A stretch of 64,000 nucleotides of DNA from NCBI GenBank assembly GCA_963822305.1, contig CAWGHF010000026.1, positions 11,093 to 75,092 on the forward strand, read 5' to 3'. A model generated the notes under the pieces. It did no database searches. It was not told where the DNA came from and was given only the letters and a program-made list of their open reading frames with translations. The stretch comes from an uncultured Actinomycetota bacterium (GTDB lineage: Bacteria > Actinomycetota > Actinomycetes > Mycobacteriales > Mycobacteriaceae). Positions 1 through 64,000 of the stretch are shown here, in pieces. Both the position numbers and the translations under genes were made by a program. Every line of letters begins with the position of its first letter. Positions within the stretch are counted from its first letter, which is position 1.

Positions 1-1
1 C

Positions 2-487
2 AAGAGTGCTCGGGACTGCACACCCGACGAGATCGCCGACGAGGCGTGGGCTCAGATCAAGGCGCACCTCAACGACACCGACAAGGTTGTCGACGACCAA
101 ATGCTGCACTCGTGGTTCCTCGACCCTTCGATCATCGACTCGGGCACGCCGAACGTCCGCAACGACGAACCGTTGTTCATCCAGGATCCGGGGTCGTGGA
201 ATCGTCGGCCCGCCGCCGTCACCGGCATCGACAACCTGTTCCTGGCCGGCGAATGGATCAAGACGGACCAGAACGTCACGACGATGGAAGGTGCCAATGA
301 GGGCGGTCGGTACGCCGCCAACGGTGTGCTGCAGGCGTCGGGCTACAGCGGCGAGATGGTCAAGATCGTCGAGTTGTTCCAGGCGCCGTGGTGGGTGCCG
401 TTCAAGGCCGTCGACCGGGGGCGCTACCGCGCGGGCCTCCCGCACGCGCTCGACATTCTCGACACGCGATGGCCGACACGAAGATGA
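2..487 (+). CDS. FAD-dependent oxidoreductase (amine oxidase/HpnE-desaturase-like), 5'-truncated by window edge
   Basis: Frame is open from base 2. C-terminal motif NLFLAGEWIKT...TMEGANEGGRYAA is typical of flavin amine-oxidase/desaturase family C-termini. Confidence 0.65.
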   Translation, partial: KSARDCTPDEIADEAWAQIKAHLNDTDKVVDDQMLHSWFLDPSIIDSGTPNVRNDEPLFIQDPGSWNRRPAAVTGIDNLFLAGEWIKTDQNVTTMEGANEGGRYAANGVLQASGYSGEMVKIVELFQAPWWVPFKAVDRGRYRAGLPHALDILDTRWPTRR

Positions 488-1602
488 GGTTGGGGTCGGA
501 GAAAGCGCGGCTTCGCGATCCCGCACCGTTGTACGGTCGCGCCATGCCATACGGACGTCTCGCAGATCCCGACTCCACACTCGGTACCGACCCCCGCTCC
601 GACCCGCGAATGGTCAAGCTCCTCGCGCAGTTCGGGCTTGATGGCAGCGCCCCAGTGGAAGCGCCTCCCATCGACTCTGCTTTGGAGGACCGGCTCGCCT
701 GGGCCGTCGAAGTCGAGGAGGGTTATGCCGGGCTTTTCGAGGCGTTCGCCCAGGGCATGCCGATCGCCGAGGGCGTCACGACGAGGAATGTCACAATCGC
801 CGGAGGCGACGGAAACGATGTCACGCTCTATGTCAGCCGTCCCACCAACACCCAGACGGCATTGCCGGCGGTTGTGCACCTGCATGGAGGCGGCATGGCG
901 ATCCTCAGCGCCGCTGACACCATCACCTGCCGCGCACGGGAGCACCTCGCCGCCACCGGCCTAGTGGTCGTCGGCGTGGAGTTCCGCAACTCGGCCGGCA
1001 AGTTGGGTGTGCACCCGTATCCGGCTGGTCTAAACGACTGCGCGGCAGCAGTCCGATGGGTGGCCGCCAACCGAGCGGAGCTCGGTATCAGCCATCTGAT
1101 CGTGTCGGGTGAGTCGGGCGGTGGCAATCTCACGCTCACGATCGCGCATAAGGCCAAGCGTGAAGGTTGGGTGAACGAGATCGCCGGCCTCTATGCGCAG
1201 TGCCCGATGATTTCGAACCGTTGGCTCGAAGACGCTGACGATCTGCCGTCGTTGAAAGAGAACGACGGATACTTAATCAGTTGTCTGGTGCTCGCGCTGC
1301 TGGGTTCGCTGTACAACCCCGACAATTCGCACGCGCTCGATGCCACATGCTGGGCGGGTGTGGCCACGGACGAAGAATTGGCAGGTCTACCGCCGCACGT
1401 CATTTCGGTCAACGAGCTGGACCCGATGCGCGACGAAGGGCTGCTTTACTATCGCCGGTTAGTGCATGCGGGCGTGCCTGCGGTGGGACGCGTCGTGGCA
1501 GGGACGTGCCACGGCGGCGACGTGCTGATGGCAGGAGCCATGCCGGAGGTGTTCGAGGCGAGCATGCGCGACGTCAGCGGGTTCGCGAAGTCTGTCGGCT
1601 AG
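484..1602 (+). CDS. Alpha/beta hydrolase, HSL-family esterase/lipase
   Basis: HGGG oxyanion motif, GESGGG nucleophile elbow, DPMRDEG Asp motif and a downstream His. ATG overlaps the upstream stop (ATGA). Confidence 0.9.
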   Translation: MRLGSEKARLRDPAPLYGRAMPYGRLADPDSTLGTDPRSDPRMVKLLAQFGLDGSAPVEAPPIDSALEDRLAWAVEVEEGYAGLFEAFAQGMPIAEGVTTRNVTIAGGDGNDVTLYVSRPTNTQTALPAVVHLHGGGMAILSAADTITCRAREHLAATGLVVVGVEFRNSAGKLGVHPYPAGLNDCAAAVRWVAANRAELGISHLIVSGESGGGNLTLTIAHKAKREGWVNEIAGLYAQCPMISNRWLEDADDLPSLKENDGYLISCLVLALLGSLYNPDNSHALDATCWAGVATDEELAGLPPHVISVNELDPMRDEGLLYYRRLVHAGVPAVGRVVAGTCHGGDVLMAGAMPEVFEASMRDVSGFAKSVG

Positions 1603-1823
1603 CCGACGGTCTGGATGCTGTTCCCAGTGCCCGGGATGACCACTTCGCCCATGCCTTGTTGTGACGGCGAGCGTGGCTGCTCGTGCAACGGCTCGCAGAC
1701 GCCGACATAGGTCACGTTCTCGCACGGTCCGGTGGGAGCTGCGGTCGCGACGGCGGCCGAGCCCAGAGCGGCAGCCGCAATGGCCATCGCCGCGAGTACT
1801 GATCTAATTGTCCGACTGCGCAT
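1599..1823 (-). CDS. Small secreted protein (74 aa)
   Basis: Signal-peptide-like MRSRTIRSVLAAMAIAAAALGSAAVATA followed by a two-Cys mature region. Confidence 0.65.
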   Translation of the reverse strand: MRSRTIRSVLAAMAIAAAALGSAAVATAAPTGPCENVTYVGVCEPLHEQPRSPSQQGMGEVVIPGTGNSIQTVG

Positions 1824-1992
1824 CGTGGATTCCTTCCGCCGATGCTTTGTTGAACGCCTCTGTGCTCCAGAGTAATCCCGCAATGTGATTGAGAATAGGT
1901 CGTCTAGCTGGGCTTACAGTTAGCTTGGCTCAGCGACTTTCGCGGTCCAGGCCATGCGTAGTACGGCGGTCCATCGATATTCTTCAGCCGAA

Positions 1993-2259
1993 ATGGCCAC
2001 GTTCAAGCGGTACCTCATGTTTCAGGCGATGATGTTCGTCTTCGGCATCGTCGGCCCGATCTTCCTGATCATGTTCTTCATGACGCAGCCCGACCCGACC
2101 GTCAAGTGGGCCTATTGGTGGGGTCTTTTCATCACCGCCGCCGACGTGCTGATCGCCTTGTGGCTCACCGCCGCGTCAGGAGTGGATGCCAAGGGGCCGA
2201 AGGACGCCCGCATCGCGGCGGAACTCGCGAGACGCATGCAGGGCGATGACGACAAGTAG
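1993..2259 (+). CDS. Small membrane protein, hypothetical
   Basis: Two hydrophobic helices (MFVFGIVGPIFLIMFF; WWGLFITAADVLIALWL). Confidence 0.7.
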   Translation: MATFKRYLMFQAMMFVFGIVGPIFLIMFFMTQPDPTVKWAYWWGLFITAADVLIALWLTAASGVDAKGPKDARIAAELARRMQGDDDK

Positions 2260-2331
2260 TCCCATGCCCACCTTTGAGCGAAAGATTCGCGCGTACGTGG
2301 GCAACAATCCACCTGCCCGCCCATCCAATGG

Positions 2332-3553
2332 CTAGAGGAACGGCGGACGTTCGTCGATCCGTCGCGACGCCACACCCGCACCTCGCCACACCCGCGCGAC
2401 CCAGTCGGCGTCCTCGTCGGTGACGAAGTTCCCCATCACGCGCACCGCGATTTTCATCAGGAACGCCGACCGCATCGCAAGCGGCCCGGTCGCCGGAAGG
2501 AACCGCGGGATCGTCAGCAGCAGCGCCAACCTCCGTGCGACGGAGAACCCGTGCGCGTAGTGCGCCGACAGCACGGCGGGCCACGCGGACGATAAATCGC
2601 CGGTGCCCAGCAGTTCGGCGGCCAGCCTGCCTGTCTCCAGCCCGTAGTCGATGCCTTCGCCGTTCAGTGGGTTGACGCACGCCGCGGCGTCGCCGATGAG
2701 CATCCAGTTCGGCCCGGCCACGCCGGACACGGCGCCGCCCATCGGCAACAGCGCCGACAACCCCGCCCGCGGTTCGCCGTCGAAGCCCCATTCCTTACGT
2801 CTCAGTGACGTGTAATGCGACATCAACGGCCGGAGCGCCGCATCGGCCGGCCGCTTGGACGTCGCCAGCGCGCCGACGCCGATGTTCACCTCGCCGTTGC
2901 CCAGCGGGAAGATCCAGCCGTAGCCGGGCAGCACCTCACGTTCGGGTGAGCGCAACTCCAGGTGCGACGTGATCCACGGCTCACTGGCACGCGGCGTGGC
3001 GATGTACCCGCGGATCGCCACGCCGTAGACGGTCTCCTTGTGCCACTGCCTGCCCAGTACGCGGCCCAATGTCGAGCGCGCACCGTCGGCGACGATCAAC
3101 TCGCCACATCCGATCTCGGCGCCGGAGTCCAGTCAGCACCGTCGACACGCGGCCCGAAGAATCATGTTGCACATCAACGGCTTTCGCGCCGAGCAGCATC
3201 TTGGCGCCGTCGTCGACGGCCACCATGCGGATGCGGTCGTCGAGTTCGGTGCGGGGCACGGCGCTCGACGTCGCCGGAAACGACGGCCCAGGCCACTCGA
3301 TCTCGACGTCGGCGCCGAACCCCGACATGCGCAACCCGCGGTGCCGCACGCGGCCGTCCAGCCACGAACCGAGCCCCAGCCGCTCCATCTCCAGGATCGC
3401 GCGCGGGGTCAGCCCGTCGCCGCACGCCTTGTCGCGGGGGAACTGCGCGGAGTCGATCACCAGCACGTCGCGCCCGGCACGACACGCCCACGCGGCCGCT
3501 GCCGAACCGGCGGGTCCGGCCCCGACGACCACCACGTCGGCTCGCGTGTTCAT
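2332..3553 (-). CDS. menJ: Geranylgeranyl reductase-family menaquinone reductase; one frameshift near 3130
   Basis: N-terminus MNTRADVVVVGAGPAG...FPRDKACGDG. C-terminal half has IGDAAACVNPLNGEGIDY. Divergent from grcC1, as Rv0561c is in M. tuberculosis. Confidence 0.85.
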
Positions 3554-3574
3554 AGCTCCCAGTATGTTGGCAGG

Positions 3575-4582
3575 GTGAGGACACCAGCGAGCGTGGTGGC
3601 AGGGGTGGATTTCGGGGACCCCGTGTTTGCGCAGGACGTTCGCGACGGCGTGGCCCGCATCGAGGATCTGATGGCCACTGAGCTGGGCAAAGCCGACGAG
3701 CTGATGTCCGAGGCGGTTCAGCACCTGTTCCAGGCCGGCGGCAAACGGTTCCGTCCGCTGTTCACGGTGCTGTCCGCGCGGCTGGGTCCCGAACCGGACG
3801 CGTGGCAGGTCACGGTCGCCGGGGCCGTCATCGAGCTGGTTCATCTGGCGACGCTGTACCACGACGACGTGATGGATGAGGCTCAGGTACGGCGCGGTGC
3901 GCCGAGCGCGAACGCGCGGTGGAGCAACAACATCGCGATCCTGGCCGGCGACTACCTGTTCGCGACGGCCTCGCGGCTGGTCTCCCGCCTGGGCCCGGAG
4001 GCGGTGCGCGTCATCGCCGACACCTTCGCCCAGCTGGTGACGGGCCAGATGCGCGAAACCCGAGGGGCGGCCGACCACGTCGACTCGGTCGAGCACTACC
4101 TCAAGGTGGTCTACGAGAAGACCGCCTGCCTGATCGCCGCCTCCGGCCGGTTCGGGGCGACGTTCTCCGGCGCCGACGAGGAGCAGGTCGAGCGGTTGAG
4201 CCGACTCGGTGGCATCGTCGGCACGGCGTTTCAGATCTCCGACGACATCATCGACATCGACAGCGACCCAGACGAATCCGGCAAGATGCCCGGCACCGAT
4301 CTCCGCGAGGGTGTGCACACGCTGCCCGTGCTCTACGCCCTGCGCGAAACCGGCCCCGACGCGGACCGCCTGCGCCAGCTGCTGGCCGGTCCGGTCGAGC
4401 ACGACGACGACCTGGCGGAGGCCCTGCGCCTGCTGCGCGCCTCGCAGGGCATGGTGCGGGCCAAGGAGACCGTCAGCCAGTACGCCGCGCAGGCGCGCGA
4501 GGAGCTGGCAAATCTGCCCGACGGCCCGGGCCGCAACGCATTGGCGACGCTGGCGGACTACACGGCGAATCGTCACGGCTGA
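3575..4582 (+). CDS. grcC1: Polyprenyl (heptaprenyl) diphosphate synthase
   Basis: Two DDxxD motifs (YHDDVMD, ISDDIID), GGKRFRP, and synteny with htpX. Confidence 0.92.
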   Translation: MRTPASVVAGVDFGDPVFAQDVRDGVARIEDLMATELGKADELMSEAVQHLFQAGGKRFRPLFTVLSARLGPEPDAWQVTVAGAVIELVHLATLYHDDVMDEAQVRRGAPSANARWSNNIAILAGDYLFATASRLVSRLGPEAVRVIADTFAQLVTGQMRETRGAADHVDSVEHYLKVVYEKTACLIAASGRFGATFSGADEEQVERLSRLGGIVGTAFQISDDIIDIDSDPDESGKMPGTDLREGVHTLPVLYALRETGPDADRLRQLLAGPVEHDDDLAEALRLLRASQGMVRAKETVSQYAAQAREELANLPDGPGRNALATLADYTANRHG

Positions 4583-4661
4583 TGAGATGCGGAACTTGCC
4601 GAGGCCGCCTAAGCGTTAGATGACCGGTGATTCGTCTCGGTTCAAGTAGGAGGAAGCCACG

Positions 4662-5540
4662 ATGACCTGGCATCCGCACGCCAACACGGCCAAGACGTTC
4701 GTGCTGCTCGCAGGGTTCTCAGCGTTGATCGTGTTCCTCGGCGCGTTGTTCGGCCGGAACATCATGTTCCTGGCGGTTCTGTTCGCTGTCGGCATGAACG
4801 TCTGGGTGTACTTCAACAGCGACAAGTTGGCGCTCAGGGCGATGCACGCCCAGCCGGTGAACGAGATGCAGGCGCCGGTGATGTACAAGATCGTGCGCGA
4901 GTTGGCGACCACGGCGCGTCAGCCGATGCCGCGGCTGTACATCAGCGACACCGCGGCCCCGAACGCGTTCGCGACGGGCCGTAACCCGCGCAACGCCGCG
5001 GTGTGCTGCACGACGGGCATCCTGGGAATCCTCAACGAGCGGGAGTTGCGCGCGGTGCTGGGCCACGAGCTCAGCCACGTGTACAACCGCGACATTCTCA
5101 TTTCGTGTGTGGCAGGGGCGATGGCGGCGGTGATCACCGCGCTGGCCAACCTGGCGTTCTTCGCGAGCATGTTCGGCGGTAACCGCGAAGGCGGCGCCAA
5201 TCCCTTTGCGATTCTGCTGGTTTCGTTCCTCGGCCCGATCGCCGCCATGGTGATCCGGATGGCGGTGTCGCGGTCGCGCGAGTACCAGGCCGACCAGTCG
5301 GGCGCGGAGTTGACGGGTGATCCGCTGGCGTTGGCGAGCGCGCTGCGCAAGATCAGCGCCGGCGTGGAGCAGGCGCCGCTGCCGCCCGAGCCGCAGCTGG
5401 CCGATCAGGCGCACCTGATGATCGCCAACCCGTTCCGCTCGGGGGAGAAGATCGGCAAGCTGTTCTCGACGCACCCGCCGATCGCCGACCGCATCGCCCG
5501 CCTGGAGGCGATGGCCGGCCGGGGCCCAGGCCAGTACTAG
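4662..5540 (+). CDS. htpX: Membrane zinc metalloprotease HtpX
   Basis: [13 protein letters not shown] zinc motif, SREYQAD, FSTHPP. Confidence 0.95.
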
Positions 5541-5626
5541 AGGCTGGCGTAGGTAACGGTCGCGCGACGTAGCCCGATGTCAAGGGCATGCTGCGAGTCA
5601 CAACCGCACCATCTAGGGTGTGGACC

Positions 5627-6167
5627 GTGCTGAACAGAATGCTGATCGGCGTCGTGGGGTCTGCGGGGGCGGTCCTGATCGGCGTGCCGGGGCTGGCGAT
5701 GGCCCAGCCGCCGGCACCGCCGCCGCCACCCCCTCCGCCCAACGTGAACGCGATGGCGCCGGTGAAGCTGTCCGAGTACGCGGTGATGGACAACCAGTGG
5801 TACGCATTCAAGACGCCGGACGGCCTCACCTGCGTGGTGCAGCGCAACGGCGGCTACGGCTGCAGTGGCCCGATCCCCGCCGCGCCTGAGGGTGCGAACC
5901 TCGTCAGCGGCGGCCCGGGTGCGCCCGCGTTCGCCACTTCGGCCGGCGACGTGTTCGGCTCGGTGCCTGACGTCAAGCCGCTTCCGGCGGGTTCGCGGCA
6001 TCAGCTACCAGACGGTCAGCTGCGGCAGCGACGGCTCGGTGACGACGTGTTCGGACAGCCGCAACCAGTCCGGCTTCGTGCTCAGCCCCGCGGGGAGCTT
6101 CATCATCAACGACGGCCGCGACCCGCTGCTGGAACGGCCCGAGGGCACCAACCCCTTCATCAACTGA
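5627..6167 (+). CDS. Secreted proline-rich hypothetical protein; frameshift near 5997
   Basis: Signal peptide and poly-Pro linker. The Cys-pair domain continues in a second frame (ISYQTVSCGSDGSVTTC...PFIN). Confidence 0.65.
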
Positions 6168-6177
6168 GCGTGCGGCC

Positions 6178-7206
6178 CTAGAACCCTGAGCCGTGCACCT
6201 CGTGGCCGGGCTTCTCGGCGGCCAGGCCGCGGTAGGCCTGTTCGACGGTCGAGCCGTGATTGACAACGCCGTCGACCTCGCGCGCGATCGGCATTGAGAT
6301 GCCGTACTTCTCGGCGAACTCCATGATCACGCTCGCGGCCTTGACGCCCTCGGCGACCTGATTCATGGAGGCGATGATCTCGTCGATCGACTTACCGGAG
6401 CCCAGTTGTTCACCGACGTGACGGTTGCGGCTGCGCTGGCTGGTGCAGGTGACGATGAGGTCACCCATGCCGGCCAGGCCGGAGAACGTCTCGCGGTTGC
6501 CGCCCATGGCCTCGCCGAGCTTCGACATCTCGTCGCACGGCGCGGGCCATCACCATGGCGCGGGTGTTCTCGCCGATGCCCAGCGCGTAGCCCATGCCGA
6601 CGGCGATCGCGTACACGTTCTTCAACGCACCCGCCATTTCGACGCCGACGACGTCGTCGGTCGTATAGGTGCGGAAACGCTTGGTGCGGAACAGGTCTGC
6701 CAAGTTGGCGGCCAGAGTGCTGGTCGGGCATCGCGAGCACGGCGGCGGCGGCATACCCGTCGGCGACCTCGCGGGCGATGTTCGGCCCGGCCAGGATGCC
6801 CGCCGGATGGCCGGGCAGCACCTCGTCGACGATCTCGCTCATCCGGTAGTTGGTGCCCTGCTCGAGGCCCTTCACCAGGGACACCACCGGCACCCACGGC
6901 CGTAGCTCCTTGGCCAGTTGTTCGAGCACGCCGCGGAAGCCGTGCGACGGCACACCCATCACGATGACGTCGGCACTGTCCGCAGCCTCGGAGAAGTCGG
7001 TGGTGGCCTGCAGGGTCGGTGACAGCTCGACCTCGTTGCCGAGGTACTTGCGTGTTGCGGTGCTTGTCATTGATGTCGTTGGCGGTCTCCTCCGAGCGCA
7101 CCCACTGCAGCGTCGGCCCGCGGCGGGCGCAGATGGACGCCACGGTGGTGCCCCAGGAGCCTCCACCGAGGACGACGACTTTGGGTTCGCGTTGTGCAGG
7201 TGCCAT
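6178..7206 (-). CDS. gpsA: NAD(P)H-dependent glycerol-3-phosphate dehydrogenase; about 3 frameshifts (~7045, ~6720, ~6535)
   Basis: [43 protein letters not shown] and VAEGV are spread over successive frames. Confidence 0.9.
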
Positions 7207-7388
7207 GCCGATCAGGGTAGGACTGTGGGCTGTGGTTGCACCGGCAGTTGGCGAACTGCGATGTGATCGCCGGCCGAGCTGCGCGTCGGGTTAGCGGGCG
7301 ACAAATGCGGGTAGGTCCTAGTCCTACGTTCGAGCCCGCGCCGCCGCACGGCTCGCGAATATCTATCGAGAGGCGCATCATCAGCACC

Positions 7389-8192
7389 ATGAAGCGACAC
7401 GTGGGCGCAGAGCTCGAAGTCGAGATCACGGCGCCGACTGAACTGGAGTTCCAGATCGCCGTCGCGCCGCATCCCAATGCCCATGTGTCGGAGTCGTTGT
7501 CCTTCGTGTTGGACGGAAAACCATTGCAGGCCATGGAGATAAGCGGCACACATGGCAACCGCATCCACAAACTGCACGTCGAAGGCGGGGTTCTGCAGGT
7601 CGACTACGCGGCGACGATCACCGGGCGGACGGACCCGGCGCCTGTCAGCGAGTATGACCAGTCCATGTATCTGCGCCCGAGCCGCTACGCGGAGGCCGAC
7701 AAGTTCTTCGGCTTCGCTGCAACGGAATTCGGCCAATATGTCGATTCGACGACGCTGTTGGAGAAGGTGTCCTCGTGGGTGGGCACGCGGCTGAACTATG
7801 TGCCGGGATCCAGTGACCCGATCGACGGTGCGGTGGACACGCTGCTCGCAGGCGCCGGAGTGTGCCGCGACTACGCCCACCTGGTGGTGGCGCTGCTCCG
7901 AGCCGTCAACGTGCCGGCCCGCGTCGTTTCGGTGTATGCGCCGGGGTTGTTCCCGATGGACTTCCACGCCGTCGCGGAGGCGTACGTCGAGGGCCAGTGG
8001 CGCGTCGTCGACGGCACCCTGCTGGCGCCGCGACAGACGTTGGTGCGCATCGCCACGGGACGCGATGCCGCCGACACCGCCTTTCTGGACAACCACAAGG
8101 GTTCGATCAACCTGAACTAGCTGGCTGTCACGGCGATCGTCGACGGCGACCTTCCCGTGGACTCGGTCGACGAGTTGGTGTCGATCGGATAG
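7389..8192 (+). CDS. Transglutaminase-like protein with in-frame TAG at 8118-8120
   Basis: GVCRDYAHL (Cys), DFHAVAE (His), W-x-x-VD (Asp). The frame continues past the TAG as LAVTAIVDGDLPVDSVDELVSIG*. Confidence 0.8.
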
Positions 8193-8196
8193 AGCG

Positions 8197-8688
8197 TCAG
8201 CGGTAGTTGACGAACTGCAGCGCGACGTCGAGGTCGGCGCCCTTGAGCAGCGCGATGACGGCCTGCAGATCATCGCGCTTCTTCGACGAGACCCGGATCT
8301 CCTCGCCCTGGATCTGGGACTTGACGCCCTTGGGGCCCTCGTCGCGGATGATCTTGGTGATCTTCTTGGCGTCCTCGCTGCTGATGCCCTGCTTGATCTG
8401 GCCGCTGACCTTGTAGGTCTTGCCCGAGGCCTGCGGCTCGCCGGCGTCGAAGGCCTTCATCGAGATGTCGCGTCGGATGAGCTTTTCCTTGAAAACGTCG
8501 ACGGCCGCCTTGATGCGCTCCTCGGTCGATGAGGTGATGACGATGGTCTCCTCGCCCTGCCAGGCGATGGAGGTGTCGGTGCCGCGGAAGTCGAAGCGGG
8601 TGGACAGCTCCTTGGCAGCCTGGTTCAGTGCGTTGTCGACCTCTTGGCGATCGACCTTGCTGACGACGTCGAACGATGAATCCGCCAT
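8197..8688 (-). CDS. yajQ: YajQ-family nucleotide (c-di-GMP)-binding protein
   Basis: [13 protein letters not shown]...RFDF...[12 protein letters not shown]...QFVNYR, 163 aa. Confidence 0.95.
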
Positions 8689-8791
8689 TGGACTCGGCCC
8701 TCCTCGGTGGTTGGCTCGGTTTGTATCTTTGGTACATCCTCGTTGTATCCTGCGATGCGCACCAAACCGGGTATCCGGGGGTGCACCACAA

Positions 8792-8877
8792 GGCAGGTTG
8801 CCCGAGCGGCCAATGGGAGCGGACTGTAAATCCGTCGGCTTACGCCTACGCAGGTTCGAATCCTGCACCTGCCACCA
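8792..8877 (+). tRNA. tyrT: tRNA-Tyr (GUA), intact, long variable arm, encoded CCA
   Basis: GGCAGGT/ACCTGCC acceptor stem, anticodon loop CTGTAAA, GGTTCGAATCC T-loop, 3' ACCA. Confidence 0.97.
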
Positions 8878-9135
8878 TGTGATGTCGCAGGACATCGGAA
8901 TAGCTCTGGACCCACGTTTTGTGGTCAGGGCTTTTCCTTTGGGCGGCCGCGGGGTTGGTAGTCCCTGGTCGGGTCGATGGTCAGTTCGCGGATCAGTTCG
9001 CCGGTGGCGGCGTCGATGATCCGGACGTCGAGGTGCTGAACGAGCATCAGAACGTGGGTTCGGGCGTGGGTTCGTCCGACGCCGATGTGGTGGAGTCGGA
9101 CGGCGAGGCGCAGGGCGAGGCTGGCCATTTCTTGG
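8878..9135 (-). mobile_element. IS481-family remnant (terminal end plus transposase C-terminus)
   Basis: Begins TGTGATGTC immediately after the tRNA CCA. Minus strand encodes [54 protein letters not shown]. Confidence 0.8.
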
Positions 9136-9163
9136 GTGCCGGGGGCGCGCGACCAGTCGACTG

Positions 9164-9301
9164 ATCGTGTGCCGTGACCCTCGGGAACGTCGGTCAGCCT
9201 TCCACGTTTACGGCACCAGATAGCCAAGAATCCTTGGACGCCGGAGGCTTCACCGGCTCACCCTTCGCGTCGATCCACAACAGCTCATCGCGGCCCTTGC
9301 C
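9164..9301 (-). pseudogene. Tyrosine integrase fragment
   Basis: Minus strand reads GKGRDELLWIDAKGEPVKPPASKDSWLSGAV..(frameshift)..TFPRVTAHD. This is the segment just before the H-x-x-R catalytic motif of mycobacterial site-specific integrases (recognised from memory). Confidence 0.65.
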
Positions 9302-9345
9302 TCGTGACCCGATTCCGGCTTCGGCCAGGCACGACCTCTGAGCAG

Positions 9346-9909
9346 TCAGGCGAGGCGTCGCTCCGCGCGGCGTTTGGTGTCGACGTGCAGTCGAGTGCGA
9401 ACGACTACGGCGTCGCCGAGCATGCCGGTCGCCGTCGTCGCAATGTCATCGGCGGCGTGAACCGCCGATGCCAGTGTCTCGGCGGAGAACGCGGTTGCTT
9501 TCAACTGGATACTCGGCGCACCGCGGTCGACGATCGCCGAGCCTTTCGCCGAGCGTATTGCCGGGTGGCTGCTCAGCTGGTCGGCGGCGGCGCTCGCCAG
9601 CGACTTGAGGTCAATGGTCAGCCTTCCCGTCCGGTCGCTTCCGGGCAGCGTCAGCGGCCCTGCGTGTTCGGCAGGTCCCCGGCTGAGCAGCCAGCGCATC
9701 CCCAACGGCACCAACACCACGCCGGCGGCAGCCGTGGCCCATGGCCACCAGTCCGACGCGACTGCGGTTGCCAGACCCGGAGCGGTCAACACGGTGGCAT
9801 TGTCGAAGTGGACAATGGCCCACGCGAGGAATCCGACGCCGATCGCGAGCAAGAGAAGACCCAAGACAAGGGCGCCGAGGCGGTCGACGCCAGTCACGAA
9901 GCGTCTCAT
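9346..9909 (-). CDS. AmaP-like alkaline-shock membrane anchor protein
   Basis: Two N-terminal TM helices plus a soluble domain; last gene of an Asp23 operon. Confidence 0.7.
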   Translation of the reverse strand: MRRFVTGVDRLGALVLGLLLLAIGVGFLAWAIVHFDNATVLTAPGLATAVASDWWPWATAAAGVVLVPLGMRWLLSRGPAEHAGPLTLPGSDRTGRLTIDLKSLASAAADQLSSHPAIRSAKGSAIVDRGAPSIQLKATAFSAETLASAVHAADDIATTATGMLGDAVVVRTRLHVDTKRRAERRLA

Positions 9910-10454
9910 CGGCGTCCTCCGGTGCTCACACGGACTTTGACTCTGGGGGGATCGGCGAGTGGCGCAAGCGCGTCGGTGACGGCGCCGCTCACCGCCGCAC
10001 GCTGCTCGGCGGGATCACGACCAGTGGTGCGGGCGCGGACGGTGATCTGGCGGCGCCGGGCGCTGGCGTTGGCGTCCACGACGCCCGGGACCGAGCGCGC
10101 CGCGACCGCGGCCAACCGCGCGGCGTCGGAGAGTTCGAGATAGACACTGGAGCGTGCGGACAACGCCACCGCGCGCTTACGGCGTGGCTTGAGCGCCAGC
10201 ACCACGCACATCAGGCCCAGCAGTGCGGTGATGATTCCCACCGGCACCATCCAGCCCTGGAAGGTCTGCCCGTCGAGCCAGTCGACCGCCATGCGGGTCC
10301 ACAGCCGACCGTCTATCCAGCCGGCCGCGACGATGCCGTCACGGATGCCGACCCCGCCGAGGGCGACCAGCGCTATCGCGCACAGCGCTCCGAGATAGGA
10401 CGCGCCCGCCGGTGCAACGGGGACGGGGGGCAGGAAGCGCCGCCGACCGGTCAT
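9906..10454 (-). CDS. DUF6286-like membrane protein
   Basis: Two TM segments then an Asp23-like fold; overlaps its neighbours. Confidence 0.65.
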   Translation of the reverse strand: MTGRRRFLPPVPVAPAGASYLGALCAIALVALGGVGIRDGIVAAGWIDGRLWTRMAVDWLDGQTFQGWMVPVGIITALLGLMCVVLALKPRRKRAVALSARSSVYLELSDAARLAAVAARSVPGVVDANASARRRQITVRARTTGRDPAEQRAAVSGAVTDALAPLADPPRVKVRVSTGGRR

Positions 10455-10484
10455 GATCGCCGTTTTGCCCGAGGTCGGTGGTGG

Positions 10485-10856
10485 TCATTGCAGGACCCGG
10501 GCGGGCGTGGTCTCGGTTTCCGAGACCACCTTCGACACAGTGACGTCAACGCCGTCGACCTTCAGTCCGGCCAACCGGTGCAGGGCCGCGGCGACGTTGT
10601 CCCGCACCGCCGCACCGACGTCTGTGAGCGGGCAGGGCCAGGGCACCGCGACGTCGACGGCCGCGCGTACTCTGTCCGCCGAGATCATCACGGTCACCTT
10701 GGGCAGCTCGCGTCCGATCAGTTTGGTCATCGTTGCGTCCTGCGGCTGCACGCCCGCGGTGTCCCGCGCGGCACGAACCGCGATACGCTGAGCAACTTTG
10801 TCTTTGACGACGAGAGATCCACGGTCGCCGGGATCAGCGTCTGGCGGCTCAGCCAC
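10485..10856 (-). CDS. Asp23/Gls24-family protein
   Basis: GSLVVKDKVAQRIA...VDVAVPWP...VRDNVAAALHRLAGLKVDGVDVTV. Confidence 0.8.
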   Translation of the reverse strand: MAEPPDADPGDRGSLVVKDKVAQRIAVRAARDTAGVQPQDATMTKLIGRELPKVTVMISADRVRAAVDVAVPWPCPLTDVGAAVRDNVAAALHRLAGLKVDGVDVTVSKVVSETETTPARVLQ

Positions 10857-11043
10857 GGTCGCGACCCCGCAGCAGCGTCATCACGTCGAATTCGCCGTCG
10901 CGCTGCCCGCCGATTATGTAGCCGATCACGCCGAGCACGAGCGCAATCAAGAAGCCGGTCAATCCGCCTGCGGCGGCGGCCAATCCGAGCAACAAGCCGG
11001 CGATCAGTCCAACTGTGCTAGTGGTCACGTTGTGTCCTTCCAA
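10849..11043 (-). CDS. Small membrane protein (DUF2273-like)
   Basis: 64 aa, Gly-rich hydrophobic hairpin, typical member of Asp23 operons. Confidence 0.7.
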   Translation of the reverse strand: MEGHNVTTSTVGLIAGLLLGLAAAAGGLTGFLIALVLGVIGYIIGGQRDGEFDVMTLLRGRDRG

Positions 11044-11070
11044 AAGAGTTGGTGGCCTCGTGGCGAAGTG

Positions 11071-11376
11071 TCACCGCGGCTGGTCGCGGATCACGTCTTC
11101 GACGGTGACGTCGATGACCCTGGCCTCGGGCAGCTGCGCGGCGATGGCGGAGCGCACCGCAGCGGCGGTGTCGTGCGCGGAGGCGCCGAACACCACGCAG
11201 ATGTGCACCTGTACCGCGCCGTCGTCGATGCGAATGCCGGGTACGCGCCGTCCGGGCAGGTACGTGCCGACTTCACCGAACATGCCCGGGTGCAGGTCGG
11301 CCACGCCGGGGACCGCCCGCACCGCCGCCGCCACGCGGTCGGCCGGCTCGTTCGGCGCCGGGGCGCTGGCCGTCAT
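11071..11376 (-). CDS. Asp23-like protein
   Basis: VAAAVRAVPGVADLHPG...VDVTVEDV pattern. Confidence 0.7.
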   Translation of the reverse strand: MTASAPAPNEPADRVAAAVRAVPGVADLHPGMFGEVGTYLPGRRVPGIRIDDGAVQVHICVVFGASAHDTAAAVRSAIAAQLPEARVIDVTVEDVIRDQPR

Positions 11377-11840
11377 TACTGCACTCGGGCGGGTGCGGCA
11401 GGTTGATCGTCGTCACGCTCGTCCTCGAGATGCACATCGTGGATGGTGATGTTAACCTCCGTGACTTCGAGTCCCGTCATGCGCTCGATAGCTGCGATCA
11501 CATTGCGGCGTATCCCGCTGGCGAGGTCAGTCATGGCCACCCCGTACTCGGCGATGATGTCGATGTCGACGGCGGTCTGCCGTTCGCCGACCTCCACCGA
11601 AACCCCTTGCCCCTGATTGACGCTGGCGCCCGGGATGCGTTCGCGCAGTTGCCCGACCATGCGGGCGGCTCCGCCTCCGCCGAGTTCGAAGACGCCGTTG
11701 ACTTCACGCGCGGCGATGCCCGCGATCTTGGAGACGACGGTGTCGGCGATCGTGGTCGTGCCTTGCGGACTGCTCAATGTGTTTTCGCTCGACGGCACCG
11801 CGCCTGCTGCGCCTGTGGTCTTCGGTTGCCCACTGGTCAT
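11376..11840 (-). CDS. Asp23/Gls24-family envelope stress protein
   Basis: GTTTIADTVVSKIAGIAARE...GVSVEVGE...IRRNVIAAIERMTGLEVTEVNITIHD. Confidence 0.9.
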   Translation of the reverse strand: MTSGQPKTTGAAGAVPSSENTLSSPQGTTTIADTVVSKIAGIAAREVNGVFELGGGGAARMVGQLRERIPGASVNQGQGVSVEVGERQTAVDIDIIAEYGVAMTDLASGIRRNVIAAIERMTGLEVTEVNITIHDVHLEDERDDDQPAAPARVQ

Positions 11841-12268
11841 TTCTATCCCCGCTCCCTTGCTTCGAGATGTGACGTCTGACAAGGCGCTCGCTGCCTGGCG
11901 GAACGAATGTCCCACACAATGTGACGTGCATCACAATCAATCGTAGTGCAGTTGCGGTACCGCAGACCAGAGGGCTGCTAGGCCGTCACAATCAAGGGAG
12001 GGTGGCCTCGTGGCTGAGCCGACTGGCGCCCCCCGACGCTACGACGCCGGTGTCCTGACGTGGCGGCGGCTGCGTCGATGGGCAACCGCAATGCCGTGTG
12101 TCGACGATGTGTATCGCCCGCCGAACTCGACAGCCCGCATCAGCAAGCTCTGCGATTCCTCGCCAGTTGGGCCGATGAAAACGGCGCTACCCCAGTGAGT
12201 TTCGACGACGCCACCAACGACAGTCGGAAGTCATAGATCGACAACAGGTTTCGCGGCTGCTCGAGTGC

Positions 12269-13021
12269 CTAACGCTCCGGCGATGCCCTCAGCCGGTCGA
12301 GCAGCTCAACAGCCACGTCACGCAATTTGATGTTGCGGTGCTGAGACTCGTCGACGAGTCGGGCGAATGCCTCCTCGGGCCCGCCGCCGTGTATTGCGAT
12401 CAGTGCCCCCTTGGCCATGTCGATCTCGGAGCGCGAGAGCAGTGCTGTCTCGAGCTGGGTGACAGTGTCTCGGGAGTGCTGCCAGCGGCCGGCGTTACTG
12501 ATCGCTTGACCCGCGGCGACGGTGTACAGGCGCATGAGTTGCGCGTCGAAGGGGTCGAATGCGGATGGGCTCTCGCTATAGATGTTGAGCGAACCGAGAA
12601 GTTCCTGCACCTCGCCCAACCCGCCGATGAGCAGCGGTACCGATAAACTCGCGCGAATCCCCAAGTGCTGAGCAGCCTTCACGAATTCCGGCCAGCGATG
12701 CTCGTCTTGGTCGATCACCGCGCGTATCGAGGTGCGCTGCGATGCGGCGTCGAGGCACGGCCCTCGGCCGCACGCATACTGCTCACAATCGAGGCGCAGT
12801 GCCCGCTCATCGGTGGACGCCGCGGTCTGGGTATCAGGCCAAGCAAGCATGGTGATGCTGACGGCGTCCGCATACGGGATCGCGGCGAGCGCCGTATAGG
12901 CGACCCGCGCCGCTATGTCGTCCAACGGTTCTTCAGCGGCGAACAGCTCTCGGAGTCCCTCGATCGCCTCGGCCGTAGACACCAATTTCGCCAACGGTGC
13001 CAGCAGGTAAGTACTCATCAT
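12269..13021 (-). CDS. GAF and ANTAR domain RNA-binding regulator
   Basis: GAF motif QYACGRGPCLDA...RWPEF...SLSVPL; C-terminal ANTAR SRSEIDMAKGALI...AFARLVDESQHRNIKLRDVA. Confidence 0.9.
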   Translation of the reverse strand: MMSTYLLAPLAKLVSTAEAIEGLRELFAAEEPLDDIAARVAYTALAAIPYADAVSITMLAWPDTQTAASTDERALRLDCEQYACGRGPCLDAASQRTSIRAVIDQDEHRWPEFVKAAQHLGIRASLSVPLLIGGLGEVQELLGSLNIYSESPSAFDPFDAQLMRLYTVAAGQAISNAGRWQHSRDTVTQLETALLSRSEIDMAKGALIAIHGGGPEEAFARLVDESQHRNIKLRDVAVELLDRLRASPER

Positions 13022-13181
13022 TTGCCTTCCGAGCATGCGATAACCGCTGCTACGGGCACACTGTGGCCTCAGCGTATCCCAATGACCATCCCGACGGTGG
13101 GCTTATTGACGTTCGCGAAGAACAACGGCGCAACTTCGAGCAAACCGGTCCGCCTTCGCCACAGGCTTAGGGCACGCTGAA

Positions 13182-14852
13182 GTGATGAACGACGCCGCGG
13201 GTCTCGTCGATGCGGTGGCTGCACTCGGCGCGGTGCTGGCGCGGACGACGTTCCCGCTGCCCGCGCCGTCGGCCTGGCCGGCCGAACGCGACCGCCGCGA
13301 GCTGTCCGCACAGCTGGCCGACTACCTCCTGCCACGGTTGCGCAGTATCGACGCGCCTCTGCTGGCGGTGGTGGGCGGCTCGACGGGCGCAGGAAAATCT
13401 ACGCTGGTCAACTCACTGGTCGGTGACGATGTCAGCCAGGCCGGCGTACTGCGGCCGACCACCCGAGGACCGGTCATCGTGTGCCATCCGTCGGATCTGG
13501 CGTGGTTCACCGACGACCGAATCCTGCCGCAACTTCCGCGATCGTCCGGGCCGGACGGCCTGGGTTTGGTGCCGCATCCGGGCGTCGGTCCCGGTCTCGC
13601 GCTGCTCGACGCCCCGGACATCGACAGCGTCGTGAGCACCAACCGTGAGCTCGCGTCGACCTTGCTGGCCGCAGCCGATCTCTGGGTCTTCCTGACCACC
13701 GCGGCCCGGTACGCCGACGCGGTGCCGTGGCAATTGCTCCACACCGCGCACAACCGGGGCACCGCCATCGCCATCGTGCTGAATCGCTGCCCGCCCGAGG
13801 CGGTGAACGACGTTGCCTCGCACCTGTCGGACATGCTGGCAGCGGGCGGGTTGGGTGGCGCGCCGCTGTTCGTGATCGCCGAGCAGGGACTCAAGTCGGG
13901 GCGGTTGCGGGACAAGGCGATCGCGCCCATCCGTTCGTGGCTGTCTGCACTGACAACTGACGCGGAGCAGCGGGCGGCGGTGGTTCGCTACACCCTCGAC
14001 GGCGCGCTGCGCAGCCTGCCGCCGCGGACCTACGCGCTGGCCGGCGCGGCCGACGACCAGCACGCGGTGCGCAAGCAGCTGGAGTCGTGCGTGTCTTCGG
14101 CCTACGGTGACGCGCTCGGGCGGGTGGATGAGGCGGTTCGCGACGGCGCGCTGTTGCGCGGCGAAGTGCTGGCCCGGTGGCAGGACGTGGTCGGTACGGG
14201 TGAATTGCTGCGCCGGTTGGAATCTCGGGTGGGGCGGATCAGGGACCGGGTCGTGGCAGCGGTGACCGGGCGGTCCACGCCGGTGGAGGAGCTGGGGGAG
14301 GCGTTGGAGGCGGGCATCGAGACTGTTGTTCGGAATGCCGTCGAGGAAGCGGCAGAGGTCTCCTACGGCTGTTGGGCGCGGCATCAGGCCGGCGCGCCCC
14401 TGTTGACGGACGAGCTGGCCCGGCCGGGCCCCGGGTTGGCCGACGCTGTCGAGCGGCTGGTCCGGGACTGGCAGGAGTTCGTGCTCGAGCTGGTCCGCAC
14501 GGAAGGCGCATCCAAGCGGTCGGGAGCCCGGCTGGCGTCGTACGGCGTCAACGGCGCCGGGCTCGTCGTCATGCTCGCGGTGTTCAGCCAGACCGCCGGG
14601 CTGACCGGCGCCGAGATCGCTGTGGCAGGCGGCACGACGGTCGCCAGCCAGAAAGTGCTCGAGGCGATCTTCGGCGAACAGGCGGTCCGCGGATTGGCTC
14701 GTCAGGCCAGGGCGGAGCTACTGGCACGCGTCGACGCGCTGCTGCAGCAGGACGCTGCTCGGTACGGCGACGTGCTGGGTTCGGCCTCGGCACTGGTGTC
14801 CGGTGAGGAATTGCGCGCGACCGCCGATCGCATCGCCAGGGTGCTGCGGTGA
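13182..14852 (+). CDS. Dynamin-like / YfjP-type GTPase (first of pair)
   Basis: G1 GGSTGAGKST, G2 RPTT, G3 DAPD, G4 LNR, then a long helical stalk with a hydrophobic paddle. Confidence 0.8.
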   Translation: MMNDAAGLVDAVAALGAVLARTTFPLPAPSAWPAERDRRELSAQLADYLLPRLRSIDAPLLAVVGGSTGAGKSTLVNSLVGDDVSQAGVLRPTTRGPVIVCHPSDLAWFTDDRILPQLPRSSGPDGLGLVPHPGVGPGLALLDAPDIDSVVSTNRELASTLLAAADLWVFLTTAARYADAVPWQLLHTAHNRGTAIAIVLNRCPPEAVNDVASHLSDMLAAGGLGGAPLFVIAEQGLKSGRLRDKAIAPIRSWLSALTTDAEQRAAVVRYTLDGALRSLPPRTYALAGAADDQHAVRKQLESCVSSAYGDALGRVDEAVRDGALLRGEVLARWQDVVGTGELLRRLESRVGRIRDRVVAAVTGRSTPVEELGEALEAGIETVVRNAVEEAAEVSYGCWARHQAGAPLLTDELARPGPGLADAVERLVRDWQEFVLELVRTEGASKRSGARLASYGVNGAGLVVMLAVFSQTAGLTGAEIAVAGGTTVASQKVLEAIFGEQAVRGLARQARAELLARVDALLQQDAARYGDVLGSASALVSGEELRATADRIARVLR

Positions 14853-16429
14853 CGCTCGTCGATCGGCTGGCAGCGCTGTCGTCCGTGGTGGAGCTGGGGA
14901 CCGGTCGGCTGCCCGAAGACGTGCTCGTCGAGCTGCGCGACCTCGATCGGCGGACCGGTGCCCGGCTGCGCTTGTCCGGTGAGTACACCGTCGTGGCACT
15001 GGCGGGCGCGACCGGCAGCGGCAAGTCCTCGTTGTTCAACACCGTCGCCGGGGCGCCGGTGGCCGGGGTCGGCGTCCGGCGGCCGACGACATCGGCCACG
15101 CAGGCAATGGTCTTCGGTCCCTCGAGCGCCACGGAACTGCTGGACTGGCTCGAGATTCAGGACCGGCAGTACGGCGACGCGTCAGCGCGTCCGGAGCTGT
15201 CCGGTCTGGTGCTGCTCGACCTTCCGGATCACGACTCGACGGAGTTGTCCCACCGGGCCGAAGTAGATCGGCTCGTCCGGCTCGTCGACGCCTTCACCTG
15301 GGTGCTGGACCCACAGAAGTACGCGGACGCCGCGCTACACGACGCGTACTTGCGGCCGCTGGCCGCGCACCGCGACGTGATGGTCGTGGTGCTCAACCAG
15401 TCCGACCGGCTGCCGCCCGCCGACCTCGCCGCGTGCGTGCGCGACCTCGAGCGGCTGCTCGCAGAGGACGGCCTGGCCGGTGTGCCCGTGCTGGCGACAT
15501 CAGCGGTGATACCGGACGGCGCAATCCCATTGCACGACTTTCTCGCTGCGACAGTGGCGAACCACAGGGCGCGGACAGCGCGGGTGAATGCGGATCTGGA
15601 TTCGGTGGCCGCGCGGCTTACGCCGCTGGTGCCGCCGGGGCGGTCAGAACCCCCGCTGCGGGACGCCGAGCGACAGCTTCGATCCGCACTCGCCGCGGCG
15701 GCAGGTGTCCCTGCCGTGGTGGGCGCGGTCGGCCGATCCTACGAGCGGAGGGGGCTCGCCGCAGTGGGCTGGCCACCGCTGCGCTGGGTGTCCAAGATTC
15801 GTCCAGACCCGTTGCACCGCTTGGGTTTAGGCCAATCCGATGCTGAGAGTGCTGTGCTTCGTCGCTCGTCGTTGCCCTCGGCTTCTGCGGCGTCGCGCGC
15901 GGGAGTGGACAGCGCGGTCCGCACGCTCGCGGCCACCGCGTCGACCGGTCTGCCGGCGCCTTGGCCTCGAATGCTGCTCGAAGCGGCGAAATCGCAAGCC
16001 GGGGCGGTGCCCGATGCGCTGGACCGGGCGATCGGCGGCGCCGACACAGTGGCTTATCGGCCACCACGCTGGTGGCGTCTGGTGGGGGCGATCCAGTGGG
16101 GTCTACTGGCTGCGGCTGTCGCGGGTGGGGTGTGGCTCGGGCTGGTTGCCGTGCTGGCATACCTGCAGATCGACGTCGATACGCCCACCCTCGGGCCGTT
16201 CGCCTGGCCGACCGTCTTGCTTGTGGGCGGACTCGCGCTGGGGCTTGCACTTCGGATACTCATCAGGCCCTTTGTGGCGGTGGGGGCGGCCCGGCGCAGG
16301 CGGAAGACGGCCGCCGAACTGAGCCGACGGGTCGAGACCGTGGGCCAGGAGTTCATCTTGTCGCCACTGCGGGCCGAGCTGGCTGTGTTCGAAGATCTGT
16401 CCGCGGCGGTCCGCCGACTCAGCGGTTGA
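14849..16429 (+). CDS. Dynamin-like / YfjP-type GTPase (second of pair) with C-terminal TM hairpin
   Basis: GATGSGKSS, RPTT, DLPDHD, PQKYAD, LNQ; two TM helices near the C-terminus; 4-bp overlap with the partner gene. Confidence 0.8.
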   Translation: MTLVDRLAALSSVVELGTGRLPEDVLVELRDLDRRTGARLRLSGEYTVVALAGATGSGKSSLFNTVAGAPVAGVGVRRPTTSATQAMVFGPSSATELLDWLEIQDRQYGDASARPELSGLVLLDLPDHDSTELSHRAEVDRLVRLVDAFTWVLDPQKYADAALHDAYLRPLAAHRDVMVVVLNQSDRLPPADLAACVRDLERLLAEDGLAGVPVLATSAVIPDGAIPLHDFLAATVANHRARTARVNADLDSVAARLTPLVPPGRSEPPLRDAERQLRSALAAAAGVPAVVGAVGRSYERRGLAAVGWPPLRWVSKIRPDPLHRLGLGQSDAESAVLRRSSLPSASAASRAGVDSAVRTLAATASTGLPAPWPRMLLEAAKSQAGAVPDALDRAIGGADTVAYRPPRWWRLVGAIQWGLLAAAVAGGVWLGLVAVLAYLQIDVDTPTLGPFAWPTVLLVGGLALGLALRILIRPFVAVGAARRRRKTAAELSRRVETVGQEFILSPLRAELAVFEDLSAAVRRLSG

Positions 16430-16492
16430 GCTCACGGTCAAGTCCATGGACGTGGTGTACGTCGTCGTCGTGTGATTCTTCGTTGTGGTGGT

Positions 16493-17360
16493 TCAGGCGG
16501 TCAGTGCCGCGGTGGTGACCTCCTGTTCTGTCGAGGTGTCTTCGGGGGTTCGTGATTTACTCAGGACATCGAGGCCGAGGTAGCGGCGGGATTCGGCCCA
16601 TTCGACGTGTTGTTCGGCCAGCACGGCGCCGACGAGGCGGATCAGGGCGCCCAGGTCGGGGAAGATGCCGACGACGTCGGTGCGGCGGCGGATCTCTTTG
16701 TTGAGCCGTTCTTGGGGGTTGTTCGACCAGATTTGTCGCCAGATTTGTTTGGGGAAGCTGGTGAACGCGAGCAGGTCCGGGCGGGCGTTCTCGAGGTGCT
16801 CGGCGACCTTGGGGAGCTTGTCGGCTAGCGCATCGATGATGCGGTCATATTGCGCAGCAACGGATTGCGCATCAGGTTGGTCAAACACCGAGTGCAGCAG
16901 CGTGCGTACCCACGGCCACGACGCCTTGGGAGTAATCGCCATCAGATTGGTCGTGTAATGCGTTCTGCAGCGCTGCCAGGCCGCGCCGGGCAAGGTGGCC
17001 CCGACCGCGGACACCAGCCCGGCGTGGGCGTCGGAGGTGACGAGTTTGACCCCGGTCAGGCCGCGGGCGGTCAGCGACCGCCAAAAGGTGAGCCAGCCGG
17101 CTCCGTCCTCGGCGGTGCTGACGTCGATGCCCAGGATCTCGCGGTAGCCCTCGGCGTTGACCCCGACCGCGATCAGCGCGTGCACGTTGACCACCCGGCC
17201 CTGCTCGCGGACCTTGAGCACCAGGGCGTCGGCAGCGACGAAGGTGTAGGGGCCGGCGTCCAGCGGCCGGGTGCGGAACGCCTCGACGGCGGTGTCGAGT
17301 TCCTTGGCCATCACCGACATCTGTGACTTCGACAACGACGTGATGCCCAGGGTTTCGACT
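16493..17360 (-). pseudogene. IS256 transposase, C-terminal part
   Basis: VETLGITSLSKSQMS...FVAADAL...VTSDAHAGL...WQRCRTH...SNNPQERLNKEIRRR. Confidence 0.9.
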
Positions 17361-17429
17361 GATATGTAGGTGATTTTGTCAAGTGGCAGGGTGAAGCGGC
17401 GGCCGCGACCGTCGTCGTGGCCGCCGCTT

Positions 17430-17660
17430 CCTTTGACCAGATGAGTTCCGCTGTTCGGGTCGAGCGTGTCGTGTCGACGCGTGTCAGTCTGAAATGCGCG
17501 GATTGGTTACCGCAGGACGGACCTTCGAATCGGAGTTAACCAGCGGGTCTAGCGTCGAGCGTCGTCAGTTGTGTCACAACGTGATTGCTCATAGTCGAAT
17601 CGCGGATCACTCCAGGACGCTTGTCGCCCCGTCAGCGGGTGTTCATCTGGACAATTCTGG
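17430..17660 (-). ncRNA. Putative bridge/seek RNA of IS110-A
   Basis: Segments match both target flanks and both donor-end halves, each pair flanking a small hairpin (see findings). Confidence 0.65.
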
Positions 17661-17666
17661 GTGTGG

Positions 17667-18749
17667 TCAGTCCGGCATGACTGCCAATGACCAACACCAT
17701 CCGGCCAGTTCGCGGGCTATCGCCACGTTGGCGACCACCGGGCGCTTCTTGCGGGCGTCGAACGCGCTCCAGCGGGTGTGCAGACGCCGGTTGGCGGCTT
17801 GGCCACGGGCCCGGGCAGCCGGCGAGGCCAGATCCCAGCGGCGCCGCAGCTCGGCTCCAGGCTGATACCGGTTGCGGTGGTGCCAGGCGGCCTCGACCAA
17901 CAGGCGGCGAACGTGTCCGTTGCCGGTCTTGGTCACCCCACCCTGGCTGCGAGAGTCTCCCGAGGAGTACTCGCAAGGCACTAACCCGACATAGGCGCCG
18001 ATGGAGCGCCCGGTCAACCGGTGCCAGTCGCCGATCTCGACAGCGAGGCCAAACGCGGTCAACGTCGCGACCCCACGGATGCAGCCCAACCGGTGCACCA
18101 CCGGGGTGAACTCACTGGCAGCAGCCAACGCCGTGATCGCGTCATCGAGGCGATTTCGGCGGTCCAGGCAGGCCAGTGTCGCGTCGAACGCCGCCTCGTA
18201 ACTCAGCTGCAGGGCCTGGTCGTCGAAACGCTGGGTGCGTAACCACCGTTCGTGATCGCGAGTCCAGGCCTTTCCGCCGGAGTAGACGATGCCTTGGCGG
18301 AGCAGCAGTTTCGAGACCCGATGTCGTGCGGTCATCAGATCTCCGCGGCAGTCCTCGCGGGCGCGTACCAGGTCGCGGGCGGCTTCCTGGGTGGCAGTGG
18401 GGACTGTCACGGCGGTGATCTGCCCTAAATGCAGGAGCCTGGCCAGATGCGCGGCATCACGGGTATCGGTCTTGACGCGCTCCCCGGACGGGCGGATCAA
18501 CTTCGACGGGGCGGCTACCTCACACGCGATGCCGGCCGCGGTTAACGCTCTGGCCAATCCGAACCCGGTCGGGCCGGCCTCATAGGTCACCGCTACCGGG
18601 CCGGGGAGATCACCGAGCCACGCCACGATCTCCGCGTGGTCAGGAGTCAACCGTCGCTGGAACACCTCTCCGGTGTCCCCGTCCAAAGCACACGCAACAA
18701 CCGAACGTGCGTGCACATCCAAGCCAACGCTCGTACGCTGAATCTTCAC
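17667..18749 (-). CDS. IS110-family recombinase/transposase (intact)
   Basis: GLDVH, YEAGPTG, KTDTRDA (DEDD), EYSSG catalytic Ser loop, TKTGN; GGGAGG RBS before GTG. Confidence 0.92.
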   Translation of the reverse strand: MKIQRTSVGLDVHARSVVACALDGDTGEVFQRRLTPDHAEIVAWLGDLPGPVAVTYEAGPTGFGLARALTAAGIACEVAAPSKLIRPSGERVKTDTRDAAHLARLLHLGQITAVTVPTATQEAARDLVRAREDCRGDLMTARHRVSKLLLRQGIVYSGGKAWTRDHERWLRTQRFDDQALQLSYEAAFDATLACLDRRNRLDDAITALAAASEFTPVVHRLGCIRGVATLTAFGLAVEIGDWHRLTGRSIGAYVGLVPCEYSSGDSRSQGGVTKTGNGHVRRLLVEAAWHHRNRYQPGAELRRRWDLASPAARARGQAANRRLHTRWSAFDARKKRPVVANVAIARELAGWCWSLAVMPD

Positions 18750-18949
18750 TGGGGCCTCCCACATCTTGTGGCTCTACCGGCCAGGACCAACTTCCTGTCG
18801 GCAACCCACGTTCACATGTGAGCTTTTGCGGGGCGCTGCGCTCCGCCGTGGGGTGAGGAAAATTTGCGCGCATGCCCCGGCGGGGTGCGTGGTTGGTTCT
18901 GGTTGTGCCGGCGGATCGAGCGGGTGGATGCTGGTGGGGTGTTTCGGGT

Positions 18950-19130
18950 CGACCCCGGTCTCTCTGTGTTGCCAGTGAGCCCGCATGTGAGCTTGGGGGT
19001 GGAGGGCACGATCTTTTGTCCGCGGGAACCGTGGAATGTTGCCTGTTGAGCACGAGTGTCAGACTTCTGTTTTATCCGCCTCTCCCCGGAACACGGACCC
19101 GGACAACGGAACACGATCTGAGGAAGAGGT
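18950..19130 (+). ncRNA. Putative bridge RNA in the left end of IS110-B
   Basis: Non-coding leader contains CATGTGAGCTT (18984-18994), identical to the left target junction. Confidence 0.5.
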
Positions 19131-19140
19131 GATCGTGTCG

Positions 19141-20405
19141 ATGGAGGTGATTCACCCGCGGTGCGCGGGTATCGACTGTCTCAAAGAAGGACGCGAAGGT
19201 CTGTGTGCGATCCAGGGCCACGGCGGGCGCAAGCGACGTCGTCGACGGTGACCACCTGGGGCGTCGATGACCGGGCAGATCCTGGCGCTGACGCGAGCAT
19301 CTGCTCGCCGAGCGAGGTGCACCTGCGTGGTGATCGAGTCCACCGGCGATTACTGGAAGCCGTTCTACTACCTGCTCGACGACGCAGCTGAACATGATGC
19401 TGGTCAACGCCCAGCGCCGTGCGCAACGTGCCCGGCCGCAAGACCGACGTGTCAGACGCCGCGTGGCTGGCCGATCTGGGCGCCCACGGGCTGGTGCGGG
19501 CCTCGTTCGTGCCGCCCGCACCGATCCGGGAACTGCGGGATCTGACCCGGGCCCGCACCATCATCACCCAGGAACGCACCCGCGAGATGCAGCGGCTGGA
19601 GAAACTGCTCGAAGACGCCGGCATCAAACTGTCCTCGGTGGCCTCCGACATCACCGGGGTCTCCGGGCGGGCGATGCTCGAAGCACTCATCGCCGGGCAG
19701 ACGCGACCCGGCGGTGCTGGCCGATCTGGCTAAGCGCACGGCTGCGGCACAAGATCCCCGCACTGACCGAGGCGCTGCAGCGGACGATTCAGCGACCACC
19801 ACGCGTTCATGACGCGACTGTATCTGGATCGCATCGACGCCCACAGCGCCGACATCGCGCGCCTCAGATGCCCGCATCGAGGAGGCGATGGCAGCCCTTT
19901 CGTCCCGCCCGGGACCTGCTCGATGAGCATCCCGGGCTTCTCACCAGATCGTCGCCGAGGTGTTCATCGCCGAAACCGGCGCCGACATGAGCGTGTTCCC
20001 CACCGCCGGGCACCTGGCATCCTGGGCAGGAACTCTCACCGGGATCCAACGAATCCGCCGGACGGGTCAAATCCACCAAGACACGGCCCGGCAACCGCTA
20101 CCTCAAAGGCGCCCTCGGGCATCGCCGCTCTGTCGGCCGCACGCGCTCGAAGAACACCTACTTCGCCGCCAAGTACCGACGCATCGCCATCCCGACGCGG
20201 ACCCGATGCGCAGCCCTCGTCGCCGTCGAACACGCCATGCTCATCGCCGCCTGGCAACATGCTCACCAACGGCGACTTCTACAGCGACCCCGGCGCCCGA
20301 CTACTACACCGCACGCCAACCAGCCCGAACCAAAGCACGAGCCATCAGACAACTCGAAACCCTCGGATACCGAGTCACTTGGAACCACTCACCAACACCG
20401 CGTAA
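19141..20405 (+). pseudogene. IS110-family (IS1558-like) transposase, heavily frameshifted
   Basis: MEVIHPRCAGID, VIESTGDYWKP, PGRKTDVSDAAWLA, FIAETGADMSVFPTAGHLASWAG, IRQLETLGYRVT in shifting frames. Confidence 0.85.
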
Positions 20406-20480
20406 CTCACCACCGAGCCGGGTCAGCCGTTGTGCTCACCCCATTTTGTGTCAGCGAGGCCCCAGCCCCTCATACCGTCT

Positions 20481-20848
20481 AGCTTGTCCATCCGCCGCGT
20501 CGAGACGCCCAGCAGATAACAGGTCGCCACCACCGTAGTCAACGCCCCCTCGGCCCGCTTGCGCCGTTCCAGCAGCCAATCCGGGAAGTAGGAACCCTGT
20601 CGCAGCTTCGGGATCGCGAGATCCAATGTACCTGCACGGGTGTCGAATTCACGATGTCGGTAGCCGCTGCGCTGGTTGGTCCGTTCGGTGCTGCGCTGCC
20701 CGTAACCCGCACCGCACAGGGCGTCGGCTTCGGCGCCCATCAGGGTGTGGATGAACGTGGCGAGCAGCTCGCGCAGCACGTCGGGGTGGGTGGTGGTGAG
20801 TCGTTCGGCCAGTACCGTGGGCATGTCGATATCGTGGGCAGTGGTCAT
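20481..20848 (-). pseudogene. IS256 transposase, N-terminal part
   Basis: MTTAHDID...QRSGYRHREFDTRAG...IPKLRQGSYFP...GVSTRRMDKL, which joins in frame to VETLG at 17358. Confidence 0.9.
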
Positions 20849-21218
20849 CGCGTTGATTCCTTTGCTCGAGTGACTTTGGCGGGTCTCTCGAAGAATCACG
20901 CGATGACCTTCAATCATTGGGCTACGACACGCCGAGCGCTCTGATCAGGCCCGACTCGTACACCACTCTGCTGGACGCAACCGAGCTCACACGCGATCGC
21001 GCCGAGGTTCGTCGCGACCCCACTGGCAGACCTACGCTGCGGTGGCTAATGCGGTTCAAGCTCTGGCCTTGGTCGGCGTCCGATTGAGATCGTCCGCCCA
21101 CGCTTCGGCGACCTCTGGAGTTAGCCGACGTCCGGCCGTCGTGGCTTCGATCCGACGGTCTGGCGGCGAATTTCATCCGCAGACCACGCTGGGCGGAGGC
21201 TCTGCTTGAGTCGGGAGA

Positions 21219-21501
21219 AAAGTTAGCTGAGAGCTTGATACCCATCCCAGCACCGTCCCAGCAGCCACGATTTAACGCTGGTCCCCCGCGAACCTCCGCA
21301 ACACAACCGATAGTCTGCGAAGGTTCACTTCTCGGGCACGAGAACCATTGTGTCACAACCTGAATGCTCGATAGACCCGGCCCTCAACCAGGACAAACGC
21401 GGTATTGCTGAAAGCGACCGCAAATGGCCGGGATGGACTGTAAATCCGTCGGCTAACGCCTACACAGGTTCGAATCCTGTACCTGCCACTGCACCTGCCA
21501 C
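21219..21501 (+). repeat. att site A: conserved arm plus tRNA-Tyr 3' half (21435-21489) plus 12-bp relic TGCACCTGCCAC
   Basis: Homologous to 32542-32811 and 47306-47541. tRNA identity starts at GGA-CTGTAAA-TCC. Confidence 0.9.
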
Positions 21502-21681
21502 AGAGGTCAGGCCCGCGGTGGCGTTAGCTTGCATTCTGGCTTTTCACCAAACGTGCCCCGAAATTAATAGCGCATTCACCCGGCCGGCAGTACTACGTGG
21601 GCGTGAGCGCCGGTCGGCGAGATGACGGACTGGTGAAGCGAATTCGTGCCGTTCCCAGACCACGACGCCGAGACCCGCAGG

Positions 21682-22410
21682 TCATGATTCGGGGCTGAGG
21701 CTTGCGGTCAGGCCGGGCAGTAGGAGATCGAGGAAGCGGTCGAGTTCGGCGGCACCGTCGTAAGAGGCGAGGGCGGGTGCCAGTGCACGCAGTAGGGGGA
21801 ATTCGGTGATGGCGAACCTGTGCAGACCGAGTCGGAGTACGTGGTCGGTTTCGTCGGGTCGCTCGATGACCTCCTGCAGCTCGTTGAGGATGTGGCCATA
21901 CAGGTAACCGAACAGCAGCCGGTAGATGTGGAGGGCGTCCTGGCCGGTGAATCCAGCGGAGGTGAGCAAGGCGAGGACGTCTTCCAGTGGCCTCAGCATT
22001 CCCGGCGGTCGCTGCCCGAGTGGCGTGGCCAACGGTCGAGTGACCAGCAGCGGCACCACTTTGGGGTGTGTCAGGGCCAACTGGCGGAAGTTGTGCGCGA
22101 CGGTGCGCAGTTGGGCGGCCCAGTCCGGATCTGTCTTGTCCACCACGAGTTGCGCGAGCACGATCTCGACGACGCCGTCGAGCACTGCGGCCTTGTTGGG
22201 GACGTGGCGGTAGAGCATCACCGGGTCTCGGCTCAGCGCGTTGCTGAGGCGGCGCATGGACAATCCGTCCACACCGTCGCGGTCGACGATCGCCAGCGCA
22301 GTCTGCAGGATCACCGACCGGCTGAGCTGGTCGCTGTCTTGGCCGGCCACCGCCAGGGGTGAGTCACCGTCGTCGATAACCGCGTCGGGCCCGATCGGCT
22401 GTCTCGTCAT
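21682..22410 (-). CDS. TetR-family regulator (TetR_C type)
   Basis: HTH GVDGLSMRRLSNAL...LYRHVPNKAAVLDG plus TetR C-terminal domain. Confidence 0.92.
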   Translation of the reverse strand: MTRQPIGPDAVIDDGDSPLAVAGQDSDQLSRSVILQTALAIVDRDGVDGLSMRRLSNALSRDPVMLYRHVPNKAAVLDGVVEIVLAQLVVDKTDPDWAAQLRTVAHNFRQLALTHPKVVPLLVTRPLATPLGQRPPGMLRPLEDVLALLTSAGFTGQDALHIYRLLFGYLYGHILNELQEVIERPDETDHVLRLGLHRFAITEFPLLRALAPALASYDGAAELDRFLDLLLPGLTASLSPES

Positions 22411-22513
22411 GCCGCGGACTTCCCTTCTGTCTGCACTCCGGCTTCGTCAGCGGAGCTACCCTCAGAAATCATTAGTCAACGTCGTTGTCTACCTCTTAGG
22501 TCAACTAGAAATG

Positions 22514-22569
22514 TTAACACTGTTGACAGCAGGTGCGATGGGGCGTGTACTGGAGTCCTCGCACCAGAG
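22514..22569 (+). promoter_or_regulatory. Promoter with palindromic operator TTAACA-C-TGTTGA overlapping TTGACA
   Basis: Near-duplicate of 28874-28930 with identical spacing; lies in the tetR divergent region. Confidence 0.6.
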
Positions 22570-22878
22570 TCAGACGTCGCGATGATCGTCACCGTTGGTT
22601 TGGTTGTTCTCGCCGCCGTGATGGTCGGGTCACCGGCGTCGATCAGTTCAAGGGCAACACTAAACAGACGGGCGACTTGGTAAAAGACGCCGTCAAACAT
22701 TGACCGGCTGGCCCGGATAACGCTGACCGCGACGACCGGTCTAGAGTCCGAGGTTGACGCGGCCACGCAGTCAACGTAGGGAGCGCCCACTCCCCGGAGC
22801 TGTGGGCCCCGGATGAACGACCGTCCATGTCGCCGACGCGTCCGTCCGTATGCGTCAAGTTCAACGATCTGGAGAACC

Positions 22879-24537
22879 ATGTCCACCAACGTATTTGACC
22901 TACCCACCGATCAGGACGCGAAGTCATCCGGCTGGTTCACAGCCTTGACGCCGTTGGCTTTTCTCGAGCGTTCGCTCGAAGTGTTCGCCGACAAGACCGC
23001 GATCGCGTACGGCGAACGCCGGTTGACCTATAGCGAGTTCGGTTCAGCGGCAACCCGTCTGGCGAATGCACTTCGCGCTTCTGGCATTGAGCAAGGTGAT
23101 CGGGTGGCGTACCTGTGCCCGAACATCCCGGAAATGTTGGTGGCCAACTTTGGGGTGCCACTGGCCGGTGCGGTGATGGTGCCCATCAACACCAGGCTCT
23201 CCGCGGAGGAAGTCCGCTTCATCTGCGATCACTCCGGCGCGAAGCTACTAGTCGCCGACACGGAGTACCTGCCGGCGCTGGCTCCGGTGCTGCGAAGCCT
23301 GCAAACCGTTCTGGAGGTGGTCGCGCTCAACGACCCGCTTGGACCCGCCTCGCCCGCGGCCGCCGAGCACGCGGACATCTCCTACGACGAACTGATCGCG
23401 CGGGGTACGGGTGACCCACTGCCGTGGACGGTCGACGACGAGTTGGGGCTGATCGCGATCAACTACAGCTCTGGCACGACCGGCCAACCCAAGGGGGCGA
23501 TGTACACCCATCGCGGCGCCTACCTGAACGCGATGGGCGAGATCATCCACCAGCGCTTCGACCCCGAGAGTGTCTATCTGTGGACGCTGCCGATGTTCCA
23601 CTGCAGCGGTTGGTGCACGCCGTGGGCGGTGACAGGGATCGGTGCGACACACGTCTGTCTGCGGGCGGTGCGTGCGGACGTGATCTGGCGGCTGCTCGAC
23701 GAGGAGCGGGTGACCCATCTAGACGGTGCGCCCACGGTGCTGGTGACGATCGCCGAGGCCCCGCAGGCGCACCCGCTCGAGCGCGAACTGGTGGCGACAG
23801 TGGCCGGCGCCGCGCCGGGTCCGACGGTGATCGCGCGGATGCGTGAACTCGGCGCCCGGATTGTGCACGTGTACGGGATGACCGAGGTGTACGGCCCTTA
23901 CACCCTCAACGAGTGGCAGCCCGGCTGGTCGGCCATGTCGCCAGCAGATCAGGCGCGCCGGCAGGCGCGACAGGGCGTCGCGATGATCCAGTCCGATCCA
24001 GTGCGGGTGGTCGACGAGCAGATGAACGATGTTCCGCGCGACGGTCAGACCATGGGCGAGATCGTGATGCGTGGCAACAATGTGATGGCCGGCTACTACC
24101 GCGACGAGGCAGCCACCAAGACCGCTTTCGAGGGCGGGTGGTTGCACTCCGGGGACCTCGGAGTCCAACACTCGGATGGGTATGTCGAGCTGCGTGACCG
24201 CGCCAAGGACATCGTCATCTCCGGTGGCGAGAACATCTCCACGGTCGAGATCGAGCACGCGATCGAGTCCCATCCCGCGGTGTTCGAGGTCGCCGTGATC
24301 GGCGTACCGGACCCGAAGTGGGGAGAGCGGCCGAAGGCCTTCGTGGTACGCAGGCCCGATGTAGACGTGACCGAGGAAGATCTGATCGCCTACCTGCAGA
24401 AGCACATTGCCCGCTTCAAGGTGCCCAAGGCGATCGAGTTCGTCGAGTCACTACCGCGTACGTCGACCGGAAAGCTGCAGAAGTTCGCCCTGCGCGACAA
24501 GGAATGGGCCGGACACAGCAGCCGGATCCAGGGCTGA
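22879..24537 (+). CDS. Acyl-CoA synthetase (AMP-binding)
   Basis: YSSGTTGQPKG, YGMTE, GWLHSGD, DRAKDIVISGGENIS, PRTSTGK. Confidence 0.92.
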   Translation: MSTNVFDLPTDQDAKSSGWFTALTPLAFLERSLEVFADKTAIAYGERRLTYSEFGSAATRLANALRASGIEQGDRVAYLCPNIPEMLVANFGVPLAGAVMVPINTRLSAEEVRFICDHSGAKLLVADTEYLPALAPVLRSLQTVLEVVALNDPLGPASPAAAEHADISYDELIARGTGDPLPWTVDDELGLIAINYSSGTTGQPKGAMYTHRGAYLNAMGEIIHQRFDPESVYLWTLPMFHCSGWCTPWAVTGIGATHVCLRAVRADVIWRLLDEERVTHLDGAPTVLVTIAEAPQAHPLERELVATVAGAAPGPTVIARMRELGARIVHVYGMTEVYGPYTLNEWQPGWSAMSPADQARRQARQGVAMIQSDPVRVVDEQMNDVPRDGQTMGEIVMRGNNVMAGYYRDEAATKTAFEGGWLHSGDLGVQHSDGYVELRDRAKDIVISGGENISTVEIEHAIESHPAVFEVAVIGVPDPKWGERPKAFVVRRPDVDVTEEDLIAYLQKHIARFKVPKAIEFVESLPRTSTGKLQKFALRDKEWAGHSSRIQG

Positions 24538-24590
24538 GCGGGACGCCAACCACGCATGTCAGGCAAGGCAATGAACGAGGAGGACCAATA

Positions 24591-25295
24591 ATGAGTCTGC
24601 TTGAGAAAGATCTTGAGAAACATTCGGTGCACGATGCCGACCACGCCACCGGGATCGTTCCGGACATCAACGACCCCACCGCCGGGCAGGTTGCCATCTC
24701 CCGCGAGTTGGCGTCTGAACAGGTGCGGATGATCGCGGACCCGGCGCCGCTCGGCCTTGGCGCGTTCGCGCTCACCACCTTCCTGCTCAGCCTGGTCAAC
24801 GCCGGGGTCATGGACGCCAAGACTGAGCCGGTCGTGCTCGGCGTCGCACTGGCCTATGGCGGGATTGCGCAGATACTCGCCGGAATGTGGGAGTTCCGCA
24901 AGGGCAACGTCTTCGGCGCGACGGCCTTCACGTCCTACGGCGCCTTTTGGCTGTCGTTCTGGGCCTATATCGCCTTCTACGCGAAGGAGGTACCGGCCGC
25001 GAGCCACGGGCAGGCAGCCGGTTGGTTCCTGATGGCCTGGGCGATCTTTACCACCCTCATGGTGATAGCCGCACTACGCACGACCGCGGTTCTTGCCGTC
25101 CTGTTCGCAATTCTGAACGTGGCGTTCTACCTGCTCAGCATTGGAGCCTTGGCGTCCAACCCCGATCTGACGAAGCTGGGGGGAATCGTGGGCCTCGTCG
25201 CCGCAGCCGTGGCGTGGTACCTGTGCCTGGCCGGGGTGATGGCGTCGACGTTCGGCAGGGCGATTCTGCCCAACCGACCATTATTTCGCGGGTGA
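24591..25295 (+). CDS. satP: SatP/GPR1/FUN34/YaaH-family acetate channel
   Basis: DPAPLGLGAF signature, YGG-x-AQ, FTSYGAFW, six TM helices. Confidence 0.85.
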   Translation: MSLLEKDLEKHSVHDADHATGIVPDINDPTAGQVAISRELASEQVRMIADPAPLGLGAFALTTFLLSLVNAGVMDAKTEPVVLGVALAYGGIAQILAGMWEFRKGNVFGATAFTSYGAFWLSFWAYIAFYAKEVPAASHGQAAGWFLMAWAIFTTLMVIAALRTTAVLAVLFAILNVAFYLLSIGALASNPDLTKLGGIVGLVAAAVAWYLCLAGVMASTFGRAILPNRPLFRG

Positions 25296-25370
25296 GCATC
25301 GAACACCGACAAGTGACAGATTCGCACCCATTCCCACGCACCTGATCGAACCTGAAAGCAGGACCCAAGC

Positions 25371-26645
25371 ATGAACGCGCCGACCCTTCCGGTGACCGGG
25401 AAAGTTGCCGATCTTGATTCCGGGGATACCGAGAATGAGTTCCCAAACGGTGATGATCTTGCGATTTCCCGGGGTACCGATTTCTACAGTTTGGATGAAC
25501 TGTTGACCGACCGGGAACGCGAGATGCGTGATCGGGTCCGGCAGTGGTGCGACACGGAGGTGGCACCGGCCGCTGCCGGTTATTGGGAACGGGCAGAGTT
25601 CCCGGTCGAACTGGCCAAAGGCTATGGGCGGCTCGGCATTGCCGGCGCCTCGATCGTCGGGAACGGTTGCCCCGGGGTGTCGTTTCTCGCCGAAGGTGTG
25701 ATCGCGGCCGAACTGGCCCGCGGCGACGGCAGCATCGCCACCCTGAACGCCGTACATTCAGGGCTCGCGATGACGACCATCGCGATGCTCGGCTCTGACG
25801 AGCAGCAGGCCCAATATTTGCCTCGGATGGCGACCTGTGAAACCCTCGGCGCCTTTGCCCTGACCGAACCCAATCACGGCTCTGACGTGGTTGCGCTGGA
25901 AACCCGGGCGCGGCGCCAGGGCGACGAGTGGGTGCTGGATGGGCAGAAGCGGTGGATCGGCAACGGCACCATCGCCGACGTGGTGGTGGTCTGGGCCCGG
26001 GACGACGACGGTCAGGTCGGTGCTTTCGTTGTGGAACACCCGGACGGCGCGGAGCACCCGATCCCCGGGTATCACGCCAGGAAGATCGTCGGTAAGGCAG
26101 CGAACCGTGGCGTGTGGCAGGCCCAGATCCGCCTGGACGGGGTGCGGGTGCCCGCCGGTGCCCGTCTGACAAAGGCCCAGACCTGGGACGACACCAACTA
26201 TGTGCTGGCCAAGTCGCGGCAGACCGTCGCCTGGGAAGCCCTGGGCCACGCGGTCGCGGCCTATGAGGCAGCACTCACATATTCGCTGCGACGCGAGCAG
26301 TTCGGCCGCCCACTGGCCCGGTTCCAGCTGATCCAGGACAAGCTCGCGCACATGCTCAGCGACATCACCGGCATGCAATTGATGTGCACTCGGATGTCGC
26401 AGTTACAGGCCCGCGGGCTGGTGTCGATCGAACACGCCGCGCTGGCCAAGCTGAACACCGGTGACGGAGCCCGTCGGGTCTGCGCGATGGCTCGAGACAT
26501 CCTGGGCGGCAACGGGATCCTGCTCGATCACCACGTCGCCCGGCACCACGCCGACATCGAAGCCGTTTACACCTACGAGGGCACCGACTCCATTCAGTCA
26601 CTGATCGTCGGACGCGCCATCACCGGCCTCAACGCGTTCCGATGA
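25371..26645 (+). CDS. Acyl-CoA dehydrogenase (glutaryl-CoA dehydrogenase-like)
   Basis: AFALTEPNHGSD, GQKRWIGN, RxQFGRPL, ILGGNGI, YTYEGT. Confidence 0.9.
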   Translation: MNAPTLPVTGKVADLDSGDTENEFPNGDDLAISRGTDFYSLDELLTDREREMRDRVRQWCDTEVAPAAAGYWERAEFPVELAKGYGRLGIAGASIVGNGCPGVSFLAEGVIAAELARGDGSIATLNAVHSGLAMTTIAMLGSDEQQAQYLPRMATCETLGAFALTEPNHGSDVVALETRARRQGDEWVLDGQKRWIGNGTIADVVVVWARDDDGQVGAFVVEHPDGAEHPIPGYHARKIVGKAANRGVWQAQIRLDGVRVPAGARLTKAQTWDDTNYVLAKSRQTVAWEALGHAVAAYEAALTYSLRREQFGRPLARFQLIQDKLAHMLSDITGMQLMCTRMSQLQARGLVSIEHAALAKLNTGDGARRVCAMARDILGGNGILLDHHVARHHADIEAVYTYEGTDSIQSLIVGRAITGLNAFR

Positions 26646-26712
26646 GCGCCACCCATGCACCCGACCGGGCCCGTAAAGGCAATCGTCGTCCAATCACAGA
26701 GGAGCTCACAGC

Positions 26713-28678
<1,966 letters not shown>

Positions 28679-28873
28679 CGGCGCAGCCGGCCCTCGGGCC
28701 CCGATCGGCACGGGGCCGGAGCCGGGGCCGCGCACGAACGAACGAATGTAACCGGGACGAGGCCGAACGTCAGCTCTCGTCATTGCCGCAGTGCTTCCTG
28801 CCTGCGGCTATCCGAGTTGTTATTGGCGCGGCACTGTACTTAGAAATTCAGCATTATCAGTCCACATCGTAAT

Positions 28874-28930
28874 TCAACACTGTTGACAACGCCGCAAATT
28901 GGGCGTGTACTGGAGATCTGAGCACCAGGA
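28874..28930 (+). promoter_or_regulatory. Promoter with perfect operator TCAACA-C-TGTTGA upstream of the aldehyde dehydrogenase
   Basis: Perfect palindrome overlapping TTGACA; shares GGGCGTGTACTGGAG and GCACCAG with 22514-22569. Confidence 0.65.
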
Positions 28931-28994
28931 GAACCCCTGTGGCCATGTTGAATGATTACCGACACATTTATTTTGTCGTTTAAGGAAAACCGCT

Positions 28995-30518
<1,524 letters not shown>

Positions 30519-30577
30519 GCCCAAGGACAACCCAACATGCCGTTCCCTCAACCACATTCACGACTAGGAAAGAAGCC

Positions 30578-31648
30578 ATGACCCAAACCCTTGATTCGAC
30601 CACCACACTGGACACCTCGACCGAGACCATGCGCGCGGCGGTGGTCACCAAATTCGGCGCCCCGCTGGAGATCTCCGATCTCGACCTGCCCACACCCGGC
30701 TTCGGTGAGGCCTTGGTGAAGGTGGAGACCTCCGGTGTCTGCCATACCGATCTTCACGCGGCGCAAGGTGATTGGCCGGTAAAGCCGCAGCCACCGTTCG
30801 TCCCGGGCCACGAGGGCTACGGCACCGTCGTCGCACTCGGCGCCGGGGTGGACGACCTCAAGGTCGGCGACAAGGTCGGCAACGCCTGGCTGTGGTCGGC
30901 GTGCGGCAAATGCGAATACTGCCGCACCGGCTGGGAGACGTTGTGCGAGAGCCAGCAGAACGGCGGCTACAGCGTCAACGGCAGCTTCGGCACCTACATG
31001 CTGGTCAACGCCGCTTATGCCCCACGAATCCCGGACGGCGTCGACCCGCTGGAAATCGCGCCCATCCTGTGCGCGGGCGTAACGGTCTACAAGGGCCTCA
31101 AGGTGACCGACACCCGGCCCGGACAGTGGGTGGCGATCTCCGGTATCGGCGGCCTCGGCCACATCGCCGTGCAGTACGCGCGGGCGATGGGGCTGCGGGT
31201 GGTCGCCATCGACGTCGATGACTCCAAGCTCGCCCTGGCCACCCGGCTGGGTGCGGAGGTCGTCGTGAACGCCCGCACCTCCGACGTGGTCGCCGAGGTG
31301 CAGAAGGCCACCGGCGGCGTGCACGGTGTGCTGGTCACCGCCGTCCATCCGCAGGCGTTCGGGCAGGCCATCGGCCTGACCCGGCGCGGCGGCACCATCG
31401 TCTTCAACGGCCTGCCGCCGGGCGACTTCCCGGCACCGATCTTCGACATCGTGCTCAAGGGTCTGACGATCCGCGGCTCGATCGTCGGCACCCGTCAGGA
31501 CATGGCCGAAGCGCTGGACTTCTACGCCCGGGGTCTGATCCATCCGTCGGTGGCCAGCGCGGGACTCGACGAGATCAACGACGTGTTCGAACGAATGGAA
31601 CGCGGCCAGATCGACGGCCGCATCGTCATCGACTACCGGAAGGGCTGA
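30578..31648 (+). CDS. adhP: Zinc alcohol dehydrogenase (AdhP type)
   Basis: GVCHTD, PGHEG, structural Zn site CGKCEYC...C, GIGGLG. Confidence 0.9.
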   Translation: MTQTLDSTTTLDTSTETMRAAVVTKFGAPLEISDLDLPTPGFGEALVKVETSGVCHTDLHAAQGDWPVKPQPPFVPGHEGYGTVVALGAGVDDLKVGDKVGNAWLWSACGKCEYCRTGWETLCESQQNGGYSVNGSFGTYMLVNAAYAPRIPDGVDPLEIAPILCAGVTVYKGLKVTDTRPGQWVAISGIGGLGHIAVQYARAMGLRVVAIDVDDSKLALATRLGAEVVVNARTSDVVAEVQKATGGVHGVLVTAVHPQAFGQAIGLTRRGGTIVFNGLPPGDFPAPIFDIVLKGLTIRGSIVGTRQDMAEALDFYARGLIHPSVASAGLDEINDVFERMERGQIDGRIVIDYRKG

Positions 31649-31685
31649 CGGCACGGGGTTGATCCACGGGCCACTGAGCAACCAC

Positions 31686-31724
31686 ACGCAGGGGTGGCGA
31701 TCGTCAAGATCGTCACCCCTGCGT
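31686..31724 (+). terminator. Stem-loop after adhP
   Basis: ACGCAGGGGTGGCGATC-GTCAA-GATCGTCACCCCTGCGT inverted repeat. Confidence 0.7.
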
Positions 31725-32541
31725 CGTGTCAGGCTGTACTGCGGAGGCGGCCCGCTGGCGATTGACTTCTGTCGTGCCGGGCTACCGGGTATTTCGATTA
31801 CCGATTCCGTTCGCTCGCTTGGATTTCCGTGACAGCCTCCTGAATCTCCGCGACCCGGGTGGAATCGATGCACCACAGCTCCTCGACTCCGACGCGTTGG
31901 TCGAGATCCCACAGCACGCATTCCTCGCTGGGCCGTGACACCAGTGACCACGCGATCACCGTCCGGCGGAGTTGCTCGTCCATGGGATCGGTGACACCGG
32001 CGGCGCCGGGTAGTGCGCCGCCTGTTGACGCGCACCAGTGCGGCGCCGATGGCGATGTCGAGGAGCCGGGCGGTGCGGGGGGCGCCGATCCCGGCGGTGA
32101 ACTCGTGTTGCACGTGCTCGAGGGTGACGCCGTCGGCAAGAAGGCGATATAGCGGTGTGCCCGAGCTCTTCGCTCACAAGCACGCAACCCACCGCTCCGG
32201 TCGCCGTCCCGTCGCGGTCACACGAAGCCTGCCGGACCACCCACGCGCACGGGCCGAGCGAGCGCACGCCCCCCTGCCGGAGACGGGTGCCGCGGAAAAC
32301 CTGGATCTGACCGAGGTGCTATCGAGACCGCGGCTGGACGATGCGGCGCGCCCACGACAGCAGGGCACGCTTGCACGAAAACCGGCAGAGAGGGCAGCAA
32401 ATCTCGAAGACCTTGCGTCCGGGCACATCGCAGAACCGCGAGTGAGAGCCTTAAGCCCGGGTCGGTTTGGTTTCCGGTGACGGGATCGTCCCAGCGGCGC
32501 GTCCCTTAGAGGACTACACGTTGGCACCGGGTGGAGCAGCG

Positions 32542-32811
32542 AAGTTAGCTGCTGCGGCAAGTCTCATCCCAGCGCCATCCCAGCACCGAGGGCTTAACGC
32601 TGGTTACCCGCAAACCTACGGAAGTCAACCGATAGTCTGCACTGGTCGTCATCTTCGCCTGAGAAGCGTTGCGGCACAACGCCAATTTGGACTAGCCCAA
32701 GCTCTCTACCAGCGTCAACGCGGGTTAGCTGAAACCGACCGCAAACGCTCGGGATGGACTGTAAATCCGTCGGCTTACGCCTACGCAGGTTCGAATCCTG
32801 CACCTGCCACC
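32542..32811 (+). repeat. att site B: conserved arm plus tRNA-Tyr 3' half (32756-32811)
   Basis: 3' half identical to the intact tRNA, followed by CAGGTCAGA. Confidence 0.9.
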
Positions 32812-33015
32812 CAGGTCAGACGTGGTATATAACCACGCTATCTCTTGCGGATCAGGGCTAACGGGCGTCGTCCCAGCGCTTGGCGCAATCACTTGCGTTG
32901 GCGGTGTTTGCTGTCCTGTTGGGCGGCGATCACGGCATGATCCACTGTGCTCGAGGTCGCCGACGCGGTCGGGTCCGAACGTAACCGGCGTTCCGGCGCC
33001 CACCGCACGTCATCG

Positions 33016-33585
33016 CTACCGTTCGTATCGCCGTGGGAACAGCCGCCGAGTGGTCGTGGCTGCGGCAAGGATCGTGAAGGCCAGCACTGCCGTGGTAGTG
33101 CGTAACAGGTGAGCCATCTGCCAGCGGTCGCGCACGCGGGCCCAGTCGCTGGGCGGTGCGAGGACAGACCAGCCTTGTTGGTCCGTGTTAATGGGAACGC
33201 TGACCAGCAAGCTGATGATGAACGTTACGAGGAGCAGGACGAGTGCGGTCAGGGCCAGCCAGCGGGTGCGCCCCGGCCGTGCGATCGTGACGACGACAAG
33301 GGTCGCGGTGGCGAGCAGCGCCGCCGGCAGCAAGACAGTGGCGAGGTCATCGAGGTGCGCCAGCTCTACTTGCCGGACCTGGGTGTAGACCGATGCCGGA
33401 AATCGTCGAAGGCTGGCTTCGAGGATCAGGACCGCGAGAAGGAATCCGGCGAACAGGCCGCTGCATAACAACCCGGCGAAGATTGTCATTCGCCGGATGG
33501 TTTCGGATGTCCGCCGCGACGGCGGGTTGCCTGTGCTCCTTGAGGATTCGGCACGCGCAGAGTGGATTTCGGGTGGTGTGGTCAT
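33016..33585 (-). CDS. DUF1772 / anthrone oxygenase-family membrane protein
   Basis: Four TM helices, VPIN motif, WARVRDRWQMAHLLRT. The true start may be ~33489. Confidence 0.75.
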   Translation of the reverse strand: MTTPPEIHSARAESSRSTGNPPSRRTSETIRRMTIFAGLLCSGLFAGFLLAVLILEASLRRFPASVYTQVRQVELAHLDDLATVLLPAALLATATLVVVTIARPGRTRWLALTALVLLLVTFIISLLVSVPINTDQQGWSVLAPPSDWARVRDRWQMAHLLRTTTAVLAFTILAAATTTRRLFPRRYER

Positions 33586-33624
33586 CGCATCTCTCTTGGG
33601 GTGGGGTCGGGGCGCCTGCTGGGT

Positions 33625-34500
33625 TCATGCGGCGGGGGAGCTCTGAAACGCGCTGCTGTGATCCACAACCCACTCGGCGTAGCTGCGTGCGGGTCGGCCG
33701 AGAGTGTTCTCGACCCCGTCGGTGACCGGATACGGATTGTCCAGCTCGCGGGCGTAGCGGGCCATCATCGCGTCAGCGAAGGACGGTGGCAGCCCGAGGG
33801 CGATTATGCGCTCCGCCGCTTCCGAGGGCGAGATCGCCTCGTAGCGCAGCGGCCTGCCGATCACCTCACCGATGGTGCTGACCATCTCCGCGTGGGTTAC
33901 CGACTGCGGGCCGGTGATCGAAATCTTCTGTCCGGCAAGGCTGTCGTCGAGCAGCGCCCGGGCGAGCACGGAGGCCACGTCCACTTCGTGGATGAACGGA
34001 TCGGCGAACCCCGGATAAGGACCGCGCACGACATCGCCGTTTCGGATCTGAGAGGCCCACATGCCTGTTGCGCTGACCGCGAATGACGAGGGTCGCACGC
34101 TCACCCACGGCAGGCCGCTGGCGATAACCGCGTCCTCGACCTCCTTGTTGCGGTCACCGTTGAACCGCGACGGTTGCCATGCCAGATCGTCATCGACGTT
34201 GATGGCCGATAGCGCGGCGACGTGTTTGACTCCGTGTTCGGCGGCCAGCGCAAGCAGCGTGGGGGCGACGTGCGCTCCGACCGCGCGGGGATGGATGAAC
34301 AACGTCGTGACGCCGTGCAGCGCCGCCACGATCGTCTCGGGTCGCGAAACGTCGCCGCGGACCATCTCGACACCGGCCGGAAGGCTGTCGGCGGGTATGC
34401 CGGTGTGGCGCGCGAGGGCGCGGACCTGCTCGCCCGCCGCCGCGAGCACGCTGACAAGGGGCCAGCCGATGGTGCCGGTGGCGCCGGTTACAAGTATCAC
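33625..34500 (-). CDS. NmrA-family NAD(P)H-binding protein
   Basis: ILVTGATGTIG, WVSVRP, ITGPQSVT. Confidence 0.88.
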   Translation of the reverse strand: MILVTGATGTIGWPLVSVLAAAGEQVRALARHTGIPADSLPAGVEMVRGDVSRPETIVAALHGVTTLFIHPRAVGAHVAPTLLALAAEHGVKHVAALSAINVDDDLAWQPSRFNGDRNKEVEDAVIASGLPWVSVRPSSFAVSATGMWASQIRNGDVVRGPYPGFADPFIHEVDVASVLARALLDDSLAGQKISITGPQSVTHAEMVSTIGEVIGRPLRYEAISPSEAAERIIALGLPPSFADAMMARYARELDNPYPVTDGVENTLGRPARSYAEWVVDHSSAFQSSPAA

Positions 34501-34596
34501 GGTTGATCCTTTCGCAGGGTTGCCGCGACGATCGCGGTCGTCGTCGCCGGGAAGGGTTGTGCACGTTTTGGTTTTGGCACGGGAGTCGGTGCTGCG

Positions 34597-35322
34597 CTAT
34601 GGCGTGGGAGCGGCCGGGTTCGGGTCGTCGGCGGGCTTCGAGCGCGCCTCCCGGCGGATCATCTGCCACACGGTCGGTGTGTGTTCCGTGGTCGACACAA
34701 CGACGGTTTTGCCAACCGTTGCCGAGTCATCGGCCAGCGTCAGCAGGTAGTCGGCCAGATCGATGCGCGCGGTGAAACCGCCGATCGGATCAACCTCTCC
34801 GGCGTGGTAGCCGGTGGGTGCCCGCAGATCAAAGAGTCCTGATGGCCGCACGATCGTCCAGTCCAGGGCGCTGGCGCGGACGATCGTCTCCATCCGGCGC
34901 ATGTCGTCATATACCGTCTTACCGATCGTTCGCGTGATGATTGGCTCAAATACCCTCAGGGTCAACGGAAACTCCGTACGCCGGGTGGGGTAGGCACCGG
35001 TCGAGCTCACGACCGCGAGCCGCCGCACGCCAGAGGATTGCATCGCGGCGACGATATTTCCCGTACCGACCGAATAGGTGTTGACAGCCTCGCGCGTGAA
35101 GGAAACCCCCAGCGTGGAGAGCACCGCGTCGACGCCCGCGACAACTTCGGTGACTGCGGCCGCGTCGCGTACGTCCGCCGCGGCCACGGTCAACTTCGGG
35201 TCTGACAGCGGGAAGTCATCGGGCCTGCGGGTCGCCGCGACCACGCGGTGCCCGGCCGATAGCGCTTGTCCGGTGAGCAGACGGCCGGTTTGGCCGTTGG
35301 CGCCGAAAATTACGATGTTCAC
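34597..35322 (-). CDS. NAD(P)-binding oxidoreductase (flavin/biliverdin reductase-like)
   Basis: IVIFGANGQTG, DWTIVRPSGL. Confidence 0.85.
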   Translation of the reverse strand: MNIVIFGANGQTGRLLTGQALSAGHRVVAATRRPDDFPLSDPKLTVAAADVRDAAAVTEVVAGVDAVLSTLGVSFTREAVNTYSVGTGNIVAAMQSSGVRRLAVVSSTGAYPTRRTEFPLTLRVFEPIITRTIGKTVYDDMRRMETIVRASALDWTIVRPSGLFDLRAPTGYHAGEVDPIGGFTARIDLADYLLTLADDSATVGKTVVVSTTEHTPTVWQMIRREARSKPADDPNPAAPTP

Positions 35323-35352
35323 AACTTCCTCCAAAGCATCACTAACTATGAT

Positions 35353-35369
35353 TATCACTAATCGGGATA
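35353..35369. promoter_or_regulatory. Putative MarR operator (imperfect TATCACTA-A-TCGGGATA)
   Basis: In the divergent region next to marR; related to the perfect palindrome at 37165. Confidence 0.5.
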
Positions 35370-35477
35370 GTCATGTCAAGTGCGATGCGCAGCCGCAAAG
35401 CTATAACCTCCACCACATGGTTCGTGGCATAGTCGTCATGATTTGTGACAGTCCAGCCCAGTGCTAATCTAAAGAGC

Positions 35478-35951
35478 ATGGATGATGGTCAGCGCGGCAT
35501 CGCGGCACTCGATGACCGAATTCCCTTTCTGCTCGCCCAGTTAGGGTCGTATGTCGGCGACGATTTCCAACACCGACTGGCTCCAATCGGGGTAGAGCCG
35601 CGGACCTATGCGGTGCTAGCAGCACTCGCCGCTGACGACGGACAATCGCAACGCCGGCTTTCGGAGCGACTCGGCATTCATCGCAACGCGATGGTCACCG
35701 CGATCGATAACCTGGAGCGGCAGGGACTGGTTAAACGGTTGCCCCATCCCGACGACCGTCGCGCAGTCGCGGTCACCTTGACCCCGAAGGCCCGCCGCCT
35801 GCTCCCGGCGCTCGATAAGCAGGCATCTTCCTTGGAAGACCAGATCGCGGCACCGCTGTCTTCCCAAGAACGCGACACGCTAAGGCGCCTGCTGCAACGC
35901 GTCGCCGCCGAGGCTGGACTCATCCCGGGCGTTCACCCTCAGTTGGCGTGA
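35478..35951 (+). CDS. MarR-family regulator
   Basis: SQRRLSERLG...LERQGLVKR..HPDDRRAVAVTLT winged helix. Confidence 0.92.
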   Translation: MDDGQRGIAALDDRIPFLLAQLGSYVGDDFQHRLAPIGVEPRTYAVLAALAADDGQSQRRLSERLGIHRNAMVTAIDNLERQGLVKRLPHPDDRRAVAVTLTPKARRLLPALDKQASSLEDQIAAPLSSQERDTLRRLLQRVAAEAGLIPGVHPQLA

Positions 35952-36119
35952 AGCGGGACGCAGCCAAGGTCACGACCGAAACACCAGGCGCGTTGGGCTA
36001 TCGGCCGATCGCCACGAAGGCCGCATCGCTCTTATCCGCAACCGAGATCGCTTGACCTCGACGTGATTCGTCGGAAGGCCACAACTCGTACTGCTCATGC
36101 AGCAACGGATACATCGATG

Positions 36120-36302
36120 GAACTTGCGACCGGCGATGGCATACGCGGTGGGCCGGTTGCCGGCGCATATCGCTCGCGCGAGGTCAACCAGCTCGGTATG
36201 GGCGCCCAGCTCCGCCAACCACATGGTTACAGTGGCCGCAAGGTCATGACAAGACACCTCAGCCGAGTGTTCTGCGTGCAGCCGATCAGTAACGCGATAC
36301 AT
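36120..36302 (-). pseudogene. Degraded small mycobacterial hypothetical protein
   Basis: MYRVTDRLH...WLAELGAH...AICAG..PTAYAI resembles a common small mycobacterial ORF (from memory); frame damaged. Confidence 0.4.
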
Positions 36303-36617
36303 GGTGACCGCGGGCCCTCCCTGCTGTGTTCTCGGATGCCGACGGCGCGACCTGAACCTGTTGCCTCCCTTTTGGAGTGAACCCGAGGGCGAGCTCGAGC
36401 CTGAGGAGGACCCTGCGGGCTCGGGACCTCTTCGACGACGAGCGGACGTCAACCCGCGGAGACGTGGAAAAGCTACGCGGCTCGACACAGAATCCTGCTC
36501 GATATGTCACTCAGTCGACGATGACTCCGCCGGTCAGATTGGCAACCGTCCCGGTCATTGCGTCGAATTCGAAGTCTTGTGGTGTTGTCATGGTGTTCCT
36601 CAGGTTGTTGTGACGGG

Positions 36618-37004
36618 TTAGCTCAACGGGATGGCAATTGCGCTGAGGCTGTTGGCTTGCAGCGCGACGGCAAGGACGGCGACGTTGAGCGCAAGGAACC
36701 CATTGGCGAGGTAGAACTGCGGGCTGTAGTCGCTGGCACGGATGTGCGTGTATATCGCGCACACGAAGAACAGGACCAGGCCGATCGCGGCGGCCACACC
36801 GAGTGGGCGAAAAGCCAGACCGGCTGCAAGGCCTAATGCCCCAGCTGTCTTGAGCGTGCCGATCGGGAACGTAAGCCACGAGATGGGTACGCCCGCCTTG
36901 GCCATGCCCGGAAGGATGGGCTTGAGGTGAAGCAACGCCGCGATTCCCGAGAAGCCGTTAGCCGCGATGGCGATCAGCGTCACGGTGATATATGCGGTAG
37001 TCAT
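36618..37004 (-). CDS. DoxX-family membrane protein
   Basis: IGTLKTAGALGL...AAIGLVLFFVCAIYTHIRA. Confidence 0.85.
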   Translation of the reverse strand: MTTAYITVTLIAIAANGFSGIAALLHLKPILPGMAKAGVPISWLTFPIGTLKTAGALGLAAGLAFRPLGVAAAIGLVLFFVCAIYTHIRASDYSPQFYLANGFLALNVAVLAVALQANSLSAIAIPLS

Positions 37005-37164
37005 GGTCTGCGTGTCCCCTTCGTTCTGATTTCGCTCTGCACGTCACAAAGTGGCGCGTCGCATTCCGTTGCCGCGCATAGATGCTTCAATGCGCGGTGA
37101 CGTGTAGCCATCGCCGGTCGCTGGCGCGGTGGCCTCACTGGCTCGGTTAGTCATGACGATAGAC

Positions 37165-37181
37165 TATCACTAATAGTGATA
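37165..37181. promoter_or_regulatory. Perfect palindrome TATCACTA-A-TAGTGATA, putative MarR operator
   Basis: AT-rich palindrome in the doxX / ABM divergent region. Confidence 0.6.
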
Positions 37182-37244
37182 ATCAATAAGTGATATATTA
37201 TTGATCCGGGCGTCAATCAACGCGGCGAGGTTAGGAGCACCACC

Positions 37245-37583
37245 ATGGCGACGATCAGCGAAGGTGCCGATGTCCATACCCTCATCGTTTTGTTCACCGT
37301 GGACCCGACCCAGCAAGAGACCCTCGTGGAACATCTACGCGGAATGGCAGCGGAACACTGTAAGTTTGACGGCTTTGTCTCGTGCTCCATTCACTGCAGC
37401 GAGGACGGTACACGCGTCGCGGAGTACATCCAGTGGCGCTCGGCGGCGCACATGGAAGCTGTCCTGAACACCCCGGCGGGACAAGCTCAACTCGCGGAAT
37501 CGTCGCGAATCGCCGATCGGCACGGTGCCCAAGCGCATGTCTACCAAGTGGTGTCGGTAACGCAGGCCGGTCAGCCTGCGTGA
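37245..37583 (+). CDS. Antibiotic-biosynthesis monooxygenase (ABM/Dabb) family
   Basis: FTVDP..Q..LV...GFVSCSIHCSEDGTRVAEYIQWRS. Confidence 0.8.
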   Translation: MATISEGADVHTLIVLFTVDPTQQETLVEHLRGMAAEHCKFDGFVSCSIHCSEDGTRVAEYIQWRSAAHMEAVLNTPAGQAQLAESSRIADRHGAQAHVYQVVSVTQAGQPA

Positions 37584-37831
37584 TATAGACGCGCCGAGAT
37601 CCGATGCATACTCGTAACCGTCTGCGGCCGTTGGGATCATCGGGCAGCAATACATTGGGCACGCGGCGACGTACGGCCGACGATGTCTTCGTAGGCCACC
37701 GATCACACCGTTGAGGGCTCCAGTGCGGTCTCAGCGGCCAGGCGTGCGAGGTTTGCGTGCAGCGGCCGGCGTCAGAACTTCTCGACAGTGATCGCTTGGT
37801 CGCGTTCTGCGGGGCCCGTTGTTTGCACGAA

Positions 37832-38893
37832 CTAATGAATTCCGCGCTCGGGCAGCAGGAGCGCGCTGTCTCCGAACTCATGCCAGAGGTATCCGTGCTC
37901 GACAGCTTCCCGGTACGCCGTGGTGACCAAGTCAGAACCGGCGACGGCCTCGAGGAGTAACAGGTGCGAGGCGCCCGCATCGTGCCAACCGGTAATCAGG
38001 CCGTCGACGACGCGAACTGGTCGATCCGGCCCCAAGACGAGATCCGTCCAGCCGCCGGCCGCATGCACGAAGCCGCTGGTGGTCGTCGCGGACTCGAGGG
38101 CGCGGGTCGCCGTCGTGCCGACCGCGATCACCCGGCCTCCGGTCGCGCGTGTCAGGTTCACCAACCGAGCGGTGGTCCGCGGGACGTCGAACAGCTCGGC
38201 GACCGGTGGCTCGCCGGCCTCTGCGGAGGAGACGCCGGCGTGCAGCGTGATTGGGGCGATCGTAATGCCGGATGTGATCAGGGAGGTGATGAGTTCGGTG
38301 CTGAAGGGCCGAGCCGCACTCGCCATCTCCGCGCTGCCCGGCAGGCGGGCGAACACCGTCTGGTAGTCGCTGAGCGGCCATTGCCGTGGGACGTACGAGT
38401 AGCGGATCGGTCGTCCGTGCCGGGTGAGGTAGGACATGACGTCCCCTTCGATCGCCAGGCGTGAGGTCCACAAACGGCTGCCCGTGACGCCGCCTTCGGG
38501 ATACGACGAATGGATGACGAGCGCTGCACCGTCGGGTAGATCGACGCGCTCGCCGGGCCGAATGTCGTGCAGATGTCCTGTTGCGGTCGCTGCCGGCCGG
38601 AGTTCAAGAACCCAGACGTGATCGCCGAGGGCGGTGGAGAAATGGACCGTGATGGTCTGGCCGCTGCGACGCCCCTCGACGGCAGCGGGCAGTGTCGCTG
38701 AGTTGTTCACTACCAATAGGTCGCCGGGACGAAGGTAGCCACCGAGTTCGGCGAACCGGGCGTGGCTGATGCCGCTGGGTTGGGCGACGAGCAACTTGAC
38801 CTGGTCGCGGGCTACGCCGTGTGCCTCCGGCGGTTCGGTGGCGTCGGAGGTGGGGGAGCGATGGAAGTGGGTTTGCGGGATCGCGAGGGTCAT
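37832..38893 (-). CDS. QueA-like (SAM:tRNA ribosyltransferase-isomerase family) protein
   Basis: EPPE..G..RD, LLVVNNSATLPA, AEMASAARPF, ITLHAG, AVGTT, LITGWH, YLWHEFGD. Confidence 0.85.
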   Translation of the reverse strand: MTLAIPQTHFHRSPTSDATEPPEAHGVARDQVKLLVAQPSGISHARFAELGGYLRPGDLLVVNNSATLPAAVEGRRSGQTITVHFSTALGDHVWVLELRPAATATGHLHDIRPGERVDLPDGAALVIHSSYPEGGVTGSRLWTSRLAIEGDVMSYLTRHGRPIRYSYVPRQWPLSDYQTVFARLPGSAEMASAARPFSTELITSLITSGITIAPITLHAGVSSAEAGEPPVAELFDVPRTTARLVNLTRATGGRVIAVGTTATRALESATTTSGFVHAAGGWTDLVLGPDRPVRVVDGLITGWHDAGASHLLLLEAVAGSDLVTTAYREAVEHGYLWHEFGDSALLLPERGIH

Positions 38894-39606
38894 GGGTGCG
38901 CTCCGGCTACAGCCAGGTCCCTGGCCCGGTAGCGGCCGGCCGCCGGCCTGGTGTCGAGCAGTCGCAGGAACGCCGGCACGACGGACTCGGGGTCTGCACG
39001 GTCGGAAATGTCCTCGCCTGGGAACGCGGCCTGATGCATTTCGGTGCGCATGTCGCCTGGATCGAAGGCGTAGATCCGGACGGCGTTGTTCTCAACTGCA
39101 AGAATCGCGGAGAGTTGATCGAAGGCGGCCTTCGACGAGCCGTATCCGCCCCAGCCTTCGTACGCCTCAATCGCGGCGTCCGACGTGAGGTTCACGATCA
39201 CACCGTGGGTCTGGAGCAACGCTGGGAGCGCTAGCTGGGTCAAGGCAAGTGGCGCGAAGACGTTCACGTCGTACACGGCTCGCAAGTCAGCCAGCGAGTA
39301 GTCGGCAAGCGTCGGTTGCGGGCTTGGGCCGAGTCGGCTGGCGTTGTTGACCAGCAGGCCGAGCGGCCCGACCGTAGTAGCGGCGTCGACCAGCGCGGCG
39401 CGGTGGCGTTCGTCGGTGACGTCGCCTGCGACGGCGATCAGCCGCGGTGAATTAAACGTGGCAGCCGCGGCGGCCAATTCCGCGGTGCGGCGACCGTCCA
39501 CGACGACGGTCCAGCCGCGTTCAAGGAGTGCGGTTGTCAGCGCACGGCCAAACCCGCGCGAGGCGCCCGTAACAATTGCGACATTAGTGGTCTCGGATCG
39601 GCTCAT
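38890..39606 (-). CDS. Short-chain dehydrogenase/reductase
   Basis: TGASRGFG, LVNNAS, YGSSK. Confidence 0.9.
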   Translation of the reverse strand: MSRSETTNVAIVTGASRGFGRALTTALLERGWTVVVDGRRTAELAAAAATFNSPRLIAVAGDVTDERHRAALVDAATTVGPLGLLVNNASRLGPSPQPTLADYSLADLRAVYDVNVFAPLALTQLALPALLQTHGVIVNLTSDAAIEAYEGWGGYGSSKAAFDQLSAILAVENNAVRIYAFDPGDMRTEMHQAAFPGEDISDRADPESVVPAFLRLLDTRPAAGRYRARDLAVAGAHP

Positions 39607-39616
39607 ACAGGCATAC

Positions 39617-39642
39617 TGACAGTTAAAGTCAACTTTAAGTCA
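39617..39642 (-). promoter_or_regulatory. SoxR box inside a MerR-type promoter
   Basis: Palindrome TTAAAGT-CA-ACTTTAA (39623-39638). Minus strand has TTGACT, a 19-bp spacer and CAGTAT, driving SDR-queA-like. Confidence 0.75.
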
Positions 39643-39668
39643 AGAGCTCATTGAGCGAGGTGCGACAT

Positions 39669-40142
39669 ATGGACAGGGCAGACCTGCTTGCGGTCAGCGA
39701 AGTGGCGAATCGGAGCGGCTTCGCACCATCGGCGATCCGGTTCTATGAGAAGGAGGGCCTGATCGAGGCCTCGCGAACGGCCGGTGGACAGCGGCGATTC
39801 GAGCGAAACATGTTGCGGCGCCTTGCGTTCATCCGCGCTGCGCGTAACGTCGGGTTGACACTCGACGAGATCGCCGCCGCGCTCGCGATGCTTCCCGGCA
39901 GCCGCACCCCGACCCGCGCAGACTGGACCCGGCTGTCAAAGGATTGGCGTGCGCGCCTGGACGATCAGATCGCGGGGCTCATCGCGCTTCGCGACAGTTT
40001 GGATTCCTGCATCGGCTGCGGCTGCCTGTCGCTGAAGCGCTGCGCGATCTCCAACCCCGCGGATACCGCCGCGGTCGCCGGACCCGGCGCAGTCTATTTG
40101 CCGAAGTCCCTGCGACGAGGAGCGATTAGCCGACGGCGCTGA
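39669..40142 (+). CDS. soxR: Redox-sensitive [2Fe-2S] activator SoxR
   Basis: MerR HTH, RTAGGQRRF, CIGCGCLSLKRC cluster motif. Confidence 0.93.
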   Translation: MDRADLLAVSEVANRSGFAPSAIRFYEKEGLIEASRTAGGQRRFERNMLRRLAFIRAARNVGLTLDEIAAALAMLPGSRTPTRADWTRLSKDWRARLDDQIAGLIALRDSLDSCIGCGCLSLKRCAISNPADTAAVAGPGAVYLPKSLRRGAISRRR

Positions 40143-40199
40143 GTGGCTGCCGCCGACAAGAGAGGATCGTCATCGACCGGTCTACTGCCGCCGCATGTG

Positions 40200-40755
40200 G
40201 TGCGGAGTATGAGTGGCGGAGTGCATGTAGTGACGTTCGCGACCCAGGCCGGTACTGTCGCCGGCGATCAATGACCCCTACACCGCGATCCAAGTGGTGC
40301 ACCACGTTTCCGCGATCCAGTCGGTATTGGCGTCGCGGGCGCTGACGGACGATGTTCGGCGCAACAGTTCGGGTCAGGTCCTGGTGTGGCTTCCGTATCC
40401 GGGATTTGAGACCTACCTTCACGTGGGTTGTGCCCAGATCCGGCGCTACGGATCCCATGAACCGATGGTGCTTGCCGCGATCCTTCAGATGCTTAGCGCG
40501 GTGGCCCAGGACTGCGTGGGCGAATCACGCCGCGCGGCCGTGAAAGCGCAGATCGACCTGGTGGTCCGCGCCGCGGAGCGCGAGCTGGCAGAGGAGTCCG
40601 ACCGGGCGATGGTGGCCCGTGCCGCCGCTGCGGCGGCCGGAGTGGTTCAGCGGCCCGGGACACTCGCGCCGCCGGCCTCCGCCTTCGGAATGGCGGCCGC
40701 CGCTGCTGCGGCGGCCTCGTCGTGCGAGGACAAGGACCGCGAGACTACGCGATAA
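40200..40755 (+). pseudogene. DUF2254 membrane protein, C-terminal fragment
   Basis: SPAINDPYTAIQVVHH...QIRRYG..EP.V motif; N-terminal half absent. Confidence 0.65.
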
Positions 40756-41056
40756 AGTGAGCCGCAGGCGCGGTGATCGCGTCCCAATCCTGCGCTGCGA
40801 CGAGATTAGTTGGCGTCAGCCAGGATCTGCCCACACAGGCCACGTTCGGCAGCGCGAGGTAGTCGGCGCTGGTGGCGCGGTCGATTCCGCCGGTGGGGCA
40901 GAAGATGGTCTCGGGCAGCGGACCCGCCAGTGCCCGAAGCGCCTGCCGACCGCCTGTGGACGCGATGGTGCCCGCACCGACGGCCATGTCCGGCACCTGC
41001 TCAGCCACCGACCGGATCGCGTCGAGTGCCTCGCAGGTACGCACCGTTATCTCCAT
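40745..41056 (-). pseudogene. KDPG/KHG aldolase (Eda) remnant with internal deletion
   Basis: EITVRT..ALDAI...VGAGTI joined directly to LRALAGP...FCPTGGI...NVACVG.SW. Confidence 0.7.
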
Positions 41057-41111
41057 GGTGTCGAGCTGCGTAAATGCTGTTGGCTAAACGAGCCGCATCG
41101 CCCGCACGCCC

Positions 41112-41477
41112 TCAGGCAGTAAGCAATACCCAAACCGCGGCCGCGGATAGCAGTACTGCTGTGCAGTAACAGCACAGAGCGATCACACGGTCGAACCGGC
41201 CCAGTTGCAGCCCGTGCTCGATCGTGAACCGGATGCGGTGCGCAAAGTGGAACAGAGCGAGCACACATACGCCGAGCAGCACAAGTTTGGACAGCGGATT
41301 CCGTACGACTGTCAGTAGGTGCGCATGGTCCGGTGCGTCGAGCAACCCGAGCGGAAACGCCACTCCGAACAGGAACAGCAGGACGGGCAGAACGAGTGCG
41401 ACCGCCATGCCCCCGGCGCTGAACAGCAGCCACAGGAACGGCTCGGCTGACCTTCGACGCGGCGCGGATGTGCTCAT
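41112..41477 (-). CDS. frdD: Fumarate reductase membrane anchor D
   Basis: EPFLWLLFSAGG...LFHFAHRI...H. Confidence 0.88.
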   Translation of the reverse strand: MSTSAPRRRSAEPFLWLLFSAGGMAVALVLPVLLFLFGVAFPLGLLDAPDHAHLLTVVRNPLSKLVLLGVCVLALFHFAHRIRFTIEHGLQLGRFDRVIALCCYCTAVLLSAAAVWVLLTA

Positions 41478-41866
41478 GACATGACTACCCACGCAACGAC
41501 CGCCGAGACGACGAACCATGCCGCGTAGTGCCCCGCCAGAACCGCGCGAGCAGGGACGCGGCGTCCCCGAATGTGGGGCACGATCGCACGCGGTGCCAAA
41601 TTGAACCAGGTAATTGCGTGCAGCAGAAGGAAGATCAATGCGACGACGTTCAGCGAAATCACGAGTGGATTGGCACTCCAGTCCAGGAATCGAACGTATG
41701 AATCGGGTCCGGCGCTAATCGCATGCACCAGCAGCAACAGATACACGACAAACCAGGCCACGAATACGCAACTGATTTCGCGAAGCATGAACAGCAGGTA
41801 AGACCGCCGCTTCGCCCACCAATACCTGTCCACGGGCTGACGATAAGCGCGAACTGGCGTCGTCAT
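41474..41866 (-). CDS. frdC: Fumarate reductase membrane anchor C
   Basis: YRQPV...WW...YLLFMLRE...LHAITWF. Confidence 0.88.
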
Positions 41867-42606
41867 CGCGCGCTCCTTGGGAACAGCAATCTCTTCACCG
41901 AATCCGTTGCCGCGGTTAGTTTGTACCGCTGTATCGCGCCTGCCGGATCGACTCCCTTCGGACAAGCCGTCGAGCATTCACCCACCAGGGTGCACGCCCA
42001 CGCGCCGTTGGCCGCGGCGAGTACGTCGCTCCGATCCGCCGCGCCTTCGTCGCGCGAGTCCAGGTTGTAACGCTGCCCTAGAGCGATCGCCGCCGGGCCG
42101 AGGAAGTCCGGGTCAAGCGCGTACACCGGGCATGCCGAGTAGCACAGCATGCAGTTGATGCACATGCTGAACTTCTTGTATTCGTCGAGTTCGGCTGGGG
42201 TTTGCAAGTATTCGCCATCCTCAATGGACAACTCGTCGTCACGGATGATCCAGGGCTTGACGCTCGGCAGTTTGGCCATGAAGTCGCTGATGTCGACGAC
42301 GAGATCGCGTATCACCGGGAAGTTTCGCATCGGCTCGACTCGTACCGGCCCGGGCAGGTAATCCGCGAGGAACGTCGCGCACCCCAATTTCGGGTCGCCG
42401 TTGATAGTCATCCCGCAGCTGCCGCATATGCCCATCCGGCACGACCATCGGAAGGTCAGTGTTCCGTCGAGGTGATCCTTGATGTAGTTCAGACCGTCCA
42501 GGATCGCCCATTCGCGGGTGAGGGGAACTTCGTAGGCCTGCAAGGCCGGCTCGGATTCGATCTCAGGTCGATACCTTGAGACCTCCATGACGATTCGGTC
42601 CGCCAT
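41863..42606 (-). CDS. frdB: Fumarate reductase iron-sulfur subunit
   Basis: [34 protein letters not shown]. Confidence 0.93.
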
Positions 42607-42608
42607 CG

Positions 42609-44348
42609 CTACCTCCCATACACGCGTTCACCCGGAGGCCAGCGCGTGATCGTGACCGGGAGGTGGTCGACTCGCGCTGTGCCGTCGGATTCTCGATGAA
42701 CCAATGTGTGCGCCAAGAAATGCTCGTCGTCGCGGTTGGGAAAGTCGGTTCGCTGATGTGCGCCACGGGATTCTTCTCGGTGCAACGCGGATTCGATGAT
42801 CATCTGTGCGACGTCGAGCATCCCCGACAACTCGAGCAGCGCCGTCAGCTCCGTATTGAACGTATGGCTGTGATCGTCGATGCCGGCCTTCGCGAATCGT
42901 TCCTGCAGCAACCGGATCTGGTCGACCGCTTTGGTAAGTGTGGGTCCATCACGGTAGATACCAGCGGCGGTCTCCAACGTGGCCTGCATATCCGTCCGAA
43001 TATCAGCGATTCGTTCGCCGCCCTCGGCATGGCGAGTGAGCTCGTGTTCCAGCCGGCGTTCCTCGGTGCGTGCCTGAGCCTGCACCGCGAGCGAGGCGCT
43101 GCGGACCGTCGTCGCGTACTCCGCTGCGGCGCTGCCCGCGCGGGCTCCGAACACCAGCAGCTCCGGCAGCGAGTTCGACCCCAAGCGGTTGGCGCCATTG
43201 ATGCTGACGCATGCAGCCTCGCCTGCGGCATATAGACCGGGAAGCGTTGTGGCACCGTGGATATCCGTGTGAACGCCACCCATCATGTAGTGCACCACCG
43301 GTCGCACGGGGACCAGCTCGGTAACGGGATCGATGTGCTGGTAGTTGCAGCACAGCTCACGCACGAACGGCAGCTTTGTGTCGATCAGGTCGGCGCCAAG
43401 GTGTCGCAGGTCGAGGTAGACGACTGGTCCGTACAGGGTATCAACGGTCCTTCCCTTTTCCTGCTCGTGCACGAACGCTTGGGACACCCGGTCCCGGGGT
43501 CCGAGCTCCATGCTGCGCAGCTTTGGCTCGGGCGTGGGCTTGCCGAGGTCGTAGTCCTGCAGGTAGCGGTAGCCGTCTTTATTCAGCAACCAGCCACCTT
43601 CCGCTCGCGCGGCCTCGGTGATCAAGATTCCGGTGAACGGCAGTCCGGTGGGGTGGTACTGGACGAACTCCATGTCTTTCAGCGGCGCGCCCGCCCTGAA
43701 AGCGAGGGCCATTCCGTCCCCGGTCTTGATGTTCCCGTTGGTGGTGAATGGAAACACGCGCCCACATCCGCCGGTGCATACGATCACGGCGTCGGCAAGG
43801 ATTGTCTCGATGCGCCCCGTCGCCACCTCGATGGCGACAACACCGCGGACCCTGCCGTCGTCGACGAGCAGGGTCGTCACGAACCACTCGTCGTAACGCA
43901 CGACGTCCGGATATGCGAGAACGCGCTGAAACAGTGTGTGCAGCAGGTGAAATCCGGTCTTGTCGGCGGCAAACCACGTGCGTAGCTTCTGCATTCCGCC
44001 GAATGCTCGAACGGCAATGTGCCCGTCCGGCTTACGGCTCCACGGACAGCCCCAATGCTCGAGCTGCAATAACTCCCGTGGTGCCTCGGCCACGAAGGCC
44101 TCGACCGCGTCTTGGTCGCACAGCCAATCGCTGCCGGAAACGGTGTCGGACGCGTGTTGGTCCAGGCTGTCATCCTCGCCCGCTACGGCCGCGGCGCCGC
44201 CCTCTGCTGAGACGGTGTGGCTGCGCATCGGGTAGACCTTGGACACAATCGCGACGCTCAGACGCGGGTCCGTTTCGGCAATCGCGATCGCGGCGCGCAG
44301 ACCCGCACCGCCACCGCCAATCACCACGATGTCGTGCGTCGCGGTCAT
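42609..44348 (-). CDS. frdA: Fumarate reductase flavoprotein
   Basis: [15 protein letters not shown] (covalent FAD His), [21 protein letters not shown]. Confidence 0.95.
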
Positions 44349-44354
44349 CTGGAC

Positions 44355-44588
44355 TCACGCCTCGTGATCGCCGCTGTGCTCGTCCTTCAACACTTTGCCG
44401 TCGTGTCGAACCGTTCGTATGCGAATGGATCCGTCGTGGTAAACATGGCGGGTCTCGCGGCAGCCGCATGAGAACCTGACGTCGTCGTAGTCGAGGCCGT
44501 CATCGTCACCCTCGACATGGTGATCGCCATCTTTCATGTGCCCGCAGGGCGCCTTTTGCTTAGTGAAGTGCGTCGTGGTCGCTACCAT
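44355..44588 (-). CDS. Small Cys/His-rich hypothetical protein upstream of frdA
   Basis: CGH...CGCRETRHVYHDG...DEHSGDHEA; 77 aa, stop 7 bp before the frdA start. Confidence 0.65.
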   Translation of the reverse strand: MVATTTHFTKQKAPCGHMKDGDHHVEGDDDGLDYDDVRFSCGCRETRHVYHDGSIRIRTVRHDGKVLKDEHSGDHEA

Positions 44589-44857
44589 CGTCCGGCCTCC
44601 GCGGCTGTCAGGCGGGTGATCCAGATCACATTCAGAATATGCCTGGACAAGACCGCGCGTCCACCGTTCACCGGCGCCGAGACACCGTTGACAGGTGTCC
44701 CGGGACGCCGTTCTAAATGGGGGTCTGTTTTCGGGGAGTTTTCCGCATTTGACAGGACATCCCGACGTCGGCTCGCGATCTGGCAAAAGGCGGCTCCCGG
44801 TACCCGCAAATGGGGTTACTGTCGAGTAACAGCTCCGCCCACGTTGGGAGGTCCGCC

Positions 44858-46755
44858 ATGGCCGTCAGCGAACAAGTCAGCGAGCAACAGGCCAGGCAGG
44901 TCGCCGAACAGGCGCGAGAGACGCAGTGGCGCCAGCCGAGTTTCGGCAAGGAATTGTTCCTCGGCCGTTTGCGGTTGGACCTCGTTCATCCGCACCCCAG
45001 CGGGTCGGCGGAGGCTGCGAAGCGTGGCGAGGCGTTCCTGGACAAGCTGCGCGATTTCTGCGAGTCGCAGATCGATGCCGCTGTGATCGAACGCGACGCG
45101 CAGATTCCCGACAAGGTCGTCCGCGGCTTGAAGGAACTCGGCGCGTTCGGCATGAAGATTGCCACCGAGTACGGCGGGGTCGGGCTGTCACAGGTGTACT
45201 ACAACAAGGCGCTCGCACTCGTCGGCTCGGTGCATCCGTCATTGGGCGCGTTGCTTTCCGCGCACCAATCGATCGGCGTACCGCAGCCGATCACATATGT
45301 TCGGCACCGAGGAACAGAAGCGAACATGGCTGCCCCGGTGTACCCAGGAGATCAGCGCCTTCCTGCTCACCGAGCCGGACGTGGGCAGCGATCCAGCCCG
45401 GCTGCACGCCACCGCCACACCCTGATGGCGATGACTATGTGCTGAACGGTGTCAAGCTGTGGACCACCAACGGCGTGATCGCCGACCTGCTGGTGGTGAT
45501 GGCCCAGGTACCCAAGAGCGAGGGGCACCGGGGTGGGATCTCCGCATTCGTGGTGGAAGCGGACGCACCGGGCATCGTGGTGGAGAACCGCAACGCGTTC
45601 ATGGGGTTGCGCGGCATCGAAAACGGGCTCACCCGGTTGACCAACGTGCGGGTACCGGCCGCGAACCGGATCGGCCGGGAAGGCGACGGGCTGCGGATCG
45701 CACTGTCCACGCTGAACGTGGGGCGGTTGTCGCTGCCGGCGGTGTGTACCGGAGTCGATGAAATGGTGTTTGAAGATCGCCAGGGAGTGGTCTCGAGAGC
45801 GGGTGCAATGGGGCCGGCCGCTCGGCGAGCACGAAGCGGTGGCTGGAAAGGTCGCGTTCATCGCGGCCACCACCTACGGGCTGGAGGCGATGCTCGAGCT
45901 TGCCAGTGAGTTGGCCGACGCCGGCCAAACCGACATACGGATCGAGGCAGCGCTGGCCAAGCTCTACGGCTCGGAGATGGCCTGGCTGGTCGCCGACGAA
46001 CTGGTACAGATTCGCGGCGGACGCGGCTTTGAGACCGCCGAGTCGCTTGGCCGCCCGCGGCGAGCGAGGGGTGCCCGCCGAGCAGGTGCTGCGCGACTTG
46101 CGCATCAACCGGATCTTCGAAGGCTCCACCGAGATCATGCATCTGATGATCGCCCGCGAGGCGGTAGACGCGCATCTGTCGGTGGCCGGCGACATCATCG
46201 ACCCGCAGGCCGACACCCGGCGCAAGGTGAAGGCGGCCGCGAAGGCCGGCAAGTTCTATGCCCGCTGGCTGCCGACCTTGGTAACCGGCAAGGGCCAGCT
46301 TCCCACGTCGTTCACCGAGTTCGGACCGCTGGCGGGGCATCTGCGCTATGTCGAACGGGCCAGCCGCCGGCTTGGCGCGAAGCACCTTCTACGGGATGTC
46401 GCGGTGGCAGGGCAGGCTCGAGCACAAGCAGCGGTTCCTGGCGAGGATCGTGGATATCGGCGCGGAGCTGTTCGCGATGACCGCCGCCTGCGTCCGGGCA
46501 CAGCGTGACCGGGCGGACCATACCGCCGTCGAGCTCGCCGACGCGTTCTGCCGTCAGGCGCGGGTTCGGGCCGAGCAGCGGTTCGACCAGCTTTGGCATA
46601 ACTGCGACGACTCCGACGTCACGCTGGCTCGGGGCGTGTTGAGCGATCGCTACACCTGGCTCGAAGAGGGGATCCTCGACCCGTCGATCGAGGGGCCGTG
46701 GATCGCTCAGGAGGGCGGCGTCGACAAATCCGATGTGCACCGTTCCATACGCTGA
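44858..46755 (+). CDS. Long acyl-CoA dehydrogenase (FadE10-like); about 5 frameshifts
   Basis: [50 protein letters not shown] in successive frames. Confidence 0.82.
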
Positions 46756-46844
46756 TCTGTCGCTGAGAGGTGGGCACTCGGAAGGATCCGACATGACGGC
46801 AGCAGGCCCCGCCCGGATCGCGCGTCACGACGACACATCGCCCC

Positions 46845-46987
46845 CTTGGTGCTACTACGGGCGATGGCTGGGCGTGCTGGAGGATGTGCTGGCCGGCTGG
46901 GGCGCCGTTTGCGGGGACCACGACGTCACTGCTCGGGCCAGGGCACTGGCGCAGCGGCCGGCCGGTCACGATCACGCGCAGCGATGA
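46845..46987 (+). pseudogene. Nitrile hydratase accessory-protein-like C-terminal fragment
   Basis: WCYYGRWLGVLEDVLA...ARARALAQRPAGHDH resembles the NHase beta-like accessory tail (from memory). Confidence 0.45.
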
Positions 46988-47304
46988 CTGCGCCAGTGCG
47001 GCCCATCCTGGTGACCGGTGCGACCGGTCGGATGGGTGGCACCGGCCGCCATGTCGCCGCCGAACTCGTGAAACGCGGTCTGCCTGTCAGAGCGCTGGTC
47101 CGCCGGATCGATGAGCGATCAGAAGCGTTGCAGGCCATGGGAATCCATGTGGTCGTCGGTGACTTCGCCGACTATGGCAGCCTGCTGGCCGCGCTGGAGA
47201 GCGTTGAGGCCGCGTACTTCAGCTATCCTGTCGATGCCGGACTTACGGAAGCCGCGGGGCTTTTCGCGGCCGCAGGGCGCGAGCGGGACCTACAGCTTGT
47301 GGTG
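46984..47304 (+). pseudogene. NmrA-family protein truncated at the att arm
   Basis: ILVTGATGRMGGTG...AYFSYP, cut where repeat C begins. Confidence 0.75.
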
Positions 47305-47305
47305 G

Positions 47306-47541
47306 GTCCCAGCAGCCAGGGATTTATGCTGGTCTCTCGCAAACCTCCGCAAGTCAACCGATAGTCAGTGCAAGTTCGTTCGCCGCCCCTGAGAGACGTT
47401 GCGCCGCAACGAGAATCTGGGTCAGCCCAAGCTCGCTACCAGCCTCGACGCCAGTTAGCTGACCTTCGCCGCAAACGCCGGGGATGGACTGTAAATCCGT
47501 CGGCTAACGCCTACACAGGTTCGAATCCTGTACCTGCCACC
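47306..47541 (+). repeat. att site C: conserved arm plus tRNA-Tyr 3' half (47486-47541)
   Basis: Homologous to sites A and B; tRNA allele matches site A. Confidence 0.9.
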
Positions 47542-47542
47542 C

Positions 47543-47755
47543 TGTGATGTGTCAAGACATAGGAATAGCTCTGAACCTGCGTTTCGGGTTCAGGGCTTTT
47601 TCTTTGGGCGGCCGCAGGGCACGCCGCGGGGTTGATAGTCCCTGGTCGGGTCGATGGTTAGCTCGCGGATCAGTTCGCCGGTGGCGGCGTTGATGATCCG
47701 GACGTCGAAGTCTTGAACGAGCATCAAAACGTGGGCTTCTGGACGGTGGGTGAGC
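47543..47755 (-). mobile_element. IS481-family remnant
   Basis: TGTGATGTGTCAAGACATAGGAATAGCTCTG end and transposase C-terminus, homologous to 8878-9135. Confidence 0.8.
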
Positions 47756-48413
47756 CGGACTCGGCGCTATCCGGAGAAGATCTAGAGCCCTCCCCGATAT
47801 CACCCAGATAATCGCGCAGTGTCACGCGTCCGTCGGCCAGTTGGTAGGTGACACCGGCGATCGCCAACGTCCCCGCGTTCAGCCGCTCGGCGACCGCGGT
47901 TGATCGGCTGCGGAGCTGCGCGGCGGTCTCACTGACATGCCGGGCTTCGAACTCGTCGACGCGGGTCAGACCGTCGCGGCGGCCCAACAGAATGGACGGG
48001 ATCACCCGTTCCACAATGTCGCGCACATACCCGCCGGGCACCACGCCGTCGTCGAGCGCCGACAGGGTGGCCTTCACCGCGCCGCAGCTGTCGTGGCCCA
48101 GCACTACGATCAGCGGCACGTTGAGCACTGTGACGGCGTACTCGATCGAGCCCAGCACCGCCAAGCCCATGACATGCCCGGCGGTGCGCACCACGGTCAT
48201 GTCGCCCAGTCCCTGATCGAAGATGATCTCGGCCGCGACCCTACTGTCGGCGCAGCCGAACACCACGGCGTTGGGTGTCTGCGCGGCGGTTAGGCTGGCC
48301 CGGCACTCGATGCCCTGGCTGGGATGCTGCGGCCTGCCGGCGACGAATCGCTCGTTACCCTCCTTGAGTGCCTTCCACGCCTTCCAGGCCTTCGCCGGAT
48401 TCGAGTTAGGCAT
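47724..48413 (-). CDS. Beta-carbonic anhydrase (CanB/Rv3588c-like), read-through tail into the IS481 remnant
   Basis: LKEGNERF, GCADSRV, LGHDSCGAV zinc ligands. Confidence 0.9.
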   Translation of the reverse strand: MPNSNPAKAWKAWKALKEGNERFVAGRPQHPSQGIECRASLTAAQTPNAVVFGCADSRVAAEIIFDQGLGDMTVVRTAGHVMGLAVLGSIEYAVTVLNVPLIVVLGHDSCGAVKATLSALDDGVVPGGYVRDIVERVIPSILLGRRDGLTRVDEFEARHVSETAAQLRSRSTAVAERLNAGTLAIAGVTYQLADGRVTLRDYLGDIGEGSRSSPDSAESGSPTVQKPTF

Positions 48414-48519
48414 GGTGGACATTGTCCCCCGGCCGGGTGGCGAAGTGCGATGACGGTTGCGGCCGAACTGCTCGGCGGGTATGACATCGCGCGGCGCGAC
48501 CACCGCGGGCTCGTTGTCT

Positions 48520-48670
48520 CCCGCGACGGCACCGTCATTGGCATGCGTCCCGGCGACACCGTGTGGACGCCGCCCGGTGACGAGCGTTGGCATGCCGCCA
48601 CCGCCGACAACATGATGTGCCATCTCGCCATGCTCGAAGGCGTCCCCGGCGGGGATGGAACCGGAACCCG
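48520..48670 (+). pseudogene. Cupin-domain fragment
   Basis: MRPGDTVWTPPGDERWHAATADNMMCHLAMLEG (cupin motif 2); no N-terminus. Confidence 0.6.
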
Positions 48671-48914
48671 TCACCCCACCGTTAGAGGATCTGCACGTCG
48701 GCCCCGCTCCCGACTGACATGCAGATGGCCTGCATCCCGGAGCGGCCTCGGCGCACGACCGGATCATGCTCCTAGCTCCTGCCCTTCTGGCTCGATGACG
48801 AAGCAGAAGGGCGGCAGGGAAGTGCTGCAATGACGAGACGGCCGGCCATCCACCAACAGCCCACGTGAGGAATATCCAGCGCGCGGGGGCGTCGATCCTG
48901 AACGCCCAATGGAC

Positions 48915-51900
48915 TCAGTGACCGAGCGCATCCGCTGTTCGGGCCATCCCACGCTCCACAGCCGCGATGATGCGCGGGCGCAATTCGGCCGCCGGAATGA
49001 TCGAGTGGACCGAACCCACCCGGCGGGCACGCTCCACGTTGTGCACAGCTTCAAATTCCGCTGCCACCTCGCCGAGCTTGTCCGAACGTACGGCAGCCCG
49101 GGCGGCGGCGAGCTTGACCCGCAGGCTGGCGCTCGCCGAGTCGTCGGTGCAAGCGGCGAGCAACGCTTCGACCTCGCGCACGGCCGGGTCTGCTGCGGTA
49201 CGTGCATTCACGTCCCGGGTGAACACCACCGCTGCGGCGGGTGCACCGCCGATGACCGAGGAGAACGATCCCTCGACTGCAAGCACTTCCATGTTCTCGT
49301 TCAGCGCGTTGGAGAACACCACGAAAGCGCCGCCGTGATAGCGCGAGACCACGCAGAACACGATCGGTCCGTCGAAGTTGACGATGGCTCGGCCGATTTC
49401 GGCGCCGTTCTCGAGCTGGATGTTGCGGAGGGACTCAGGTGAACCGTCGAAGCCCGACAGGTTCGCCAGCACCACAAGGGGTCGGTTACCGCTTGCGGCG
49501 TTGATGGCGCGCGCGGTCTTCTTCGACGACTGCGGAAATAACGTCCCCGACGTCCATTGGTCCGGCCCGTCGGCCGGGACCCATCCCTTACGCGGCACGA
49601 CCCGCGATTCAATGCCGATGACGCACACCGGAATTCCGGCCATGTGCGCATCGAACACCACTGAGGTGTCGGCGTCGGCCATGTCGGCCCACCGCTCGAG
49701 CACCGGATGATCCTGGTCGACCACTGAGCGCATGACCGTCCGAATGTCGAACGGCTTCTTGCGGTCTTTGTTGGTGCTCGCCGAGAAGATGTCGCCGACA
49801 GTGGTGAATGTCGCTGGACGGATGTACGTGCGGGAAGGTGCGAACGTCGCGGTCCACCGGGTCGGAAGTGTCGGCGCGGCGCGGAAAGCGTTCTCCCGGT
49901 GCGACATAGGCGTGTTCGTAGTGTGCGAAGAGGATGTCGCACGCTATCTGCAGGTTCGGCGCCCAGTACTGAGCTTGACCGTTGCGTCCCATCACGCGGT
50001 CATAGCCGCCGATGCCGAAGTTGTCCTCCGCCGAGACCCCACCGGAGTAATCGAGGGACTGCTTGCCGGTGAGCACCATCGCGCTGTCGGGGGTCATGAC
50101 CAGAATGCCCTTGGTGTGCATCAGCATCGTCGCTTCGGCATTCCAGTACGGCTGCGCGCCGACGTTGATGCCCGCGACGATGACGTTGATCTCACCGCCA
50201 TTCTGGGTGAACGTGATGATCCGGCGAAGAGCGCGGGACACCCAGTCCATGTTCTCGGTTCCACTATCCATCGAAATGGTGGCCCCGGAGGATAACGCGA
50301 ACCACTCGACCGGTACCGACAGCTTTTCCGCTAAATCGATCGCCGCGACTACGCGAGCGCATTCCGCTTCGGCCACCGTGCCCAGCGCTTTCGTCGGGTC
50401 ACCGAACAGGGCGATACGCGTCATTCCCTCGGGGTAGCGAGTGGTCGGTAGTGACACTTGGCCGACGATGATGCCGGCCGTGTTGCGTCCGTACGGACGA
50501 TCCACGGGTACAAACGCGCCAGCCGCGTCGAAGTCGTATTCGACGAAGCTGCCCTTATCGCCGGTGAGAAGTGGGATCAGCTCATACGGGTAGACCGTGC
50601 TGCGGGCTTGTGAGCGCTGCACCTTCTGTGTGTACTCGTCGAGTGGGCGCAACGGCTCGGTCGGGGGCGCCGTCACATTCGCGACGATTCCGGCGCCCGC
50701 GCTGTATGCGAAGCGAATCGCCACGCGGCTGGGCTGCGACGTCCGCTCGTCGTTGATGCCTGCCAGGATCGTGATGTCTTCTATCCCGGCGTTGACCGTC
50801 AGCGGTGCTATCCGTCGCGCGATCGCCCGCAGTCGGTCTGCGGGGATGTCGAGCACCGGCCACACGTACAGCACGACCCGGTTGGCGTCGAGCCGCTTCT
50901 TGCCCCGCTCGGCCTGCGCACGGCGGATGCCGTCGAGACACGCGGCGAGGGTGCGCTCAATGGCCGGGACCGCGACCACCTCGCCGTCCTCGTTCAGTTG
51001 GGTTGTCACGTCGCGAACCTCGGCCAGCGCTACGAGGCGCTCATCGGACTGATTCTCTCTGGCCACCACGTGGAAGAGGTACGTCCCTGCGGCGGCGGGT
51101 AAGCGAGTGCCGTCGAAGTTCTTGAGCCGCCACAGATCGAGGCGTTGCCCGGTGAGCGGGTGCATGTCGCGGATCGTCAGGTCCTCCGCCACGCCCGCGC
51201 CGTCCGGACGGAACGTCACCTGATGCAGGTCGCGGCCGACGACTGTCACGGTCACGCGGCGCCACTCACTCACGCTGGGGTGCGCGGCAAGCACATCACG
51301 CAACCCGGCAGACAGTTCGTCGCCGTCGGTGGGAGCGTCCGGCCAGGACAGATAGATGTCGACAACGACGTTGTCAGCGTTGAGTCCGGCGATGGAGTCG
51401 ACCGCGCGCAGCGTTGTCGACAACCGCTCGCGGTCGGTCACAGTCGATACGAGATGTAGCCGCTTGCCTGCCAATTCGTAACTGCCGGTGACGAACTGGC
51501 CACCGTCCTGTTGGAAGGCCCTGATGTCTTCGAGCGCGCGGATCTCGTAGTACCGACGCGTGACCACCTCGAGCAGCGCGCCGGGACTGGAAATGCGCTC
51601 TGCCAGCAGGTCGATCAATAGCTCCGGCGTGGCGATAAGGGCGTCGATGCGTGCCGCGTAGTCCGGCGCGTCGGGATTGTCGGCCAGATATTGCAGGGCT
51701 TCGCGCACGCCGTCGTAGATATGCTCGCGTGCGTTGCGGATCGCCGGCTCGTCGAACAAGCGGAAGCGCAGGTTACGCGCGATGTCGCCGATCACCGGGT
51801 AACGCACCTGCGTCGCCACGATCAGCCGATCGAGGACGTCGCCCACTGCACTTGTCGAAGCGGATTCGACATCGTCGGCGTTGAGCCAGCGGCCCAGCAG

Positions 51901-54414
51901 CGCGCTGATCACCGGTACCTGGTTCTCCATACGCTGCAACGCGAGGAACAGTCGGTAGACCGCTTCTTCCAACTCCGGTCCGGGTTCGAGACTATCGACG
52001 TCGTAGTTGCGCAGCGCCTGGGCGATCTTGGTGCGAAACGCCTTCGGCAGCCCCTCCACATCGGCGTCGAGGGAATGCAGGAACGAATGGAAGTACTCGC
52101 GTGGGCTGTGGACGCTCTCATCGGAGCTCTCTTCGTCCAGCGTCGGACGGTTGCGGGAAAGCTCGCAGATGTCGGCGAAGGTGCCCAGCAGTTCGAGTTC
52201 GGCCTCGACGAGCTCTGTGTCGTCGCGCGGCAGGCGGCCACGAAGGGCGTCGTACTCCGCAAGCAGGATGCGCGCGCGGCCGGCGCTCACGTCGTAACCA
52301 GTGATCAGGGCACGCAGCTCGCCGAGCCGCGCCAACGCCTCCGCGCGCGGGTCCGCGTCCTCGTGCCTCGGTTGGCTACGGAACCGAACTCGCGGCGCGG
52401 CTTCAGCCGCCGTACTCTCGCCGAGAGGATCGAAGCGCAGCAGTGCAGCACCCGCATCGACCTGACCGTTGACGACGGCATACACCTCACGAACCCGTCC
52501 CGCGGACGGTGCGCGCACGGCGGTTTCCATCTTCATGGCTTCCAGCACCACCAGAGTGGCACCGACCTCGACCTCGTCGCCCACGGCCACCGGCAGAGCG
52601 ACGACCACGGCTGGAGACGAGGCGCGGACCAGACCGGCTTCGTCCTGGCTGATGCGGTGAGTTATGCCGTCCACCTCGACGAGGAATCCCGTGGGGCCCG
52701 CGACCGTGACGATGTGGAAGCGCCGGTCGCCAAGGATGAGGCGACTCTCGAACTCGCCAAGTCGGTCGACGTCGACGACCAATTCGCCGCTATCACCGTC
52801 GACTCGGTAGCTGCGCGGACCGATCTGTCCGACCGTGAGTTTGTATGCCTGGCCCTGGTAGCTGAGTTCAACGGTACGACCGATGGCGTGCGTGGCGCGC
52901 GGTCGACCACCGCGTGCCGAGGCCAGGAAACCGGCACGCTCGACACCCTCCTCGGCTTCGTACGCGTCGACCGCAGCCGCGATGAGCGCGATATCGGCCA
53001 TCGGGGTAGGGCCGGTCGCCGTCCCAGCGTCGGTGCGGTCAAGCCAGCCGGTGTCGGCCGAGGCGGACACGACCTCGTCACGGTCGAGGAGCTCGAGAAG
53101 GAACGACTTGTTCGTAGTCCCTCCGTCGATCACGACCGTGGTCTCACGCAGGGCAGCGCGCAGCCGTGCCAGTGCTTCGCTTCGGTCGCGGCCCCAGGCG
53201 ATGATCTTGGCGACCATCGAGTCGTAGTCGGGCGGGATGACGTCGCCTTGTGCGATGCCGGTGTCGACGCGGATGCCGGAGCCGAGTGGGAACTTCAGCA
53301 GCCGCACGGTCCCCGGCGCGGGTGCGAAGCCATTGTCGGTGTCTTCGGCGTTGAGCCGAGCCTCGACGGCGTGGCCGAACTCGGGGGGGCATTCGCCCGC
53401 GAGAACACCGCCGCTGGCCACGAATATCTGTAGCTTGACCAGGTCGATGCCGGTGGTGACCTCGGTGATCGGGTGCTCGACCTGCAGCCGGGTGTTGACC
53501 TCGAGGAATGTGAAGATCTTCTCCTCCGGCTGATACAGGTATTCGACGGTGCCCGCGCCGCGGTATCCGGCGGCGCGGACAAGTTCGGCCGACACACTGC
53601 GGAGATGGTCGGCCTGATCCTTGGTCAGGAGCGGGGAGCTGGACTCCTCAATCACCTTCTGGTTCCGGCGCTGTATGGAGCAGTCGCGCACCCCCGGCGC
53701 CCAGACATTGCCGTAGTTATCGGCGATGATCTGGACCTCGACGTGGCGGGCATCGGTGACAAGGCGCTCGAGGAACACCACCGGATCGCCAAACGAACGC
53801 TCGGCTTCGCCCTGCGTGCGCTCAAGTGCGACCTCGAGTTCGTCGGGGGCGAACACCTTGCGGATACCGCGGCCGCCGCCACCACTGCGGGCCTTAATGA
53901 TTAGCGGGTAGCCGATGGCCTCCGCGTGGCGTCGGGCGTCCTCGCGGGTCGCGACGGGGCCACCGCTCCACGGTGCGAGCGGAACGTGCACCTTCTCCGC
54001 CAGCAATTTGGCCTCGACCTTGTCGCCCAGAGCCGCCATCGCGGCGGGGGGCGGCCCGATGAACGTGAGTTCCATGCGCCCGCAGAGTTCGGCGAACGCG
54101 ATGTCTTCGGCGACGAAACCCCAGCCCACCCACACCGCGTCGGCCCTGGATTCCCGCAGAGCGCGTTCTAGCTCGGCGTGGTCGAGGTAGACGATGCCGC
54201 CCGAGGTACTGCAGAGCGTCACCGCCTCGTCAGCCTGGCGCACGAACATGGCCCGGCGCTCGGCGTCGGTATGCAGAGCAATGGTCTTTATGCCGCAGTC
54301 GTATTCGGCGTTCAATTCTCGAACGGCCCGAATCAGGCGTACCGCGGCCTCACCCCGGTTGACCACTGCAATTCGACTGGGAAACGTGACCGTCAACGGG
54401 TCGGCGTCCGACAT
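48915..54414 (-). CDS. Single-chain multidomain acyl-CoA carboxylase (BC-BCCP-central-CT, ~1830 aa); frameshift near 49811
   Basis: NRGEAA, GGGGRG, RDCSIQRRNQK, EVNTRLQVEHP (BC); EAMKM biotin Lys; ANLSGFDGS and SRYHGGAFVV (CT). Frames join at HPSSD/FTTVGDIF. Confidence 0.9.
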
Positions 54415-54727
54415 TCGCTCAGTGTATGGCGGGATGAAACCACTGAACGCACAGCTGAGCGGGTTTCCACTGAGCGGATTCGGGCACGCCCTATCTTCGC
54501 CGCCGGAGGCCAGGTATCAGAGGCGACAAGACAACTTGTTGTAGCGTTCAAAGCAGAATCAGGGCCCCTTATCGGACGCGGCTCATGTTTCGCAGAAGTC
54601 GTGGTCGGTCGGTGCACTCGGCCCGGTCGACCGGACATTCACCTGTCGCCGACTTCGCCACCGCAGACTGGTTCGCACAGGAGCCGGCGAGGAACTCGTT
54701 ACTTCGCGCCGAACCCCAGGAGGGCCC

Positions 54728-56452
54728 ATGACGTCATCAGATGTGCCAGCACGCTCGACTTCGCCTGCAGTGCAAGATCTGCTGGGGATCGCCGAGAATG
54801 TCACCTTCGCGGCCGATCCGGCCGGCCTGATGAGGGACCTCCTGGCCGCCGCCGGGATGACGCTGAGAAATCCGGCCGGAATTATCGCTGCCAATGCACG
54901 CCTGTTCTGGGGTTATCTGGGGGCCTACCGGGCTGCCGCCGAACGCGCGATCGGCCTTGACAATCCCGGTCCCATCGCGATCGACCGCGGCGACAAGCGC
55001 TTCGCCGATCCGGCCTATCGGGAGAATCCGGCGTACATTCTGCTGGCTCAGCAGTATTTGATGTTCAGCCGGTTTGTCGACGACCTGCTCGACGCCGCGG
55101 AAGTGAGGGGAACGAGAGAAGCGAAGGCCCGCTTCGCCGCCACGTTTCTTATCGGGGCGCTCGCCCCGACGAACACTCTGGCCGGTAACCCCGCGGCGGT
55201 CCGCAAGGCATTCGACACCGGCGGCAAGAGCATCGGCAGGGGTCTCAAGAACTGGGTGCACGATCTTCGCCGCAACGGTGGATGGCCGTCGCAAGTCGAC
55301 AGCTCCGGATTCGAGGTCGGCGTCAATATGGCCGCCACGCCGGGAAGCGTCGTCTACCGCAGCGACCTCATCGAGTTAATCCAGTACTCGCCACAGACTC
55401 CGAATACGCACGCGGCTCCGTTGCTCTTCTGCCCGCCCTGGATCAATAAGTTCTACATCATGGATCTGGCACCAGGGAAAAGTCTTATCGAGTGGGCCGT
55501 GCAACACGGACATACGTGTTTTGCGATCAGTTACCGCAATCCCGATAAGTCGATGAGCGGACTCGGATTCCGCGACTACCTCTTCCAAGGACCGCTGGAC
55601 GCCGTGGGAGTCGTGAAAGATATCACCGGTGCACCCGCGGTGAACACCGTATCGGTTTGCCTGGGTGGGACGCTCACCGCACTGGGTCTGGCCCTTAACG
55701 CGGCACGCGGTGACAACTCCATCAAATCGGCGACATTCCTCAACACCCATACCGATTTCACCCAGCCGGGCTTGCTCGGCACGTTCACCGACGAGGCGAC
55801 GGTCGTGGGACTTGAGAAGGAGATGGAGAAGACGGGCTTCCTGGACTCGGCGACCATGGCACGAACCTTCAGTGCGTTGCGGCCAAACGACCTGATCTTC
55901 CAATACCTGGTGAACAATTGGCTGCTCGGAAACAACCCACCGGCGTTCGACCTGCTGGCCTGGAACGAAGACTCGACCCGTATGCCGGCCCGGATGCATT
56001 CGGAGTATTTGCGCTCGTGCTATCTGCGCAACGAATTTGCCCGAGGTGAATTCGAAATCGACGGCGACCGTCTAGACCCGGGCCTTGTCGGCATCGACAG
56101 TTACGTGCTGTCGGCTGTGGGTGACCATGTGGTGCCGTGGACATCGGGCTATAAGACCACACAGCTGCTAGGTGGGGAGAGCAGGTTTGTTCTGAGTTCT
56201 TCCGGCCATATAGCCGGCATCGTCAATCCGCCCAATCCGAAGGCCAAGCATTGGGTGAACGACAGCCTTCCCGCCGACCCGTTGGAATGGAAGGCGGACG
56301 CACAATTAGTGGACGCCACCTGGTGGCAGGACTGGACTGCGTGGATCGCCGAACGGGGCGGGGAAATGATTCCCGCGCCCGATCGCCTGGGCAACGACGA
56401 CTATCCGCCGATTGAGAAAGCTCCCGGCCGTTACGTGCGGGCCACCGCATGA
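54728..56452 (+). CDS. phaC: Class I polyhydroxyalkanoate synthase
   Basis: PhaC_N region (PTN...NP), FEVGVNMAATPG, PPWINKFYIMDL, lipase box SVCLGG (Cys), GDHVVPW (Asp), SSGHIAG (His). Confidence 0.93.
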   Translation: MTSSDVPARSTSPAVQDLLGIAENVTFAADPAGLMRDLLAAAGMTLRNPAGIIAANARLFWGYLGAYRAAAERAIGLDNPGPIAIDRGDKRFADPAYRENPAYILLAQQYLMFSRFVDDLLDAAEVRGTREAKARFAATFLIGALAPTNTLAGNPAAVRKAFDTGGKSIGRGLKNWVHDLRRNGGWPSQVDSSGFEVGVNMAATPGSVVYRSDLIELIQYSPQTPNTHAAPLLFCPPWINKFYIMDLAPGKSLIEWAVQHGHTCFAISYRNPDKSMSGLGFRDYLFQGPLDAVGVVKDITGAPAVNTVSVCLGGTLTALGLALNAARGDNSIKSATFLNTHTDFTQPGLLGTFTDEATVVGLEKEMEKTGFLDSATMARTFSALRPNDLIFQYLVNNWLLGNNPPAFDLLAWNEDSTRMPARMHSEYLRSCYLRNEFARGEFEIDGDRLDPGLVGIDSYVLSAVGDHVVPWTSGYKTTQLLGGESRFVLSSSGHIAGIVNPPNPKAKHWVNDSLPADPLEWKADAQLVDATWWQDWTAWIAERGGEMIPAPDRLGNDDYPPIEKAPGRYVRATA

Positions 56453-56748
56453 GCCACTTGCCGCGCGGACCGTCGACTTGGGCACATTGATCATTGCTGT
56501 CATCCGGTCGTCGACGCGGCGCCCGGGCAGAACCGAGGTTGTTAGGTACCGGTTGGCCCGCTCGACGATCTGTTGTCCCACCACAGTTCCTCAACAAATG
56601 GCTGCGCCAGCACCACCGCCCGCGATGAACCGGGAACTCGCCTGCTGGCTGAATCCGACCGCATTCTGCCCAGCGGAAATAATCGATCGCACAGATTTCT
56701 GTCGGCGAGAATGACCTCATACATATTGTGCGTGGACAAGGGGTCAGC

Positions 56749-57591
56749 ATGACGGCGACGACTGCGGTTGAGGAGATCGGCGAGCCCCGGTCGGACGCGG
56801 CCCGGGGAGCCAAGCTCCGTGGGCGCGTTGCTTTCGTGACGGGTGGCACCCGTGGAATCGGTGCGGCGATCAGTAAGAGCCTGGTCGGTCAGGGTGCAAC
56901 GGTAGCCGCGGGATACGGCAGGAACACCGAACAGGCGCAGAAGTTCCTCGCTGAGTTGTCGGAGGGCAGTGACGGCGCCGAGGTCAGCGTCCATCAGGGC
57001 GATGTCGCGAGTGCGGGTGACTGTCGACGAACGATCCAGGAGGTCATCGACCTCCACGGCCGCCTGGACATCCTGATCAACAACGCCGGCATCACCATCG
57101 ACAAGACGGTGGCCAACATGTCCGAAGACGAATGGAACAAGGTCATCGGAGTCAACCTGTCCGGGGCGTTCTTTCTTGCCCAGGCCGCGTTGGCGCACAT
57201 GCTCGAGCGCGGCAGCGGCCGGATCGTCATGGTCTCCTCGGTGATCGGTGAGACGGGTGCCATCGGTCAGGCGAATTATGCGGCCTCCAAGGCCGGGCTG
57301 TTCGGCCTGACGAAGACACTCGCGCGCGAGGCGTGTTTCCAGATGGGGCGCACGGGCAAGCCGCAAGACGGTGTCGGCGTCACAATCAACGCAATCACAC
57401 CCGGGTTCGTGGCGACCGAGATGCTCGAGAGCATCCCCGACAAGGTCCTAGACCGCATCAAGGGCACCATCCCCATGGGCCGGCTGGCGCGGCCGTGGGA
57501 GGTCGCTCGAGTCGTGCACTTCTTGGCCGCGGACGCCTCGGGGTACATCACTGGACAGGTTTGGGGGGTCAACGGCGGTCTGGACATGTGA
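56749..57591 (+). CDS. phaB: Acetoacetyl-CoA / 3-oxoacyl reductase (SDR)
   Basis: TGGTRGIG, NNAGIT, GQANYAASK, PGFVATEM, NGGLDM; adjacent to phaC. Confidence 0.8.
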   Translation: MTATTAVEEIGEPRSDAARGAKLRGRVAFVTGGTRGIGAAISKSLVGQGATVAAGYGRNTEQAQKFLAELSEGSDGAEVSVHQGDVASAGDCRRTIQEVIDLHGRLDILINNAGITIDKTVANMSEDEWNKVIGVNLSGAFFLAQAALAHMLERGSGRIVMVSSVIGETGAIGQANYAASKAGLFGLTKTLAREACFQMGRTGKPQDGVGVTINAITPGFVATEMLESIPDKVLDRIKGTIPMGRLARPWEVARVVHFLAADASGYITGQVWGVNGGLDM

Positions 57592-57667
57592 TGGTCGGTG
57601 ACGGCCCGCCTCCATCGCCAAGCGCTATATCAACCTCGCAAGCGTCTCATCGAAAAGGTGATCGGCA

Positions 57668-59618
57668 ATGCACGCCTTTGAACTCAATAAGCATAATAAG
57701 ATCGTCTTTCCGTCCAATTGCTTTCCGGATCTCGATTTCTCCACTCTCGAAAGTCTCGAGCAGCTTGATGCCGTCGTCCGGCGGGACTTCGATTCCAAGG
57801 CGCCAACCGGGACCGACATCCTTGAGCAGATAAAGACCGGCGCCTACCAAACCAAGTTCGAGTTGATGCGAGATATGGCGCTCAACCTGTTCTGGGCCAA
57901 TCGTTTCAAGATAACGATGTACGACGTGCAGCCAACCCGCTGGGCCGACGTGCCTCGTCGCCGCGACGACCTCTTCGTGCCCATCCTAACGCCGTGGGAA
58001 GATCGCGAAACGAAGGTGTCCGCGGTGATGTCGGCGTATCCGAATCTGCCGGAGCAGTGGGATGCCGAGGTCGAGGACAGCATCTTCGAGGTCCTCTTCG
58101 ACGTGTTCGGACATCGCCGAAACCACGCGACCAAACTGTCGCCTGTCGTACCCACGGTTGCCGATCTGCTGACCAACCCCGGTAATCAAACGCTGCGACT
58201 GAATCGCTACGACCCTGACTTCCGCCGGTACAGCTACGCCGAGATCATCGACTGCAACGAGGATGTGGCCGAGCTGGAAGCGCTACGCCGCTGGTCGATG
58301 GTGTTGCACAACCAGTATCCGTGGGATCGCGGCGAGGCCGCCCTGACCCCTGTCGGGGAATTGCGCGACGACGACTATGTGGTGGTGTTTTGTCCGCGTG
58401 ATCGAGAGGTCCAGCTTTTCCTGTCCCGCGTCGCCTCGGGGCACGCTCCGAAGAAGGTCCGCGTCGGTCGTCCCCGAGGTTCACGCGCCCGTTCGCCCGT
58501 ACCCTGCCATCGACGTACGCAACGACTTGGCAGTACAACCGCGTATCGAGGCCATGGCCGCGGCGCAAGGTGATCAGGTGTGCACCAACGAGGACCTCAT
58601 CCGCAACAGCGCCTACAACTGGTCCCCCATGTCTGCCGACGAGATCAGTGCCAAGACCGGCATCGAGCAGCGGCGTTACACCTCGGGCAGCCTCGAGGAT
58701 CTCGCGTTGCGGGCCGCCCGGTCGGCGCTCGCTCACGCCCAGGTGGGTCCAGAGCAGATCGGGGCGGTCATCGTGTGCACCTGCACCAGCTCTCGGCTGA
58801 TACCGTCGATCGCCACCTGGATTTCCGGCGCGTTGGGCATCGGGCAGACGCACTGCTCGTTTGACCTCGTCGCCGCGTGCGCGGGCCTCAGCTATGGGCT
58901 CGCCGAGGCGACGAGAATTCTCCAACTGGTCCGGCGCCCAGTCCTTCTCGTGTGCGCGGAAAAGTTCTCCGACAAGATCGGGAACGTCCGGCCATCGCGG
59001 ATGATTTTCGGGGACGGCGCGTCCGCCATTGTCCTGGGCGTCGCACCCGAGGGTTCGCCGCCGGACATCGAGTACATGCAGACGTATGCCAGCGGTCCGA
59101 CAAGTCAGGTCAATTCGATCCTGTGGCCCAACCCCGCGTTCGGCAACAACATCACGGTCTTCGGTCCTGAGGTGAAGGCGCTCGCCGGGCGCTATCTGCG
59201 GCAGATGCTGGATGACCTCAGGGCCCTGCCCGACCCGGATGGAGTCGCTGAGTCACTGCTGGCCAGCATCGAATTAATTGTCCCGCATCAGGCGAACAAG
59301 ACCATGGTGATCGATCTGGCGACCGGCGCCGGTCTGTCCCCAGATCAGCTGTATTTCAACATCGAACGGATGGGGAACGCCTCCGCGGCGAGCATTCCGC
59401 TGGCAATCAACGACGCGGTCCGCGACGGAGTGATCACCAAGCCGATGCGAATTTTCGCCCCGGGTTTCGGTGCCGGCGCGGTTGCTGGCTACGCGGTGCT
59501 GCGAATCGATCCTGCCGTTATAGCGCCTGACGACCAGGCGACATCCACTGGCGAGTCGGCCGCAGTCCCTGAGTCGGTCACAACAACTGCCGGGGTCGAT
59601 ATGGCCCTTGCGCTGTGA
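57668..59618 (+). CDS. KAS III (FabH/NphT7-like) with ~270-aa unrecognised N-terminal domain; frameshift near 58460
   Basis: KTGIEQRR, DLVAACAG (Cys), FGDGA, PHQAN (His), GNASAASIP (Asn), GFGAG. Confidence 0.85.
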
Positions 59619-59861
59619 TAGCCGCCGCTCTTCGGCTGGCGGGATGGTTCGACCCCTAAGGGTTGGACCACGCGCGTGTCCTCGACCTCTTGACAACCAC
59701 TCCGCTAGAACATGTCGACACGGGCGGCCGGTAGGTCTGACCGGGATGACGGCGCCCGTCGTCAACTAACTCGACACATCGACGTCAACCGGCCGCCTGA
59801 GACCGGGGCGCCGAACACGTCAACACCAGCCAAGTTTTATTTCCCGACTTGAGGAGCCTCA

Positions 59862-59900
59862 ATGACCCAGGCATGGTTCATCACCGGCACTTCCGGCGGG
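59862..59900 (+). pseudogene. SDR N-terminal stub (MTQAWFITGTSGG)
   Basis: GAGGAG RBS plus a classic SDR start that stops abruptly before the patatin ATG. Confidence 0.5.
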
Positions 59901-59908
59901 ACGGCGCG

Positions 59909-60958
59909 ATGACCGGCCGCGCTCGACGCCATCCGGGCCAGACCCGCGGCCTCGTCGGGCCGCGCGCCGAAAAGACGGTGTCGCTGGCCCTGCAGGGCGG
60001 CGGGGCCCACGGCGCCTTCACGTGGGGCGTGCTCGACGCCCTCCTCGAAGACGGGCGCCTCGCCGTCGAAGCGATCACCGGGGCGAGCGCCGGCGCCATG
60101 AACGCCGTCGTGATGGTGGAGGGCTGGCTCGACGGCGGGATCGACGGCGCGCGCAGCTCACTCGAAACCTTCTGGCGCCGGGCCAGCCTCGACGGGTCCC
60201 TTTCCCCCACCCAGCGCGCGCTTCTCGGCCTGATGCTGGGCTTCTGGAGCAAGGCCTGGACGGACGTCATCGCCCCAAGCTTCAGTCCCTACCGGACGAA
60301 CCCGCTCAACATCAATCCGTTGCGAGACGCGATCGACGCGCTCATCGACTTCGATCGCGTGCGCGCCTGCACGGATGTCGAGCTCTTCCTCAGCGCGACC
60401 AATGTCTGGACCGGCAAGGTTGCGATCTTCAAGACACAGGAACTCACGGCCGATCACCTCATGGCCTCCGGCTGCCTGCCCACGGTCTTTCAGGCGGTGG
60501 AAATCGACGGCGTGCCCTATTGGGACGGCGGCTATATGGCCAATCCGGCACTGTTCCCGCTCTTCGACGAGACGATGACCGACGACATCCTGCTCGTGCA
60601 GATCAACCCGCTGGAGCGCCGGCAGACGCCGCGCACGGTGCACGAAATCCACAACCGGCTGAACGAGATCAGCTTCAACAGCACTCTCGTGCGCGAATTG
60701 CGGGCCGTGGCGTTTGTCACCCAGCTGATCGAAGAGGGAAGACTCTCGCCCGACGAATACAAGCACGTCCACTTGCACCGGATCGACGCGAGCGGCGTGC
60801 TCGACGATCACGAGGCCTCTTCGAAGCGCAACGCGGAATGGGATTACTTCGTCCAGCTTCGCGATGCCGGGCGGCGGACCGCTCAATCCTGGCTCGCGGC
60901 CCACTACGAGGCGATCGGGGTGCACGGCACACTCGATCTGCAGGACGCTCGGTTGTGA
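59909..60958 (+). CDS. Patatin-like hydrolase (candidate PHA depolymerase)
   Basis: LQGGGAHG oxyanion motif, GASAG Ser, WDGGY Asp. Confidence 0.9.
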   Translation: MTGRARRHPGQTRGLVGPRAEKTVSLALQGGGAHGAFTWGVLDALLEDGRLAVEAITGASAGAMNAVVMVEGWLDGGIDGARSSLETFWRRASLDGSLSPTQRALLGLMLGFWSKAWTDVIAPSFSPYRTNPLNINPLRDAIDALIDFDRVRACTDVELFLSATNVWTGKVAIFKTQELTADHLMASGCLPTVFQAVEIDGVPYWDGGYMANPALFPLFDETMTDDILLVQINPLERRQTPRTVHEIHNRLNEISFNSTLVRELRAVAFVTQLIEEGRLSPDEYKHVHLHRIDASGVLDDHEASSKRNAEWDYFVQLRDAGRRTAQSWLAAHYEAIGVHGTLDLQDARL

Positions 60959-61317
60959 CGCGGGTCAATCGCGGAAGCGTCCAGCTCGTCGAGCAGGTAG
61001 CCGTCCGCGACAACCGTCGCCGCTTGATGTCACGAATCTCCAGCGAGCGGGTGACCGGACCTGGTAGTGCTGCAGTCGTCGGCTTCACCGCAAGCGCGGC
61101 AACCCGCGCAGCTCGTGCTGATGACCCGGCTTCGGGGCTATCAAACCTACCGGCCGATGGTTAACAACTCCGGCTACGCTGCGGGCTTTCGCCGTCCGGG
61201 CCGCTACCGATTAATGCTTGTGAACGCGGGTGCTTGGGCACTGGCGATCACTTAGGCTGATGGTCATGTGGCAGCCGTTAGTCCGGTTAGCACACGCTGC
61301 GATAACAGGAGCTGCCG

Positions 61318-63193
61318 GTGTCCGTCCAGATCTCCGCCGACCCTGCCGATATAGAGCAACGCCTTTCGCGGTGGCGTTCGGCCGTTGCCGGGGTGCTGGC
61401 CAAGAGCACCCGGCGTGACCCGTCAGAATTGCCCGCCGAGCCCGAGCGCCTGCTGGATTCGCCCACCTACGAAGGCTTTCCGGTACGCCCGCTGTACACC
61501 AGCTTGGACACGCTGGCCGAGCCGCCGCTGCCCGGCAGTGGCCCTTCGTGCGGGGCGGCGACGCGCTGCGCGACGTCAAGTCGGGATGGAAGGTGGCCGA
61601 AGGGCTTTCCCGCCAATGGGTCCGCCGCAGTCGGCGAGGACAACGGCGCGGTGCTGGTCGCGCTGACCGAAGGCGTGAGCGCGCTGGTGCTGCGGGTCGG
61701 CGAGCCCGGCGGTGTCGCTGCCGGCCGACCTGGACCGGCTGCTCGAGGGCGTCTTCCTCGACCTGGTGCCGGTGGTACTGGACGCGGGCACCGATTACGT
61801 TGCCGCCGCCGACGCGGTGCTGGCGCTGCTGACCGAGCTTGGACGACGACCAGCGCGTCGCGGCTGTCGGTCGACCTGGGCGCCGACCCGTTGACCGCGC
61901 CGCTGGGCGCGCGGTCCGCGCCGGAGCGTGGCCGACGTCGTCGCGACCGCGGCGAAAGTGGGCGGCTACGACGGACGGCGTGCGCGCGATCACCGTTGAC
62001 GGCCCGGCGTTCCACAACCACGGTGCGAGCGCGTCGTGGGAGCTGGCCGGCAGCGTGGCAGCCGGGGTGGCCTACCTGCGGCTGCTCAGCGGCGGCGGCC
62101 TTGGTGTTCGGGATGGGTTGCGGCAGATCAGCTTTCGATTCGCCGCGGACGACGACCAGTTCATGACCATTGCGAAGCTGCGTGCGGCACGCCAACTTTG
62201 GGCGCGGGTTGCCGAGGTTGTCGGGGAACCCGACAGCGGCGCGCGCGACCGTGCATGCGCGTCACGTCGTTGCCGATGATGGCCGAGCGCGACCCGTGGG
62301 TGAACATGCTGCGCACTACGCTGGCGGCTTTCGGGGCGGGTGTCGGTGGTGCTGATACCGTGCTCGTCCAGCCTTTCGACGTCGCGATCCCCGGCGGATT
62401 CCCGGGGATCGCGGCCCGCTTCTCGCGGCGGATCGCCCGTAACACCCAGCTGTTGCTGCTGGAGGAATCCCATGTCGGGCGGGTGCTCGATCCCGCGGCC
62501 GGGTCGTGGTTCGTCGACGACCTCACCGAGCGGCTCGCCGAGCAGGCGTGGACGCATTTCCGGGAGATCGAGCAGCGGGGCGGCTTCGTCGAGGCCGGGG
62601 AGTTCGTCGCCGAGCAGATCGCCGAGGTGCGCGACCGCCGGATCGACGACATCGCGCACCGGGGCACGGCGCTGACCGGTGTCAACGAATACCCAAACCT
62701 GGCCGAACCGCCGCTACCCCCGAACGACCTGAAAGCGACTGTCGAGAGTTACGCGGCCGGGTTTGAAGCGCTGCGGGACCGCTCGGATGCCTACCTCGAG
62801 CGGACCGGGTCGCGCCCGCAGGTGCTGCTGCTGCCGCTGGGTCCGCTGGCCGAGCACAACATCCGCGCGACGTTCGCGGCGAACCTGCTGGCCTCAGGCG
62901 GTATCGAGGCGGCCAGCCCGGGAACCGTGACCGCCGACGGTGTCGCGCAGGCGATTTCGGTCGCTGACTCTCCGAGCGTCGCGGTCATCTGCGGTACCGA
63001 TGCCCGCTACGGGACCGAGGCGGCCGGCGTGGTCGAGGCGGCCCGCGCCGCCGGGCTGTCGCGGGTCTATCTGGCCGGCCCGGAGAAGGCGGTGGCGGAT
63101 GTCGACCAGGGCGGCCGCCCCGACGACTACCTGACCGCTAAGATCGACGCGGTCAGCGCCCTGTCGACTCTGCTCACCCGATTGGGGGCATAG
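61318..63193 (+). CDS. mutA: Methylmalonyl-CoA mutase small subunit; several frameshifts
   Basis: WRSAVAGVLAK...PTYEG..VRPLY, FMTIAKLRAARQLW, DPWVNMLR, RRIARNTQLLLLEES, LTGVNEYPN. Confidence 0.88.
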
Positions 63194-63197
63194 ACCG

Positions 63198-64000
63198 ATG
63201 ACGGCAAGCACCTCCATCGTCGACAGCTTCGCCGACGTTCCCCTTCACGGCGAGCGCGCCGGGGAACCCGCCACAGAGGCTGCCGTGACCGAGCACGTCG
63301 CCGCGGCCGCTGCCGCGCACGGCTACTACTCCGGAGCAGCTCGACTGGATCACCCCCGAGGGCATCGACGTCAAACCGGTCTACATCGCCGCCGACCGTG
63401 AGGCGGCCGTGGCCGAGGGTTACCCGCTGGATAGCCTGCCCGGCGCGCCGCCGTATGTGCGCGGGCCGTATCCGACGATGTATGTCAACCAGCCGTGGAC
63501 CATCCGGCAGTACGCCGGGTTCTCCACTGCCGCCGATTCCAACGCGTTCTACCGCCGCAACCTGGCCGCGGGTCAGAAGGGGCTGTCGGTGGCGTTCGAC
63601 CTGGCCACCCACCGCGGTTATGACTCCGATCATCCGCGCGTGCAGGGTGACGTCGGGATGGCCGGGGTGGCGATCGACTCGATCCTGGACATGCGCCAGC
63701 TGTTCGACGGCATCGACCTGTCCACGGTGTCGGTGTCGATGACGATGAACGGCGCGGTGCTGCCGATTCTGGCGCTGTACGTGGTGGCCGCCGAGGAGCA
63801 GGGGGTGCCGCCGGAGAAGCTGGCCGGGACCATCCAGAACGACATCCTCAAGGAGTTCATGGTCCGCAACACCTACATCTATCCGCCGAAGCCGTCGATG
63901 CGGATCATCTCCGACATCTTCGGCTACACCAGCACCAAGATGCCGAAGTTCAACTCGATCTCGATCTCCGGCTATCACATCCAGGAGGCCGGTGCGACAG
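63198..64000 (+). CDS. mutB: Methylmalonyl-CoA mutase large subunit, 3'-truncated by window edge; frameshift near 63335
   Basis: [73 protein letters not shown]. Confidence 0.93.

Follow-up and report, generated by a model that had tools for sequence, protein, structure and literature searches.

How does a tRNA-Tyr gene come to be followed by three displaced copies of its own 3' part, each lying beyond a long block of different genes, and are these blocks still movable? We addressed this question on a window of 64,000 nucleotides from an uncultured Actinomycetota bacterium (GCA_963822305.1, CAWGHF010000026.1:11093-75092, hereafter contig C26), with positions counted from its first nucleotide. 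All together, the data make it probable that the locus arose by tandem accretion of three Che9c-family integrative elements, now without xis-int, at the tRNA-Tyr attB of a soil Mycobacterium.

tRNA-Tyr cores and island cargo

The features of the locus, with the evidence for each, are as follows.

8197-8688, minus strand: yajQ/DUF520 gene, left anchor of the hot spot (Pfam PF04461, E 4.6e-62)
8792-8877, plus strand: intact tRNA-Tyr(GTA), attL-type site, core at 8821-8877 (ARAGORN; Rfam RF00005, 54.6 bits)
8878-9128, minus strand: 3'-end relic of an IS481-family element (translation; tblastn to an annotated IS481-family transposase, E 4e-5)
9346-11915, minus strand: island 1, Asp23/DUF6286 cluster (Pfam); the island 1 cargo block spans 9346-16429 overall
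12269-13036, minus strand: island 1, GAF-ANTAR regulator (Pfam)
13182-16429, plus strand: island 1, two dynamin-like GTPases (Pfam)
16436-20990, minus strand: IS256 (Mutator-family) transposase gene interrupted by inserted IS110-family sequences, where island 1 ends on the right (Pfam)
21216-21434, plus strand: arm A, a non-coding module resembling a P arm, with which island 1 ends on the right (repeat families D1-D3; alignments)
21435-21503, plus strand: core A, A-T T-stem variant, plus a 12-base partial second core (sequence match, alignments)
21682-31648, both strands: island 2, with TetR, acyl-CoA synthetase, YaaH-type transporter, acyl-CoA dehydrogenase, a second AMP-binding enzyme, aldehyde dehydrogenase and Zn-alcohol dehydrogenase (Pfam)
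32020-32755, plus strand: non-coding right end of island 2, including arm B at 32511-32755 (sequence identity to G123, L045, L048)
32756-32812, plus strand: core B, 56/56 identical to the tRNA
32813-32890, plus strand: P'-like left end of island 3 (CAGGTCAGACGTGGTATATAACCACGC..., with GTCCCAGC at 32870)
33016-47364, both strands: island 3, with an anthrone-oxygenase-like protein, NmrA/NAD-binding proteins and an NmrA fragment, MarR, DoxX, QueA, SDR and MerR (Pfam)
41112-44348, minus strand: island 3, frdABCD (Pfam)
44810-46755: island 3, acyl-CoA dehydrogenase, read in several frames (Pfam)
47306-47485, plus strand: arm C, closing island 3 on the right (identity of 91-92% with the L043 and L047 arms)
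47486-47542, plus strand: core C, A-T T-stem variant, identical to core A
47543-47735, minus strand: second IS481-family relic, transposase part from about 47552 (repeat families D4, D5; 84-93% identical to 8878-9058)

ARAGORN and Rfam both identified a single full tRNA-Tyr(GTA), and the yajQ-tRNA-Tyr order is kept in 7 other genomes of the genus. Exact matches of GGACTGTAAATCC were found at 8821, 21435, 32756 and 47486, with a chance expectation of 0.02, in agreement with the three downstream copies of the tRNA 3' half noticed in an earlier, sequence-only reading of the window. These copies, A, B and C, are each 56-57 bases long, end in ...CCTGCCAC, and, counted from the core within the tRNA, are spaced core to core by 12614, 11321 and 14730 bases. 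Directly 3' of core A lie 12 extra bases, TGCACCTGCCAC (21492-21503), which appear to be the remnant of another core copy. The fourth unit suggested earlier after site C would be hypothetical; the 39 kb of contig downstream contain no further arm or core.

Each unit carries a core at both ends and, according to Pfam, only cargo and IS genes inside. Specifically, the islands are multi-gene blocks of 11-15 kb, with their own regulators and genes on both strands, and by Pfam their cargo is unrelated from one island to the next, in agreement with the earlier reading. At the right end of island 1, the C-terminal (16493-17335) and N-terminal (20423-20917) parts of the PF00872 transposase are separated by IS110-family inserts (PF01548/PF02371 at 17667-18764 and 19419-19733). 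A prophage was rejected on the grounds that islands 1-3 contain no phage structural, lysis or immunity Pfam families and that the arm motif is absent from IMG/VR.

Ancestry of arms and cores

A non-coding, homologous arm of about 190-240 bp precedes each displaced core. Alignment of the three arms gave pairwise identities of 70-83%, compared with 95-100% for the cores, and thus the arm of ~200 bp originally described before each core copy is well founded. In the arm tree, A, B and C fall in different clades, with arm A alone on a long separate branch. The nearest relatives of arms B (99% and 93%) and C (91-92%) lie in other genomes, and arm C clusters with the arms that precede a Che9c-like int in L043 and L047.

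The cores lead to a similar picture. Core A is identical to core C, and both differ at 3 positions from the tRNA (53/56 versus the tRNA/phage core); the changes that separate cores A and C from core B and the tRNA are a compensatory T-stem pair and one variable-loop base. Among the cores the T-stem pairs are G-C, A-T and C-G, a compensatory series expected of functional tRNA 3' parts, and the two types of core seem to derive from different functional tRNA sources. An RNAalifold consensus, built from 4 arm-plus-core sequences only, has all 3 of its double-change helix pairs in the arm (columns 71/204, 100/112 and 154/158), compared with one T-stem pair in the tRNA-derived part (267/283); on so small a sample, an attC-like fold of the arm is no more than a possibility.

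All repeats lie at a single locus in the same, direct orientation, and the entire 38.7 kb is flanked by a repeat of 240 bases made up of the core and the IS481 relic (84-93% identical). Such an arrangement might also result from a local process, in which the tRNA 3' region underwent segmental duplication or unequal crossing-over and unrelated DNA later entered between the copies. We consider this origin very unlikely, since the arms are far more diverged than the cores, arms B and C are closer to other genomes, so that the arm tree contradicts duplication, and the cores seem to stem from different tRNA sources.

The array could, in principle, be an artefact of assembly or binning. The genome is MAG-like (32 contigs, completeness 90%, contamination 4%), and its relatives too are MAGs; several genes (gpdA, acyl-CoA dehydrogenase) require more than one reading frame, possibly through sequencing error. 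In addition, C26 duplicates 17 kb of the core genes of contig C32 at only 83% identity, so that the two contigs may be from different co-binned organisms; co-binning, however, would alter the genome ownership of the array and not the array itself. The repeats are either short (57 bases) or diverged, and are therefore not easily collapsed or chimerised. Moreover, junction B with both flanks was assembled independently in a metagenome contig (L045, 1199 bases, 99.0%), the right end of island 2 with arm B recurs in another one (L048, 97.1%), and arrays comparable to that of C26 occur in G015, G031, G032, G057 and others. An artefact is hence barely credible. In our view, the different clades of the arms, the compensatory T-stem variants and the independent junction B together effectively exclude both misassembly and in-situ duplication.

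Members of the arm family are present on 12 metagenome contigs and on 10 contigs from genomes, most of which are MAGs of soil Mycobacterium or Actinomycetota. C32 carries a single island, of which the last 2 kb alone is common with island 3 (stretch 44720-46776, 92% identical to the C32 island end). G123 (L023/L035) has one 20-kb island that shares with island 2 the last 0.8 kb alone (95% over 794 non-coding bases, arm B itself being 93.5% identical), the rest differing, while G015 has five cores over 68 kb. The relatives thus differ unit by unit.

Integrase, att sites and mobility

A PF00589 profile search of contigs C26 and C32 (E<=1) gave no match, and tblastn with three integrases, Xis and HigBA detected nothing on either contig. 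The absence of an intact integrase from the array is thereby confirmed. The only Che9c-like int of the assembly is frameshifted and adjoins tRNA-Leu(taa).

The sequence-only reading had also described an integrase relic of ~140 bp. The only integrase-like remnant that we found, in two copies, is the C-terminus of an IS481-family DDE transposase; translation and tblastn place it there, and a tyrosine integrase identity was rejected. The transposase C-terminus of the first relic maps to 8925-9128 on the minus strand, its end TGTGATGTC..GACATC abuts tRNA-Tyr, and homologues stand after core C and after the C32 tRNA. The occurrence of the relic after both the tRNA and core C is not predicted by a simple accretion model. 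Its placement needs either independent IS insertions beside the tRNA 3' end or an element with the relic as its P' side.

At site B, the 60 bases from GGACTGTAAATCC to CCACCCAG are identical (60/60) to the attP core of Che9c, Dori, Sbash, ThulaThula and other phages, and both cores begin at the same nucleotide of the anticodon stem. For Che9c, a 60-bp attB in tRNA-Tyr has been predicted (PMC2884959, Table 3). In the phages, a non-coding arm of ~190 bp is followed by the core and then, on the opposite strand, by int, which ends ~35 bp past the core. The same layout is found in L043 and L047, where an integrase of this family (63% identity in L043, about 55% in L047) directly follows arm and core, int again being 3' and on the other strand. 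Both contigs also carry higB and an ORF for an HTH excisionase-like protein, L043 having higA as well, and each int gene has a stop or a frameshift. An integrase relic lies near the L044 arm, and in L029 the other side of the arm bears a piece of a different integrase; among ~25 arms examined, only those of L043, L047, L044 and L029 have an integrase nearby. In G092 a Che9c-like-type integrase (80-85% identity) stands directly after tRNA-Tyr, with no detectable arm of the array's family beside it.

The cognate int adjoining the core, a feature of the Che9c type, is absent from the window and from the whole of C26 and C32, in contrast to L043, L047 and, as a relic, L044. Unlike the phages, the array units are stacked three deep and contain metabolic or regulatory cargo instead of phage genes. 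Their P arm also belongs to a different sequence family: no whole-length alignment with phage P arms was obtained, and at most a short motif of the GTTGYG.C type is common. A palindrome in the arm centre, GTTGYGNCRCAAC, consists of two inverted copies of one motif that resembles the GTTGTGCC/GTTGTGAC repeats of the Che9c and Dori arms; the likeness is short and could be due to chance, and these would be candidate Int sites. TCCCAGC forms direct repeats in the P arm, with one copy in P', and clusters at the sites. Flanks homologous to 32813-32890 stand 3' of the cores in L030 and G113 and of the G015 tRNA.

Sequence comparison supports the view of the repeats as att sites at whose anticodon stem-loop a tyrosine integrase crosses over. 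In the proposed mechanism, the attP of each element would consist of the P arm, a core of 57-60 bp that matches the tRNA-Tyr 3' part, and P'. A Che9c-family tyrosine integrase would recombine attP with the tRNA gene at the anticodon stem-loop; the tRNA would be rebuilt with the 3' part of the incoming element, and the previous 3' part displaced downstream, behind the P arm of the element, to form attR. Repeated rounds would give the order tRNA, island 1, armA-coreA, island 2, armB-coreB, island 3, armC-coreC. In intact relatives, the xis-int module sits immediately 3' of the core, on the attL side of the unit; all three units here are without it, through loss or because they never had it. The enzyme, the order of events and a loss of int, as opposed to its primary absence, are what we infer here.

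The serial integration into one site advanced previously therefore stands as far as separate integrations of related elements are concerned (core, arms beside xis-int in L043 and L047, arm clades, T-stem variants, unit-wise differences between relatives), and falls as regards the integrase relic. The cassette-like gene-capture platform suggested with it would be hypothetical: no integrase is resident, and the islands are large blocks of several genes with regulators of their own on both strands. Several observations count against the accretion of Che9c-family elements. No trace of integrase, xis or higBA exists in the three units or in C32, and few of the arms examined have an integrase nearby. 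The arm-core-int of L043 and L047 could be the junction of two stacked elements and not one attP. The poor match to phage P arms, the G092 integrase without an arm of this family and the double occurrence of the IS481 relic belong here as well.

As the units are without xis-int, the islands are fixed blocks here, movable only with Int and Xis in trans. One may ask whether this is their normal state, namely that of integrase-less, att-bounded cargo islands (satellite or CIME-like) that would stay mobile because Int and Xis from a Che9c-type phage or a small xis-int-higBA element act in trans on their conserved P and P' ends, the array being an exchangeable gene store. This is close to the platform idea of the first reading. 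Almost all complete units (the three of C26, and those of C32, G015, G121 and G123) carry metabolic or regulatory cargo only, with no integrase. They run from a conserved P' stub to a full-length arm with sharp homology boundaries, units with common ends differ completely in cargo, and arms remain full length with conserved blocks even in distant genomes. Island 3 retains a P'-like end and an arm, and the helper integrase family occurs in the same habitat. However, the pair of TTGTCAC sites seen in L043, L047 and L009, which in int-bearing relatives are the canonical P' arm sites and lie inside the int 3' end, is missing from islands 1-3. In the one close pair available, arm B and G123, the arm shows no excess of conservation over the neighbouring non-coding DNA, and arms or cores are truncated in L022, L029 and L036, as decay predicts. 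On balance, mobilisation in trans appears possible but doubtful. With similar caution, arm and P' stub may tentatively be taken to define a so-far undescribed family of soil-mycobacterial islands, parasitising Che9c-type or xis-int-higBA Int/Xis to hop between tRNA-Tyr sites, and the array to be a living store and not a graveyard.

Known arrays and biological meaning

CIMEs of Streptococcus thermophilus and relatives are reportedly att-bounded, free of integrase and transfer genes, and found in tandem with related elements at one site; these tandems are said to be explained by site-specific integration beside a resident element. The array units likewise are att-bounded, in tandem at one site, and without integrase, excisionase or transfer genes. 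They differ from CIMEs (ICE/CIME accretion is reviewed in PMC5704250) in host phylum and integrase family, the array has no autonomous partner, and mobilisation is only putative here. In Prochlorococcus, successive integrations of tycheposons at one tRNA push older elements inward, leaving partial tRNAs, cargo and degenerate elements (bioRxiv 10.1101/2020.12.28.424599). Stacking with partial tRNA copies is common to both; unlike our units, tycheposons carry their own integrase and usually a replication module, whereas in the array a conserved 200-bp arm marks each right end. The Dehalococcoides ssrA islands, as reported in PMC3146451, resemble the array in their tandem unrelated cargo behind a small-RNA gene, each bounded by 3'-end direct repeats, but target tmRNA and have shorter repeats. 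With an integron the array shares solely the picture of a one-site series of units of unrelated content. An integron-like cassette platform was rejected: the contig has no resident integrase, no cassette promoter is present, the units are large two-strand blocks with regulators, and the sites are tRNA-derived and probably double-strand att sites, not folded like attC.

In conclusion, the array is most probably a clean but ordinary case of serial integration at a tRNA hot spot. The locus provides a base-level record of how such a hot spot grows by stacking in environmental mycobacteria, in which the displaced tRNA 3' parts retain compensatory variants marking separate donors. In addition, anonymous island ends in soil MAGs are now tied to a known phage integrase family, that of Che9c, and the attP-int cassette of this family might serve as an integration vector in mycobacteria. 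If the units are not mobilisable, the locus would be a tidy, ordinary case of island accretion and decay; if they can be mobilised in trans, they would represent a mycobacterial counterpart of CIMEs and satellites, and a route for metabolic modules of 10-20 kb between species.

Displaced tRNA-Tyr cores and the arms preceding them

The only tRNA gene that ARAGORN detected in the window is a tRNA-Tyr (54.6 bits in Rfam). As the sequence-only reading had claimed, its 3' part recurs at three displaced positions (cores A, B and C), each preceded by a homologous arm.

8792-8877, plus strand: tRNA-Tyr(GTA)
8878-9128, minus strand: first copy of an IS481-family relic, an ORF end directly after the tRNA (40-residue end translated)
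21216-21434: arm A, non-coding, preceding core A (21435)
32511-32755: arm B, non-coding, preceding core B (32756)
47306-47485: arm C, non-coding, preceding core C (47486)
47543-47735: second copy of the IS481-family relic, after core C, 84-93% identical to the first

Specifically, the plus strand has four copies of the 13-mer GGACTGTAAATCC, which comprises the anticodon stem and loop, at 8821, 21435, 32756 and 47486, for a chance expectation of ~0.02 matches. Each of the three cores extends over the variable arm and the T arm and through the 3' acceptor strand (56-57 bases in total), with core-to-core spacings of 12614, 11321 and 14730 bases. Core B equals the tRNA at 56/56 bases, while cores A and C share one sequence, with 3 differences from the tRNA. 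Directly 3' of core A, the 12 bases TGCACCTGCCAC (21492-21503) repeat the 3' end of a G-C-type core; a deletion between two att copies probably left them behind as the remnant of an additional core. Past site C, no further arm or core was found along the remaining 39 kb of C26, the contig that includes the window, and the fourth unit suggested there is not supported.

The arms are ~190-240 bp long, with a pairwise identity of 70-83%, and a coding function was rejected because indels between the copies disrupt all reading frames. The possibility of a structured RNA, or of a tRNA with an insert, was set aside without being refuted: Rfam returned a borderline tRNA match at site B only (29.1 bits for a cut-off of 29, E 0.057), and in an RNAalifold consensus, thin at n=4 arm-plus-core sequences, three arm helix pairs (columns 71/204, 100/112 and 154/158) and one T-stem pair (267/283) survive a double change. 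The conserved arm blocks include a tandem TCCCAGC, found again ~60 bases into the P' side (the attP flank beyond the core) of island 3 and its relatives, and a central palindrome, GTTGYGNCRCAAC, in which a motif resembling the GTTGTGCC/GTTGTGAC repeats of the phage arms occurs twice in inverted orientation. Judging from these short motifs, the blocks fit putative protein-binding sites.

When arm B and its core were compared with phage records by blastn, 100% identity was obtained over exactly the final 60 bases, in matches including the mycobacteriophages Che9c, Dori, Sbash, ThulaThula, Sejanus, Mask and dwieneke. The match and the island repeats have the same first nucleotide. In the phages, a ~190-bp non-coding stretch precedes the match, which is followed by an integrase gene on the opposite strand, ending ~35 bp past the match. 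Che9c has been predicted to use a 60-bp attB in tRNA-Tyr (Pham et al. 2007; PMC2884959, Table 3). All together, this match, the layout and the Che9c prediction identify the repeated unit, at the sequence level, as the common core of tyrosine-integrase att sites belonging to a known class, with the arm in the P-arm position. As carriers of the arm itself, phages and plasmids were both rejected: phage records match the core alone and the plasmid matches are ordinary tRNA-Tyr genes. No arm motif was found in IMG/VR.

Origin and composition of the units

The arms of the window fall in separate places of a maximum-likelihood tree computed from 27 arms. Arm B groups with those of the metagenome contig L045 and of genome G123 (support 99/97), arm C groups with integrase-associated arms (94/89), and arm A stands alone on a long branch. 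In addition, the cores are 95-100% identical, in contrast to 70-83% for the arms. Selection for a working rebuilt tRNA predicts this difference, because the core must rebuild a functional tRNA, while duplicates decaying in situ fit it badly. The first T-stem pair is G-C, A-T or C-G across the arm family and is compensated every time; in the window it reads G-C in the tRNA, A-T in A, G-C in B and A-T in C. The phage attP core, the separate arm clades and the compensated T-stem variants thus support the earlier proposal of a serial integration of related elements at one site.

Genes were called from the third-position GC pattern and named from Pfam, and no content common to the three islands emerged, in agreement with the claim that their cargo is unrelated.

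Island 1 (tRNA-Tyr to core A): Asp23/DUF6286 cluster, GAF-ANTAR regulator, two dynamin-like GTPases, IS256 transposase gene with IS110-family insertions
Island 2 (core A to core B): TetR, two acyl-CoA synthetase-type enzymes, YaaH-type transporter, acyl-CoA dehydrogenase, aldehyde dehydrogenase, zinc alcohol dehydrogenase
Island 3 (core B to core C): small redox enzymes, MarR, DoxX, QueA, MerR, frdABCD, acyl-CoA dehydrogenase in several frames
Upstream of the tRNA: geranylgeranyl reductase, polyprenyl synthase, htpX, gpdA, yajQ

The order yajQ-tRNA-Tyr is conserved across the genus, in contrast to the DNA behind the tRNA; in M. smegmatis mc2155 the tRNA-Tyr site is empty. Genes of the islands and further downstream (window 12290-16429, 21691-22424, 26756-28680 and 61372-64000) have 80-86% identical counterparts scattered on other contigs of the assembly (C29, C30, C23 and C24), by which the cargo looks like ordinary mycobacterial chromosomal genes from a related species. 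At 16436-20990, the IS256-type transposase gene is cut into N- and C-terminal parts by nested IS110-family elements. The frdABCD fumarate reductase operon in island 3 is complete (41112-44348). Several-frame genes are gpdA (6178-7206), the island 3 acyl-CoA dehydrogenase (44810-46755), and a KAS III gene (57668-59618); either genuine pseudogenization or indel errors due to low coverage of the contig may explain them.

Relatives were then compared unit by unit. In a second contig of the same assembly, C32, the 17 kb before the tRNA are found again in synteny (~83% identity), followed by a separate tRNA-Tyr, an IS481 relic, one 5.2-kb island and an arm-core. Only the final 2 kb of this island match island 3 (92%); they include an intact acyl-CoA dehydrogenase of 646 aa, and the fumarate reductase operon is absent from this shorter version. 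In G123, a single 20-kb island lies behind tRNA-Tyr, and its final 0.8 kb match the end of island 2 at 95%, the remainder being different. Both share island ends only with the window, and the 40 kb were found as a single block in no relative sampled, in line with unit-wise variation.

With regard to assembly, window 31904-33100, which runs from island 2 through arm B and core B into island 3, is matched at 99.0% by the full length of L045 (1199 bases), and a further metagenome contig (L048) is 97.1% identical to window 31467-32667. Therefore, at least junction B was assembled independently. The core genes grcC1, htpX, gpdA, yajQ and tRNA-Tyr are duplicated between C26 (3-19.8 kb) and C32 (136-152 kb), and identity to the partner contig is 93-99% for the other small, duplicated contigs of the assembly, compared to 83% between C26 and C32. 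Contig C26 may come from a second, co-binned Mycobacterium, or be a large foreign segment; co-binning would shift where a helper integrase should be sought, and not the array itself.

Integrases and the IS481-family relic

A genus-wide search of 120 genomes found the arm in four further genomes, and showed that tandem runs of 2-5 tRNA-Tyr 3' parts occur commonly within the genus. In G015 (C6:671189-739329; L016, L017), five cores lie within 68 kb; one only carries this arm family, while two others have a different left flank (AACACCGAGA..GGCGGACTG), and several element families therefore stack at the tRNA-Tyr site. A pattern search with the best-conserved arm block retrieved 12 JGI metagenome contigs and 10 genome contigs, mostly from soil Mycobacterium or Actinomycetota MAGs. 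One of the latter is filed under a cyanobacterial-lineage bin (L027, with two tandem arms and no core between them at 1995-2575) and probably represents mycobacterial DNA placed in the wrong bin.

Two contigs from soil metagenomes, L043 and L047, have a Che9c-like integrase (63% and ~55% identity, respectively) directly behind the arm-core, which is the same layout as in phage attP.

L043 448-2626 and L047 394-2279: integrase, HTH excisionase-like ORF and higB, adjoining the arm-core

The excisionase-like ORF lies upstream of the integrase and is followed by a divergent higB, with higA after it in L043, while L047 ends within higB. The reading frame of both integrases is disrupted, by an in-frame stop in one and frameshifts in the other. 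The arms of these contigs are 91-92% identical to arm C and fall in its clade. A C-terminal integrase remnant lies 1.8 kb from the core in L044, and G092 has an integrase 80-85% identical to that of L043 directly after an intact tRNA-Tyr, and has the same P' repeats, TTGTCAC..TTGTCACAAC. In L029, a 108-residue fragment of a different tyrosine recombinase lies on the far side of the arm. Near the remaining arms examined (A/B/C, C32, G015, G109, G113, G089, G121, G122, G123, G126, G127 and G129) we observed metabolic and regulatory genes only.

The compact L043/L047 module may be a minimal autonomous member of the arm family or its helper. In the main rival explanation, the islands would be non-autonomous units that continue to be mobilised in trans; their origin would be the same as under serial integration, and present activity alone would differ. 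Within the assembly, a six-frame PF00589 search (E<=1) gave 13 places, none of them on C26 or C32, and tblastn with the Che9c integrase, the L043 integrase, Xis, HigBA and the L029 fragment detected nothing on these two contigs. No integrase remnants were present left of arms A, B and C, either by six-frame reading or by tblastn with the L029 fragment. The only Che9c-like integrase of the assembly (G000 C3:120580-121909; L052 8581-9910), with 41-54% identity in two frames, lies directly after a tRNA-Leu(taa), and is a sister system with another tRNA specificity.

The ORF end behind the tRNA had been described as an integrase relic, an assignment corrected here: it bears no resemblance to the C-terminus of a Che9c-type integrase, and its only annotated match is an IS481-family transposase. 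A third copy, 73-75% identical, lies behind the C32 tRNA-Tyr. In G028, G015 and G127, tRNA-Tyr 3' ends are directly adjoined by the hairpin-like terminus of the relic, TGTGATGTC..GACATC. Similarly, in at least five genomes the IS481-family end TGTGATGTCTCGGGACATC, in many cases with its inverted copy behind it, lies directly against the 3' ends of tRNA-Tyr or of displaced copies, at the following sites.

Window: 8878-9128 and 47543-47735
Other stretches: L001 7597-7850; L011; L016 19100-19250; L039 5754-5788

The same end also occurs away from tRNA-Tyr (G123 C27, G015 C6 at 708.9 kb and window ~44678-44753), and was therefore rejected as part of the att site and considered a separate mobile sequence. 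Considering both the transposase match and these distant ends, the relic is read as an insertion sequence tending to land by tRNA-Tyr, and not as the recombinase of the islands, which suggests a preferred IS481-family insertion site adjoining tRNA-Tyr.

Probable serial integration at the anticodon stem-loop

In conclusion, the best-supported explanation is that element after element would have integrated site-specifically at the tRNA-Tyr anticodon stem-loop through a Che9c-family integrase, the xis-int module being absent or subsequently lost from each unit. In the standard model, the farthest core would be the original chromosomal 3' part, and each nearer core would have been delivered by the previous arrival. 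Against serial integration stand the scarcity of integrases beside the arms, the possibility that L043 and L047 are junctions of stacked elements instead of one attP, and the presence of the IS481 relic at both the tRNA and core C. This doubled relic would have to be explained by two insertions at equivalent positions, or by the arrival of a unit with the relic as its P' side.

Elements stacked at one tRNA with displaced partial tRNAs have been described as tycheposons (bioRxiv 10.1101/2020.12.28.424599). The core and the integrase family of the array are those of mycobacteriophages and were already known. ICE/CIME accretion and the ssrA islands of Dehalococcoides are further analogues of the array. 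What is new is the family of arms, together with its distribution among soil mycobacterial MAGs, and units that are consistently without an integrase.

Follow-up and report, generated by a model that had tools for sequence, protein, structure and literature searches.

The window, a stretch of 64,000 nucleotides from an uncultured Actinomycetota bacterium, contains two insertion sequences (IS) of the IS110 family, one of which (IS110-B) lies inside the left end of the other (IS110-A). This arrangement raises the question of whether the position of IS110-B was dictated by guide segments in its own leader, as an earlier note on this DNA had proposed. The proposal started from the sequence CATGTGAGCTT, which indeed occurs twice on the plus strand, at 18815-18825, across the left junction of IS110-B, and at 18984-18994, in the leader of that element. 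The window holds no third copy, and the number expected from 100 dinucleotide shuffles was 0.00.

A three-layer nest of insertion sequences

The nest has three layers: an IS256-family transposase gene is split by IS110-A, and IS110-B lies within the left end of IS110-A. The two pieces of the IS256-family gene, both on the minus strand, are open frames that match the IS256 profile (NF033543). The 3' part (16493-17358) scored 234 bits over profile positions 93-337, and the 5' part (20481-20917) corresponds to profile positions 2-83. The gene, which runs from 20917 down to 16493, is cut between D-K-L and V-E-T, and reading resumes at 17359. The core dinucleotide of IS110-A, CT, is present as a left copy at 17359-17360 (ggtttcga-CT-gatatg; AG in the orientation of IS110-A) and as a right copy at 20479-20480 (cataccgt-CT-agcttg); the joined IS256 frame requires only one of them. 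The order of insertion events was IS256, then IS110-A, then IS110-B, and the nest is now accounted for base by base.

IS110-A lies on the minus strand and has an intact transposase gene (17667-18764; 365 amino acids), which matched PF01548 and PF02371 and scored 204.9 bits with NF033542 (cut-off, 140 bits). Its coding sequence is free of indels when compared with that of the closest relative, L034. The right end, 3' of the transposase, is non-coding (17361-17666), with homology to relatives from 17359 onward. A genus-wide search for relatives of IS110-A gave 28 copies with a complete, uninterrupted end, all from the same genus, and these served to define the boundaries in the nest. In all 28, the base corresponding to 20455 is contiguous with that corresponding to 18822. 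The left end of IS110-A is thus in two parts: an inner part (18765-18822), which ends in CACATGTG, the left half of the IS110-B target, followed by the core AG (18821-18822), and an outer part of 24 bp (CGAGGCCCCAGCCCCTCATACCGT; 20455-20478), split from the rest of IS110-A by IS110-B, whose first seven bases are the right half of the target. Once reconstructed, the left end measures 82 nt and the right end 306 nt. This layout, in which the gene for an IS110-family recombinase is flanked by a short left end and a long right end, is that of an IS1111-type element; no convincing sub-terminal inverted repeats were found in IS110-A. Its right end also contains a strong GC-rich hairpin (17390-17433). 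The match of this hairpin to mir-761 in Rfam was below threshold (22.7 bits, for a gathering score of 82) and was set aside as a chance match.

Boundaries and family of IS110-B

The 28 uninterrupted relatives read CACATGTGAG(C/T)GAGGCCCCAGCC..CATACCGT-CT. At the base equivalent to 18822 they run on as (C/T)GAGGCCCC, without any IS110-B, and the pre-insertion site in IS110-A is CACATGTG-AG-CGAGGCC. Comparison with these empty sites and with relatives of IS110-B placed the element on the plus strand at 18823-20454 (1632 bp, including one copy of the AG core). AG is duplicated at the junctions (18821-18822 and 20453-20454), while the empty sites have a single AG; AGC is common to both junctions of the window copy, but across the family only AG is. 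The left end, which is the leader, occupies 18823-19136 (314 nt) and the right end 20406-20454 (49 nt). The right end closes at 20454 with ..TTTTGTGTC-AG and is followed by 24 bp of IS110-A and then by the CT core of IS110-A (20479-20480). In the relatives of IS110-B, the left end begins with C/T-T.. and continues into a conserved hairpin, and the right end closes with ..TTTTCG(N5)-AG. IS110-B therefore has a 2-bp core at both junctions, with neither a longer target duplication nor terminal inverted repeats. It is present as a single copy in its genome.

These boundaries differ from those first proposed. The earlier note had IS110-B inserted 10 bp from the terminus of IS110-A, with CT at both junctions; the 28 uninterrupted relatives give a distance of 24 bp, the dinucleotide is AG, and the right junction is devoid of CT. 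A right junction at the CT at 20469-20470 is excluded by the 28 empty sites.

The DNA of IS110-B is 87% identical to that of an intact orthologue (L099, positions 1551-2894), which scored 84.9 bits with PF01548, 74.3 bits with PF02371 and 241.1 bits with NF033542 (cut-off, 140 bits). By this intact orthologue, IS110-B is predicted to encode a recombinase with a DEDD (RuvC-like) and a Tnp domain. According to the published criterion (PMC11208160), elements of the IS110 group have a long left end, located 5' of the gene, together with a short right end. Judged by its long non-coding left end, with putative guide RNA segments upstream of the gene, and by its short right end, IS110-B is an IS110-group element.

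Guide segments in the leader of IS110-B

The guides were mapped from an alignment of leaders taken from about 20 relatives of IS110-B that are located at different sites, together with a table of the flanks. In the family, a segment that we call guide 2 consists of seven bases plus AG, in the same sense as the left flank and the core, and another, guide 1, ends in CU and lies about 20 nt upstream of guide 2 and the CU dinucleotide. In the window, target guide 2 (CAUGUGAG; 18984-18991, plus strand) falls within the leader copy of CATGTGAGCTT and is sense to the left flank CATGTG and the core AG. Target guide 1 (GGUCUCUCU; 18957-18965, plus strand) is antisense to the core and right flank, AG-C-GAGGCC, with which it forms seven Watson-Crick pairs, one G:U pair and one mismatch, at the first base past the core. 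In most other copies of the lineage guide 1 reads GGCCUCUCU, which makes 8 of 9 pairs Watson-Crick and removes the G:U pair. Since guide 2 matches CATGTG-AG and guide 1 pairs with AG-C-GAGGCC, the leader appears to specify both halves of the 15-bp site in IS110-A.

Directly after guide 2, a CU dinucleotide (18992-18993, plus strand) equals the first two bases of the left end of IS110-B; by analogy with the handshake guide of IS621, we infer that it plays a handshake role. Further downstream, the putative donor guide GUGUCAG (19056-19062, plus strand) equals the last five bases of the right end plus the core AG (20448-20454), and it changes together with the right ends of relatives (GTGTCAG, GAGTGAG, GAGAGAG and GTAAGAG). 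The module UGUUGCC..UGAGC(C/A)CG is the same before every sense guide, and it includes the TGAG at 19047-19050.

The dependence between guides and flanks was assessed with one representative for each of nine guide classes, by comparing cognate pairings with deranged ones. The left flank agreed with guide 2 at 48 of 63 positions, against 21.2 in the derangements, and the right flank with guide 1 at 35 of 63 positions, against 20.0. For the handshake-like dinucleotide and the first two bases of the left end, there were 16 matches out of 18 where 9.6 were expected. None of 133,496 derangements reached the observed values for left flank, right flank or handshake. In a comparison fixed beforehand as a possible refutation of leader-directed insertion, relatives with other guides were found to sit at other sites, which matched their own guides. 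The outcome is a guide map, validated by covariation, for a clade of actinobacterial IS110 elements, which shows two target guides, one donor guide and the handshake-like dinucleotide; it is backed by nine natural guide/target pairs and could help in mining for bridge recombinases.

The short right guide suggested earlier, TGAG at 19047-19050, had to be given up: it lies inside UGAGCACG, which is invariant in relatives with different targets, and it had been designed against the wrong flank (CTCA). No donor guide for the left end was found in the leader, where the homologous position is occupied by the invariant ACCGUGGA. Two other candidates were rejected. The CTTTTG in the leader hairpin (at about 19013-19018), considered as a left-end donor guide, lacks conservation among relatives whose left ends differ, and the 2-4 variable nucleotides that separate GUUGCC from GAGC, considered for each loop as a short guide, bear no consistent relation to the flanks. 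CCGTGG occurs at 18849-18854, in the DNA of the left end just past the conserved covarying hairpin GGGGCGC..GCGCTCC, and again at 19029-19034, the RNA position expected for a left-end donor guide. Both copies, which might pair with each other, are invariant in relatives.

The minimum free energy of the single-sequence fold of the leader was no better than that of shuffled sequences (z = -0.20). RNAalifold gave a single stem with a compensatory change, GGAGRGC/GCYCUCC, a long-range stem around the donor part. The leader had no match in Rfam, and a scan of it for promoter consensus sequences found nothing.

Recurrent occupation of IS110-A left ends

We searched species-representative genomes, and metagenomes as well, for the 20 nt that surround guide 2; three genome and seven metagenome matches to this pattern lay in unrelated DNA and were discarded as due to chance. 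One Actinomycetota metagenome-assembled genome (MAG; L072) contains an IS110-B copy, 87% identical and with an intact gene of 413 amino acids, at the same base of an IS110-A copy that is 76% identical to that of the window. Another Actinomycetota MAG (L069) has a copy that is 86% identical, within a fragment of an IS110-A left end. In Mycobacterium sp. SM1, a different IS with the same guide is present in seven near-identical copies. Three of the seven are at the same base of IS110-A-type left ends, which are distinct from each other and whose outer flanks are unrelated, and the four others are at look-alike sites (..GATGTG-AG, ..CACATG-AG and ..CACGTG-AG). M. innocens has one copy, at ..TTATGTG-AG. 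In every case located in an IS110-A end, the genome scan found an outer IS110-A segment of 24-26 bp after the insert.

The metagenome scan gave ten IS110-B-type contigs, nine of them in IS110-A-type left ends at the same base; the tenth is at a site outside IS110-A, the left half of which matches the guide at 9 of 9 positions. L118, L119 and L132 represent one locus, and further metagenome contigs may be one locus sampled twice. In all, same-guide elements occupy the same base of IS110-A-type left ends at 11 or more loci beyond the window, in a tally that draws on the two Actinomycetota MAGs, three SM1 copies and no fewer than five separate metagenome loci. Including the window, there are thus at least 12 distinct filled ends, all with one insertion base and one orientation, for more than 30 empty ones. 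Six of about 18 same-guide copies are outside IS110-A, at look-alike sites with 0-2 differences in the left half.

The host IS110-A copies belong to several subfamilies and are 75-83% identical to that of the window, and their IS110-B copies are 85-87% identical. The genome of L072 has four empty IS110-A copies and one filled copy; the latter (L080) shows 100% identity to one of the empty copies (L078) along 1459 bp. No other perfect target was found in the genome of the window. Together, these observations argue for repeated, guide-directed insertion into IS110-A ends rather than for one inherited composite. The proposal that the leader programmes insertion into the end of IS110-A was in this way borne out, by the covariation of guides with flanks, by recurrent insertion at the same base and by the identical empty sibling.

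The different IS of Mycobacterium sp. SM1 and M. innocens MK13 (L063-L075) carries the 20-nt stretch of IS110-B around guide 2. It is about 71% identical to IS110-B in part of the gene; its leader is shorter and different, and its left end begins with TTCCCTATCC. The common stretch suggests that a guide module either arose by convergence or was exchanged. A search for the second target guide of the SM1 element, for the right flank, did not identify one.

State of the window copy and of the filled hosts

The transposase reading frame of the window copy (19137-20405, plus strand) is broken. Alignment with the intact 414-codon L099 orthologue and with four other relatives showed 22 insertion events of 1-2 nt and two deletions, so that the gene is non-functional as written, its frame being broken 24 times. 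The 22 insertion events are private to the window copy, being found in no relative, and most are in contexts that are invariant among relatives; for this last reason 'allele doubling' was rejected as their source. The leader (18868-19081) also contains several small insertions. The other copies of IS110-B measure 1594-1596 bp and have open frames, compared with 1632 bp for the window copy, and the neighbouring IS110-A and IS256 sequences are clean. The window copy thus appears to be either dead or badly assembled. The bias towards insertions would be odd for natural decay and may instead reflect the unpolished consensus of a repeat. The junctions are sound in either case, since they are reproduced in independent assemblies.

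Only 3 of about 12 filled IS110-A copies are full-length (the window, L080 and L130). The remaining ones are truncated to between 40 and about 1000 bp and retain the side adjacent to IS110-B. These stubs are L065, L067 and L068 (SM1), L069, L125, L126, L117, L121 and L118; the three from SM1 end about 185-205 bp from the junction, and their outer flanks are unrelated. Such a pattern would fit inactivation of IS110-A by the insertion, with ascertainment bias as a possible contributor.

Preferred explanation and alternatives

Taken together, these data make it very probable that IS110-B is a bridge-RNA-guided IS110-group element, the guide of which is set to the 15-bp sequence CATGTG-AG-(C/T)GAGGCC, 24 bp inside the left ends of elements of the IS110-A kind. 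As extrapolated from the biochemistry of IS621 and ISEc21, the element would excise as a circle with the joint ..GTGTC-AG-CTTTTG... In the recombinase-RNA complex, the bottom strand of CATGTG-AG would be paired to guide 2 and the top strand of AG-x-GAGGCC to guide 1. Strand exchange would then take place at AG, and the CU that follows guide 2 would pair with the incoming left end in the manner of a handshake guide, again by extrapolation from IS621 and ISEc21. The left end of IS110-A would make a suitable niche, being present in multiple copies, doing the host no harm and showing much stronger conservation than the body of IS110-A. The window copy itself could not act alone, because its gene is broken and its guide 1 has a G:U pair and a mismatch at the first base past the core.

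It is improbable that IS110-B was inserted a single time, long ago, and that the composite of the two elements has since been inherited or moved as a unit, the nesting reflecting common descent. Such a history would fit the three genomes in which the sole IS110-B copy is inside IS110-A, and the intact outer ends of IS110-A in the window make movement of a composite conceivable. It is difficult to reconcile, however, with the filled and empty IS110-A copies that are 100% identical in one genome, with the spread of IS110-B copies 85-87% alike over several subfamilies of hosts that are 75-83% identical to the IS110-A of the window, with the near-identical SM1 copies in three differing stubs whose outer flanks are unrelated, or with the use of the same site by a second IS lineage. 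Furthermore, the composite was not seen at two different sites; L118 and L132, considered as evidence for its mobility, are one and the same locus. Movement of a 3.1-kb composite by the IS110-A recombinase, which the earlier note had envisaged, is therefore unsupported, the more so since most filled IS110-A copies are truncated.

Slightly less probable still is that the site is chosen by DNA structure or by a protein bound to the end of IS110-A, and that the match in the leader is a by-product of the junction. The left end of IS110-A is highly conserved and could bind the IS110-A recombinase, and the fold of the leader is without statistical support. Against this, the matching segments are 130-170 nt inside IS110-B, away from the junction; they covary with the flanks in relatives that have quite different targets, and same-guide insertions outside IS110-A are at sites that resemble the guide and not IS110-A. 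We give least credence to the view that the nesting was created by misassembly in a draft or metagenome-derived genome. The confinement of the 22 insertion events to IS110-B would agree with it, but both junctions are base-perfect with respect to the empty sites, the same junctions are found in independent assemblies, one of them an isolate genome, and a poor consensus within IS110-B would not create junctions.

Beyond the guided insertion of IS110-B, a wider reading is conceivable, though somewhat doubtful. In this scenario the IS110-group lineage would be a specialised hyperparasite of mycobacterial IS1111-type elements, two diverged IS would have converged on a guide module or exchanged it, and insertion would sever the outer site of IS110-A from its gene and so lead to decay. 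The AG-less CATGTGGTGAGG (8 of 28) would be escape variants, and the polarity of gene and guides would be mirrored with respect to IS621.

Comparison with known systems

In IS621, the left target guide is sense to the left target and CT and lies 5', while the right target guide is antisense to CT and the right target and lies 3'; the latter is followed by a 2-nt handshake guide, which pairs with donor bases beside the core (PMC11208160, PMC11208158). IS110-B resembles IS621 of E. coli (Durrant 2024, PMC11208160; Hiraizumi 2024, PMC11208158) in having a DEDD/Tnp recombinase and a predicted non-coding RNA in a long left end. The two also have in common a sense guide, an antisense guide and a handshake(-like) dinucleotide matching the donor. 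A further common feature is a donor guide equal to the element end plus the core, as is a 2-bp core at both junctions. In contrast with IS621, the core of IS110-B on the gene strand is AG and not CT, the order of its guides is mirrored with respect to transcription, and it has a long antisense guide of up to 9 nt. Because the guide order of IS110-B equals that of IS621 when the CT strand is taken as top, the IS110-B family is, by analogy and under the published IS621 convention, probably IS621-like with gene and RNA lying the opposite way relative to the core. The natural targets also differ, being the end of another IS for IS110-B and REP-type repeats for IS621.

IS4321 and IS5075, which insert in the inverted repeats of Tn21, share with IS110-B a fixed target and orientation in a conserved terminal region of a mobile element, with the outermost bases of the host element left on the far side. 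They differ from it in that the host of IS110-B is an IS110-family (IS1111-type) IS and not a Tn3-family transposon, that IS110-B belongs to the IS110 group (guide RNA upstream) and not to the IS1111 group, and that it is found in mycobacteria and soil Actinomycetota. The IS1111-attC group (ISPa21, ISPst6, ISKpn4 and ISPa25) targets the attC of integron cassettes (Tetu and Holmes 2008; Post and Hall 2009; PMC11187229), and the transposases of ISKpn4 and ISPa25 are 46% identical, with the same guide segments and site (PMC11187229). IS110-B and the SM1 element are comparable to this group in that diverged transposases go with common guide segments and a common site on mobile DNA, but the target is the left end of an IS instead of attC, and the subgroup and the host phylum are different. 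ISEc21, with its seekRNA upstream of tnp (Siddiquee 2024, PMC11187229), is by its description like IS110-B in its IS110-type layout and in having short segments that match both flanks; it targets another kind of site.

IS110-B is a further example of a known mechanism, an RNA-guided IS110-family element fixed on a conserved end of a mobile element, and involves no new mechanism; what is unusual is that the host is a member of the same family. A literature search found no paper on this pairing of an IS110-group with an IS1111-type element, which is weak evidence of absence. The locus offers a naturally occurring bridge-RNA element whose programmed target is a second RNA-guided element of the same family, and extends the known tendency of IS110/IS1111 elements to occupy conserved regions of mobile DNA, such as the inverted repeats of Tn21, attC and REP. 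It also provides an annotation rule for mycobacterial genomes, in which IS110-A-type left ends may be found split at CACATGTG-AG.

Variant and related targets

Eight of the 28 uninterrupted IS110-A relatives (L059, L061, L044, L053, L055, L049, L054 and L051) read CACATGTGG(T/C)GAGGCC and lack the AG core. These AG-less variants would not be cut by IS110-B and could be escape variants. Two further relatives have CACATGCAG at the target position. The IS110-A copies closest to that of the window (L076 and L079; 86%) have CACATGTCAG there, with one G-to-C change in the left half, and are unoccupied despite the presence of an IS110-B copy in that genome.

A sister clade of IS110-B (L012, L013, L014, L016 and L021) targets a palindromic repeat that resembles a terminator or a REP sequence, GCGAGC-AG-ACGC(N)AAAGCCCCC...GGGGGCTTT(N)GCGTCTGCTCGC. 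The guides of this clade, GAGCAG and UUGCGUCU, match both halves of the target.

What the first reader, a model, noticed from the sequence alone, without database searches (positions are those of the whole stretch)
47724..60958. Thiolase-free PHA cluster: carbonic anhydrase + single-chain carboxylase + KAS III + PhaB + PhaC + patatin
Seen: phaC-phaB-KASIII-patatin run in one direction, divergent from a giant BC-BCCP-CT carboxylase, with a beta-carbonic anhydrase downstream of it. No phaA thiolase, phasin or phaR is recognisable in the window. Established: NphT7-type KAS III enzymes (Cys-His-Asn triad, intact here) condense acetyl-CoA with malonyl-CoA irreversibly to acetoacetyl-CoA; PhaB/PhaC make PHB; some patatins are PHB depolymerases. 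Inference: a natural bicarbonate -> malonyl-CoA -> acetoacetyl-CoA -> (R)-3HB-CoA -> PHB route with its own depolymerase, in a genus not known as a typical PHA producer. I know this route from engineered strains, not as a described natural locus.
Basis: partly seen in the sequence, partly recalled or inferred. Interest (0 to 1): 0.88.

Follow-up and report, generated by a model that had tools for sequence, protein, structure and literature searches.

The report
Carboxylase–KAS III–reductase module feeding PHA synthase
A soil Mycobacterium carries a conserved but undescribed gene set that probably makes bioplastic (PHA) building blocks from malonyl-CoA, using an ATP-driven condensing enzyme with an orphan-fold domain in place of the usual thiolase. 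Two of its genes are frameshifted in this assembly.

Summary
Three corrections apply.

- **Carboxylase:** it is split by a 1-nt insertion at 49812.
- **KAS III:** it is the C-terminal half of a ~650-aa protein. The N-terminal 260 aa form a confidently predicted fold with no Pfam or PDB match. The gene is split by a 1-nt insertion at 58464.
- **Peripheral genes:** carbonic anhydrase and patatin are lineage-specific neighbours, not conserved parts.

The conserved core is the eukaryote-type multidomain ACC, a PhaB-like reductase and the N-domain–KAS III fusion, usually with PhaC. It recurs in Mycobacterium, Geodermatophilaceae, Rhodococcus aetherivorans, Marmoricola and Acidimicrobiaceae. In 48 loci with full flanks, the reductase is present in 44, the carboxylase in 40 and PhaC in 31.

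A lower-GC (~56% G+C), unidentified lineage fuses N-domain, KAS III and reductase into one 881-aa chain. That gene lies beside a class III-like PhaC and a PhaR.

Best reading (confidence about 0.55): a decarboxylative, thiolase-independent supply of (R)-3-hydroxyacyl-CoA for PHA. NphT7 membership is not shown, since identity is ~30%, the same as to FabH. The genome has at least 11 thiolases, and 31% of sampled species in the genus encode PhaC. I found no published description.

The parts
47727..48422 (-). Beta-class carbonic anhydrase, 232 aa. A species-specific neighbour, probably not part of the conserved module.
   Evidence: Pfam Pro_CA E=1.4e-35. CxDxR and HxxC zinc motifs are present. GC3 is 0.83. 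It is called as 232 aa in same-species assemblies L082 and L083. It is absent near the module in the 80 related loci.
48423..48914 (.). Spacer between the carboxylase stop and the CA start. No coding signal; weak cupin remnant on the + strand.
   Evidence: GC3 is 0.67-0.68 in both candidate frames. Cupin_2 matches partially at E=0.013; the minus-strand frame has no Pfam hit.
48915..49811 (-). Carboxylase, C-terminal half of the carboxyltransferase domain. The ORF as listed runs 48915-49907.
   Evidence: Carboxyl_trans model positions 252-474. The nearest solved relatives are the CT domains of yeast and fungal ACC. It is in frame with the upstream part in L082 (P0126, 1832 aa) and in isolates.
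49812..49812 (-). One extra base that frameshifts the carboxylase, in the linker between the N and C halves of the CT domain.
   Evidence: Alignments to L001 and L003 and a three-way alignment. The base is present in the window and L083 and absent in L082.
49813..54414 (-). Carboxylase: biotin carboxylase, BCCP, ACC central region and the N half of CT. The ORF as listed runs 49609-54414.
   Evidence: Pfam Biotin_carb_N, CPSase_L_D2, Biotin_carb_C, Biotin_lipoyl, ACC_central and Carboxyl_trans 56-253. PDB hits are to BC domains and to eukaryotic ACC.
54415..54727 (.). Divergent intergenic region between the carboxylase and phaC.
   Evidence: ORF map. No Rfam family and no convincing promoter or terminator consensus.
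54728..56452 (+). PHA synthase PhaC, class I-like, 574 aa, with a variant lipase box S-V-C-L-G-G.
   Evidence: PhaC_N E=1.2e-57 plus Abhydrolase_1. TIGR01838 scores 582.6 bits against a cut-off of 622.65. Cys, Asp (GDHVVPW) and His (SGHIAG) are present. SVCLGG is conserved in linked PhaCs of several taxa.
56728..57591 (+). PhaB/FabG-like NAD(P)H ketoreductase (SDR). The likely start is ATG 56749, giving 280 aa.
   Evidence: adh_short E=1.4e-54. The best NCBIfam is acetoacetyl-CoA reductase TIGR01829 at 265.3 bits, below the 302.1 cut-off, and FabG TIGR01830 scores almost the same. TGGTRGIG and YAASK motifs are present. Present in 44 of 48 full-flank loci.
57668..58463 (+). Orphan N-terminal domain (~260 aa) of the two-domain KAS III. 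The ORF as listed runs 57668-58573.
   Evidence: No Pfam or NCBIfam hit. Fused in frame to KAS III in 71 of 80 loci. AF2 pLDDT 90.5, pTM 0.87. No PDB fold match: best E=1.9, TM<0.27. No PDB sequence match.
58464..58464 (+). One extra base (T) that frameshifts the linker between the N-domain and KAS III.
   Evidence: Alignments to L002 and L003, L083 and a three-way alignment. The base is present in the window and L084 and absent in L083 (P0122 reads through in frame).
58465..59618 (+). KAS III (FabH-like) condensing domain. The ORF as listed runs 58377-59618.
   Evidence: ACP_syn_III plus ACP_syn_III_C. NF006829 scores 183.8 bits, below the 249 cut-off. Cys (AACAG), His (PHQAN) and Asn (GNASAAS) are conserved. 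The fold matches FabH structures with TMt 0.77-0.89.
59849..60958 (+). Patatin-like serine hydrolase. The likely start is 59909, giving 349 aa. A lineage-specific neighbour and candidate polymer or lipid esterase.
   Evidence: Patatin E=1.1e-23. GGGAHG, GASAG and DGG motifs are present. Homologs lie near PhaC in L011, L014, L017 and L031 only.

Best explanation
The conserved core of this locus is a three-enzyme, ACP-independent module that supplies PHA monomers without a thiolase.

1. The eukaryote-type multidomain carboxylase makes malonyl-CoA from acetyl-CoA, ATP and bicarbonate. It may also make methylmalonyl-CoA from propionyl-CoA.
2. The two-domain KAS III condenses a short acyl-CoA primer with malonyl-CoA. 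The condensation is decarboxylative and irreversible, and gives acetoacetyl-CoA or 3-ketovaleryl-CoA.
3. The PhaB-like SDR reduces the product to (R)-3-hydroxyacyl-CoA.
4. The adjacent class I-like PhaC polymerises it.

The ~260-aa orphan N-domain is an integral part of the condensing enzyme. It probably docks it to a partner (carboxylase, PhaC or granule) or regulates it.

The route costs one ATP per monomer. In return it removes the dependence on a high acetyl-CoA/CoA ratio that the thiolase route has.

What is shown: the domain content, intact catalytic motifs, the conserved gene linkage and the fusion evidence. What is inferred: the substrates, ACP independence, the product and the role of the N-domain.

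Patatin (a possible depolymerase or esterase) and carbonic anhydrase (a possible bicarbonate supply) are optional, lineage-specific additions. In this assembly the carboxylase and the KAS III gene each carry a 1-nt insertion in an inter-domain linker. I put the odds at about even that these are long-read consensus errors versus real segregating alleles.
For: Gene linkage:
- At least 585 loci in the species-level genome collection encode the N-domain.
- In 71 of the best 80 loci it is fused in frame to KAS III, giving a ~650-aa protein.
- Among 48 loci with at least 8 kb on both sides, the SDR is present in 44, the carboxylase in 40, PhaC in 31 and all three in 24.
- These loci span Mycobacterium, Millisia, Geodermatophilus, Blastococcus, Modestobacter, Rhodococcus aetherivorans, Marmoricola and Acidimicrobiaceae, with varied gene orders.

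Fusion evidence:
- P0139 (881 aa) joins N-domain, KAS III and SDR in one chain. It is identical on three independent contigs.
- It lies beside a 355-aa class III-like PhaC and a PhaR. No thiolase is within 10 kb.

Genome-level link: in the genus, 8 of 9 genomes with the fusion have PhaC, against 85 of 292 without it (Fisher p=4.5e-4).

Enzyme features:
- The carboxylase has the order BC-BCCP-ACC_central-CT. Its CT is nearest to eukaryotic ACC CT domains.
- The characterised member of that architecture, SACE_4237, carboxylates acetyl- and propionyl-CoA only (PMC6491548).
- The KAS III triad is intact and the domain is distinct from the genome's other FabH-like gene, at 27% identity.
- No ACP-sized ORF fits in the gaps of the cluster.
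- The SDR's best family is acetoacetyl-CoA reductase.
- PhaC has its Cys-Asp-His residues.
Against: - There is no biochemical or expression evidence.
- The KAS domain is as far from a recalled NphT7 sequence (30%) as from E. coli FabH (32%). Malonyl-CoA versus malonyl-ACP use cannot be read from sequence.
- The SDR and PhaC fall below NCBIfam trusted cut-offs, and the SDR scores almost equally as FabG.
- PhaC lies within 10 kb in only 65% of full-flank loci. The carboxylase is missing from 17% of them and from the triple-fusion locus.
- The genome has at least 11 strong thiolases that could supply acetoacetyl-CoA.
- In this window the carboxylase and the KAS III are frameshifted.
- CA and patatin are not conserved neighbours.
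Confidence: 0.55

Rival explanations
1. The logic is the same but the monomer differs. The KAS III prefers propionyl-CoA or longer primers, or uses methylmalonyl-CoA as extender. The module would then make 3-hydroxyvalerate or 2-methyl-branched 3-hydroxyacyl-CoA for copolymers rather than plain 3HB.
For: The characterised SACE_4237-type carboxylase uses acetyl- and propionyl-CoA with similar efficiency. Rhodococcus aetherivorans carries the module (L052). From my own knowledge, the Rhodococcus ruber and Nocardia group makes 3HV-rich PHA from unrelated carbon sources. In this window methylmalonyl-CoA mutase genes follow the patatin gene. The position equivalent to E. coli FabH Phe87 is Ile, which is not the residue that restricts FabH to small primers.
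Against: The mutase genes are neighbours only in this species. Nothing in the sequence sets primer or extender specificity. The linked synthases are class I or class III-like short-chain types, which accept 3HB as well.
Confidence: 0.2
2. The carboxylase, KAS III and reductase module makes a 3-hydroxyacyl or 3-ketoacyl thioester for a product other than PHA. Candidates are a lipid, a polyketide starter or a signalling molecule. PhaC would then be a frequent but non-obligate neighbour.
For: PhaC is absent within 10 kb in 17 of 48 full-flank loci. Several MAGs carry a second module copy with no PhaC next to it (SDR, fusion, carboxylase in one direction, e.g. L004, L012, L021). An earlier scan note found one family member beside a PKS-NRPS.
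Against: Linkage to PhaC recurs with two different synthase classes and with PhaR. At genome level, 8 of 9 carriers in the genus have PhaC. No thioesterase, ACP or PKS is conserved in the neighbourhood. The next most conserved neighbour is a ~280-aa alpha/beta hydrolase, of the kind annotated as a putative PHA depolymerase beside Rhodococcus phaC genes.
Confidence: 0.12
3. In this particular genome the locus is decaying. The two 1-nt insertions are real and the carboxylase and KAS III are pseudogenes, or at best split genes. PHA, if made at all, would depend on thiolases and the second PhaC.
For: Each insertion is shared with another same-species assembly from a different sample: 49812 with L083 and 58464 with L084. 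In the 9.3-kb three-way alignment the window has only one private indel, so it is not a noisy assembly locally. rpoC and about 18 thiolase genes are intact. A second PhaC at 47% identity and many thiolases exist.
Against: Each site is in frame in at least one other same-species assembly: the L082 carboxylase is 1832 aa and the L083 linker is intact. These assemblies are long-read type with many private indels; PhaC alone has six deleted bases at five places in L082. The window also breaks mutB at 63327, where L083 is intact. Both insertions fall in inter-domain linkers, with an in-frame ATG about 30 codons upstream of each. Split but working proteins are therefore conceivable. All catalytic motifs are intact.
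Confidence: 0.4
4. The KAS III is an ordinary ACP-dependent FabH paralog that starts fatty-acid synthesis. The locus makes PHA by the standard thiolase route with genes located elsewhere.
For: The best NCBIfam and PDB matches are FabH enzymes. The genome has many thiolases.
Against: The score is below the FabH family cut-off (183.8 against 249). A separate FabH-like gene exists in the genome. The obligatory 260-aa extra domain, the fusion to a ketoreductase and the tight linkage to a dedicated carboxylase and PhaC are not features of housekeeping FabH. E. coli FabH Arg249 is replaced (HQANKT). From my own knowledge that residue is part of the ACP docking site.
Confidence: 0.08

Closest known systems
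NphT7 acetoacetyl-CoA synthase (Streptomyces sp. CL190, EC 2.3.1.194)
   Same: It is a KAS III-fold enzyme with a Cys-His-Asn triad. The proposed chemistry is the same: acetyl-CoA plus malonyl-CoA gives acetoacetyl-CoA plus CO2, with no ACP. It has been used in engineered PHB strains to replace PhaA (reviews found).
   Different: Identity to a recalled NphT7 sequence is only ~30%, no closer than to E. coli FabH. NphT7 is a single-domain protein of ~330 aa found in mevalonate-pathway clusters. This family has an obligatory 260-aa orphan N-domain and sits with a carboxylase, a reductase and PhaC. The activity is untested.
FabH / KAS III (e.g. E. coli FabH 1hn9, Vibrio cholerae FabH2 4wzu)
   Same: It is the best sequence and fold match. 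The Pfam domains ACP_syn_III and ACP_syn_III_C are present and the catalytic triad is conserved.
   Different: The score is below the NCBIfam cut-off. It has an extra N-terminal domain and no ACP or FAS-II context. Arg249 is not conserved. The genome has a separate FabH-like gene.
SACE_4237, the actinobacterial homodimeric multidomain acetyl/propionyl-CoA carboxylase of Saccharopolyspora erythraea (PMC6491548)
   Same: The architecture is the same, BC-BCCP-central region-CT, in a chain of ~200 kDa. The CT is related to eukaryotic ACC CT domains.
   Different: SACE_4237 is the essential housekeeping ACC for fatty-acid synthesis. Here the genome also has ordinary two-subunit carboxylases, and this enzyme is tied to a KAS III/reductase/PhaC module. 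Direct orthology to SACE_4237 was not tested because its sequence was not at hand.
Canonical PhaA-PhaB-PhaC pathway (Cupriavidus necator type)
   Same: It has the same last two steps: NADPH ketoreduction to (R)-3-hydroxyacyl-CoA and polymerisation by PhaC.
   Different: There is no thiolase in the cluster. Its place is taken by a carboxylase plus a decarboxylative condensing enzyme. PhaC has SVCLGG in place of GxCxGG. No Phasin_2 or PhaR match is found in this genome.
Patatin-like PHA depolymerase PhaZh1 of Haloferax mediterranei
   Same: It is a patatin-fold serine hydrolase encoded next to PHA genes (papers found; motifs).
   Different: No orthology was tested. The patatin accompanies the module in only a few mycobacterial loci. 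Elsewhere a ~280-aa alpha/beta hydrolase takes that place.

Membership tests
KAS III / FabH-like condensing enzymes (thiolase superfamily) | ACP_syn_III and ACP_syn_III_C domains and a FabH fold | tested here: met
   Pfam hits. Foldseek gives TMt 0.77-0.89 to FabH structures.
KAS III / FabH-like condensing enzymes (thiolase superfamily) | Cys-His-Asn catalytic triad | tested here: met
   AACAG, PHQAN and GNASAAS align with the E. coli FabH Cys112, His244 and Asn274 motifs.
Housekeeping FabH (NCBIfam NF006829 / TIGR00747) | Score above the curated cut-off | tested here: not met
   183.8 bits against 249; 157.2 against 292.1.
NphT7-type acetoacetyl-CoA synthase | Uses malonyl-CoA, not malonyl-ACP, and yields acetoacetyl-CoA | not testable with these tools
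   This needs an enzyme assay. Only context argues for it: no ACP gene in the cluster and a dedicated carboxylase next door.
NphT7-type acetoacetyl-CoA synthase | Closer in sequence to NphT7 than to FabH | tested here: not met
   29.9% identity to NphT7 (sequence recalled from memory, so a weak test) against 31.6% to E. coli FabH.
Actinobacterial multidomain ACC (SACE_4237 type, 'group V') | A single chain of ~200 kDa in the order BC-BCCP-central region-CT | tested here: met
   Pfam order in the window's two pieces and in the intact 1832-aa same-species copy.
Actinobacterial multidomain ACC (SACE_4237 type, 'group V') | CT domain related to eukaryotic ACC CT | tested here: met
   The best PDB matches for both CT halves are yeast, fungal and human ACC CT domains.
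Actinobacterial multidomain ACC (SACE_4237 type, 'group V') | Acetyl-/propionyl-CoA carboxylase activity as a homodimer | not testable with these tools
   Known only for SACE_4237 (PMC6491548).
[quoted passage not shown] | CT at the N-terminus and BC-BCCP at the C-terminus, with no central region | tested here: not met
   The domain order is the reverse and an ACC_central domain is present. The LCC layout is as described in PMC6491548. No LCC chain is among the PDB matches to the CT parts.
Class I PHA synthase (PhaC) | PhaC_N plus an alpha/beta-hydrolase domain with catalytic Cys, Asp and His | tested here: met
   Pfam hits. Cys in SVCLGG, Asp in GDHVVPW and His in SGHIAG.
Class I PHA synthase (PhaC) | Canonical lipase box G-X-C-X-G and a score above the TIGR01838 cut-off | tested here: not met
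   The box is S-V-C-L-G. The score is 582.6 bits against 622.65.
PhaB acetoacetyl-CoA reductase | SDR with a TGxxxGxG cofactor motif and a Ser-Tyr-Lys centre | tested here: met
   TGGTRGIG and YAASK are present. adh_short E=1.4e-54.
PhaB acetoacetyl-CoA reductase | Score above the TIGR01829 / NF042966 cut-off | tested here: not met
   265.3 bits against 302.1; 168.7 against 436. FabG TIGR01830 scores 257.8 against 297.75.
Patatin-like hydrolase | Patatin domain with a Gly-rich oxyanion motif, GxSxG and DG(A/G) | tested here: met
   Pfam E=1.1e-23. GGGAHG, GASAG and DGG are present. Depolymerase activity is not testable here.
Beta-carbonic anhydrase | Pro_CA domain with CxDxR and HxxC zinc ligands | tested here: met
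   Pfam hits. CADSR and HDSC are present.

The most novel reading that the evidence does not exclude
This would be a natural, widespread, thiolase-independent PHA pathway. A dedicated eukaryote-type ACC, a two-domain ACP-independent KAS III and a ketoreductase would form a self-contained 'mini-FAS' that drives (R)-3-hydroxyacyl-CoA formation irreversibly at the cost of ATP. The orphan-fold N-domain would be a new docking, channelling or regulatory module, for example coupling the condensing enzyme to the carboxylase or to the PHA granule.
Probability: 0.5. Interest if true: 0.8.

Novelty: new variant of a known kind. Interest (0 to 1): 0.7.

Why it matters
PHA synthesis from acetyl-CoA is taught as starting with a thiolase. 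That condensation is thermodynamically uphill and needs a high acetyl-CoA/CoA ratio. Engineers bypass it with NphT7 and extra malonyl-CoA.

A natural module doing the same job would matter in several ways:
- It would show that bacteria evolved this solution themselves.
- It could explain how slow-growing soil and desert actinobacteria store carbon at low acetyl-CoA levels.
- It would give ready-made, co-evolved parts for bioplastic engineering.
- It would assign a physiological role to non-essential copies of the eukaryote-type bacterial ACC.

The 260-aa N-domain is confidently predicted, has no counterpart in the PDB, and has no known function.

Tried and rejected
- **Raw-read check of the frameshifts:** No reads or RNA evidence could be obtained.
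- **LCC identity for the carboxylase:** rejected. The domain order is wrong, an ACC_central domain is present, and no LCC chain appears among the PDB hits.
- **Function of the N-domain:** Pfam, NCBIfam, a PDB profile search and Foldseek against the PDB gave nothing.
- **CT–N-domain 'fusion' P0168:** rejected as an artefact of an indel-ridden long-read contig.
- **CA as a conserved part:** rejected. It is in 0 of 80 loci, and a non-coding spacer separates it from the carboxylase.
- **The 136-codon N-terminal extension of the CA ORF:** rejected as non-coding.
- **Neighbourhood of the second PhaC (C20):** it holds unrelated genes.
- **Rfam and promoter/terminator scans of the locus:** nothing found.
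- **Literature searches for a described natural locus:** only engineered NphT7 routes turned up. One search was badly phrased and useless.
- **Phylum-wide co-occurrence table:** abandoned because only 2 of 401 sampled genomes carry the domain.

Full report
**What is in the window.** The window is C26:11093-75092 of a 6.35-Mb, 32-contig genome. The genome is about 65% G+C, 90% complete and 4% contaminated. Relatives name it as an environmental Mycobacterium.

- On the minus strand: a beta-carbonic anhydrase and a BC-BCCP-ACC_central-CT carboxylase.
- Divergently on the plus strand: PhaC, a PhaB/FabG-like SDR, a KAS III and a patatin.

Catalytic motifs are intact in all of them. No thiolase lies on the contig. 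No Phasin_2 or PhaR match exists in the genome.

**Corrections to the observation.**

*The carboxylase.* It is two overlapping ORFs, 1601 aa and 330 aa. Carboxyl_trans model positions 56-253 lie in the first and 252-474 in the second. Alignment with relatives places one extra base at 49812, in the linker between the two halves of the CT domain.

*The KAS III.* A 301-aa ORF with no Pfam hit lies between the SDR and the KAS III. Its homologs are the N-terminal ~260 aa of ~650-aa proteins that continue into KAS III. Here one extra T at 58464, in the inter-domain linker, separates the two parts.

*The carbonic anhydrase.* It is most likely 232 aa (47727-48422). The remaining 136 codons of its ORF have no coding signal and overlie a cupin remnant.

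In favour of assembly error:
- Each site is in frame in one of them. The L082 carboxylase is 1832 aa, and the L083 linker is intact.
- Those assemblies carry many private indels.
- The window itself breaks mutB at 63327, where L083 is intact.

In favour of real alleles:
- The 49812 insertion is shared by the window and L083.
- The 58464 insertion is shared by the window and L084.
- In a 9.3-kb three-way alignment the window has only one private indel.
- rpoC and about 18 thiolase genes are intact.

Shared insertions therefore mean either systematic long-read consensus errors or real alleles segregating in the population. I cannot decide, and put it near even. Both insertions fall in linkers and leave every domain whole.

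**What the locus is.** The N-domain occurs in at least 585 loci of the species-level genome collection. By tblastn of the window's proteins against the best 80 loci:
- The fusion is intact in 71 of the 80.
- Of the 48 loci with at least 8 kb on both sides, the SDR is present in 44, the carboxylase in 40, PhaC in 31 and all three in 24.
- Patatin appears in 4 and carbonic anhydrase in none.

Gene order differs between Mycobacterium, Geodermatophilaceae, Rhodococcus aetherivorans, Marmoricola and Acidimicrobiaceae, yet the association persists.

Clustering all neighbouring ORFs adds a ~280-aa alpha/beta hydrolase in 24 loci. This is the type annotated as a putative PHA depolymerase next to Rhodococcus phaC genes (PMC2667194). 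It also adds a 99-aa Ala-rich protein with a sub-threshold Phasin_2 hint in six loci.

A profile search of 1.84 billion representative proteins found only 405 clusters. Most are fragments, and the full-length ones are 620-680 aa. One of them, P0139 (881 aa), is N-domain plus KAS III plus SDR in a single chain. It is identical on three independent contigs of about 56% G+C. It lies beside a second SDR, a 355-aa class III-like PhaC, weak PhaE- and phasin-like ORFs and a PhaR.

Within the genus, the fusion is in 9 of 301 sampled species genomes and PhaC in 93. Of the fusion carriers, 8 of 9 have PhaC, against 85 of 292 non-carriers (p=4.5e-4). Across the phylum it is rare, at 2 of 401.

**The parts.**

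*Carboxylase.* It is not an LCC, because the domain order is reversed and a central region is present. It matches the 'actinobacterial homodimeric multidomain ACC' architecture. The one characterised member of that architecture, SACE_4237, carboxylates acetyl- and propionyl-CoA only (PMC6491548). This genome also has ordinary carboxylase alpha subunits, so this enzyme looks dedicated to the module.

*KAS domain.* It folds like FabH. It falls below the FabH family cut-off and is 27% identical to the genome's other FabH-like gene. It is about equally distant from E. coli FabH (32%) and from a recalled NphT7 sequence (30%). It forms a clade of its own, not a demonstrated NphT7 ortholog.

*N-domain.* It is predicted with pLDDT 90.5 and pTM 0.87. 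It has no PDB sequence match and no fold match (best Foldseek E=1.9).

*PhaC.* It has Cys, Asp and His, but its lipase box reads SVCLGG. That variant is conserved in linked PhaCs of distant taxa.

**Mechanism.** The most economical reading has four steps.
1. The carboxylase makes malonyl-CoA.
2. The KAS III condenses it decarboxylatively with acetyl-CoA, or with propionyl-CoA.
3. The SDR reduces the 3-ketoacyl-CoA.
4. PhaC polymerises the product.

The domain content, motifs, linkage and fusion are shown. The substrates, ACP independence and the N-domain's role are inferred.

The CO2 taken up by the carboxylase is lost again on condensation. The route is therefore ATP-driven, not carbon-fixing. 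The genome's many thiolases mean the module is an alternative supply, not the only possible one.

**Novelty.** Searches of the held literature found NphT7 only as an engineered bypass. They found no description of this natural locus or of the two-domain KAS III. Earlier notes of this scan reached the same reading for relatives in other genomes. I treated those as leads and re-derived the linkage independently.

I rate this a new variant of a known kind of pathway, built around an enzyme with an orphan-fold domain. It remains unproven until an enzyme assay is done.

Noticed in passing
window 61318-64000: Methylmalonyl-CoA mutase small and large subunit genes follow the patatin gene. Compared with same-species assembly L083 they change frame several times in the window. 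For example, mutB breaks at 63327 because of an extra base at 63328.
   Followed up: partly
window 44517-46508: An acyl-CoA dehydrogenase gene appears as three overlapping ORFs in different frames. The same gene is also in three pieces (188, 176, 282 aa) in same-species assembly L082.
   Followed up: no
window 55640-55660 (PhaC residues ~305-311); L019, L024, L027, L035, L076, L078, L079: The module-linked PhaC has S-V-C-L-G-G instead of the canonical G-X-C-X-G-G lipase box. The variant is conserved in Mycobacterium, Marmoricola and Acidimicrobiaceae copies. Geodermatophilaceae copies and this genome's second PhaC keep the canonical box.
   Followed up: partly
L014:14666-15511, L039:11987-12844 and 22 other loci: A ~280-aa alpha/beta hydrolase (GHSMGG) lies between the KAS III fusion and PhaC in 24 of 71 loci. 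It takes the place the patatin has in the window, and is probably the 'PhaZ/ORF4' type hydrolase of Rhodococcus.
   Followed up: partly
L019:14974-15273 and five other mycobacterial loci: A 99-aa Ala-rich protein lies next to PhaC, with a sub-threshold Phasin_2 match (E=0.036). It is a possible actinobacterial phasin and has no homolog in this genome.
   Followed up: partly
L085:10001-12646 (also L086, L087): An 881-aa triple fusion of N-domain, KAS III and SDR in a ~56% G+C lineage. It lies beside a class III-like PhaC and a PhaR, with no carboxylase within 10 kb.
   Followed up: partly
L007/L009, L013/L021, L015/L018, L020/L071, L022/L029: Several Mycobacterium MAGs carry two copies of the module. 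One has PhaC nearby. The other runs SDR, fusion, carboxylase in one direction with no PhaC.
   Followed up: no
L003, L024, L025, L026 (upstream of the SDR): Alcohol dehydrogenase, aldehyde dehydrogenase and acetyl-CoA synthetase genes flank the module in Mycolicibacterium hodleri-type loci. This hints at an ethanol or acetate to acetyl-CoA feed.
   Followed up: no
genome C20:223296-225047: A second PhaC, 47% identical and with a canonical GLCLGG box, sits among unrelated genes. In L031 the equivalent paralog lies next to a patatin homolog.
   Followed up: partly
window 48324-48833 (+): A weak, partial Cupin_2 match with no coding bias. It is probably a gene remnant between the carbonic anhydrase and the carboxylase.
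   Followed up: yes

What the first reader, a model, noticed from the sequence alone, without database searches (positions are those of the whole stretch)
57668..58470. Unrecognised ~270-aa domain fused in front of the KAS III
Seen: MHAFELNKHNKIVFPSN...LNLFWANRF...HRRNHAT...QYPW precedes the FabH fold. The two parts are separated by a single frameshift at ~58460 with no clear independent start for the KAS half. Ordinary FabH/NphT7 enzymes are about 330 aa. Inference: a regulatory, granule-binding or substrate-channelling domain that may define a PHA-linked KAS III family.
Basis: partly seen in the sequence, partly recalled or inferred. Interest (0 to 1): 0.58.

Follow-up and report, generated by a model that had tools for sequence, protein, structure and literature searches.

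The report
Orphan domain fused to KAS III
The two overlapping reading frames are one gene for a 650-residue enzyme, in which a widespread but undescribed 260-residue domain sits in front of a FabH-like condensing enzyme in bioplastic (PHA) storage gene clusters; in this assembly the gene is split by one extra base.

Summary
An ORF starting at 57668 encodes about 263 residues with no Pfam, NCBIfam or PDB sequence match. It runs into a KAS III (FabH-like) reading frame after a shift of one base at about 58456-58470.

The fusion is the normal state. Of 80 related genome loci, 74 carry one uninterrupted ORF of 638-656 aa. More than 3000 database proteins of about 650 aa have the same architecture. 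The window has one extra base compared with intact relatives. Apart from that base the gene looks fully functional: all 184 highly conserved positions are kept, and substitutions on its lineage follow a purifying pattern.

The assembly carries other frameshifts, including one in the essential leuS gene. I therefore favour an assembly error (about 60%) over a very recent real mutation (about 35%).

The N-domain gives a confident AlphaFold model (pLDDT 91) with no convincing structural relative (best Z 5.3).

The neighbouring genes are conserved: an SDR reductase, a single-chain acetyl-CoA carboxylase, PhaC and an alpha/beta hydrolase. This points to a thiolase-free, malonyl-CoA-driven route to PHA monomers. 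What the N-domain does is unknown. The full-length model has pTM 0.84, so my best guess is a module packed against the KAS III, acting in substrate handling or partner docking.

This scan has already met the same family in other genomes.

The parts
57655..57660 (+). Shine-Dalgarno-like AAGGTG, 7 nt upstream of the ATG at 57668
   Evidence: read directly from the sequence
57668..58459 (+). Coding part for the orphan N-terminal domain (about 260 aa; frame with start mod 3 = 2). As an ORF it runs on out of frame to the stop at 58573.
   Evidence: AF2 pLDDT 90.8, pTM 0.86; no Pfam, NCBIfam or PDB match
58456..58470 (+). Frameshift site: one extra base compared with intact orthologs, inside the poorly conserved Ala/Pro/Lys linker
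   Evidence: DNA alignment; tblastn frames
58467..59618 (+). Conserved pre-KAS segment (VRPYPAIDVR..PRIEA) and KAS III domain, in the frame with start mod 3 = 0. Cys codon 58878-58880, His codon 59286-59288, Asn codon 59376-59378. Stop at 59616-59618.
   Evidence: Pfam PF08545 and PF08541; PDB FabH matches with aligned motifs; coordinates
56728..57591 (+). SDR (FabG/PhaB-like ketoacyl reductase) directly upstream. The same neighbour is found in 50 of 56 related loci.
54728..56452 (+). PHA synthase PhaC (PhaC_N plus alpha/beta hydrolase)
48915..54414 (-). Single-chain acetyl-CoA carboxylase (BC-BCCP-ACC_central-CT), itself split by one extra base at 49807/49808
47724..48830 (-). Beta-carbonic anhydrase downstream of the carboxylase
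59849..60958 (+). Patatin-like hydrolase downstream of the KAS III gene

Best explanation
Positions 57668-59618 are a single gene for a two-domain protein of about 650 aa. An orphan alpha/beta domain of about 260 aa is joined by a short Ala/Pro/Lys linker to a catalytically complete KAS III. In this assembly one extra base at about 58462 interrupts the gene, more likely a consensus error than a mutation.

Inferred mechanism: the KAS III domain loads a short acyl-CoA on its Cys. It then condenses that acyl group decarboxylatively with malonyl-CoA, which the neighbouring single-chain acetyl-CoA carboxylase makes with bicarbonate from the adjacent carbonic anhydrase. The product is a 3-ketoacyl-CoA. 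The adjacent SDR reduces it to (R)-3-hydroxyacyl-CoA, and PhaC polymerises that. This would be a natural, ATP-driven, thiolase-free entry into PHA that works like NphT7.

The N-domain is inferred to be a non-catalytic module packed against the KAS III. It would help bind the CoA-linked extender or dock a pathway partner (ACC, SDR or PhaC).

Shown: the fusion, its conservation, the intact catalytic triad, the conserved neighbourhood and the confident, unmatched fold. Inferred: the substrates, the pathway and the role of the N-domain.
For: Fusion is the norm. 74 of 80 genome loci have one ORF of 638-656 aa, and in 77 of 79 testable loci the N-domain and the KAS lie in the same frame. More than 3000 proteins of about 650 aa carry the N-domain plus PF08545 and PF08541. 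Full-length representatives were confirmed by Pfam. Natural N-domain-KAS-SDR triple fusions exist (P0012, 881 aa).

The catalytic Cys-His-Asn motifs align with FabH structures.

Neighbourhood in 56 loci with flanks: SDR 50, ACC 44, PhaC 34, alpha/beta hydrolase 34.

The N-domain model has pLDDT 90.8. The full-length ortholog model has pTM 0.84 with only the linker at low confidence. The N-domain holds a cluster of invariant Arg and aromatic residues: Y60, W76, R79, R91, D94, R208.

Frameshift as an artefact or very recent event: 184 of 184 positions conserved at >=95% are kept. Nonsynonymous:synonymous changes are 4:26 on the window lineage against 13:78 on L002. The essential single-copy leuS is also split, and ACC, an acyl-CoA dehydrogenase and a methylmalonyl-CoA mutase gene are broken in the same window.
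Against: There is no biochemical evidence for malonyl-CoA rather than malonyl-ACP as extender, nor for the primer chain length. The residue equivalent to E. coli FabH F87 is Ile, as in octanoyl-CoA-using V. cholerae FabH2, so longer primers are possible.

PhaC is missing within 8 kb in 22 of 56 loci.

The packing of the N-domain rests on one pTM value; I could not inspect coordinates or PAE.

Nine long housekeeping genes are intact, while the last 20 kb of the window holds at least 7 frameshifts. Uniform random error therefore does not explain the pattern, and real pseudogenisation of accessory genes remains plausible. The two inserted bases I examined are not in homopolymers.
Confidence: 0.6

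Rival explanations
1. The frameshift is real. The gene, and the carboxylase next to it, are recently inactivated pseudogenes, so the PHA module is decaying in this organism.
For: Both ACC and the N-domain-KAS gene carry a +1 insertion outside homopolymers. Frameshifts are far denser in the window's accessory genes (at least 7 in 20 kb) than in about 30 kb of housekeeping genes, where there is one. Non-essential UvrA paralogs are also split. Other notes on this window report nested IS elements, which fits a genome that is accumulating lesions.
Against: There is no sign of relaxed selection: all 184 conserved positions are kept and the N:S ratio equals that of an intact relative. The essential leuS gene is split, which shows that the assembly itself contains indel errors. 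Other MAGs show breaks at different spots in the same linker (L014 and L025; P0001).
Confidence: 0.35
2. The two halves are expressed as separate proteins, or are joined by programmed +1 ribosomal frameshifting, as a regulated feature.
For: Several relatives also have broken frames in the linker.
Against: 77 of 79 related loci are in frame. The breaks sit at different positions and in both directions (+1 and -1). There is no conserved slippery motif. The KAS half has no start with a Shine-Dalgarno sequence that keeps its first beta-strand.
Confidence: 0.03
3. The N-domain is itself an enzyme or a small-molecule sensor, for example a CoA or acyl-CoA sensing regulatory domain that takes over the CoA-inhibition control normally exerted on the PhaA thiolase. 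It would not be a passive docking module.
For: It is a compact, confidently folded domain with invariant Arg, Asp, Glu, Tyr and Trp residues concentrated at positions 54-94 and 136-208. It is strictly coupled to KAS III.
Against: It shows no similarity to any known catalytic or ligand-binding fold. No conserved Cys, Ser or His nucleophile appears among the invariant columns.
Confidence: 0.25

Closest known systems
FabH / KAS III (E. coli FabH 1hnj; Vibrio cholerae FabH2 4wzu/4x0o; M. tuberculosis FabH 1hzp)
   Same: Thiolase-fold condensing domain with PF08545 and PF08541 and the Cys-His-Asn triad. About 29% identity and TM 0.80-0.90 (normalised by target length) to solved FabH structures. It has Ile at the E. 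coli F87 position, as FabH2 does.
   Different: It carries an extra, conserved N-terminal domain of about 260 aa that is absent from every solved KAS III. It scores below the NCBIfam FabH cut-offs (183.8 against 249). It is an accessory paralog among six KAS III-like genes in this genome. It lies with PhaC, an SDR and ACC rather than with fab genes. The equivalent of the E. coli ACP-docking residue R249 is Thr.
NphT7 acetoacetyl-CoA synthase (Streptomyces sp. CL190, EC 2.3.1.194)
   Same: The proposed chemistry is the same: a KAS III-type enzyme condensing acetyl-CoA with malonyl-CoA, which bypasses the thiolase. NphT7 has been used in engineered PHB pathways (PMC11539682 and other papers found).
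   Different: From my own knowledge, NphT7 is a single-domain protein of about 330 aa in a mevalonate cluster.
PhaA beta-ketothiolase of the canonical phaCAB pathway
   Same: It occupies the first-step position next to the reductase and the synthase in a PHA cluster.
   Different: The chemistry differs: decarboxylative and irreversible, at the cost of ATP spent by ACC, rather than a reversible Claisen condensation. The enzyme subfamily also differs.
Multidomain actinobacterial acetyl-CoA carboxylase (Saccharopolyspora erythraea, PMC6491548)
   Same: The neighbouring gene has the same single-chain BC-BCCP-central-CT layout.
   Different: That paper assigns its enzyme to fatty acid synthesis and mentions no KAS III or PHA neighbours. 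Here ACC lies next to the N-domain-KAS gene in 44 of 56 loci.

Membership tests
KAS III (FabH-like thiolase superfamily) | ACP_syn_III and ACP_syn_III_C domains above Pfam gathering scores | tested here: met
   PF08541 at 70 bits (cut-off 26.6) and PF08545 at 41.2 bits (cut-off 24)
KAS III (FabH-like thiolase superfamily) | Cys-His-Asn catalytic triad | tested here: met
   AACAG, PHQAN and GNASAAS align with the catalytic motifs of 4wzu, 4ryb and 4ylt. They are conserved in 42 homologs.
Housekeeping FabH (NCBIfam TIGR00747 / PRK09352) | Score above the curated cut-off | tested here: not met
   183.8 bits against 249, and 157.2 bits against 292.1
NphT7-type acetoacetyl-CoA synthase | Uses malonyl-CoA, not malonyl-ACP, with acetyl-CoA to give acetoacetyl-CoA | not testable with these tools
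   This needs an enzyme assay. Only the context (ACC, SDR, PhaC) suggests it.
NphT7-type acetoacetyl-CoA synthase | Sequence clustering with NphT7 | not tested
   No NphT7 sequence or model was available in the tools used.
Any described domain family, for the N-terminal 260 aa | Significant match by sequence, profile or structure | tested here: inconclusive
   Pfam and NCBIfam gave none at E<=0.1. PDB phmmer and a PDB profile search gave none. Best Foldseek E-value against PDB was 0.9. Best VIA-align Z was 5.3, to generic helical segments. The ESM Atlas gave nothing usable.

The most novel reading that the evidence does not exclude
The N-domain is a new fold that converts a FabH-type enzyme into a dedicated malonyl-CoA-dependent 3-ketoacyl-CoA synthase. 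It would do so by binding the CoA extender or by physically coupling the enzyme to the single-chain ACC. This would define a natural, widespread, thiolase-independent, ATP-driven PHA pathway in Actinomycetota.
Probability: 0.3. Interest if true: 0.75.

Novelty: new variant of a known kind. Interest (0 to 1): 0.52.

Why it matters
If the reading is right, many soil actinobacteria make PHA precursors by an irreversible carboxylase-plus-KAS III route instead of the textbook thiolase. Metabolic engineers built this design artificially with NphT7. The orphan domain is present in at least 575 species genomes and in thousands of metagenome proteins. It would then be a handle on how the route is organised or regulated, and possibly a new protein fold. 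For this particular genome, the practical point is that the split is a single-base lesion, so the gene should be annotated as one gene: either frameshifted or mis-assembled.

Tried and rejected
I used the search for related loci instead.
- The first N-domain alignment (A1) was too noisy for a locus scan, because several short database 'homologs' are themselves frameshifted. The scan was redone with A3.
- None of 24 same-genus and 16 same-order genomes sampled had the N-domain, so it is patchy within the genus.
- Foldseek against PDB, VIA-align wide, the PDB profile search and two ESM Atlas look-ups gave no lead on the N-domain.
- Foldseek with the full-length model matched only the KAS half.
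- I looked for genuine stand-alone N-domain proteins. The 279 short hits are contig-truncated or frameshifted copies of the fused gene, with no sign of a separate family.
- Four literature searches found only engineered NphT7/PHB work and no description of this fusion or cluster. A fifth search failed on a format limit.
- Programmed frameshifting was considered and rejected, because the breaks are not conserved in position or direction.
- A uniform random-error model was rejected as the only explanation, because nine long housekeeping genes are intact.

Full report
OBSERVATION

The + strand holds an ORF at 57668-58573 (301 aa) with an ATG start and an AAGGTG 7 nt upstream. It overlaps an ORF in the next frame, 58377-59618 (413 aa). 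It has no Pfam or NCBIfam match at E<=0.1 and no PDB sequence match. The second ORF carries ACP_syn_III and ACP_syn_III_C, and its FabH fold begins at about 58540. Third-position GC switches from the first frame to the second at about 58380-58460.

ONE GENE OR TWO

An exhaustive HMMER search with the N-terminal 263 aa found 353 cluster representatives. The full-length ones are 622-678 aa and contain the KAS III domains after the N-domain. One of 881 aa adds a C-terminal SDR.

A word-indexed search restricted to the N-domain returned more than 3000 proteins, almost all of about 650 aa with PF08545 and PF08541. Where sources name them, the name is simply 'ketoacyl-ACP synthase III'.

A scan of one genome per species found 575 loci. 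They lie in Mycobacterium MAGs, Mycolicibacterium hodleri, Mycobacterium sp. SM1, Millisia, Geodermatophilus, Modestobacter, Blastococcus, Nocardioidaceae and others. Among the best 80 loci, 74 have a single uninterrupted ORF of 638-656 aa. In 77 of 79 testable loci the N-domain and the KAS are in the same frame.

The 279 short 'stand-alone' database proteins are contig-truncated or frameshifted copies. The fusion is therefore the native architecture.

THE FRAMESHIFT

Aligned with intact relatives, the window has one extra base in AAGAAGGTCCGCGTCG|GTCGTCCCC, at 58456-58470, inside the poorly conserved linker.

The rest of the gene is pristine. All 184 positions that are >=95% conserved in 42 intact homologs are kept. 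Lineage-specific nonsynonymous:synonymous changes are 4:26, against 13:78 for the closest intact relative. The lesion is therefore either an artefact or very recent.

The same window has more broken genes:
- the neighbouring carboxylase, with one extra base at 49807/8;
- an acyl-CoA dehydrogenase spread over at least five frame pieces;
- a methylmalonyl-CoA mutase gene in two pieces.

Genome-wide, rpoB, rpoC, dnaE1, dnaE2, ileS, carB, uvrA, secA1 and secA2 are intact. The essential single-copy leuS is split at C15:626043/4, which shows that the assembly does contain indel errors. Breaks are much denser in accessory genes than in core genes, so genuine pseudogenes cannot be excluded.

My estimate is artefact about 60%, real recent frameshift about 35%, and anything programmed about 3%. 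The last is low because breaks in other genomes sit at different positions and in both directions.

THE DOMAIN

With a 32-sequence alignment, AlphaFold2 gives a confident alpha/beta model (pLDDT 90.8, pTM 0.86). Foldseek against PDB has no hit better than E=0.9. An all-against-representatives VIA-align search peaks at Z 5.3 on generic helical segments, below the background level the tool itself quotes. A PDB profile search and two ESM Atlas look-ups were empty.

Residues invariant across 42 intact homologs include P20, Y60, L66, W76, R79, P89, R91, D94, L127, E136, L206 and R208. This Arg- and aromatic-rich set would suit a phosphate- or carboxylate-bearing ligand or an interface.

A full-length model of the closest intact ortholog has pTM 0.84, with only the linker (about 257-280) at low confidence. 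This suggests the domain packs in a defined way on the KAS III. I could not inspect coordinates, so that is an inference. No solved KAS III carries such a domain.

CONTEXT AND MECHANISM

In the window the order is: carbonic anhydrase (-), single-chain BC-BCCP-central-CT carboxylase (-), then PhaC, SDR, N-domain-KAS and patatin (+).

Across 56 related loci with enough flanking sequence, an SDR is nearby in 50, the single-chain ACC in 44, PhaC in 34 and a small alpha/beta hydrolase in 34. In Geodermatophilaceae the order is SDR-ACC-[N-domain-KAS]-hydrolase, with PhaC convergent. One database protein joins the ACC carboxyltransferase end to the N-domain.

The most economical reading has four steps:
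1. ACC makes malonyl-CoA.
2. The KAS III condenses it with an acyl-CoA, as NphT7 does.
3. The SDR reduces the 3-ketoacyl-CoA.
4. PhaC polymerises the product.

The catalytic triad is intact. The E. coli F87 equivalent is Ile, as in octanoyl-CoA-using V. cholerae FabH2, so primers longer than acetyl are possible. The ACP-docking R249 equivalent is Thr. Neither observation is decisive. The genome has five other KAS III-like genes and a second PhaC, so this gene is an accessory paralog.

COMPARISON AND NOVELTY

The C-terminal half is a member of the KAS III family but scores below the housekeeping FabH cut-offs. NphT7 is the closest functional analogue, but membership could not be tested. The neighbouring carboxylase resembles the multidomain ACC of S. 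erythraea (PMC6491548), a paper that mentions no such neighbours. My literature searches found only engineered NphT7/PHB pathways.

Earlier notes of this scan describe the same two-domain family in other genomes and reached similar readings. I class the finding as a new variant of a known kind: a known enzyme class with an undescribed, widespread accessory domain in a distinctive pathway context. New in this report are the single-base cause of the split, the evidence that the gene is otherwise intact, and the assembly-quality context.

Noticed in passing
window 48915-54414 (-): The single-chain acetyl-CoA carboxylase is split into a 1601-aa piece and a 330-aa piece. The cause is one inserted base at 49807/49808 (GCGACATTCAC against GCGA-CTTCAC in relatives).
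   Followed up: yes
window 44753-46755 (+): The domains of an acyl-CoA dehydrogenase (N, M, C and the extra C-terminal domain) lie in at least five successive frame pieces, so the gene has at least four frameshifts.
   Followed up: partly
window 61833-63193 (+): A methylmalonyl-CoA mutase domain is split between two frames: profile positions 191-283 in one and 292-503 in the other.
   Followed up: partly
G000 C15:625733-628532: The essential single-copy leuS is split between two frames at 626043/4. This is evidence that the assembly contains indel errors.
   Followed up: partly
G000 C15:37307-39742 and C10:179999-182267: Two UvrA-like paralogs are each broken into several frame pieces, while the canonical uvrA (C23) is intact.
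   Followed up: no
window 54500-59700: The PhaC-SDR-KAS block has lower GC (0.58-0.64) than its flanks (about 0.70). The N-domain gene was absent from the 24 same-genus genomes sampled. Both points are compatible with horizontal acquisition of the module.
   Followed up: partly
L038:9987-10844, L030:9950-10717, L023:11754-12497: A small alpha/beta hydrolase (227-285 aa) sits between the KAS III gene and PhaC in 34 of 56 related loci. In the window a patatin-like gene occupies the downstream position instead.
   Followed up: partly
P0012 (881 aa) and P0042 (571 aa): Variant architectures occur in metagenome proteins: N-domain-KAS III-SDR in one chain, and the ACC carboxyltransferase end followed by the N-domain in one called protein. 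The second may be read-through or a calling artefact.
   Followed up: partly
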